Part shown: one piece after another, positions 1-32,000 of the stretch | Layout of the letters: the number at the start of each line of letters is the position of its first letter | Position numbering within the stretch: the stretch's first letter is position 1 | Source: Ruminococcus albus 7 = DSM 20455 | GTDB taxonomy: Bacteria > Bacillota > Clostridia > Oscillospirales > Ruminococcaceae | NCBI RefSeq assembly: GCF_000179635.2 | Contig: NC_014833.1 | Coordinates: forward strand, 3,630,001-3,662,000 | Reading direction: 5' to 3' | Length of the DNA: 32,000 nucleotides | Notes under the pieces: generated by a model | The model's database searches: none | The model's input: only the letters and a program-made list of their open reading frames with translations | Told to the model about the DNA's origin: nothing | Translations under genes and position numbers: made by a program

Positions 1-3000
1 TACAAACCTGTGCGCATAAAAAATTACGATGATGAGATCGTACTTGATACAACATACTCTGAGTTGATGCACGAAAATAAAGCTGAACCTGATATTGACA
101 GCGATATAATAGGCATTGACAAATTAAAGCGAAATGGCAGTGTAGTCTACTGGAGTTACTTCAATGAAGATGGTAACGATGGTAACGGACAGTTCATCGA
201 AATGACCATAACCGAATTTGACATCAATGAAGCTGTAAAGGTAATGAGTGCTGCGGGTGGTCGTACCAAATTAGGCTATCAAACATTCATCAACTACATT
301 GAAGATCACAGTTCTCAGATAGTCGTTGATAAGGGAACAGAAGATTTTGAGGATGTAAAAGCTGAATTTCTGAATGGCGAATACGATATTCAGGTCACAG
401 CTGATAATGACAGCCGTGAACAGCTGATAGCTGATTTCATTGATAACACCGACCATACCAGAACACTTGTTCCCGATAACATCGGATACGCTATCGGCAT
501 TTACAGCGGAGAAGCATTTGACAAAACAACTATCGACGAAAATACAAAGAAATACAAGGTAGTTGCTCAGATCGACCGTAAAAACCGCATAGCTGTCAAG
601 TGGGATGAACCCGATCTCCCTGAGAGCGTAAAGGATGCCATATCAAAGGTAGCACTTACCTATGACATCGTGGAAGATGATACTCAAAAAGCAGAGGATG
701 CTGCATTGGACTTTCTCGGCTTAGATGAAGTCGATGATGAGTACACCATACTACGTAATAAAAATGATGCGGTTGAGAATGATACAGTTCAGCTTTCCAT
801 CTTCGGAACACCCGTGTTCACAGAGGAAAATACTCCCGTTGTGCCTGTAAAAGTCGGTGCTGAAATAGAGTATCAGGACAGGACCTATACAGTAACGGCT
901 ATCAAGCCCGAACACAATGAAATAGATCTTCTCGATCAGCATACCGGATGGTATCCTATAACTCGCGTAGAACCACTTGACGTATTTATATCTGAATACG
1001 ATGCTAAAACAGCAAAATCTGTAGTTGAAGCAGCTGCGGTAGTCAACGGACCTCAGAACTATACTATTACAGATGATGAGTTAGGAGTTGGTACACCGAA
1101 AGAAAAATACAAGGCAAACATTGCTGCTATTAAACTGCTGAAACAGATAGAAGCCGAGGACAGGCAGGCAACAGTCGAGGAACAGGAAGTGCTTGCACAT
1201 TATGTCGGTTGGGGCGGACTTTCGGGAGCTTTTGAAGCAACTAACAGTTCATGGGAAAATGAATACTCAGAACTGAAAAATCTGCTTACACCGGAGGAAT
1301 ACAATGCAGCACTCAATTCCGTGGTAAATGCACACTTTACAAGCCCGGTAATTATCAGAAAGATGTATACCGCACTGGAAAACTTCGGCTTTAAGGGCGG
1401 CAAGGTGCTGGAACCGTCCTGCGGTATCGGTAATTTCTTAGGCTGTGCTCCGACCGACAAAGCGGCTAACTATCAGTTCACGGGAGTTGAGATAGACAGT
1501 ATCACGGGACGTATAGCAAAACAGCTTTATCCGCAGGCAAAAATACAAGTTACTGGCTTTCAGAATGCTGATGTTAAAGACAATTACTTCGATGTAGTAA
1601 TAGGTAATGTACCGTTTGCAAACTACAGCGTGACGGACCGTAAGTATAACAAGTCAAATCACCTGATACATGACTATTTCATACTGAAATCCCTCGATCT
1701 GACACGCGCAGGCGGTGTAGTTGCAGTAATTACTTCATCTGGTACAATGGATAAGGTGTCCGCAAAGGTACGAACAGAGATCAGCAACAAAGCAAAGCTG
1801 ATTGGTGCTATAAGGCTGCCTGACACAGCATTTGAAAAAAATGCCGGAACAAATGCAGTCGCAGATATCCTTTTCCTGCAAAAGCGTTCAGAACCAAATG
1901 CAGACTATGAAGACTGGCTTGAAGTTGACCGCGAAACATATTACGGTCTGCCTATAAATCAGTATTTCATAGATCACCCCGAAATGGTCTGCGGAACAGT
2001 TCTTGAAACAAGCGGCAGATACGGTAATACACTTACTGTCCGAGAGAATGAAGGTGAAACACTTGAACAGGCATTAGATAAGGCTATTCAGAATCTGCAA
2101 GCAACAATCTCAGTTCAGACTATAAGCAGACCTCAGCCAACAATAACTGAGGAAAACAAAGATGCTGAATGGCTTTCGATTCGCGAACAGTATGAAGCGG
2201 ATCCCGATATGCGTAACCATACATTTCGAATGTATAAGTCCAGACCGTTCTTCAAGGAAGGCTCTGTACTGGCAGAAGTTGATATAAGAGATTTCAGTGA
2301 GCAAGAAAAAGATATGCTGACATCACTGATAAAACTAATTGACCAGTACAAAGAAACTCTTTATACGCAGAAGCACAGAAGCGATGAAGAATTTATTGAA
2401 GCGCAAAAAGGATTGAATAATCTGTATGACAGCTATACAGCTAAATACGGTCCTGTTCGTGATGTTTTCACAACACGTAAAAAAGCTAAGATCAGAAAAG
2501 TTATCGAAAATTCCGACGATTTCTATAATCTTCACGCCCTGGAAACAGAGGATAAAGATGACAGCACAAAACTTGTAAAGGCTGCTATATTTAATAGACG
2601 TACAGTTTCAAGGGCGATTGAGATAACTCACTGTGATACAACAGTTGATGCATACTCGGTCTGCCTTAACACTAAAGCCCGTATCGACCTTGAATACATT
2701 TCTTCACTCGTAGACAAGCCTATCGAAGATTGTATAAAGGACCTGAACGGCACATATATATTCAGGGATCCTGAAAAGGTGATTGAAAGCGATATTACAA
2801 GCGGTTGGGAAACTGCCGATGAATATCTCAGCGGTAATGTAGCCCGCAAACTGCGCATAGCAGAGGGATACAGTGCTGTATCACCCGATTATGCAATAAA
2901 TGTCGAAATGCTGAAAAAGGTACAGCCCGAAAGGATACCTGTCGGCAGGATATCTGCACAGCTGGGCAGTTCATGGATACCCGAAAAATACATTGAACAG

Positions 3001-5892
3001 TTTATACGCGAAAAACTTGACGTAGATACAACCGTTGAACATGACCTTGCATCGTCAACATGGCACGTCAATAATACTAACATGGGTGACTGGCGAGAAT
3101 TGTGTTGCAGTGTCTATGGTACCAAAGATATGAATGCATTGAAACTGGTCGATGCATCATTGAACCTGAGAAATGCAAAGGTGGGACACGTTGAGGACGG
3201 ATCCGATGGCAAAAAACACTATGTAGTAGATCAGGAAAAAACACAAGAAGCTATGAACAAGCAGGATACGGTTAAGGAAATGTTTGAAAACTGGATATTC
3301 GCTGATCCGTACCGAGCACAAGAGCTTGAAGATATCTTCAACGCTCGTTTTAATGTATACAGACTGCGAACATTTGACGGTTCTCATCTGACCTTTGACG
3401 GTATGAATTCAGACATAACACTAAAAGATTATCAGAAAGATGCAGTTGCAAGAATGCTTTACGGCGGCAGTTCGATACTTTCACACGTAGTCGGTGCCGG
3501 CAAGACATTTGAAATGACTGCTGCGGCTATGGAACTTCGCAGGACAGGACTTGCAACAAAGCCATTATTCGTAGTGCCGAACCACCTTGTAAATCAGTGG
3601 GCTGCGGATTTCGTGAAATTATACCCTGAAGCTAACGTACTGGCAATCAACGGAGGTGATAAAGCAAAAAGGCAGAAAATGACAAGCCGTATTGCAACAG
3701 GTGACTGGGATGCGGTTATAATGCCGTACTCAGTATTTGCAAAGGTACAGCTTTCACCAAATAGAAGAGCGCTGTACTATCAGCAAGAAATAGATCAGTG
3801 CATTGCCATAGAAGAAGAACAACGCGGCAGCATAAGTGCTAAAGCGGCAGTTACACGACGTAAACAGCTTGAAAACCGACTTGATGCTCTTGATTACATT
3901 ATGGATAGAGATAAAAACATATACTTTGAAGAAACAGGCATAGATTATATCTTTGTAGATGAAGCCCACAACTTCAAAAATCTCTATACCAATACAAAAT
4001 TGAACAACATCAAGGGTATCACTTCAACAGGCTCAAAAATGGCTGAAAATCTCCTGTTGGTAACAAACTATCTGCGAGAAGTCAACGGAGAGAACAGAGG
4101 TACAGTCCTTGCATCGGGTACGATAATCTCAAACTCGATGACAGAACTATATACAGCAATGAGATATGTTGCTCCCTCATACCTGAAAGAAAAAGGATAC
4201 TCATCGTTCGATTCGTGGATCGCAGACTACGGCAGACTTACAACAGATCTTGAACTTGATCCGACCGGAACATCATTCCGTTCGATAACAAAGTTTAAGG
4301 AATACAAGAACGTCACTCTCCTGCAAACGGACTTCCACACTTGTGCAGATGTAAAAATGAAAGAGGACCTCGATCTGAAAACACCAAAGGTCAAAACTCT
4401 TGTAGTCGTTACTGAACCAACGGATATACAGAAAGCATTTATAAAAGAGTGTGGAGAACGTGCTGACAGAGTACACAATAAGGAAGTCGGCAGAGATGTT
4501 GACAATATGCTGTTGATCTCAACCGATGGCAGTAAATGCGCCCTCGATCAGAGATTGATTGACCCATCTTATCCGGATGATCCGAACAGCAAAATCAACA
4601 TCTGTGTGGAAAATGTGTTCAAGGTCTATACAGACACAAACGATAACAGGCTGACACAGGTGATTTTCCTCGATACTTCTACTCCAAAAGGCGATGGAAT
4701 TTTTAGCTTGTATGACGATATCAAGAAAAAGCTGATAGCAAAAGGTATCCCGGAGGAAGAAATAGCATACGTCCATGATGCTAAGAACGCTGAGGAAAAA
4801 GAAAAACTGTTTGAAAAGGTCAGAAACAGAGATATAAGGGTAATACTCGGCAGTACAGAGAAAATGGGTGCGGGAACTAACATACAGGATTATCTGTACG
4901 CTATCCACCACTTGGATATTCCGTGGAGACCGAGTGACTACGATCAGAGAAACGGAAGAGGTGAAAGACAGGGTAACAAGTGCGCTGATATAGGCGATGG
5001 GCAGATCCTTGAATTCAAGTACAGCTGCAAGGGTACATTCGATGCTTACAGATGGCAGACTATCGAGGGCAAGTCGATAATGATAAAACAGGTGCTTACA
5101 AGCAAGCTGCATTCGGATGAAATAGAAGCTTTTGATGATACAAGTCTTAAATACGCTGAAATAAAGGCTCTGTCACTTGGTGATCCGAGAATTAAGGAAT
5201 TTGCAACGCTGAAAAACGATATTCAGAAACTCAAACAGAAGAAATCACAGTTTGATACTGAGTTGCATGATGCTCAGAGGAAGGCGGAGATAACTTATCC
5301 GCAGGAGATAAAAGCACTCAACAACAGACTGCTTGGGCTGTATGACGATAAAAAGCAGGCTGCTGCTACTGCTGAAAATGAGTCCTTTACTTGTACGATA
5401 CGCGGCAATGAGTTTATCGACAAAAAAGAAGCGGGTAAAACTCTGATAGGTCTTAGAAAGATCGCCACACAAGAAGGTATCGCTGTAGGTGAGTACAGAG
5501 GATTTAAAATGCTGCTTGTCGAAACAGGCATAACAAGTGATTATTCTACTCCGATAATCAGCCTTGAACTCCGCAGAAAGACCACATTCAGGACATCTAT
5601 GGGAACAAGTCATGAGGGTGTTTTCGACAACATCGACAACATTCTTGACAACATGATAGATAAAAGCATCGCGGAAAATGAGGATAAACTCAAAGAAACC
5701 GAGAAGAATCTGAATGTAGCCAAAACACGCTGCGGCGATGTGTTCCCGCATGAAGATGAACTGCGTGAAAAACAGCACAGATACAAGGAGCTGTCACTGG
5801 AACTTGCAGTTGGTGATGACAGTGACAACAGAATGGCAGCTATCTCAGCTGATGAAACCGAAAACAACACTACATCGAGGGGCAGACGATAA
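1..5892 (+). CDS. Polyvalent N6-adenine DNA methyltransferase / SNF2-type helicase fusion protein (phage P1 DarB-like, probable anti-restriction); 5' end may lie outside the window
   Basis: Frame +1 has no stop from nt 1, and the ORF track starts at a GTG at nt 10 with no visible SD, so the start is uncertain. SAM-binding motif LEPSCGIGNF (1408-1437). Motif IV GNVPFANY, (D/N)PP(Y/F)-type (1603-1626). Helicase motif I GAGKT (3493-3507), DEAH box in FVDEAHNF (3958-3969), and motif VI-like QRNGRGERQGN. Stop TAA at 5890-5892. Confidence 0.85.
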   Translation, partial: YKPVRIKNYDDEIVLDTTYSELMHENKAEPDIDSDIIGIDKLKRNGSVVYWSYFNEDGNDGNGQFIEMTITEFDINEAVKVMSAAGGRTKLGYQTFINYIEDHSSQIVVDKGTEDFEDVKAEFLNGEYDIQVTADNDSREQLIADFIDNTDHTRTLVPDNIGYAIGIYSGEAFDKTTIDENTKKYKVVAQIDRKNRIAVKWDEPDLPESVKDAISKVALTYDIVEDDTQKAEDAALDFLGLDEVDDEYTILRNKNDAVENDTVQLSIFGTPVFTEENTPVVPVKVGAEIEYQDRTYTVTAIKPEHNEIDLLDQHTGWYPITRVEPLDVFISEYDAKTAKSVVEAAAVVNGPQNYTITDDELGVGTPKEKYKANIAAIKLLKQIEAEDRQATVEEQEVLAHYVGWGGLSGAFEATNSSWENEYSELKNLLTPEEYNAALNSVVNAHFTSPVIIRKMYTALENFGFKGGKVLEPSCGIGNFLGCAPTDKAANYQFTGVEIDSITGRIAKQLYPQAKIQVTGFQNADVKDNYFDVVIGNVPFANYSVTDRKYNKSNHLIHDYFILKSLDLTRAGGVVAVITSSGTMDKVSAKVRTEISNKAKLIGAIRLPDTAFEKNAGTNAVADILFLQKRSEPNADYEDWLEVDRETYYGLPINQYFIDHPEMVCGTVLETSGRYGNTLTVRENEGETLEQALDKAIQNLQATISVQTISRPQPTITEENKDAEWLSIREQYEADPDMRNHTFRMYKSRPFFKEGSVLAEVDIRDFSEQEKDMLTSLIKLIDQYKETLYTQKHRSDEEFIEAQKGLNNLYDSYTAKYGPVRDVFTTRKKAKIRKVIENSDDFYNLHALETEDKDDSTKLVKAAIFNRRTVSRAIEITHCDTTVDAYSVCLNTKARIDLEYISSLVDKPIEDCIKDLNGTYIFRDPEKVIESDITSGWETADEYLSGNVARKLRIAEGYSAVSPDYAINVEMLKKVQPERIPVGRISAQLGSSWIPEKYIEQFIREKLDVDTTVEHDLASSTWHVNNTNMGDWRELCCSVYGTKDMNALKLVDASLNLRNAKVGHVEDGSDGKKHYVVDQEKTQEAMNKQDTVKEMFENWIFADPYRAQELEDIFNARFNVYRLRTFDGSHLTFDGMNSDITLKDYQKDAVARMLYGGSSILSHVVGAGKTFEMTAAAMELRRTGLATKPLFVVPNHLVNQWAADFVKLYPEANVLAINGGDKAKRQKMTSRIATGDWDAVIMPYSVFAKVQLSPNRRALYYQQEIDQCIAIEEEQRGSISAKAAVTRRKQLENRLDALDYIMDRDKNIYFEETGIDYIFVDEAHNFKNLYTNTKLNNIKGITSTGSKMAENLLLVTNYLREVNGENRGTVLASGTIISNSMTELYTAMRYVAPSYLKEKGYSSFDSWIADYGRLTTDLELDPTGTSFRSITKFKEYKNVTLLQTDFHTCADVKMKEDLDLKTPKVKTLVVVTEPTDIQKAFIKECGERADRVHNKEVGRDVDNMLLISTDGSKCALDQRLIDPSYPDDPNSKINICVENVFKVYTDTNDNRLTQVIFLDTSTPKGDGIFSLYDDIKKKLIAKGIPEEEIAYVHDAKNAEEKEKLFEKVRNRDIRVILGSTEKMGAGTNIQDYLYAIHHLDIPWRPSDYDQRNGRGERQGNKCADIGDGQILEFKYSCKGTFDAYRWQTIEGKSIMIKQVLTSKLHSDEIEAFDDTSLKYAEIKALSLGDPRIKEFATLKNDIQKLKQKKSQFDTELHDAQRKAEITYPQEIKALNNRLLGLYDDKKQAAATAENESFTCTIRGNEFIDKKEAGKTLIGLRKIATQEGIAVGEYRGFKMLLVETGITSDYSTPIISLELRRKTTFRTSMGTSHEGVFDNIDNILDNMIDKSIAENEDKLKETEKNLNVAKTRCGDVFPHEDELREKQHRYKELSLELAVGDDSDNRMAAISADETENNTTSRGRR

Positions 5893-5935
5893 CGTTTGTC
5901 CCTCTTTTTAGGGGGTGATAATATGAAAAATATAA

Positions 5936-6957
5936 CATGGTTATCCCTTTAACACACCACAGATAATTTACAATGCTGTCCAAATAAACAGACCTCAAAA
6001 ACCGGAAAATATAGTATAATAGTGACAGGAAACGAAAGGAGCTGTCGCTATGTCAAAAAGATTTCCGAAACCTGAGATCACACTTGATGGGATATATTCA
6101 AAGTTCGCAGATGAAAGCTTTTGCAAGGATTTTCTGCTTGATATCCGCTTTGAAAAGGGCTTTGCCTGCCCGTTTTGCGGTGGCTCTGAGTACCGCAGGA
6201 TAAGGTCACGCCATCTGCTGCGCTGCAAGTTCTGTAAAGCAGATATATCCGCCACAAACGGAACTTTTATGCACAGAACACATATTCCGCTCAGACTGTG
6301 GATAGTCACCGCATTCCTCATTATGAGCAACAAATGCAGTGTTTCTGCTGTTACGCTGATGAGGTCTTTGGGGGTGACCTACAAGACTGCATGGTACATC
6401 CTTCACCGCATCAGAAAAGCTATGAAATGCCGTGAAGAACGCTATTTGCTCGACGGAATCGTTGAACTTGATGACACGTATCTCGGTGCTCCGACTCACG
6501 GTAAAAAGCGCGGCAGAGGTACTGAAAAAGTCAAGATGATCGTAGCTTTATCGAAGAACGCAGCAGGAAATCCCGAGTACGTTAAAATGAGCGATGTGCC
6601 GAATTTAAAGGGTATAACTGTGGGTAGATTTGCCAGGGATAATATCCGCGCAGGCTCGAAGATCGAGAGTGATAATGCTCGAAGTTACAAGAAACCGTTG
6701 GCACAGAAATACTTCCATGTTTTTGAAACATATGATCCGACAAGCGGTCAGCTGAACTGGATGCATAAAGTTATATCAAACTTCAAAGCAATGATCATGG
6801 GAACTTACCACGGAAACGAAAAGATCCACACAGCGTTATATGCTGCCGAATACTGCTACAAATTCAACCGTCGTAAGCTGGGAAACAGTGCGTATTTAAG
6901 GCTTTTGGCTGCTTTGGTGCAGTGATCTTACTTGTGGTGTGTTAAGGGGATAACCAT
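5936..6957 (+). mobile_element. IS1595-family insertion sequence, apparently intact (~1.02 kb)
   Basis: Terminal inverted repeats ATGGTTATCCCTTTAACACACCACA (5937-5961) and its reverse complement at 6933-6957 match at 24/25 positions. They enclose a single transposase ORF. A 9-bp direct repeat AAAATATAA abuts both ends (5927-5935 and 6958-6966), consistent with the 7-9 bp target duplications of this family. Confidence 0.85.
6050..6925 (+). CDS. IS1595-family (ISXO2-like) DDE transposase
   Basis: 291 aa. N-terminal transposase zinc ribbon CPFCGGSEY...CKFCKAD, followed by an IS1595-type DDE domain pattern (LDGIVELDDTYLG..., ...IESDNARSYK...). SD AAGGAG at 6036-6041, 8 nt before the ATG. Confidence 0.85.
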   Translation: MSKRFPKPEITLDGIYSKFADESFCKDFLLDIRFEKGFACPFCGGSEYRRIRSRHLLRCKFCKADISATNGTFMHRTHIPLRLWIVTAFLIMSNKCSVSAVTLMRSLGVTYKTAWYILHRIRKAMKCREERYLLDGIVELDDTYLGAPTHGKKRGRGTEKVKMIVALSKNAAGNPEYVKMSDVPNLKGITVGRFARDNIRAGSKIESDNARSYKKPLAQKYFHVFETYDPTSGQLNWMHKVISNFKAMIMGTYHGNEKIHTALYAAEYCYKFNRRKLGNSAYLRLLAALVQ

Positions 6958-6959
6958 AA

Positions 6960-7400
6960 AATATAATAATACAGTTTAGATATCCTGATAGACCGCGCAA
7001 AGAATTTGTCTTTCCGATAAGCGAATTACTCTCATATATTCGATTGGACGGACCTATGCTGAAACGCTTTGCTGATGATAAATCTATTACTGAAAATGCT
7101 TATGATGAGTTCTGCAAGGATCCTATCAATAACTTTAATAAATATTCAGACTCAAATCTATGTCAGGTAAGGATAATCAACCATACATCAAAAGATATAG
7201 TTACGGACCGTACTATTGATCGGCTGGAACTTGCTCGATACTACATCAACAACAAGGATATATGTGAGCTCATAGAAATGCAGATCCGCAAAGACAGCGC
7301 GTTTCTCGGCAGAAATGATATCTATATATCCGATGTATCTGATATAAATCGGATAAAAAGAATAAAGGTCGATATCCTCAGAGGTATCAATTCTATGTAG
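6960..7400 (+). pseudogene. Small gene of unknown function whose SD and first 4 codons (5911-5934) were severed by the IS insertion; the ORF track calls the remnant as 7044-7400
   Basis: The frame is stop-free from 6960 to TAG at 7398-7400. Deleting the IS plus one TSD copy fuses it in frame to ATG 5923, which is preceded by GGGGGTGA. The remnant has no SD before TTG 7044 or ATG 7056. No recognisable domain. Confidence 0.6.
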
Positions 7401-7412
7401 GAGGTGATCTGA

Positions 7413-8480
7413 TTGCCTAAACGTATTTCGTATATAGGTTCAGGGAAAGAGTATGTTCATTATACCAATGATGAACTGGAAAATCTTCGTTCGATTGATA
7501 TGATAGATTTTCTCGGACGAAAAGAAGGCTTTTCTTTCAAACAGACTTCGACTTATTTTAAATGCGTTGAGCATGACAGCTTGGTTATTTACCCTAACCG
7601 CCGTACATGGGCATGGAACAGTCACGATGTTAAGGGAAAAAACGTTCTTGACTGGCTCCAGCGTGTCGATGGTCTTTCGTTCCAGGAAGCTTGTATGATG
7701 CTCTCCCCGCTTGAGACCGAAACTGTAACAAGATTCAAGAAAACTACATCAGCACTAACAACGAGTAAGGAACCGTCACAAAAACAGCTATATATACCCG
7801 AAAAAACGAATGGCAATTACAAAAACGTATATATGTACCTTACCCTTACAAGATGTATAGATGCTGATATAGTCAGTACTCTATTCCATGATAAGCTGAT
7901 CTATCAGGATACTCATAATAATGCCTGTTTCGTCGGCTACGACGAGAATAATAACATTCGCTGCGTAACACAGCGCGGAACGAATACTTATGCAGATAAA
8001 GCATACAAAGGTAACACAACCGGAAGTATGATAGAATACAGCTTTAATGTGCCATGTAATAAGAGTGATCCAAAAGCCGAGATAAACAGGGTATACTTGT
8101 TTGAAGCTCCGATAGACTTATTATCTCATGCTACGATTGCAAAAATAGTCGGATCTCAGAAAGGCGATACTGATAACTGCTGGAAACGGCAAAACAGACT
8201 CGCGCTATTGGGTGTTTCCGATGTTGCACTCCAATCCTATCTCACGCGAAATCCGAATATATCAGAGATAGTCTGCTGCCTTGACAGCGATGCGGCAGGA
8301 CGAGAGGGTGCAAAAAATATAATGCAAAAATACGGCGATAGATACAAAGTATCTATCCATACACCCAAGAACAGCAAAGACTACAATGAAGTGCTGTGTA
8401 AATATATACAGCAAACAATAACCCAAAGTGATAACATCGATAACGATGTTACATATAACAGGACAAGCGCTAGGCGCTAA
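7413..8480 (+). CDS. DUF3991/Toprim-domain protein (conjugative primase-like)
   Basis: 355 aa. TTG start 5 nt after a strong SD, AGGAGGTGA (7400-7408). Toprim signatures YLFEAPIDLLS and CLDSDAAGREGAKN. The architecture is typical of Firmicutes conjugative elements. Confidence 0.7.
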   Translation: MPKRISYIGSGKEYVHYTNDELENLRSIDMIDFLGRKEGFSFKQTSTYFKCVEHDSLVIYPNRRTWAWNSHDVKGKNVLDWLQRVDGLSFQEACMMLSPLETETVTRFKKTTSALTTSKEPSQKQLYIPEKTNGNYKNVYMYLTLTRCIDADIVSTLFHDKLIYQDTHNNACFVGYDENNNIRCVTQRGTNTYADKAYKGNTTGSMIEYSFNVPCNKSDPKAEINRVYLFEAPIDLLSHATIAKIVGSQKGDTDNCWKRQNRLALLGVSDVALQSYLTRNPNISEIVCCLDSDAAGREGAKNIMQKYGDRYKVSIHTPKNSKDYNEVLCKYIQQTITQSDNIDNDVTYNRTSARR

Positions 8481-8500
8481 CTTCAAGGAGGTTTTTAATC

Positions 8501-8890
8501 ATGAAAACAAAAGGCAAAACAACAGCGGTGAAGAAGATGTTTGCCATTATCGTAATGGTATACACAATGATAGTATGCTCTGCATTTTCTGCATCTGCCG
8601 CAGACATCACAACAGCTGACACTGAAACAGCTATCGGAACAACACTTTCTGCTCAGGGCGGCGGTGGAGACGGCTGGGGTGCGATTACTCAGTGGATCTC
8701 AGAAGCTACCGCACAAGTCAAACTGATCGGCTATGGTCTTGCCGCATTCTGCGTAATGTGTCTCGGTATCATATTCATTACCGGTGGCGGTCAGGGACTT
8801 CAGAAAGGTAAGGGCATGGCAGTCAGCATACTTGTTGGTGTCGCTGTTCTTTCGTTCGGCGTTGGACTTATAGGCTCACTTCAGGGATAA
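8501..8890 (+). CDS. TrbC/VirB2-like small membrane protein (putative T4SS pilin-like subunit)
   Basis: 129 aa. SD AAGGAGG upstream. Signal-peptide-like N-terminus ending AFSASAAD, then two hydrophobic helices separated by a GGGQGLQKGKG loop. Sits at the head of the T4SS gene block. Confidence 0.5.
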   Translation: MKTKGKTTAVKKMFAIIVMVYTMIVCSAFSASAADITTADTETAIGTTLSAQGGGGDGWGAITQWISEATAQVKLIGYGLAAFCVMCLGIIFITGGGQGLQKGKGMAVSILVGVAVLSFGVGLIGSLQG

Positions 8891-8896
8891 GATTTG

Positions 8897-8945
8897 CGGC
8901 ACACATATTATGTGTGCCGTAAAGGGCAGAAATGTTCTGCTTTTT
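8897..8945 (+). terminator. Two consecutive hairpins after the pilin-like gene; the second is a rho-independent terminator or attenuator
   Basis: Hairpin 1: CGGCACACATA-T-TATGTGTGCCG (8897-8919), 11-bp arms, no U tract. Hairpin 2: GCAGAA-ATG-TTCTGC (8926-8940) followed by TTTTT (8941-8945). Confidence 0.5.
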
Positions 8946-8979
8946 GCAGCACACATAATATAGATTGGAGGATATTAAA

Positions 8980-11808
8980 ATGAGTAAAAGTAAAAGTGTG
9001 TCTATAGACACAAAAAAAGCGAGAATACTGTCTATCTGTTTTGTAGCTGTATTCATCATCGTGGTATTTGTTATCCCGATAGTTCATGTAGCAGCCGAAG
9101 GTACTGACAGTATTGACTGGGGCGTAAAATATGAAGTTGGTCGGGTCGTTGAAGGTAACAATCGAATAAAAAACGCTATTAGGTATGTCGAGTACAACAC
9201 GCTCAAGTTCATGTGCGTTACGATTGACGAGTTCGACAAAGGACTTACAACCCTTTTAGATATAAATTTATACACGCTAATAAAAAATAAATTTAATATT
9301 ACATCAGTTGTATACCCGGTAGCGTGGGCATTAGTATCTCTTTCGCTTGTTATAGCGGCAGTTATGCTGCTGATTAATGCTGATAAGATGCGATTGTCTG
9401 ACTTCTTCCGAAATCTGCTTGTATCCATTATGTTACTGGTAGCTTTACCGACTTTGGTCAGTCAGTTTTCAAGCCTGCGTACCCGTGGAGTGAAAAGCGT
9501 TAAAAGCTCCTTTAATGAAGACATAGTTGTTAACGAGGATACCACGATAACGAGCCCTACGTTAGGTCAAAATTTACTTGCTAACAGCATAACTAGAGTC
9601 AAGGAATCGGTTAAAAACAATAAGTTACTAAAGTACAGCTCATCGGATAATGCCGTTTTTAAAAGCAGTCCGGAACGTGTATATAGCTTACCGATCAACC
9701 AAACGATCCACTCTGACAGTTTTGACAGAAAGTGGAGCGATACAGGCAGGGATCAAAGAGCCCCAGCTGTCGTTCAGAAAAAATACGAGACTCTAACACT
9801 GGAAGATAAAATAACTTTGCTTGATGCTGAGTTTACTCATGCAACTTCACAGTATGACTATCAATCAACTATACTCTCAATCTACGAATACTGGGAGAAA
9901 TCAAACAAGGACGATCATTATATCGAGGTACATAATGATAAAGATGGTAACACGGATTTTATATATACTAAAGTTGGCGGAGCTGTAGTAGCAGCCGGTG
10001 TTTATAGAGATAGAGGGCAAAAAGTATGGTGTAGGTTCGCTCCGTATAATGGCTTTACAGTCTATAGCCCTGTTTCACAAATATTCGAGGGTGACACCAT
10101 ATATACAGATGTAGATATGACCAAAAAAACGCCAAAAGCTATCCCTTATCTATCGACATGGAAAAGGATCGACGAAAATAATTACGAACAATTTGGTTAT
10201 AGTTCACAGGAAGATGCTAGTAAAGACCCAAAATGGTACAGTCATTGGCAGTATGATTCATTTCCTGCATTTAACTACATAACAAAAATAAATTGTCGTA
10301 TGGTTGAGTATATGAATGAACTTGCTCTGAGTAATGATATTCCAAGCGAATTCAACAAAGTATTTACTGCTGAATGGTCCTACTATAATTTGATCGGTAA
10401 TTCTCCCAGTAGCGTTGAGGAACTAATAAGAAGAATTGAAGATAATAAGGTATATCTTAAACAATATGGTACCAATTTCAGCCTCATTGAATATCTGAAT
10501 ATGGAAGAAAACTATCGTAAAATAATTGAAGACAAGAAAGACAATGGCGTAGCTCAGTTTGAACCACTTCATACTAAGGAAATGCAGGAAGCTGCAAAAA
10601 AAGATGAACCATTCTCGGCAGCTCTTAATGCGATGATATACGTTGACGGATATGAAGAAGTCTACTATTATTACATTGACTTCCTTCCTACGTTCATTTT
10701 AGTTGTAGTCACTCTTATTAGTATGTGTTTTGCTATGATTAAGATCGTAAGACTGCTTTTTGATTTGCTTTTCGCACAGATTGTAGCACCGTTGGTCGTA
10801 GCATCTGATCTAAGTGGTTCAGGTAGAGCAAAACAAGTTGTACAGAACCTTATATCGTGCAACATCGTAATGATAGCTGTTATTTTTATCCTTAGACTTT
10901 ATATCTACGTGCTGATATCTGCACAGGACAAGAACTATCCGTTTACCGTCCTGATAGCTCTCACTGTTGGAGGAGCTATGTTTGTCATCGACGGACCCGA
11001 TCTTATTGTTAAGATACTTGGTGTTGATGCAGGCGTTAAATCGGGTGCAGCTGCTATAATGTCGATCAGATCTGCAACACAGATCGCAGGCAGTGCTGTT
11101 AGCAATACAAGCAGGACCGTAGGTAACATTGTGAAGAAAGGAAACACAACTGCCGCTGCTGTTGCAGGAGGAATAGCCGGAGTTCATTCAGGAATGAAGT
11201 CCGGTGCTGATTTTGGTAGAAATATAGTCCAAAATGTCGCCACAAATTCTGATGGTTCCTATAAAAATGTAGGTGGTAAGATATTATCTAATACTTTTTC
11301 TGGTATTGGTTCTGCGTTTGGTGGCATCGGTGGTGGAATCGTAGGAGCTGGTAAAGGTTATATGACCGGAGAAAATGAGGCAAGAAATTCTCAAGGTGCA
11401 GTTTCAACTGCAGTTCATGGTGTTAAAGGCGTGTACACTGCGGCAACAAGTAATTCAAGCATTGGACATAGCAGCAACCATACATCATCCAATGCAGGCT
11501 CTGCAAGCACGCCGACTATCGGCAGAACAGAAACAAGTAATACAAATACAGTCACCACTGAAAAAAATGATTCAGGCAACTCCAATCTAGCTGCATCTAA
11601 GGGCGATAAAGGCGAAATGGGTATAAATGGAGTTAATGGTCATAATGGCAATGACGGTAAAAATGGCATTGATGGAATAAATGGACAGAATAATGTTAAC
11701 ACAACATCGAACAATACAGCAAATATCGGCAATGCTTTTAATAAGCCTACCAATAATATTGCTAATGAGCCTACAAATCAGCAAGTATATAATGACCTCA
11801 ACAAATAA
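8980..11808 (+). CDS. VirB6/TrbL-like polytopic T4SS channel protein with Gly-rich and collagen-like (G-X-Y)10 C-terminal tail
   Basis: ATG 8980 lies 7 nt after GGAGGA (8967-8972); the track's TTG 8965 sits on top of that SD (8967-8972), so it has none of its own. There is an N-terminal TM, two more TMs, a ~390-aa soluble insert, then 4-5 TMs (aa ~570-700). The tail contains GIGSAFGGIGGGIVGAGKG and GDKGEMGINGVNGHNGNDGKNGIDGINGQN (11602-11691). Confidence 0.65.
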   Translation: MSKSKSVSIDTKKARILSICFVAVFIIVVFVIPIVHVAAEGTDSIDWGVKYEVGRVVEGNNRIKNAIRYVEYNTLKFMCVTIDEFDKGLTTLLDINLYTLIKNKFNITSVVYPVAWALVSLSLVIAAVMLLINADKMRLSDFFRNLLVSIMLLVALPTLVSQFSSLRTRGVKSVKSSFNEDIVVNEDTTITSPTLGQNLLANSITRVKESVKNNKLLKYSSSDNAVFKSSPERVYSLPINQTIHSDSFDRKWSDTGRDQRAPAVVQKKYETLTLEDKITLLDAEFTHATSQYDYQSTILSIYEYWEKSNKDDHYIEVHNDKDGNTDFIYTKVGGAVVAAGVYRDRGQKVWCRFAPYNGFTVYSPVSQIFEGDTIYTDVDMTKKTPKAIPYLSTWKRIDENNYEQFGYSSQEDASKDPKWYSHWQYDSFPAFNYITKINCRMVEYMNELALSNDIPSEFNKVFTAEWSYYNLIGNSPSSVEELIRRIEDNKVYLKQYGTNFSLIEYLNMEENYRKIIEDKKDNGVAQFEPLHTKEMQEAAKKDEPFSAALNAMIYVDGYEEVYYYYIDFLPTFILVVVTLISMCFAMIKIVRLLFDLLFAQIVAPLVVASDLSGSGRAKQVVQNLISCNIVMIAVIFILRLYIYVLISAQDKNYPFTVLIALTVGGAMFVIDGPDLIVKILGVDAGVKSGAAAIMSIRSATQIAGSAVSNTSRTVGNIVKKGNTTAAAVAGGIAGVHSGMKSGADFGRNIVQNVATNSDGSYKNVGGKILSNTFSGIGSAFGGIGGGIVGAGKGYMTGENEARNSQGAVSTAVHGVKGVYTAATSNSSIGHSSNHTSSNAGSASTPTIGRTETSNTNTVTTEKNDSGNSNLAASKGDKGEMGINGVNGHNGNDGKNGIDGINGQNNVNTTSNNTANIGNAFNKPTNNIANEPTNQQVYNDLNK
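8997..9012. repeat. Copy A of the perfect 16-bp palindrome TGTGTCTATAGACACA
   Basis: Exact match. Lies 17 nt inside the VirB6-like CDS (codons SVSIDT), just after the pilin-gene hairpins. Confidence 0.95.
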
Positions 11809-11826
11809 ACGCAAAGGAGATTAATT

Positions 11827-12195
11827 ATGGGAATGATACCTAAAAAGACCAAGTCTGAGACAAAAGTATTCAAAGGTCTGACTGCACAGCGTTTTATGGG
11901 GCTTTTTGTCATAATCATGATATCATCAATGATAGGTTCCCTGATAGGTGGAGCGATGCAATGGCTTTTTATCGCTTGTTCTATAATCGTATACTTCATT
12001 CTGACCGGAAAATCACTTACTAATCCCTCTCAGTCTTTTGCCCGCGGTCTGATAAACTTTATCCGATTTAAGTTTGACAACAACTTTTTTATTGGTTCTT
12101 CCAATCATGATTATATTGAATACCAGCAGACGATCAAGGAGAAAGAAAATGAAAAGTCTAAGAGAAATAAAAATAAAAAACATAAAGAAAACTAA
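11827..12195 (+). CDS. PrgI/VirB3-like small T4SS membrane protein
   Basis: 122 aa. SD AAGGAG upstream. Two adjacent TM helices after a KVFKGLTAQRF motif. Lies immediately upstream of, and overlaps, the VirB4 gene, as in PrgI-PrgJ type loci. Confidence 0.6.
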   Translation: MGMIPKKTKSETKVFKGLTAQRFMGLFVIIMISSMIGSLIGGAMQWLFIACSIIVYFILTGKSLTNPSQSFARGLINFIRFKFDNNFFIGSSNHDYIEYQQTIKEKENEKSKRNKNKKHKEN

Positions 12196-14830
12196 AAAGG
12201 TCCGTGTTACATCAGCGATGTTTCTTGACAATCTGATCGACCTTAATTCATTCAGTGTTCCAGATGAGGAATTCATATTTAAGATAAAGGCTGACGGAAA
12301 AGATCAATACATATCACTGTTGATGGTATCGGGAATTGATATCTTCCATTACACGGACAATGATATGGAATCCGTATTCCAGAACTTTGCCAAGGCAACA
12401 ACTACAATGAAATGCGCTCACAAGTACATTTTCACCACATCATCGCCTTATTTTGAGCAGCAGAAGAACAATCTGCTGCTCAAGCGAAGAAACATCACTC
12501 ATAGATATATAATGCGTATGATGGAAAGAAAAGAAAATGAGTTCCTGGAATTTGAAGAAAACCACAATGACAGGCTTGCATATCTCCTGGTTTTCTCTGA
12601 TAAGATTTCTGAGTTAAACGACTGCTGCAAACGATTTAAGCATGAAATGAAAGATACCAATGTTCTTTTTTGCAATGAGGAACAGACAATTGAATTCTTT
12701 AACAAGTATCTTTGTTTCGACACTCAAAGTGATAAACTGCACACGTACACCGAAACAAACGATAAAACACTGCCTACAGAAATAAAGTTTTTTCAGAATT
12801 ATTTCAAGATTGAGGACAAGTACATCACCTCTTTGGTAGTCAATGACTACCCTGCTAATCTTAATGATCTTGAACTGGCTGCACTTGTATCGACCTTCGC
12901 GGACTGCACCATCACATTTGATGTCAAATTTAGATCTAAGCAAATAGTAATAGATGAGATCAAACAATCTCTCAAGGAGCTGCGGTCACGTTCAGTTATA
13001 AAGCAGGATGTTGCTGATGATATCGATACTCAGAACGAATTCGATAAACTGACTGCTATATATAATGAAATAAGCAGTGGCAACGAACAGATGGTGTATA
13101 CTACGCTGCGATTTTTCGTAACCTCTGACAGTTATGATGACCTCAGCAAGCGTGTACGAGATATTTCCGTAGAGTTGGAAACGAGAGGTATTACATCTTT
13201 TGTGCCGATCAATGACCTGAAATCGGAGTATTTCGGCATGACAAGAGATAGTAATACTATTCAGACACCCTATCCATTGCAGGATACATATAAACGTCAG
13301 TACCCTTTTTACTATCAGTCGCACACGGATCCTTCAGGCATTTTCTTCGGGTATACCGATACTCACGGGCTTAATGTTTTTAACAGTTTTTATCGTAATG
13401 ATAAGCAAGGTCGTAACTCTTATGATCTAATCGCTGTCGGTGTTAAGGGCTCCGGTAAGTCGGTCACATTGAAAACAATGCTTCAGGATCAGCTGCTATT
13501 GAGTAACAAGGTAATGGTTCTCGATATTGAAAGTGAATACAAAGATATGGCAAAAATGTTCGATGGACAAGTTATACGAATGTCTCGCGGCAGTACGATA
13601 AATCCATTACAGATACGTATGACCGTACTTGCCGATGCTGAGAATGAAGATGAAAATGATGGAGCTTCGATAACAAAATCAGAAGCAATATCAATGAACT
13701 TTACCTCGGAAATATCTAGGATATGCTCATTTTTCGGTCAGTATAATCCATCACTTTCCGATGATGAACTGTTTGCGCTTCGTGATGTTCTGGTCGCAGT
13801 ATATAAGGAAAAAGGCATAACTGATACAACGGATATATTTTCTTTTCTCCCGGAACAGTTTCCTATTTTCAGTGACCTATACAATTATCTCACGAACATT
13901 CAAAAGGATCAAACTCTGTCTGAATACGAAAGATCGAACTATAAAAAGCTTGAAACACAAGTCAAGCAGTTATCCAAGTATGGTGCTTTCGGAACAATGT
14001 TCGATAATTATACAAATGTAAATATCGATGACAAAAACCTCATCGTCTTTGATGTAAAACAGATTTCGGAAATGGATACGAATGTCTATAACGCACAGTT
14101 ATTTAATATTTTATCACTTATGTGGGCTGAAATATGCAAAAACAGAGAACATAATCTTAATGCACTCAGCACAAATGATAAACGTAATATCGTATGTCTG
14201 ATCGATGAAGCTCATCGTTTTATTTCAGTAAAGAACAGACAGGTAACGAAGTTTATTGAAAATCTGCTCAGACGTTCGCGTAAGTACGATGCTGGATTAT
14301 GGTTTGCATCACAGTCTATACTGGACTTTCTTCCGTCCTCAGACAGCGCTGAAACAGACGTTATAAAGACGATTTTTCAGCTTGTACAGTACAAAATTAT
14401 ACTAAAACAATCGCCTGACAGCATACAGAAGTTGCATGAGATATTCGGTCAATTCACTCTTTCAGAATTGAATAACTCAACGAATTTTCAGGCTGGAGAG
14501 ATGCTCATGTCGCTTTCAGCCGGACGAAACAAAGTTCACTGTTACAAACTGGCGACGGATTGTGACCTGATGTATATAGGTAATGCGCAGGATAGAAGTG
14601 AGATAATACACAAAATATTCAATCGGTATTATACAGAAATGAGTATGAAAGAATACGGCAAACTGCTTTTAGATGATCCTGCTGCAAGGGAAAACTTCTG
14701 CAATATATTTACTAACGAAGTACTCAGCGTTTTTGGATTTGAAAAAGAAGATAGTGATTATCTTTATACGCTTGTAGCTAATACTGTAATCAAATTCGGA
14801 CAAGAATTGATTGACATCGCAAAGGAGTAA
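12149..14830 (+). CDS. VirB4-family T4SS ATPase (PrgJ/TcpF-like)
   Basis: Start chosen at ATG 12149 (MKSLREIK), 7 nt after AAGGAG (12136-12141); the track's 12074 start lies inside the preceding gene. Walker A GVKGSGKSV, Walker B VCLIDEAHRF. About 893 aa. Confidence 0.9.
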   Translation: MKSLREIKIKNIKKTKKVRVTSAMFLDNLIDLNSFSVPDEEFIFKIKADGKDQYISLLMVSGIDIFHYTDNDMESVFQNFAKATTTMKCAHKYIFTTSSPYFEQQKNNLLLKRRNITHRYIMRMMERKENEFLEFEENHNDRLAYLLVFSDKISELNDCCKRFKHEMKDTNVLFCNEEQTIEFFNKYLCFDTQSDKLHTYTETNDKTLPTEIKFFQNYFKIEDKYITSLVVNDYPANLNDLELAALVSTFADCTITFDVKFRSKQIVIDEIKQSLKELRSRSVIKQDVADDIDTQNEFDKLTAIYNEISSGNEQMVYTTLRFFVTSDSYDDLSKRVRDISVELETRGITSFVPINDLKSEYFGMTRDSNTIQTPYPLQDTYKRQYPFYYQSHTDPSGIFFGYTDTHGLNVFNSFYRNDKQGRNSYDLIAVGVKGSGKSVTLKTMLQDQLLLSNKVMVLDIESEYKDMAKMFDGQVIRMSRGSTINPLQIRMTVLADAENEDENDGASITKSEAISMNFTSEISRICSFFGQYNPSLSDDELFALRDVLVAVYKEKGITDTTDIFSFLPEQFPIFSDLYNYLTNIQKDQTLSEYERSNYKKLETQVKQLSKYGAFGTMFDNYTNVNIDDKNLIVFDVKQISEMDTNVYNAQLFNILSLMWAEICKNREHNLNALSTNDKRNIVCLIDEAHRFISVKNRQVTKFIENLLRRSRKYDAGLWFASQSILDFLPSSDSAETDVIKTIFQLVQYKIILKQSPDSIQKLHEIFGQFTLSELNNSTNFQAGEMLMSLSAGRNKVHCYKLATDCDLMYIGNAQDRSEIIHKIFNRYYTEMSMKEYGKLLLDDPAARENFCNIFTNEVLSVFGFEKEDSDYLYTLVANTVIKFGQELIDIAKE

Positions 14831-14834
14831 TGAT

Positions 14835-16079
14835 ATGGAAACTAAAAAAAGTAATATAATATATACCTTATTCATTCTCATAACGATCCCTCTATTCTTC
14901 TTCATGCTGAGCTATCCTGCTTTGAGATCTAAAGCAAATGACAATAAAAGCAAATACTACAACGAAAGCATAGAGCTAGGCGCCTACATGATAAAGGTAT
15001 CTGATGCAGCTTATCTTGAAGATAAATCAGAACTTGATTTTATGCTATCTGTAATAAAAAAATCAGGCAAAACTGAAGAAGTAAAGCCTGAGATAGAGTC
15101 AGTATACTATTATTATAAAGGTGGCAAATACAAAGATGTAACATCGAATATGACCATAGATCAGCTGAGTGATATATCATCACTTGCGAAAATAAGTGAT
15201 GCTGAAAGTGAGTTTTCTTACATCGGTATTGCTGTCTCTTATAAAGAAAATGACCACTATGCCGATGATAAAGTCGATGAATTCGGTGATACGATCAAAG
15301 GTGAACTGATTGAAGGCAAGACATATAAAGTGGTCATTTGTATTGATAAGCGCGATATAGAATTCATGGATTCCAAGGATTACGATCCCAAAGGCAAGGA
15401 TCTATCATCGCAAGAAAGTGATGATACGAGCAGCGAATATGATGATGATTCCTCAAAGCCTGAGTATACTTCTATAACAACAACTACAACAAAACCTATG
15501 CTTGTGCCGGACAGTCGTCAAATCACAACAACTAGCCGAATTTCTGAAAGCTCATCATCTTCTTCAAAAAAAGATAACAGTTCCTCCGCTGCTAGTCATA
15601 ATAATTCAGTAGGAAATGGAAATGTTGGAGGTTATTCAGGTGGGTATTCCGGTGGAGGATATTCAGGCGGAGGTAATAATTACAACGACTATGAAGAACC
15701 TCCGAGAGAAGAAGGAACAACAACCACTAAGCAAGTTACAACATCAGTAACAACTACAGCAACAACACCTCAGCCGACCGTTACAACAACACCTGCGCCT
15801 GTCACAAGAGCTATTATTCATGTGGACGGTATCAAGCTGGAAACAGACTATGCTGCAAATAATGTTACTCTTAAAATCGGTGAAAAACATAAAATCAAGG
15901 CTGTAATATCACCAGATAATGCAGATGACAAGTCAGTAAAATGGGAGAGTAACCGTGAAGATATTGCTGTTATCGATGCAAACGGAGAGATAAAAGCAGT
16001 CGGAAAAGGTAAGGCTATAATCACCGCAACGACAAATGACGGCGGTCTGAAAGCAAGCTGCATGGTGACAGTATCATAA
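14835..16079 (+). CDS. Membrane-anchored surface protein: N-terminal TM, unknown ~200-aa domain, Ser/Thr-rich and GGYS-repeat linker, C-terminal Big_2 (bacterial Ig-like) domain
   Basis: ATG 14835 lies 7 nt after AAAGGAG (14821-14827). TM segment IIYTLFILITIPLFFFMLSYPAL. Low-complexity TTTTTKP..SSSSSSKK..GGYSGGYSGGGYSGGG..TTTTKQVTTSVTTTATTPQPTVTTTPAP. C-terminal Big_2 pattern KIGEKHKIKAVISPDNADDKSVKWESNREDIAVIDANGEIKAVGKGKAIITATTNDGGLKASCMVTV. Confidence 0.7.
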   Translation: METKKSNIIYTLFILITIPLFFFMLSYPALRSKANDNKSKYYNESIELGAYMIKVSDAAYLEDKSELDFMLSVIKKSGKTEEVKPEIESVYYYYKGGKYKDVTSNMTIDQLSDISSLAKISDAESEFSYIGIAVSYKENDHYADDKVDEFGDTIKGELIEGKTYKVVICIDKRDIEFMDSKDYDPKGKDLSSQESDDTSSEYDDDSSKPEYTSITTTTTKPMLVPDSRQITTTSRISESSSSSSKKDNSSSAASHNNSVGNGNVGGYSGGYSGGGYSGGGNNYNDYEEPPREEGTTTTKQVTTSVTTTATTPQPTVTTTPAPVTRAIIHVDGIKLETDYAANNVTLKIGEKHKIKAVISPDNADDKSVKWESNREDIAVIDANGEIKAVGKGKAIITATTNDGGLKASCMVTVS

Positions 16080-16083
16080 ATAA

Positions 16084-16099
16084 TGTGTCTATAGACACA
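16084..16099. repeat. Copy B of the palindrome TGTGTCTATAGACACA
   Basis: Exact match. Lies 5 nt after the Big_2 gene stop and 30 nt before ATG 16129. Confidence 0.95.
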
Positions 16100-16128
16100 G
16101 ATATCATTTATAACAGGAGGATGAAAAA

Positions 16129-16917
16129 ATGACTGATAGAAACAATATATCATACGATAAATATCCGTTTAATGACGATGTTAAGCTTTCTTATTTCGGC
16201 AGATCTGACAAGGAAATCGACTACATAATCAGGCAAGGAATTGATGATTTTAAGAACGGAAGAGCGTTTCCCGAGAACGGTAATTTCAACGGACTTGACA
16301 ACTACAGCGTAATGATGGAGATAAATAATACTGTTGTCGGTGTTCGTTTGCCCGACCTTACCTATGCAACATGGAACGGTAATACAACAGATGGTGTCAG
16401 CAACGGACACTATATGATGACAAGAAAAAGTGCTCTTGAAGACTTCGCAGTACGCGCAAATATCATCGATAAGCAGAGGTATATTACTAACGATGAATAC
16501 TCTAAGATAATGATAGACGGTCTGATTCCCGAAAGAATACGTGACGATATATCCAAAAACTTGCAGGATAATCTTGACAGTTACGGTTCGGATGGATTCA
16601 CTTTCTGCGTTATTTCATATGCGGGAAATAGCGTAGCAACTTCTATGGATATGATGGATAACGATATATTTTACGAACATATCAGAGATTTCTTTGATGA
16701 AAACGATTGGTATCCTGACGGCGATTATGTTGATTTTCATGTGACAGAATACAAGTACGGTTATGGAAAAACCACCGCAACAGATATACAGATCGAATAT
16801 ATAAATGCTCATCTGGACAACGTATTATTGTTCTCACAGGAAACAGATCATCAAGCTTTTGAAGTAGACAGGCAGTATATTTTGAACCTTGACATGGGAG
16901 ATTATCATGGACGATAA
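16129..16917 (+). CDS. Hypothetical cytoplasmic protein, strongly acidic
   Basis: 262 aa. AGGAGG (16115-16120) lies 8 nt before the ATG. No signal peptide or TM. By my count 35 Asp + 12 Glu against 10 Lys + 13 Arg. No recognisable domain. Confidence 0.6.
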   Translation: MTDRNNISYDKYPFNDDVKLSYFGRSDKEIDYIIRQGIDDFKNGRAFPENGNFNGLDNYSVMMEINNTVVGVRLPDLTYATWNGNTTDGVSNGHYMMTRKSALEDFAVRANIIDKQRYITNDEYSKIMIDGLIPERIRDDISKNLQDNLDSYGSDGFTFCVISYAGNSVATSMDMMDNDIFYEHIRDFFDENDWYPDGDYVDFHVTEYKYGYGKTTATDIQIEYINAHLDNVLLFSQETDHQAFEVDRQYILNLDMGDYHGR

Positions 16918-17548
16918 TAACTTTTTTGAATATCCGTATAGCGAATTTCGCGATGGTGTTGAACAGGATTTCACCGAGAATGTCCGAATAAAAAAGAAAG
17001 TATTTTATAAAAACGTAGGGATAATCGCTGCCGGTATAATATGTATGTTGCTGTTCGTTCTCAGGCTGCCAAGCATATTCCTGTGGTTAGGTATAATACT
17101 TCTTATCATCGGTTCCGTTCTATTTAAGAATACATCAAAGAACGATGAACACTTGCTTGAAATATATGCCGGAGAACGTAAGATGGAACTTATATATTAT
17201 ACAAACAGCTATCGTTTCAAGCGTGTTCTGAATGTAGCTTATGAAGATATTCTACGAGCAGAATTTGCAAATAACAGCTATGAAAAATTTCGTTTGTGCT
17301 TTAAAACCAGTGAAGATACAAACCTAAGTTCATTCACTTTGGACAACAAAAAGCTTGACGAACCTCTTGAAAATATATTAGAATTTGACCTTGCTCCTAA
17401 CTCACTTGAACAAGGTTTCTTTTTATATCTTGCTTCAAGCTGTTTCGTTATCCGTAACTACAACAGAAAGAAAATCGAGAAAAAATTCGGCACAGCCGAG
17501 GACTATTTTGATAATATTGGTGCTGATTTCTTCTCTCCCGGAGAATAA
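16907..17548 (+). CDS. Hypothetical membrane protein (2 TM hairpin plus cytoplasmic domain)
   Basis: ATG 16907 overlaps the preceding stop by 11 nt, with GGGAG 6 nt upstream. TM pair VGIIAAGIICMLLFVL / IFLWLGIILLIIGSVLF. No recognisable domain. Confidence 0.55.
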   Translation: MDDNNFFEYPYSEFRDGVEQDFTENVRIKKKVFYKNVGIIAAGIICMLLFVLRLPSIFLWLGIILLIIGSVLFKNTSKNDEHLLEIYAGERKMELIYYTNSYRFKRVLNVAYEDILRAEFANNSYEKFRLCFKTSEDTNLSSFTLDNKKLDEPLENILEFDLAPNSLEQGFFLYLASSCFVIRNYNRKKIEKKFGTAEDYFDNIGADFFSPGE

Positions 17549-17564
17549 AAAAGGAGTAACTTAT

Positions 17565-17954
17565 ATGAGTAAAAGTAAGAATGATATTCACATAAGAGGT
17601 CTTTCAGATAAAACGCTTAATGAACTAGATAATATAATGATAAAGCGTGGAATAGTATCAAGGAATGATATGATATGCAAAATTATTGAGGAATATGTTG
17701 CCTGCAATAATGATGAAATGGTCGAGTTTCTTCCGAAAATAGTTCGCTCTTTGTGTCGTGATGAAATAAAAAACACATCTGCAAACTCCTCGGAACTCAT
17801 CACTGATGTATACAGAACTATGCTAAGATTAATAAGAATAACACAGAAATTAGAGAATTTTCTGTATCCGGAACTCGATAAAATTGATGCTAATGACTTA
17901 AATTCTAAGCAACTTTTGGCGATAATAAATGCTGCGGAGAGTTCAGATGAATAA
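17565..17954 (+). CDS. Ribbon-helix-helix (CopG/Arc-like) DNA-binding protein, putative relaxosome accessory factor
   Basis: ATG 17565 follows AAAGGAG (17550-17556). N-terminal RHH pattern: beta strand DIHIRGLSD, helix KTLNELDNIMIKRG, helix SRNDMICKIIEEYV. The track's 17385 start is an out-of-context extension overlapping the upstream gene. Confidence 0.6.
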   Translation: MSKSKNDIHIRGLSDKTLNELDNIMIKRGIVSRNDMICKIIEEYVACNNDEMVEFLPKIVRSLCRDEIKNTSANSSELITDVYRTMLRLIRITQKLENFLYPELDKIDANDLNSKQLLAIINAAESSDE

Positions 17955-17994
17955 TAGCAATCAGTAATAAATGGTAATATTTAGGAATTATATG

Positions 17995-18158
17995 GTATGT
18001 TTGTATGAACAATGCTGTATGTCTGTATGAACAATGCTGTATGTCTGTATGAACAATGCAGTATGTCTGTATGAACAATAGCTAATAGCGTAGTATGCTT
18101 GTATGAACAAACTCACACCATTAACCTCATATAACGGTATGACTGTATGAACAAATAT
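17995..18158 (+). repeat. Six direct copies of a 22-bp unit GTATG-N3-GTATGAACAA-N4; four perfect-phase tandem copies plus two spaced copies
   Basis: Units start at 17995, 18017, 18039, 18061, 18093 and 18137. The core TGTATGAACAA is at 18002, 18024, 18046, 18068, 18100 and 18144. Spacings are 22, 22, 22, 32 and 44 bp, about 2, 2, 2, 3 and 4 helical turns. All copies share one orientation. An AT-rich stretch lies just upstream (17955-17994). Confidence 0.9.
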
Positions 18159-18187
18159 CCTAAATCAAATCCCATATTAATTGTCAT

Positions 18188-18234
18188 AAAAGTGCGGTAC
18201 TACCGCACTTTCTTACTGGAGATGTCCCATCTCC
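18188..18234 (+). promoter_or_regulatory. Two perfect inverted repeats downstream of the 22-bp repeats (candidate oriT hairpins / nic-proximal IR)
   Basis: AAAGTGCGGTA-C-TACCGCACTTT (18188-18211, 11-bp arms) and GGAGATG-TCC-CATCTCC (18218-18234, 7-bp arms). They lie 50-100 bp upstream of the second RHH gene and the relaxase. Confidence 0.5.
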
Positions 18235-18284
18235 TTTATGCTCTTTGTACTATTCTCAGCCACAATACAAAAGGAGTGTGTAAA

Positions 18285-18743
18285 ATGCCGCGTCAAAGAA
18301 GAATATTTTCACTAGATGAAAGAACAGTTGAATTGATAGACCTGTTAAAAACAGAACGTGGTCTTTCAAATACATCAGAACTTATCAGGGCGCTGATAAT
18401 TGAAGCAGCCATTGCCGAGAACATAACAAGCGACTACGGTGAACTGCCGAGTACAGCCGAACGTAAGAGGGCAAAATCTGATATAGCGTCTAGGCTCGAT
18501 CGTATGGAAGTTGCACTATCAAAACTGTCACACCAGATGAGTGATGTAAAGGAATACACCTACGAAACACGCGACGGTGTTAACAGCTACCTCAACTTCT
18601 TGGGAGTTGAGAACACAGACACAGCTGACGAAAACATTAACAGCCAAACGATACATAAAAGTTTACAGCAGGCAAAACAGAATTACAACTCTCAGCAAAG
18701 ACAAAATTCTATCAACAAAGCTAACTTCGGGGGCGGTTATTAA
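18285..18743 (+). CDS. Ribbon-helix-helix DNA-binding protein, putative relaxosome accessory factor
   Basis: ATG 18285 follows AAAGGAG (18270-18276). RHH pattern: RIFSLDERT / VELIDLLKTERGLS / NTSELIRALIIEA. Its stop overlaps the relaxase ATG (TAATG). The track's 18147 start lies inside the last 22-bp repeat. Confidence 0.6.
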   Translation: MPRQRRIFSLDERTVELIDLLKTERGLSNTSELIRALIIEAAIAENITSDYGELPSTAERKRAKSDIASRLDRMEVALSKLSHQMSDVKEYTYETRDGVNSYLNFLGVENTDTADENINSQTIHKSLQQAKQNYNSQQRQNSINKANFGGGY

Positions 18744-21700
18744 TGGCTTCACCGGCAGTATTTTTTAAGATACAGTTTTTGTATAATTGGTACATTCGTC
18801 CCGACAATAATAATTCGGGAAAAAACATAAAAATAAAAGGCGACTTCAATGACTATATGACACGTCCTGCCGCGTTCAAGCCCAAAGAACATACCGACGA
18901 AGAAGAATACAAGGACTTTCTCGACTACATGAGGAACAATGAAAAGTCAGAAGGCGCTTTCGATACCGATCATGATCTACTCACCAAAGAACAAATGTCA
19001 GCTTACCGCGAACAGGAGCGTGTTGCCCGCGATAACGGCTGTCCGAAATATGGCGGTGTGATTTCTTTTAATAATGAATTTCTGCGTAACAACGGTATCA
19101 TGATCGGAAGTGCCATTGACTACATTAAACTAAAGAACGTGGTTCGTAATGGTATAAATAAGATGATCGACAAGTCAGACAAGCTTTCCGCTGATAACAT
19201 CAACTGGATAGGTGCGATACATGAAAACACAGATAATATCCACATACATTTTGCTATGTATCCGCTGGAAAGAACTACACGCAGGAATCACAAAGATAAA
19301 AATCAGGACTGCATAGAACAGGATGCTATCAAAACATTAAAGTCAACGATAGCAAACGGCATAATCAATCAGACACATACACCCGAGATAACACGAATCA
19401 AACGTGAGATACTTTTCCCTCAGCTGTCCGATGCTATGGGCGATGCCGAAAAGATGCTGCTTGAATTGGCGAATAGATTTCCGCCGAATATTGCAATGCA
19501 GTATGGTAATCATCGCATGAAACCTTTCCAGCGCGAGATCGACAAGTGTATTGATAAGATAATCGGCTCGGATCCCGAACTTAAAAAGTCATTTGACTTG
19601 TATGTATCATCGTTAGGTATGATGGATAGGCAGTATCAGGATTTTTATGGTGACGAATCGCAGGCGCTTACTTATTCGGAACATCAGATGGAGGACTTCT
19701 ATAATCGTGCCGGAAACATTCTGTTAAAACACATTAAGGAAATGAAAAACGGTGAATTTCCTGATACCGGGTCCGATGAACTTATAAAACGACTGAGCGA
19801 TAAGGGTGTATCCGGGAGAGAAGAAAAAAGGGATAATGATGAACTTCGAGATTATCTGCTCAGTAATAACAAATACATCAGCAACTATAATATTGCGAAC
19901 AATGCGCTTGGGCTTATCAAAGATGATGATGACATCAAACAGCTTGAAAGTGTAGCCGATATTTCTGATACAGCTGCTTTTGCGCTTGGTATGTACTACA
20001 AGGATAAAGACAAAAAACTATCAGAAAAATATTTGCTTATGTCGGCAAACAATAATGACCGTGATTCTCAGTATCAGCTAGGCAAACTTTATCTGTCTGA
20101 CGATGATATAAAGCAAGGTGCAGAATGGATGCGGCGCTCTGCCGATAACGGTCACGCTTATGCACAATATGCTTACGGCATAATGATGTTAAAGAACGAT
20201 AGTCCCGAAGAGGGATTATATTATCTTAATAACTCATATAAAAACGGAAACAAGATCGCGCATAAGGTGGCGCAGTCATATAAGAAAAAGCTAGCTGAAC
20301 AAAAACAGGATACAGAGCAAGAACAGGAATTCGATGACCAACATCATTTTAATATGCAAAATGATAGATCATACCGGCACGATTATAATGATGATACAAA
20401 CATCATCGACGAAGAACAGACGTTTGATCATGATGCACATAACTCTACAGTTATTGCCGGCAATTATCATCTTGACTGGACAAATGAATACAAGCAAGCT
20501 TGTAAACTGATTTACAGTAAGAAATCAATAATCGATGACTACATCAAAGCCGAACAGCTATTGCTTTCAGAAGCAAAAAACGGAAACGTACTTGCGATTC
20601 ACGATCTCGGAAAGCTTTATAATACTGAACTGCTGGGAGCAGCAGATAAAGAAAAATCTGACAAGTATTATCATGAAGCTTTCGATGTGTTCAATGATCT
20701 CCTAAAAACAGGTAGCAAACATACATCATACATTCAATATCGTATCGGAAAAATGTACTCCTATGGCTTAGGTGTTGAAGCTGACGATGAAAAAGCCTAT
20801 CGATTTTATTCATCGTCAGCCGAAAGTGGTAACAAATACGCTATGTACAGCCTAGCTAACTGTTATTATTATGGGAGAGGAACAAACACTGACCATGAAA
20901 CAGCTTTTAAGTGGTACTCAAGAGCTGCACAGCTGAATATGCCTTATGCGAACTATGCTGTAGCTCAGATGTATCAGACTGGTGACGGTACAACACAGGA
21001 TCTAAACAAAGCCTATGAGAACTACCGCATAGCGCTAGATGCTTTCCTAAAGCTTAATGAAAAAGAGCAAGCGGATGATAATTTACTCTACAAGATCGGC
21101 TATATGTATAAAAAAGGTCTTGGAACAGATATAGATGTCTCAAAATCTTTGGAGTTTTTCGCAATGTCAGCAAAGCAAGGCAACAAAAATGCACTATATG
21201 AATATGGCAAGGCTCTCATCGAAGGTACAGATATCACACCAAACATTTCAATAGGTGAAACATATCTCAAAAAAGCAATTAAGGCGGGAAACACAAACGC
21301 TGAACGTTTCCTTGCCAACGAATATTTATCCGGGAAACATATTCCGGTGACAACCGATAAGGTACAGATGGGCATGGAGATATTCAAAAGGCTAGCAGAT
21401 CAAGGTGATACGTTATCTGCATATCGTTTAGGTAAGGTATACCTCGACGGAAAAGTTACTCCACGAAATGTTGATCTTGCAGAACGATATCTGCTGCAAG
21501 CATACAGTTCTAGCGAACATAAGGAACTTGCTGCATACTCCCTGGGCAAGCTCTATATGACTGAGGAAAAATGCAACCATAAAAAAGCGATTGCTTTTTT
21601 TAAGGAAGTTGCGGACACAAACAACTGGGCAAGTTATCAGTTAGGAAAAATATATTTTTCAGACAAAAATGCTTCTTCTGCTAAAAGTTGGTTCAAACGT

Positions 21701-21940
21701 TCTGCCGCCGATGGTAATGAAGCCGCAAAAGAAATGCTGCGATATATGCAGAGAACAAAAAAAGCGCCGATGCTGCGTCGATCAGTAGCCGCATCGACTT
21801 ATAATGCCAATATGTGCTGGTCACAACTTAGAAGCATCATGGCTGAATATGATGCACATATAAAGCAACTTCAACGTGAATTCGACTATGAGAATCAAAT
21901 CAGCAATGATGAATATCTTGAATACACTCCATACTATTAA
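18743..21940 (+). CDS. Conjugative relaxase (HxxxDNxHxH histidine-triad type, MobL/MOBQ-P-like N-terminal domain) fused to a long Sel1-like repeat (SLR/TPR) array
   Basis: 1065 aa. Metal-binding motif HENTDNIHIH (19220-19249) within the first ~300 aa. From aa ~395 to ~1000 there are repeated Sel1 signatures, for example AEWMRRSADNGHAYAQYAYGIMM, AYRFYSSSAESGNKYAMYSLANCYYYGRG, AFKWYSRAAQLNMPYANYAVAQMYQTGDG and SWFKRSAADGNEAAKEML. Confidence 0.7.
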   Translation: MASPAVFFKIQFLYNWYIRPDNNNSGKNIKIKGDFNDYMTRPAAFKPKEHTDEEEYKDFLDYMRNNEKSEGAFDTDHDLLTKEQMSAYREQERVARDNGCPKYGGVISFNNEFLRNNGIMIGSAIDYIKLKNVVRNGINKMIDKSDKLSADNINWIGAIHENTDNIHIHFAMYPLERTTRRNHKDKNQDCIEQDAIKTLKSTIANGIINQTHTPEITRIKREILFPQLSDAMGDAEKMLLELANRFPPNIAMQYGNHRMKPFQREIDKCIDKIIGSDPELKKSFDLYVSSLGMMDRQYQDFYGDESQALTYSEHQMEDFYNRAGNILLKHIKEMKNGEFPDTGSDELIKRLSDKGVSGREEKRDNDELRDYLLSNNKYISNYNIANNALGLIKDDDDIKQLESVADISDTAAFALGMYYKDKDKKLSEKYLLMSANNNDRDSQYQLGKLYLSDDDIKQGAEWMRRSADNGHAYAQYAYGIMMLKNDSPEEGLYYLNNSYKNGNKIAHKVAQSYKKKLAEQKQDTEQEQEFDDQHHFNMQNDRSYRHDYNDDTNIIDEEQTFDHDAHNSTVIAGNYHLDWTNEYKQACKLIYSKKSIIDDYIKAEQLLLSEAKNGNVLAIHDLGKLYNTELLGAADKEKSDKYYHEAFDVFNDLLKTGSKHTSYIQYRIGKMYSYGLGVEADDEKAYRFYSSSAESGNKYAMYSLANCYYYGRGTNTDHETAFKWYSRAAQLNMPYANYAVAQMYQTGDGTTQDLNKAYENYRIALDAFLKLNEKEQADDNLLYKIGYMYKKGLGTDIDVSKSLEFFAMSAKQGNKNALYEYGKALIEGTDITPNISIGETYLKKAIKAGNTNAERFLANEYLSGKHIPVTTDKVQMGMEIFKRLADQGDTLSAYRLGKVYLDGKVTPRNVDLAERYLLQAYSSSEHKELAAYSLGKLYMTEEKCNHKKAIAFFKEVADTNNWASYQLGKIYFSDKNASSAKSWFKRSAADGNEAAKEMLRYMQRTKKAPMLRRSVAASTYNANMCWSQLRSIMAEYDAHIKQLQREFDYENQISNDEYLEYTPYY

Positions 21941-21988
21941 GGTGTTATCCGAGAGGAAAGAAAAAGGAAATGGATAGGTGATGATGAA

Positions 21989-24196
21989 ATGGAAGAAAAA
22001 AACAAAGATAACAGAGGTTTGGTTAGATTAAGTCAGCTACTGGGCTTTTCGCTGTTTTTCTTTTTGCTGATAAATGTCGCGCTTAATTATTTTGTACTTG
22101 CAACAAAAGCCGTAGCTGTCCTTAATGATAAGCAAGCTGTAAATAAAATCATGAAATTCCAAATCGAATTTCTCTATAAACAGCCCAAAGGATTTGATTT
22201 GCCAATGGTTTTACTAATAACCTTTGCGACTGCTTTTTATATCACTTTCAAGCTCGATGTCAAGTGGCACGTAACGCATGACAACAAGGAGATCAAGGGT
22301 AAAGACCGATTCCTTAATGAAAAAGAACTAAAAAAACTGTTCTATTCCTTCCCTGCTAATGATATGGAAAGCGCAGAAAAAAGCGGTATCATACTAGCAT
22401 ACGAAAATGGCAAATACTACATTGACTGCGAAACGATACACAGTCTTATAATTGGTACTACACGTTCCGGTAAAGGTCAGACCTTCGTACTTCCAATGAT
22501 ACGTCATATCGCTCTATCAAAGTCAAAGCACAGCATGGTGCTAAACGATCCTAAAGGTGAGTTGCTGGAGAATACATATAAACTACTGAAAGATAACGGT
22601 TATAATGTAGTTGTGCTGAATCTGCGAGATACAAAAAAATCTTCATTATGGAATCCACTACAAGTCATAATCGACGAATACAAACGCTGCCGTAAGGAAA
22701 ATGATGATCTATCCATGTGTATTACAATGATAGAATCTGTTGCTGATACTTTCACACACAACGAAACAGCTGATCAGGTATGGCCCGAAAGTGCAAAAGC
22801 ACTGCTGAAAGCAATGATATTATATCAACTTGAAAAGGGGTACGATAACAACTGCATCGAAAAAGTATCAATGTACTCTGTATATGAGATGTTCATCGAC
22901 TTTGGTTCACAGAATGAACGTCAACTTAATCGCGAGGTCAATGCTCTCGATGAACTGTTCCAGGATCTTCAGCGCAAGGATCCTCAGAATCCTGCCGTAG
23001 CTGCTTATGCGGTATCACGATTTTCTTCTGGAGAGATGCGTTCTTCTATTTTCGCAACACTTGCATCAAATATCAACATATTTGGTTCTGATCAGGGTAT
23101 CGCTAAACTCACATCAGGTAATCAAATCAATTTCTATGAACTTGTTGACCCTGAAAAGCCTATGGCTGTATTCATGGTTGTTCCTGATGATAATCCAGCA
23201 CGTTGGATAATCAGTTCCTTGTTCGTTAATCAGTGTTATAATACACTGGTTTCCCTTTCCGCAAAATGTGTAGGTCAGAAGCTGCCGCAGCGTGTGCATT
23301 TTATACTCGACGAATTCGGCAACATGGTACGTATTCCTGATATGGACAGTAAAATAACCGTTGGTGCAGGAAGAAATCTGCTTTTTAACCTGTTTATTCA
23401 GGATCTAAATCAGCTTGACACCAAGTACGGCGATTCCGCAAAAACCATACGATCTAACTGTGGTAATCTGATATACATTAATTCGCTGGACAATGAAACA
23501 AATGAATACTTCTCCAAAGTACTCGGCACTAAAACGGTAGAGTATTCTACGTATAGCGGTAAGCTTAGTGAATTCGTTGAACACCAGAACCTAGTAGTAG
23601 AAGGTCAGGCACTTATGACAGCCAGTGAACTATCTACTATGCCGTTCGGATCTGCTATAACTAAACGCCAGCGTATATTTCCAATCAAAACAAAATTTGA
23701 ACCATTTTATAAACTGGGAATAAAAACTACTTCTCAAGACGATATTTCAAAGGATATGAATCTGATAGATTTGCCACTTTCAGTCACGATTTTTGATATG
23801 GAAATCCTTTGGAAACCACTATTTAGACCTAAATTAAATGAGAAGACGGGAAAACCAATGCTGGAAAATGACGAGAATGGCTTTGCTCAGCTTGTGACGA
23901 ACTGGAACGATGTACGTAAGTCATTTGAAGCACGAAAAAAAGTCAATCTTGAAAAAAATGTCCGCACTGATTTTGCTAATAACGCTGTAAATGAAAGTGT
24001 TGCTCTCAATTCAAGGCTGCAAGTCATCATTAAAAAGCTGGACGAATTGTCCAGCGGACAGTTCACTAATGAATATAAAAACAATAATCTGAGCGAAGTC
24101 GAGAAAATAATAAAAATGGCTATCGGGCGCGGCAATCTGGATATGACAGAACGTGAAGAAATACGCAAGTACATCGAGAATTCTCATAATGTGTAA
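21989..24196 (+). CDS. Type IV coupling protein (VirD4/TraG family ATPase)
   Basis: 735 aa. AGGTGA lies 7 nt upstream of the ATG. Two N-terminal TMs. Walker A GTTRSGKGQT, Walker B HFILDEFGNM. Confidence 0.88.
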   Translation: MEEKNKDNRGLVRLSQLLGFSLFFFLLINVALNYFVLATKAVAVLNDKQAVNKIMKFQIEFLYKQPKGFDLPMVLLITFATAFYITFKLDVKWHVTHDNKEIKGKDRFLNEKELKKLFYSFPANDMESAEKSGIILAYENGKYYIDCETIHSLIIGTTRSGKGQTFVLPMIRHIALSKSKHSMVLNDPKGELLENTYKLLKDNGYNVVVLNLRDTKKSSLWNPLQVIIDEYKRCRKENDDLSMCITMIESVADTFTHNETADQVWPESAKALLKAMILYQLEKGYDNNCIEKVSMYSVYEMFIDFGSQNERQLNREVNALDELFQDLQRKDPQNPAVAAYAVSRFSSGEMRSSIFATLASNINIFGSDQGIAKLTSGNQINFYELVDPEKPMAVFMVVPDDNPARWIISSLFVNQCYNTLVSLSAKCVGQKLPQRVHFILDEFGNMVRIPDMDSKITVGAGRNLLFNLFIQDLNQLDTKYGDSAKTIRSNCGNLIYINSLDNETNEYFSKVLGTKTVEYSTYSGKLSEFVEHQNLVVEGQALMTASELSTMPFGSAITKRQRIFPIKTKFEPFYKLGIKTTSQDDISKDMNLIDLPLSVTIFDMEILWKPLFRPKLNEKTGKPMLENDENGFAQLVTNWNDVRKSFEARKKVNLEKNVRTDFANNAVNESVALNSRLQVIIKKLDELSSGQFTNEYKNNNLSEVEKIIKMAIGRGNLDMTEREEIRKYIENSHNV

Positions 24197-24234
24197 TCAA
24201 TTAATGAATTATCTAACTTTTCTTGTAAAAGAGG

Positions 24235-24263
24235 TTGACAAACACTCCTGTTTCGGATATACT
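24235..24263 (+). promoter_or_regulatory. Sigma-A type promoter for the tandem RHH genes
   Basis: TTGACA (24235-24240), 17-nt spacer, TATACT (24258-24263). It lies 23 nt upstream of ATG 24286. Confidence 0.6.
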
Positions 24264-24285
24264 ATAATTATAAAGAGGTGACACA

Positions 24286-24471
24286 ATGGCTGTTTCAGAA
24301 GCTCATCAGAAAGCCAATATCAAATGGGGCAAAGAGAACTTAACTAATCTAGCAGTCAGACTTCGCAAAGAAAAGGCTGCTAAGTTTAAAGAACTTGCGT
24401 ACAAAAACAATACAACACCAAACGCTCTATTCAAAGAATTCGTAGATAAATATATTGAGGACAACTCTTGA
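24286..24471 (+). CDS. Small RHH-like DNA-binding protein, paralogue 1
   Basis: 61 aa. SD AGAGGTGA upstream. Pattern AHQKANIKWGKENL-[beta LAVRLRKE]-[helix KAAKFKELAYKNN]-[helix TPNALFKEFVDKYIE]. About 45% identical by eye to the next ORF. Confidence 0.65.
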   Translation: MAVSEAHQKANIKWGKENLTNLAVRLRKEKAAKFKELAYKNNTTPNALFKEFVDKYIEDNS

Positions 24472-24500
24472 CATACACAACCGATTATGGAGGTGATAGA

Positions 24501-24695
24501 ATGGCATTGACAGAAGCTCAAAAAAAAGCAAATGCAAAATGGAATAAAGCAAATATGAAACAGATTGCAGTAAATGTACGAAAAGAAAAAGCGGAGATGT
24601 TTCAGGAACTTGCAAGACAAAACGGTACCAATCCCTCTGCGATCTTTCGGGAAGTTATCGATAAATACATAGAAGAACATAATAATAATACTTGA
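24501..24695 (+). CDS. Small RHH-like DNA-binding protein, paralogue 2
   Basis: 64 aa from ATG 24501, preceded by GGAGGTGA (24489-24496); the track's TTG 24468 is the TTGACA box. Pattern AQKKANAKWNKANM-IAVNVRKE-KAEMFQELARQNG-NPSAIFREVIDKYIE. Confidence 0.65.
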   Translation: MALTEAQKKANAKWNKANMKQIAVNVRKEKAEMFQELARQNGTNPSAIFREVIDKYIEEHNNNT

Positions 24696-24720
24696 CATAC
24701 ACTATGGAATAGTGTATAAT
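24692..24720 (+). promoter_or_regulatory. Consensus sigma-A promoter with a palindromic operator in the spacer
   Basis: TTGACA (24692-24697), exactly 17 nt, TATAAT (24715-24720). The spacer holds the inverted repeat TACACTAT-GGA-ATAGTGTA (24698-24716). The stop codon TGA of paralogue 2 (24693-24695) is inside the -35 box. Confidence 0.7.
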
Positions 24721-24723
24721 ATA

Positions 24724-24758
24724 AAGCAGACAGATCTTAACTGTCTGCTTTTTTATTT
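24724..24758 (+). terminator. Rho-independent terminator starting 4 nt after the -10 box
   Basis: AAGCAGACAG (24724-24733), loop ATCTTAA, CTGTCTGCTT (24741-24750), a perfect 10-bp stem, followed by TTTTATTTTATT. Confidence 0.75.
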
Positions 24759-24777
24759 TATTAGATCGAGGTGTAAA

Positions 24778-25524
24778 ATGAAAATTCCAAATAAACTGCT
24801 GGAGCTGTCCCGTAACGAACTAATGGTAGCCTGCCGCCTGTACAGCATCGTTAACCGTCACACCAAGCTGACAACCAACGGATATGCAGTCTGCATCAAG
24901 CAGGAAACGATAGCAGCAAGCTGTGGACTGTCTGTTGCAACCGTTAAGCGTGTTTTAAAGGCTTTGTCTGAAAAGGGTATCATTACTCACCAATATCGTC
25001 AGACACGTGCTAACGGCTGTCTGGGTGCGACTCACTACGATCTGCAAGCCTTTTCTTTCCTCTCGGATTATTTTTATATGCCTAACGATGTTTTTAAGCT
25101 GGGTCTGTCGCAGAAGATGTTCTATGCGTATGCGCTTTTCTGTAAGTTGGCTGACAGCAATAAAAGGTCCTTCTTCCATAGCTATAATGACCTTGCCGAG
25201 ATGATGCAGCTTAAACGCAGTGAAGTCATAGAGCTTGTTGGTGCGTTGATAAAAACAAGGCTCATATTCCGAACTAGGCGCAGAACAAAGGCAGGCGATC
25301 ACACAGATAATTTGTACTTCATTGTATTGAGGGTCAAGGGGCGAATAAAGAAAAAAAGGGCAAAAGAAATGAGAGCCCCTCGGACAAGGCTCTCACATCA
25401 ATCACGATATAGTCAAGAACTTGCAATACTCGACTTCAACATGATAATATCACATAAAAATGATTTTGTCAAGGCTTTTGGAAAAAAATGCTGCAATTAT
25501 TTTTACGATGAGGGTGGGGGCTGA
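24778..25524 (+). CDS. Two-winged-helix DNA-binding protein, possible replication initiator or element regulator
   Basis: 248 aa from ATG 24778, with GAGGTG 5 nt upstream. First wHTH: IKQETIAASCGLSVATVKRVLKALSEKGIITH. Second wHTH: YNDLAEMMQLKRSEVIELVGALIKTRLIF. Basic C-terminal tail. The functional assignment is tentative. Confidence 0.45.
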   Translation: MKIPNKLLELSRNELMVACRLYSIVNRHTKLTTNGYAVCIKQETIAASCGLSVATVKRVLKALSEKGIITHQYRQTRANGCLGATHYDLQAFSFLSDYFYMPNDVFKLGLSQKMFYAYALFCKLADSNKRSFFHSYNDLAEMMQLKRSEVIELVGALIKTRLIFRTRRRTKAGDHTDNLYFIVLRVKGRIKKKRAKEMRAPRTRLSHQSRYSQELAILDFNMIISHKNDFVKAFGKKCCNYFYDEGGG

Positions 25525-25656
25525 TTTGAGCTGTCATTATCAGTACCCACTTTTGTATTATCCTAGAGAAAGAAAAAATATATTTAGTTTATAAAACTAT
25601 GTATATTATCGTAGAATATAAAGCAGCGTATTATTGTGAGGAAAAGGTGTGTTACT

Positions 25657-26166
25657 ATGAAGAAAATAACAGCTCGTGATTATCTGAGAATAATACGTGA
25701 GAACTACGGAACTATTCATTACTGCGCAGAAACCTGTGGATTCAAGTCAAGTGACTTCGGGAATATTGAAGCCGGGGTTGAGAACGATATCCGCGTGATA
25801 GCGAACACGTTCTTTCTTTTCTCCCGGAGATTTGGATTGAACTACTATGAGCTCATGATGATGGAAGCTAAGTTTCAGCTAGGTGATGAACCACCCAAAA
25901 CTAAACCTAAAGCAAATGTTTCATTTGCAGAACTGCTAAAGAAAACACGAACGCAGGCGGGTATATCACAAGCAAAGCTTGCGGATACTATCTGCTGCAC
26001 TAAGTTCACTGTATACACATGGGAATGTGGTGACAACATACCTGATCTAGAGATGCTCGAGCGTATCTGTTATGCATTGAAAGTTCCAGCCGATTTTTTC
26101 GATGCAGTATACAAGGCTGAACGATTTCAGCCGAGAACACCAAGAGAAAGGAAAAAGAAAGAATGA
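25657..26166 (+). CDS. XRE-family HTH transcriptional regulator (degenerate N-terminal HTH plus canonical C-terminal HTH)
   Basis: 169 aa from ATG 25657. C-terminal Cro/C1-type HTH: FAELLKKTRTQAGISQAKLADTICCTKFTVYTWECGDNIPDLEMLERICYALKV. Its stop overlaps the topB start (ATGA). Confidence 0.7.
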   Translation: MKKITARDYLRIIRENYGTIHYCAETCGFKSSDFGNIEAGVENDIRVIANTFFLFSRRFGLNYYELMMMEAKFQLGDEPPKTKPKANVSFAELLKKTRTQAGISQAKLADTICCTKFTVYTWECGDNIPDLEMLERICYALKVPADFFDAVYKAERFQPRTPRERKKKE

Positions 26167-28343
26167 AAAAGCTTATAATATGCGAAAAACCGAGTTTAGC
26201 TAAGAATGTCCGTGATGCGATAGCACATCGTGAGAATGTTCAGCGTGTAGGCAACAAAGATTTGTATTATTACGAAAGCAGCAGCTACGTGATAACGTTT
26301 TGTTTCGGGCATCTGCTTACGCTCGGAGAACCTGAAAAATATATAGCCGAAGGTGAAACTGCGGTTCTTCCGATAATTCCTGCGAATTTCAGACTGTTCC
26401 CGAATGATAAGGACTGTGCAAGGCAGTACTCGCTTATCAAGAAACTGATGGATATGCCTGAGATCGACGGTATCATACACTGTGGAGATGCGGACCGTGA
26501 GGGTGAGATCATCGTGCGTAACGTCCTGCGTGTCGCTAGGAACACAAAGCCTGTGTATCGTCTGTGGCTGCCGGAACAGACCGAAAGCACGATACTGAAA
26601 GCCCTTAGCTCACTGGAAAATGACAGTAAATACGATGATCTGGCTAACGCGGGCTATGCGAGAACTTTCGTTGATTGGCTGTTCGGATATAATCTTTCCC
26701 GTTATCTGATGCAAAAAGCTAATGTCCGTAAAGGCTGGGGTGTTGGTCGAGTAATTATCCCGATAGTCGATACCGTATACCAGCGCGAACTGGAAATACG
26801 TAACTTCGTTTCGACACCGTATTTTCAGCTTCATGGTGAAACGGAAAAGGACGGTATAAAAGTAACTATCACCGATAAGGAAAAATTCGATACTCAGGAA
26901 CAGGCACAGCTGCGGCTTACAGAACTGTCATCGGGTGTATACAGGGTCGGCAGCATCGATACGAAAAAAGCTGTTGTTACTCCACCGAAGATGTTTTCTC
27001 TCGATACGCTGCAAGGTAAGCTATCAAAGGACCTGGGCATGACACTCGACAAGTCGATGCCCATTATCCAGTCGTTATACGACAAGAAATTTATTACATA
27101 TCCCCGCGCTGATACTGAGTATTTCGCAGAAGAAGAAAAAGCAGATGTATTCGCTGTTGCTGACAAGATGAATGCTGTATACTCCCTCGATCTTGAACAC
27201 AAGGTCAGCAAAAAGATCTTTGACAGCAGCAAGGTGGAAAGTCACTCCGCTATCAGACCTACGCTTAACTTTCCGACAAATGAAAGCGGTCTGTCCGATG
27301 ATGAACAGAAGGTCTATAACACGATAGTCAAGCGTTTCTGCGCGGTATTTGCTCCGCCTTGTACGGTCAACAGGACCGTGATAGTTTTCACCGATGGCAC
27401 TCATGAATTCAAGATAAAGGGTGATACTCCCCTTACTCCGGGTTTCCGTCGATATGAACCGCCTAAGAAAACCAATGATAATGATGAGGATAACAAAATG
27501 CTCCCTTCTTTTTCTCCCGGAGAACTTGTATCATTCTCTTGGGTCATCGACAATAAGATGACAAAGGCTCCTCCGCGTTATACCATTGATTCCCTTAATG
27601 CGTACCTTAAAGCGCCTTTTGCTAAATCATCATCTGCCCAGGATAACGATGACTCCCCTGCCGATGACAGCGAACTGTATGAAGCTGTAAAAAAGGGCAT
27701 GGAGATTGGCACTGTAGCAACAAGAACGGGACTTATAACCAAATGCGTAAAGACCTACAAATACCTCGATATAAAACAGGGAAAGTATTACTGCACCGAA
27801 AAAGGTGAAGCTTTCATTGGATATCTTCATCAGCTGAATATAGACCTTTTCACCGAAAGAAACATCGAATTCAACATGATGATAAAATCGGTCGAACTTG
27901 GAAAAGAAACAATGCAGCACTCAATAGATAAAACAGCCGATGAACTTCGAAGGATAATCGCACAGGACGTTACTGTTTGTTCCGCACAGAAATTTACAGA
28001 CAGCAACAGTTTAGGAAAATGTCCTTTCTGCGGCAGTGATGTACTTGACGGTACTAAAAACTTCTATTGCTCGGCTTACAAAAGCGGGTGCAAATTCGTC
28101 ATATTCAAAAATACATACTGTCACTTCTCGTTTGTTAAGGATGGCAAGGAAATAAATTACACAAAGCCCATGTCCCTGACCAAATCCAACTGCAAGGCTC
28201 TTCTAAGCAGCGGCAGCACCACGGTCAGCATCGAGGAGAAGAACGGCAAGGGCAAGTACAAGATCGGCGTTACTTTCAAGCCTGATAATAAGCATGAGTT
28301 TGTCGGTATAGAGCGTATCCGTGAGAAAAAGAAAGAGGGTTGA
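26163..28343 (+). CDS. topB: DNA topoisomerase III (type IA), conjugative-element type
   Basis: 726 aa. Toprim N-terminus KLIICEKPSLAKNV and acidic cluster GDADREGE. Active-site Tyr context FITYPRADTEY. C-terminal zinc ribbon CPFCGSDV...YCSAYKSGC. Confidence 0.9.
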   Translation: MKKLIICEKPSLAKNVRDAIAHRENVQRVGNKDLYYYESSSYVITFCFGHLLTLGEPEKYIAEGETAVLPIIPANFRLFPNDKDCARQYSLIKKLMDMPEIDGIIHCGDADREGEIIVRNVLRVARNTKPVYRLWLPEQTESTILKALSSLENDSKYDDLANAGYARTFVDWLFGYNLSRYLMQKANVRKGWGVGRVIIPIVDTVYQRELEIRNFVSTPYFQLHGETEKDGIKVTITDKEKFDTQEQAQLRLTELSSGVYRVGSIDTKKAVVTPPKMFSLDTLQGKLSKDLGMTLDKSMPIIQSLYDKKFITYPRADTEYFAEEEKADVFAVADKMNAVYSLDLEHKVSKKIFDSSKVESHSAIRPTLNFPTNESGLSDDEQKVYNTIVKRFCAVFAPPCTVNRTVIVFTDGTHEFKIKGDTPLTPGFRRYEPPKKTNDNDEDNKMLPSFSPGELVSFSWVIDNKMTKAPPRYTIDSLNAYLKAPFAKSSSAQDNDDSPADDSELYEAVKKGMEIGTVATRTGLITKCVKTYKYLDIKQGKYYCTEKGEAFIGYLHQLNIDLFTERNIEFNMMIKSVELGKETMQHSIDKTADELRRIIAQDVTVCSAQKFTDSNSLGKCPFCGSDVLDGTKNFYCSAYKSGCKFVIFKNTYCHFSFVKDGKEINYTKPMSLTKSNCKALLSSGSTTVSIEEKNGKGKYKIGVTFKPDNKHEFVGIERIREKKKEG

Positions 28344-28581
28344 TGTTTTAGATTAAGCGATGTCTATCCCGTAAGCGTATAACCCTCCGCACCTACCCCA
28401 TCGAAGTCTAATGAAGTATAATGAACTCCAAGGAACATCATGAAGTAAATTGGACAATCCAAATTGGTCCATGGAGTTAATTGGAGTATATTAGACAGAC
28501 AGGTGTTTTGCTATTTACCCTGCATTTATATCAGCATCTTAAGAAAGATTGCGAAAAATCCGTATTTTCGCAAACAGGCTA

Positions 28582-28610
28582 TTGACATCGCACACTTTTT
28601 ATGCTATGAT
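28582..28610 (+). promoter_or_regulatory. Sigma-A promoter with extended -10
   Basis: TTGACA (28582-28587), 17-nt spacer ending TGC, TATGAT (28605-28610). An inverted repeat GCGAAAA-N7-TTTTCGC (28551-28571) lies just upstream. Confidence 0.6.
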
Positions 28611-28672
28611 AACCAAAGGTCAAGGAATGAGCCTTGTCCAAAACTTAAAACCTTGAAAGGACGGTTTTTATT

Positions 28673-29173
28673 ATGAATACAATGACAGCAAACTATTTGT
28701 ACAACCTTATTTTTAACAACACAAAGTATGAGGGTGACGCTCACTTCCTCGGCAACAAGGCTTTTATTTCAAAAAATAATAAACTTGTGCAGATCGAGTT
28801 CTTAAAGGGCAACAAGATAGGAAACTTTAAGGAAGGTCTGAGAGATATTACTATCAAAATCAAACTCAAATCCATGTCAGCAAATGGCGAGGAAATCGAA
28901 ACCTGCATGAGTTTTTATGATGAAACAAATAAACTGTTTCTTGCTGATTTTAACGGTTTTGATGGCGTTGATCCGACAAAGGCTTATGATTGCATAGATG
29001 AAACTTTCTGTTTTGTAGGTGATATAAGCATGATTGCTAAATATGAGGACTTCCTCACAAATCTGCTTAATCCCAATGAAGTTAAGCCACTAAGGGCTAG
29101 GTCTGCCCTCCGCTTTTTCTTGCGTTGCATGGGCAAAAACATATCGTCTTTCCTAGACTTTATATTCGAGTGA
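28673..29173 (+). CDS. Hypothetical protein (166 aa), no recognisable domain
   Basis: ATG 28673 lies downstream of the 28582 promoter, with a weak SD (AAAGGACGG). Followed by a terminator at 29196. Confidence 0.55.
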   Translation: MNTMTANYLYNLIFNNTKYEGDAHFLGNKAFISKNNKLVQIEFLKGNKIGNFKEGLRDITIKIKLKSMSANGEEIETCMSFYDETNKLFLADFNGFDGVDPTKAYDCIDETFCFVGDISMIAKYEDFLTNLLNPNEVKPLRARSALRFFLRCMGKNISSFLDFIFE

Positions 29174-29195
29174 AAACATAGTAGAATAAATTGTA

Positions 29196-29234
29196 AACAC
29201 GTTCATTTGAAGCAAAATGAGCGTGTTTTGTTTT
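29196..29234 (+). terminator. Rho-independent terminator
   Basis: AACACGTTCATT (29196-29207), 8-nt loop, AATGAGCGTGTT (29216-29227). This is a 12-bp stem with one G-U pair, followed by TTGTTTT. Confidence 0.7.
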
Positions 29235-29311
29235 ACATAACCGCCTTTCGAGTGAAGCAGAGAGGACGAATTTATCAAAGGGAGGTAAAGTAACCGGTTA
29301 TACGCTTACAG

Positions 29312-29327
29312 TGTGTCTATAGACACA
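29312..29327. repeat. Copy C of the palindrome TGTGTCTATAGACACA
   Basis: Exact match. Lies between the convergent genes 28673-29173 (+) and 29439-29654 (-), 2 nt from the 14-bp inverted-repeat arm at 29296-29309. Confidence 0.95.
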
Positions 29328-29438
29328 GTTCAGCAACCAAAAAGCGTCCGGCACTCACCAAAAGGTGGTGTCAGACGCTTTGTATTCTTATTAGCTTATT
29401 GGTTGAGGTATAATAGTCTGTGCAATTTAACCTCATAC

Positions 29439-29654
29439 TCACTGAGGATTATTAGGGTTGTTATTCTTGTTTTTGCCTTTGCCTATATTTCTTAGAATGA
29501 TACCAATCAACATAAGTAAAAGTACTCCACAAATGATGAATACGCCTATAATTCCTTCAGTTATGAGTTTCGAATTTGGAAAATAGAGGTCTGCAATCAC
29601 TACCAAAAACGCTACTATTCCCAACGCCAAAATAAAATCTCCAAACTTCTTCAT
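29439..29654 (-). CDS. Small membrane protein (71 aa, 2 TM)
   Basis: AGGAGG (reverse complement of 29662-29667) lies 7 nt before the ATG. Two hydrophobic helices and a basic C-terminus, GKGKNKNNNPNNPQ. Lies 30 nt downstream of the lipoprotein gene on the same strand. Confidence 0.6.
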   Translation of the reverse strand: MKKFGDFILALGIVAFLVVIADLYFPNSKLITEGIIGVFIICGVLLLMLIGIILRNIGKGKNKNNNPNNPQ

Positions 29655-29683
29655 AAAATAACCTCCTAATTAATATCATTGTT

Positions 29684-31099
29684 TTACGGTATATTATCGC
29701 TCATTGGGTCAGGTATAAGTTGAGGTATATCATCGCTCTTCGTTGTTTTTACGCTTTTGGCAAATTCATAAAACCAACTATCTGCGCTTTCAAGTTCTTC
29801 ATCGGATATGCTTTCTTTGCCATCGCATGGTGCAACAGCAAACGAGAACATAGTATCCACAAAGTTTTCATCCATGCAATGCACGTCTATTAATGAATAA
29901 CTTCCTCTCTTGCTCTCATTCTTATAGTCATGCATGGTGTTATCTCTTAATATAATAACTGCTCTGTTTCCATCTTTTTTGATAGTATATGTAAACAGTT
30001 TAGAATCTATATGTCCAAAAAGACTTAAATCTCTTATTTCTTTTTCACAAAGATTTTTAAGATTATCATCTGTGTATTCCGTAAGGTCAAGCTCCTTTGC
30101 ACTACCACCGAGTTTGTGTATCGCATATCTCTGATCGTTCACTTCATATACGTAAGCACATTTCTCGTAGTTCATATATGCGGGAAGTTCATAGTTTATA
30201 TCGAAACTGTAATCACTCATTTGATCCCAAGAGCAACTCGAGAAGCTTTTTATTTCCTCTGGTTTCGGAATATCTTCAAATGAACCGATATAATGTTTTG
30301 CCGAATTTAAATATTCGCTGTTAATCCAAATGTTCGATACAGTTTTAGTTTTAAGGTCTATTTTTACTTCATAATAATACCCGGTTCTGCTGTAAACACC
30401 CTCTTCTAATTCTTTTTGGTATGATGTGATGCTGGAATCAAGAATATCATTATTTCCTTTTGGTTCAATATAAGCATCCGTCACCATATCCTTTATGTAA
30501 AAAAGAGTATCCACATCTTCTAAATCGGGTTCGCCCCAAAGCTTGCGGACATCCTCTATCGGCATACCTACCTTTACTCCTTTTGGAAATACCACATCAT
30601 TAATGTCTGATAATGAAATAACATTACAATCCGATAATAACTGCTTTTCATCTTTTGTTTTAGTGAAGAAAAAGCTTGTTTTAACATCATCGATAATAAC
30701 ATCATAAATACTCGATTCTGCAATGACCGTCGATGGATCATCACCTTGGGTTATTCCATCATTCGCATCATCAGCAAGTTCTACACCGTCCATGTCAAAC
30801 AGTTCCTTAGCCGTCATGGGCAATTTTATAACCTTTTCACCCACCTGAAACACATCAGTATACATATCCGCATTCAGTACTTCATCAGCTATCTTTGTTT
30901 CAGAATCGCTTTCATTCTCCGCGGCACTGTCATTATTTTGATTTTCTTCATTTCCACTTTTTTCGACTTCTGTTTTATCATTAGAAATTTTACTGGACTG
31001 TGTAACGATTTTACTTTCGTTATCTGCATTTCCGCAGCCTGTGATACAGCCACAGATGCATACAGCCGTTATGAGTGATATTAATGCTTTTGTTTTCAT
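29684..31099 (-). CDS. Lipoprotein of unknown function (471 aa)
   Basis: Start chosen at ATG 31099 (MKTKALISLITAVCICGCITGCGN), with AAGGAG (reverse complement of 31107-31112) 7 nt upstream. Lipobox ITGC. An acidic, low-complexity linker is followed by about 380 aa with no recognisable domain. The track's 31165 start would begin within the -35 box of this gene's own promoter. Confidence 0.7.
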   Translation of the reverse strand: MKTKALISLITAVCICGCITGCGNADNESKIVTQSSKISNDKTEVEKSGNEENQNNDSAAENESDSETKIADEVLNADMYTDVFQVGEKVIKLPMTAKELFDMDGVELADDANDGITQGDDPSTVIAESSIYDVIIDDVKTSFFFTKTKDEKQLLSDCNVISLSDINDVVFPKGVKVGMPIEDVRKLWGEPDLEDVDTLFYIKDMVTDAYIEPKGNNDILDSSITSYQKELEEGVYSRTGYYYEVKIDLKTKTVSNIWINSEYLNSAKHYIGSFEDIPKPEEIKSFSSCSWDQMSDYSFDINYELPAYMNYEKCAYVYEVNDQRYAIHKLGGSAKELDLTEYTDDNLKNLCEKEIRDLSLFGHIDSKLFTYTIKKDGNRAVIILRDNTMHDYKNESKRGSYSLIDVHCMDENFVDTMFSFAVAPCDGKESISDEELESADSWFYEFAKSVKTTKSDDIPQLIPDPMSDNIP

Positions 31100-31136
31100 A
31101 AAAATACTCCTTAGAATATGATTTTGTAACATAAAT

Positions 31137-31165
31137 ATTATACCTGAATTAAGAAAAGATGTCAA
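31137..31165 (-). promoter_or_regulatory. Perfect consensus sigma-A promoter for the lipoprotein operon
   Basis: On the minus strand: TTGACA (31165-31160), 17 nt, TATAAT (31142-31137). Confidence 0.7.
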
Positions 31166-31241
31166 TAGATTTGTTAGGTGTCCTTAAATAAAACGTAAGA
31201 TAATATAATTTTAGCTGTACAATATAACTCCCTAATAGACA

Positions 31242-31270
31242 TTGACTTTTTTACTAAGCTATGATATATT
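31242..31270 (+). promoter_or_regulatory. Sigma-A promoter with extended -10, divergent from the lipoprotein promoter
   Basis: TTGACT (31242-31247), 17-nt spacer ending TGA, TATATT (31265-31270). Confidence 0.55.
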
Positions 31271-31327
31271 ATTAGTTATAAACAAACTGTCTATGAAAGT
31301 ATATGATTTCAAATGGAGGTGCTAGTC

Positions 31328-31744
31328 ATGAATAATAAACTAATTAACAATGAAACTGAAAAATTTGGTCTAAAAGTGGGTGCTGTTTCATTACTTATCA
31401 ACACTGGCATAGCTTATTTGTATATGTCTCGTTTTCAAGGTTTTGATACTGGCATACAGATATTATTAGCTTTTCTGATAACGATTCTTATGCCGATTGT
31501 TTTTCTCGTATGCGTTCAACATAAATTCAATATTAGTTTAATAATACTAGCAATATCATCTATATGGTATGCAGGCTTCATTACTGGCTTTGGCGTACAT
31601 CTATTCAAATATAAGGAAATAACACTATTACGTACTATTGCTTTTTTAATAATAGGGATAATGGAATATGGTTTTCATATGTATATCTGGTTTTTCCTTG
31701 ATCAGATAATAATTAAATATAAGCACATAATGCGCCGAAAATAA
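31328..31744 (+). CDS. Integral membrane protein (138 aa, about 4 TM), unknown function
   Basis: ATG 31328 lies 7 nt after GGAGGT (31315-31320). Four hydrophobic segments. Basic C-terminus. Confidence 0.6.
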   Translation: MNNKLINNETEKFGLKVGAVSLLINTGIAYLYMSRFQGFDTGIQILLAFLITILMPIVFLVCVQHKFNISLIILAISSIWYAGFITGFGVHLFKYKEITLLRTIAFLIIGIMEYGFHMYIWFFLDQIIIKYKHIMRRK

Positions 31745-31760
31745 TCTTTAAAAAGTATAC

Positions 31761-31776
31761 TGTGTCTATAGACACA
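31761..31776. repeat. Copy D of the palindrome TGTGTCTATAGACACA
   Basis: Exact match. Lies 17 nt after the stop of 31328-31744 and 10 nt before the 13-bp-stem terminator. Confidence 0.95.
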
Positions 31777-31785
31777 CTTTTCAAG

Positions 31786-31830
31786 AGACACCCATTCAAG
31801 CTAATGAAGCCTGAATGGGTGTCTTTTATT
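31786..31830. terminator. Strong hairpin terminator between convergent genes (likely bidirectional)
   Basis: AGACACCCATTCA (31786-31798) pairs with TGAATGGGTGTCT (31812-31824), a perfect 13-bp stem, followed by TTTATT. A minus-strand ORF ends at 31834. Confidence 0.75.
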
Positions 31831-31833
31831 GAT

Positions 31834-32000
31834 TTACAGCGTTTTCCCATAATATTTGATTGTCTTTATGATAGGATCTCCACAATTATTGACTTTGCCA
31901 AGCTTAATCAATTCTTCATGTACCACCTGTTCCGCCTGCTCTTTGGATTCAGCACTTACCGCAACACACTTTGGTATACTCTTGAAATTCGACCACCGGA
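31834..32000 (-). CDS. 3' end of an unidentified minus-strand gene running off the window
   Basis: My own translation of the reverse strand is stop-free from 32000 down to TAA (31836-31834): ...RWSNFKSIPKCVAVSAESKEQAEQVVHEELIKLGKVNNCGDPIIKTIKYYGKTL*. It is absent from the ORF track because no start codon lies inside the window. Confidence 0.4.
   Translation of the reverse strand, partial: RWSNFKSIPKCVAVSAESKEQAEQVVHEELIKLGKVNNCGDPIIKTIKYYGKTL

What the first reader, a model, noticed from the sequence alone, without database searches (positions are those of the whole stretch)
8997..31776. A perfect 16-bp palindrome, TGTGTCTATAGACACA, occurs four times across the element
Exact copies sit at 8997-9012, 16084-16099, 29312-29327 and 31761-31776. 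A given 16-mer is expected about once per 4.3 x 10^9 nt, so four identical copies in 32 kb cannot be chance. The flanks share no similarity, so only the 16-bp core is conserved.

Positions:
- Three copies are intergenic, 5-140 nt after a stop codon.
- One copy lies 17 nt inside the VirB6-like gene, immediately after the pilin attenuator.
- Copy B lies 30 nt upstream of a gene start.

The stem would be only 6-7 bp and AT-rich, with no consistent U tract, so these are not ordinary terminators.

The best-fitting model is a dispersed binding site for a dimeric DNA-binding protein. The established precedents are the KorB operators scattered over IncP plasmids and 16-bp palindromic parS sites bound by ParB. 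That would make it either a global regulon operator or a centromere-like site. Candidate binders in the window are the XRE protein (25657-26166), the RHH proteins and the wHTH protein. A ParB/KorB-like protein could also lie outside the window.

The alternative is a REP-like extragenic palindrome. A half-site, TGTCTAT, also occurs at 28361 and 9028.
Basis: partly seen in the sequence, partly recalled or inferred. Interest (0 to 1): 0.7.

Follow-up and report, generated by a model that had tools for sequence, protein, structure and literature searches.

The report
Dispersed parS-like sites on a Ruminococcus ICE
The four identical 16-bp palindromes are real and are most likely binding sites for a ParB-family partition/silencing protein that the same mobile element encodes about 20 kb outside the window, making this a Gram-positive counterpart of the parS and KorB-operator systems already known from plasmids.

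Summary
In detail: TGTGTCTATAGACACA occurs exactly four times at the stated coordinates, and no further copies appear with up to 3 mismatches.

- **Origin.** Apart from one IS1595-family insertion, the window is 100% identical to Ruminococcus albus contig JHYT01000024.1. That contig carries an integrative conjugative element (ICE) of at least 60 kb.
- **Distribution.** The ICE holds at least 9 exact copies plus 1 degenerate copy. None lies in the 8.5 kb of adjoining chromosome.
- **Across 185,579 species genomes.** Multi-copy occurrence is confined to contigs of rumen Ruminococcus and related rumen Clostridia genomes; those examined carry conjugation, parAB or integrase genes. This excludes a generic REP element.
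- **Candidate binder.** A parA-parB operon sits at the ICE's left end.
- **ParB association.** Every locus examined with a ParB at least 48% identical carries the motif or its variant next to parAB, in three lineages inside parB itself. Seventy-five loci with more distant ParBs carry none.
- **Covariation.** One ParB subclade changes the Arg aligned with Caulobacter R173 to Val. R173 is the residue that reads the G at position 2 of parS. The sites of that subclade change symmetrically at exactly that base (TCTGTCTATAGACAGA).
- **Placement.** Sites are mostly intergenic. Elsewhere on this ICE and in related elements, several sit 6-8 bp upstream of a −35 box or over the −10/TSS, as KorB operators do.

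Verdict: an undescribed ParB-parS/KorB-like system. It is a new member of a known kind, and no binding has been shown experimentally.

The parts
8997..9012 (.). Site A: exact 16-bp palindrome, +17 to +32 of the VirB6-like (DUF8208) gene. It follows the hairpin-rich VirB2-like/VirB6-like intergenic region.
   Evidence: It is conserved at the syntenic position in R. albus AR67 (L042:2971), in DNA that is about 93% identical.
16084..16099 (.). Site B: exact palindrome between the Big_2 surface-protein gene (stop at 16079) and the 262-aa gene (ATG at 16129). It starts 6 nt after a weak −10-like TATCAT.
   Evidence: It is conserved in AR67 (L016:4751) and in all contigs carrying the 262-aa gene.
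29312..29327 (.). Site C: exact palindrome between convergent genes, followed by a separate strong terminator hairpin at 29341-29381.
   Evidence: hairpin −25.7 kcal/mol. It is conserved in AR67 (L011:431).
31761..31776 (.). Site D: exact palindrome 16 nt after the stop of the 143-aa membrane-protein gene, followed by a separate terminator hairpin at 31783-31826.
   Evidence: hairpin −28.4 kcal/mol. It is conserved in AR67 (L011:2869), and homology between the two strains ends 2 nt after this site.
8501..8890 (+). VirB2/TrbC-like pilin gene upstream of site A (context: the T4SS operon of the ICE).
   Evidence: weak TrbC match; gene calls.
8980..11808 (+). VirB6-like/DUF8208 membrane-protein gene, which contains site A near its 5' end.
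16129..16917 (+). 262-aa gene of unknown function, immediately downstream of site B.
5936..6957 (+). IS1595-family insertion. It is not part of the system but is the only difference between the window and JHYT01000024.1.

Best explanation
The 16-mer is a parS-like site, the core of a ~24-bp palindrome aaAG-TGTGTCTA|TAGACACA-CTtt. It is recognised by the dimeric ParB/Spo0J-family protein (P0020, 306 aa) encoded with ParA at the left end of the same R. albus ICE, about 20 kb upstream of the window.

At least nine exact copies and one degenerate copy are spread over the ICE, which is at least 60 kb long. That is roughly one per 6 kb, almost all at gene boundaries.

Inferred mechanism:
- Each site nucleates or loads ParB.
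- With ParA, this gives a centromere for the excised circular element.
- Several sites abut or overlap promoters, so bound or sliding ParB probably also represses ICE genes, as KorB does from its OB operators on plasmid RK2.
- The sequence differs from the chromosomal parS (TGTTNCACGTGAAACA) at 3 of 8 half-site positions. That would keep the ICE system orthogonal to the host's own ParB.

Shown here: the distribution of sites, their linkage to the ParB clade, the covariation, and their positions relative to genes and promoters.

Inferred: actual binding, CTP-dependent clamping or spreading, partition and repression.
For: 1. Same element. The window is 100.000% identical to JHYT01000024.1 apart from the IS. 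That contig carries parA (L165:9200-9997) and parB (10001-10921) next to chromosomal genes. ParB passes TIGR00180 (68 bits against a 58.45 cutoff), and its homologue in AR67 passes Pfam ParB_N and HTH_ParB. Its best matches among solved structures are chromosomal ParB/Spo0J/Noc.

2. Element-restricted.
- L165 has exact sites at 11297, 12718 and 18609 plus a 2-mismatch site 190 bp upstream of parA. It has none within ≤3 mismatches in the 8.5-kb chromosomal flank.
- L067 adds two more sites beyond the window.
- In the scan of GTDB species representatives, all multi-copy contigs are from rumen Ruminococcus and related rumen Clostridia genomes. R. albus 8 has 5 sites on one 66.6-kb contig, AR67 has 16 on six contigs, and a 'Eubacterium' MAG has 14 on one 77.7-kb contig. 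The hits in unrelated phyla (26 loci) are single copies per genome.

3. Link to the ParB clade.
- Every locus fetched with a ParB ≥48% identical carries the motif or its variant, or at least a 2-mismatch copy, beside parAB. The one exception is a 1.2-kb fragment (L088).
- In P0008, P0009 and L018, a site lies inside parB at +107 to +155.
- 75 metagenomic loci with ParBs ≤42% identical have neither the motif nor any recurring palindrome.

4. Mechanistically specific covariation.
- ParBs associated with T-G-TGTCTA carry G-I/V-S-R/K-E-Q (R165 in P0020).
- P0007 and P0006 carry G-I-S-V-E-Q in an otherwise identical recognition helix. Their sites are T-C-TGTCTATAGACA-G-A: five copies of the 14-bp core CTGTCTATAGACAG in L077, and one full site 37 bp upstream of parA in L084.
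- This residue aligns with the R of the GKSR motif of B. subtilis Spo0J and with the matching Arg (GKER) of M. xanthus ParB. The equivalent residue in Caulobacter is R173, which hydrogen-bonds the first G of parS, that is position 2 of the 16-mer (PMC7383237).

5. The half-site shares 5 of 8 bases with parS (TGTgTCta against TGTTTCAC).

6. Position.
- 55 of 65 non-redundant sites are intergenic, against about 23% expected.
- Two sites end 8 and 6 bp upstream of perfect TTGACA-17-TATAAT promoters (L165:12718 and L067:14338).
- Others overlap the −10/TSS (L039:3446, L075:6735, L079:13094 and 13932).
- KorB's OB sites lie 4-10 bp, or 45 to >1000 bp, upstream of target promoters (PMC11790492).

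7. A perfect core with graded, degenerate flanks is typical of a protein-binding site rather than of copied DNA.
Against: - No binding data exist.
- The covariation rests on a single evolutionary event, because P0006 and P0007 are sister sequences. ParB and the sites also co-occur partly just because both belong to the same ICE family.
- The four sites in the window itself are not next to convincing σ70-type promoters, so a regulatory role for them specifically is weak.
- The ParB N-terminal box reads GHHR rather than GERR, so CTP binding or clamping cannot be assumed.
- One canonical site persists inside a gene of the element whose other sites are the variant (L077:19413).
- A distant ParB (29% identity) in the 'Eubacterium' element would have to recognise the same 16-mer.
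- RHH/Arc-type repressors also recognise TAGA/TCTA-containing operators (from my own knowledge of the Arc operator). One Arc-like gene sits just upstream of a site (L067:14098-14307).
Confidence: 0.72

Rival explanations
1. The palindrome is the operator of another ICE-encoded transcription factor, such as an RHH/Arc-like, XRE or wHTH protein. ParB merely co-resides on the element.
For: - The ICE encodes several small RHH proteins (window 17565-17954, 18285-18743, 24286-24695), an XRE protein (25657-26166) and an Arc-like protein whose stop lies 30 nt before a site (L067:14098-14307).
- Many sites sit in operator-like positions at promoters.
- TCTA/TAGA motifs occur in Arc-type operators (from my own knowledge).
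Against: - XRE has no homologue in any other site-bearing locus sampled.
- The Arc-like protein is found only in the AR67 relative.
- The RHH129 family is found only in elements of the window's type and is not seen in the L079, L169 or L077 loci. All of these loci are only partial samples of their elements.
- None of these proteins explains sites inside parB and clustered around parAB.
- None explains why the base that changes in the variant is the one read by the ParB residue that changes.
Confidence: 0.13
2. The sites are recombination targets or junctions for the ICE's tyrosine recombinase, or microhomology hot spots, that delimit exchangeable gene modules.
For: - A site lies 2 nt after the stop codon of a tyrosine-recombinase gene in four elements (L043, L029, L044, L064), and 7 nt after it for a 24%-identical integrase in the 'Eubacterium' contig.
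- Homology between the window and AR67 ends 2 nt after site D.
- 4.5% of internal BLAST alignment ends fall within 10 nt of a site, against 0.7% of sequence.
- A hipA-like cassette is bracketed by two sites.
Against: - Ten or more identical, perfectly symmetric sites in one element would drive deletions and inversions. Yet gene order is conserved between the window, AR67 and the 'Eubacterium' element.
- A palindromic core has no asymmetric spacer, so it gives no directionality.
- Once one allows for both sites and breakpoints being intergenic, the breakpoint enrichment disappears (about 3% expected).
- Some of those alignment ends arise simply because the 16-mer is an island of identity in diverged DNA.
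Confidence: 0.06
3. The motif is a REP-like extragenic palindrome or an RNA hairpin (a terminator or stabiliser) with no dedicated protein partner.
For: The sites are mostly intergenic and often lie just after stop codons. The consensus scanner flags the hairpin as terminator-like at some copies.
Against: - The motif is absent from the chromosomal flank. In whole genomes it is restricted to a few contigs, and those examined carry ICE genes.
- The RNA stem is only 6 bp, at −5.9 kcal/mol, with no consistent U tract.
- Sites C and D are each followed by their own strong terminator.
- Copies also occur in coding sequence and upstream of −35 boxes.
- All 16 bp are conserved, including the loop bases TATA, which is not expected for a hairpin.
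Confidence: 0.03

Closest known systems
KorB-OB global regulator and partition system of the IncP-1 plasmid RK2 (with IncC/ParA)
   Same: - The binder is a ParB-family protein encoded next to a ParA.
- A perfectly conserved palindromic site is scattered over a conjugative element of roughly 60 kb. My recollection of 12 OB sites on RK2 would make the density similar, at about one per 5-6 kb.
- Sites lie a few bp upstream of −35 boxes or at a distance. OB lies 4-10 bp, or 45 to >1000 bp, from promoters (PMC11790492); here two sites lie 6 and 8 bp from consensus promoters.
   Different: - The site sequence is unrelated (OB core TTTAGCSGCTAAA, written from the oligo in PMC11790492).
- By sequence, this ParB is closer to chromosomal ParB/Spo0J/Noc than to KorB. 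No KorB structure appeared among the PDB hits.
- No KorA/TrbA-like partner or second operator has been identified.
- The host is a Firmicute ICE, not a proteobacterial plasmid.
- Repression is untested.
Chromosomal ParB(Spo0J)-parS (TGTTNCACGTGAAACA)
   Same: - The site is a 16-bp perfect palindrome sharing 5 of 8 half-site bases, including the outer TGT.
- ParB has the N-terminal domain plus an HTH with the G-x-S-R recognition motif.
- A site lies inside the parB coding sequence in three lineages, as with parS in B. subtilis spo0J (from my own knowledge).
- Multiple sites occur per replicon.
   Different: - The inner half-site is different (GTCTA against TTCAC).
- Site density is far higher.
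- Sites span the whole element rather than clustering near an origin.
- The element is integrated in a chromosome that has its own ParB-parS.
- The N-terminal box reads GHHR instead of GERR.
ParB/Noc specificity switch (parS against NBS; Jalal et al. 2020, PMC7383237)
   Same: The change of specificity occurs at the second base of the 16-mer and is accompanied by replacement of the Arg equivalent to Caulobacter R173. In Noc it is R→Q with G→A. Here it is R→V with G→C.
   Different: - Here it is a natural variant between sister ICE ParBs, not a paralogue with a new cellular function.
- Only one of the four Noc specificity positions is implicated.
- It has not been tested biochemically.
Partition systems of excised ICEs (for example SrpMRC of SXT/R391, or ParA/ParB-like genes of the ICEclc and Tn4371 families)
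   Same: An ICE carries its own segregation module, presumably to maintain the excised circular form (from my own knowledge).
   Different: As far as I know, those systems are not described as having a dozen identical centromere-like sites dispersed across the element.

Membership tests
ParB/Spo0J-parS partition system (type Ia-like ParABS) | The binder has a ParB N-terminal domain and an HTH DNA-binding domain. | tested here: met
   - P0020 matches TIGR00180 at 68 bits against a 58.45 cutoff.
- The AR67 homologue matches Pfam ParB_N (44.4 bits against 26.3) and HTH_ParB (27.2 against 22.6).
- phmmer hits solved ParB/Spo0J/Noc structures at 1e-13 to 1e-5.
ParB/Spo0J-parS partition system (type Ia-like ParABS) | A Walker-type ParA ATPase gene lies immediately upstream in the same operon. 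| tested here: met
   L165:9200-9997 ends 3 nt before parB. It matches AAA_31, CbiA, ParA and MipZ in Pfam and ParA_partition in NCBIfam, the last below its equivalog cutoff.
ParB/Spo0J-parS partition system (type Ia-like ParABS) | A palindromic centromere-like site lies in cis on the same replicon, typically near or inside parAB. | tested here: met
   - Sites lie 37-265 bp upstream of parA (L084, L075, L043, L165).
- Sites lie within 0.4-0.8 kb downstream of parB (L165:11297, L043:7816).
- Sites lie inside parB (L018, L079, L169).

ParB/Spo0J-parS partition system (type Ia-like ParABS) | ParB binds the site specifically. | not testable with these tools
   Support is indirect only: clade-specific co-occurrence and the R/K→V against G2→C2 covariation.
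ParB/Spo0J-parS partition system (type Ia-like ParABS) | CTP-binding motifs of the N-terminal domain are present (GERRxR box, ENLQR box). | tested here: inconclusive
   The alignment shows GHHRY in place of GERRW, and ESNIHH in place of ENLQR. The Arg aligned with the second Arg of the GERR box is kept, and the other positions differ.
KorB-type global repressor network | Many identical operators are dispersed over a conjugative element, including promoter-proximal positions. | tested here: met
   - The ICE has at least 9 exact sites and 1 degenerate site over at least 60 kb.
- Two sites lie 6 and 8 bp upstream of TTGACA-17-TATAAT promoters.
- Others lie over the −10/TSS.
KorB-type global repressor network | Target promoters are repressed, and the repressor cooperates with a clamp-locking co-repressor (KorA/TrbA). 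| not testable with these tools
   No expression data are available, and no KorA-like partner or second operator motif was identified.
KorB-type global repressor network | The protein is orthologous to KorB. | tested here: not met
   The nearest solved relatives are chromosomal ParB/Spo0J/Noc, and no KorB chain was retrieved at E≤0.01. The site has no similarity to OB.
REP/BIME-type extragenic palindromes | Copies are abundant throughout the host chromosome, irrespective of mobile elements. | tested here: not met
   Multi-copy occurrence is seen only on a few contigs per genome, and those examined carry ICE genes. There are no copies in the 8.5-kb chromosomal flank.
Tyrosine-recombinase core site (lox/dif/att-like) | Inverted binding arms flank an asymmetric 6-8 bp crossover spacer, and there are one or two sites per element. 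| tested here: not met
   The site is fully symmetric (central CTATAG/TATA). There are at least 10 copies per element, and gene order is conserved.

The most novel reading that the evidence does not exclude
A chromosomal-type ParB encoded by a Gram-positive ICE uses about 10-14 dispersed parS-like loading sites to coat the whole element. In this reading it acts as a KorB-like long-range silencer of transfer and cargo promoters as well as a centromere-binding protein.

Natural single-residue switches (R165→V, paired with G2→C2 in the site) would then create orthogonal 'ParB-site incompatibility groups' among ICEs sharing a rumen host.
Probability: 0.35. Interest if true: 0.7.

Novelty: new member of a known kind. 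Interest (0 to 1): 0.5.

Why it matters
- **Wider reach of the KorB principle.** KorB-style control, with one ParB-family protein governing a whole conjugative element from a dozen identical sites, has so far been worked out only for IncP-type plasmids of Gram-negative bacteria. A sequence-unrelated but architecturally parallel system on ICEs of rumen Firmicutes would show the strategy is more general.
- **A second experimental system.** It would be based on a ParB closer to the well-studied chromosomal proteins.
- **A ready-made specificity test.** The natural pair R/K with G2 against V with C2 tests the ParB specificity code derived from ParB/Noc.
- **A practical marker.** The 16-mer can be used to delineate this ICE family in rumen metagenomes.

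Tried and rejected
- **Plasmid match.** Megablast of window 7000-30000 against PLSDB found nothing. tblastn of ParB against plasmids found only relatives ≤35% identical.
- **Phage association.** Scans of IMG/VR for the 16-mer and for the variant 14-mer gave only single-copy contigs, that is background.
- **Terminator or RNA hairpin.** The stem is weak, and separate terminators lie next to sites C and D.
- **REP element.** Rejected by the genome-wide scan.
- **In-window binders.** tblastn of XRE, three RHH proteins, the Rep-like wHTH protein and the Arc-like protein against all fetched loci found none that is shared across the sampled site-bearing loci.
- **Recurring palindromes near distant ParBs.** None were found in 75 loci, so the covariation series could not be extended.
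- **Sites as mosaic breakpoints.** There is a raw 6-fold enrichment of alignment ends, but it does not exceed what the intergenic location alone predicts.
- **Exact look-up of the 143-aa protein (31313-31744).** It is not on record.
- **Literature.** A full-text search for the 16-mer returned 0 papers.

Full report
**1. The observation**

TGTGTCTATAGACACA occurs exactly at 8997, 16084, 29312 and 31761. Allowing up to three mismatches adds no further copy. Dinucleotide-preserving shuffles give 0.18 matches on average, and none of 100 reaches four.
- Copy A begins 17 nt after the ATG (8980, preceded by GGAGG) of the VirB6-like/DUF8208 gene.
- Copy B lies between the Big_2 gene stop (16079) and the ATG at 16129.
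- Copies C and D lie 138 and 16 nt after stop codons. Each is followed by its own strong terminator hairpin (−25.7 and −28.4 kcal/mol).

**2. What the window is**

The window encodes a Firmicute-type conjugation module:
- a VirB2-like pilin, a VirB6-like protein, PrgI and VirB4;
- a MobL relaxase with Sel1 repeats, and a VirD4 coupling protein;
- a Rep-like wHTH protein, an XRE protein and topoisomerase III;
- the C-terminal 1,960 aa of a 3,387-aa SNF2/helicase giant protein.

The window is 100.000% identical to contig JHYT01000024.1 (GCA_000621285.1, 71.4 kb). The only difference is a 1,022-bp IS1595-family insertion at 5936-6957.

Three overlapping fetches of that contig (L165, L001, L067) show the layout, read in the window's orientation:
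- chromosomal genes (folD-like, lgt, two M16 peptidases, a GGDEF protein);
- parA and parB;
- about 20 small genes, including an RNase_T-domain gene and a DUF3849 gene;
- a SpaA-type adhesin;
- about 10 kb not seen here;
- the giant protein, then the window region;
- an Arc-like gene, a hipA_C-like gene and an MmeI-type R-M gene, then the contig end.

This is therefore an ICE of at least 60 kb. The ParB (P0020) is identical to ADU23678.1 of R. albus 7, which is recorded on a 3.69-Mb contig. parB ends about 20 kb left of window position 1.

**3. Distribution of the motif**

On this ICE there are three more exact sites in the parAB-proximal part (L165:11297, 12718, 18609). There is also a 2-mismatch copy (TGTGGCTAAAGACACA) 190 bp upstream of parA, and nothing within ≤3 mismatches in the 8.5 kb of chromosomal flank. 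Two more exact sites lie just right of the window (L067:14338, 15585).

A scan of one genome for each of 185,579 species found 56 stretches carrying the motif:
- The hits in unrelated phyla (26 loci) are single copies per genome.
- All multi-copy cases are from rumen Ruminococcus and related rumen Clostridia genomes.
- R. albus 8 has 5 sites, all on one 66.6-kb contig.
- R. albus AR67 has 16 sites on six contigs; those examined carry conjugation, parAB, integrase or cargo genes.
- A 'Eubacterium' MAG has 14 sites on one 77.7-kb contig.

The AR67 element is about 91% identical to the window. It keeps all four sites at syntenic positions even where the immediate flanks have diverged. This refutes a generic REP element and shows purifying selection on the 16 bp.

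Across 65 non-redundant sites, the half-site logo continues outward as a-a-A-G (65/60/79/57%). The functional unit is therefore a ~24-bp palindrome with a perfect core and graded flanks.

**4. Which protein?**

Clustering the ORFs of the site-bearing contigs showed a shared ParA-ParB pair and a shared tyrosine recombinase.

A search with the AR67 ParB returned only 11 relatives. I fetched the contexts of most of them:

| ParB (identity to AR67 ParB) | Sites found |
|---|---|
| P0001 (99%), P0003 (90%), P0020 (97%) | Exact sites flanking parAB |
| P0009 (49%) | Five exact sites in 11 kb, one inside parB at +107 |
| P0008 (49%) | Four exact plus one 1-mismatch site in 7.3 kb, again one inside parB at +107 |
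| L018 ParB (48%) | An intragenic site at the homologous place |
| P0007 (53%) | Five copies of a variant sharing the 14-bp core CTGTCTATAGACAG (the full form TCTGTCTATAGACAGA occurs twice) |
| P0006 (54%, sister of P0007) | The same variant 37 bp upstream of parA |

A metagenome scan with the ParB alignment returned 80 loci. The five with ≥88% identity carry the canonical site or the degenerate parA-upstream copy, except for one 1.2-kb fragment. The 75 loci with ≤42% identity have neither the motif nor any recurring palindrome.

**5. The covariation**

In the alignment of these ParBs, the recognition helix reads as follows:
- G-I-S-R-E-Q-M-Y-R in the ParBs that go with the canonical site;
- G-V-S-K-E-Q in P0009 (canonical site);
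- G-V-G-R in the distant 'Eubacterium' ParB (canonical site);
- G-I-S-V-E-Q-M-Y-R in P0006 and P0007 (variant site).

The helices of P0007 and P0008 differ only by R→V.

phmmer aligns this residue with the R of the GKSR motif of B. subtilis Spo0J and with the matching Arg (GKER) of M. xanthus ParB. That motif is G170-K171-S172-R173 in Caulobacter ParB. In the ParB-parS co-crystal, R173 hydrogen-bonds 'guanine 1' of parS. This is the G of tGTT…, that is position 2 of the 16-mer. R173Q is one of the four substitutions that convert ParB specificity to that of Noc (PMC7383237).

The variant site differs from the canonical one only at position 2 (G→C) and at its symmetric partner, position 15 (C→G). 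So the base that changed is the base read by the residue that changed.

This is a single evolutionary event, so it is not statistically strong. It is, however, mechanistically specific to ParB, and it fixes the binding register as parS-like. The half-site TGTGTCTA shares 5 of 8 bases with the parS half-site TGTTTCAC.

**6. Position relative to genes and promoters**

With a crude ORF model in which 77% of the sequence is coding, 55 of 65 sites are intergenic.

Promoter-related positions:
- Two sites end 8 and 6 bp upstream of perfect TTGACA-17-TATAAT promoters (L165:12718 and L067:14338).
- Others begin at or just after the −10 box (L039:3446; L075:6735 with one mismatch; L079:13094 and 13932).
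- Others lie in the leader just before the RBS (L169:6991).
- Several lie upstream of parA.

KorB's operators on RK2 lie 4-10 bp, or 45 to >1000 bp, upstream of target promoters (PMC11790492).

For the four window sites, the promoter scans found nothing convincing. Site B follows a weak TATCAT. Site A lies inside the 5' end of the VirB6-like gene, where a bound protein could act as a roadblock. Sites C and D lie between or after genes next to terminators and look more like pure loading or centromere sites.

**7. Model**

Confidence is about 0.7 that ParB is the binder, and about 0.35-0.5 that regulation is part of the function.
- The ICE ParB dimer binds the palindrome.
- With ParA, the roughly 10 sites provide a centromere for the excised circle.
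- At one site per ~6 kb, spreading or sliding ParB could cover the whole element and repress promoters that abut sites, as KorB does.
- Divergence from host parS would insulate the ICE from the chromosomal system.
- The R/K-G2 and V-C2 pairs would define mutually orthogonal groups.

Binding, CTP dependence (the N-terminal box is GHHR, not GERR), partition and repression are all inferred.

**8. Rivals**

- **Another ICE regulator (RHH/Arc/XRE).** This is possible, but none is shared across the sampled site-bearing loci, and none explains the parAB-centred sites or the covariation.
- **A tyrosine-recombinase target.** A site sits 2 nt after the integrase stop codon in four elements, and 7 nt after it for a 24%-identical integrase. 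Some homology breaks coincide with sites. However, ten symmetric sites would scramble an element whose gene order is in fact conserved. The breakpoint enrichment also vanishes once the intergenic location is accounted for.
- **REP element or RNA hairpin.** Rejected.

**9. Comparison and novelty**

The protein is a member of the ParB/Spo0J family, and the domain, operon and cis-site criteria are met. It is not a KorB orthologue. The architecture nevertheless resembles KorB-OB.

A full-text search for the 16-mer returned no paper. I rate this as a new member of a known kind. It is of moderate interest because it offers a Gram-positive, ICE-borne parallel to KorB and a natural ParB specificity switch, but it rests entirely on computational inference.

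Noticed in passing
window 5936-6957: An IS1595-family insertion sequence is the only difference from the otherwise 100%-identical contig JHYT01000024.1. Its transposase gene is at 6050-6925 and its terminal inverted repeats are GGTTATCCCTTTAAC and GTTAAGGGGATAACC. It interrupts a 148-aa gene between the giant SNF2 protein gene and the DUF3991/Toprim gene.
   Followed up: partly
window 31776-31778; L011:2886: Homology between the window and the ~91%-identical R. albus AR67 element stops 2 nt after site D. Several other high-identity alignment ends also coincide with sites (for example L026:7051, L075:134, L086:1632). The sites may mark module junctions, but the enrichment does not exceed what the intergenic location predicts.
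   Followed up: partly
L079:19912, L077:19413, L021:148: The canonical 16-mer also sits in frame (encoding SVSIDT) inside a 325-386-aa gene upstream of the SpaA-type adhesin gene. This holds even in L077, whose intergenic sites are the C2/G15 variant. It may be a relic, a cross-talk site or a coding constraint; this is unexplained.
   Followed up: no
L043:3021, L029:292, L044:3167, L064:5829, L034:3028: A site lies 2 nt (7 nt in the 'Eubacterium' contig) after the stop codon of a tyrosine-recombinase gene. In several elements that gene is adjacent to parA, in the order hipA-like, site, int, site, parA, parB. This is what a circular junction or a tandem arrangement would produce.
   Followed up: partly
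L015:6375, L020:3215 (Halomonas); L024:4786, L057:2640 (Actinomycetota): Single copies of the same 16-mer in unrelated phyla also sit directly after TATAAT/TATACT-like boxes, 10-20 nt upstream of an RBS and ATG. Within each pair the flanks are conserved. These are probably unrelated operators of some other palindrome-binding regulator.
   Followed up: no
window 8895-8961: The 90-nt spacer between the VirB2-like and VirB6-like genes folds into strong, mutually exclusive hairpins (GCGGCACACATATTATGTGTGCCG; GGGCAGAAATGTTCTGCTTTTTGC; the whole region folds at −35.5 kcal/mol).
   Followed up: partly
window 24286-24471 and 24468-24695: Two overlapping tandem paralogous small genes (61 and 75 aa, 54% identical, weak RepB-RCR_reg/RHH-like match) lie just upstream of the Rep-like wHTH gene.
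   Followed up: no
L041:1687, L041:6054, L055:601, L055:5008: In the 'Eubacterium' contig, several sites are followed by a repeated leader, aaccgcgtgaaaggaatggtt, immediately before the start codon of different genes.
   Followed up: no
L073:834-5558 versus L165:1550-6287: The chromosomal block M16-M16-lgt-folD next to the ICE's left end is inverted between R. albus SY3-like JAGS01000001.1 and JHYT01000024.1. The adjacent GGDEF gene and parA keep their orientation.
   Followed up: no
L067:14098-15600 and 16094-18880: The ICE cargo just right of the window includes two items. One is an Arc-like gene plus a hipA_C-like 377-aa gene, bracketed by two sites and driven by a consensus promoter. The other is an MmeI-type (type IIL) restriction-modification gene.
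   Followed up: partly
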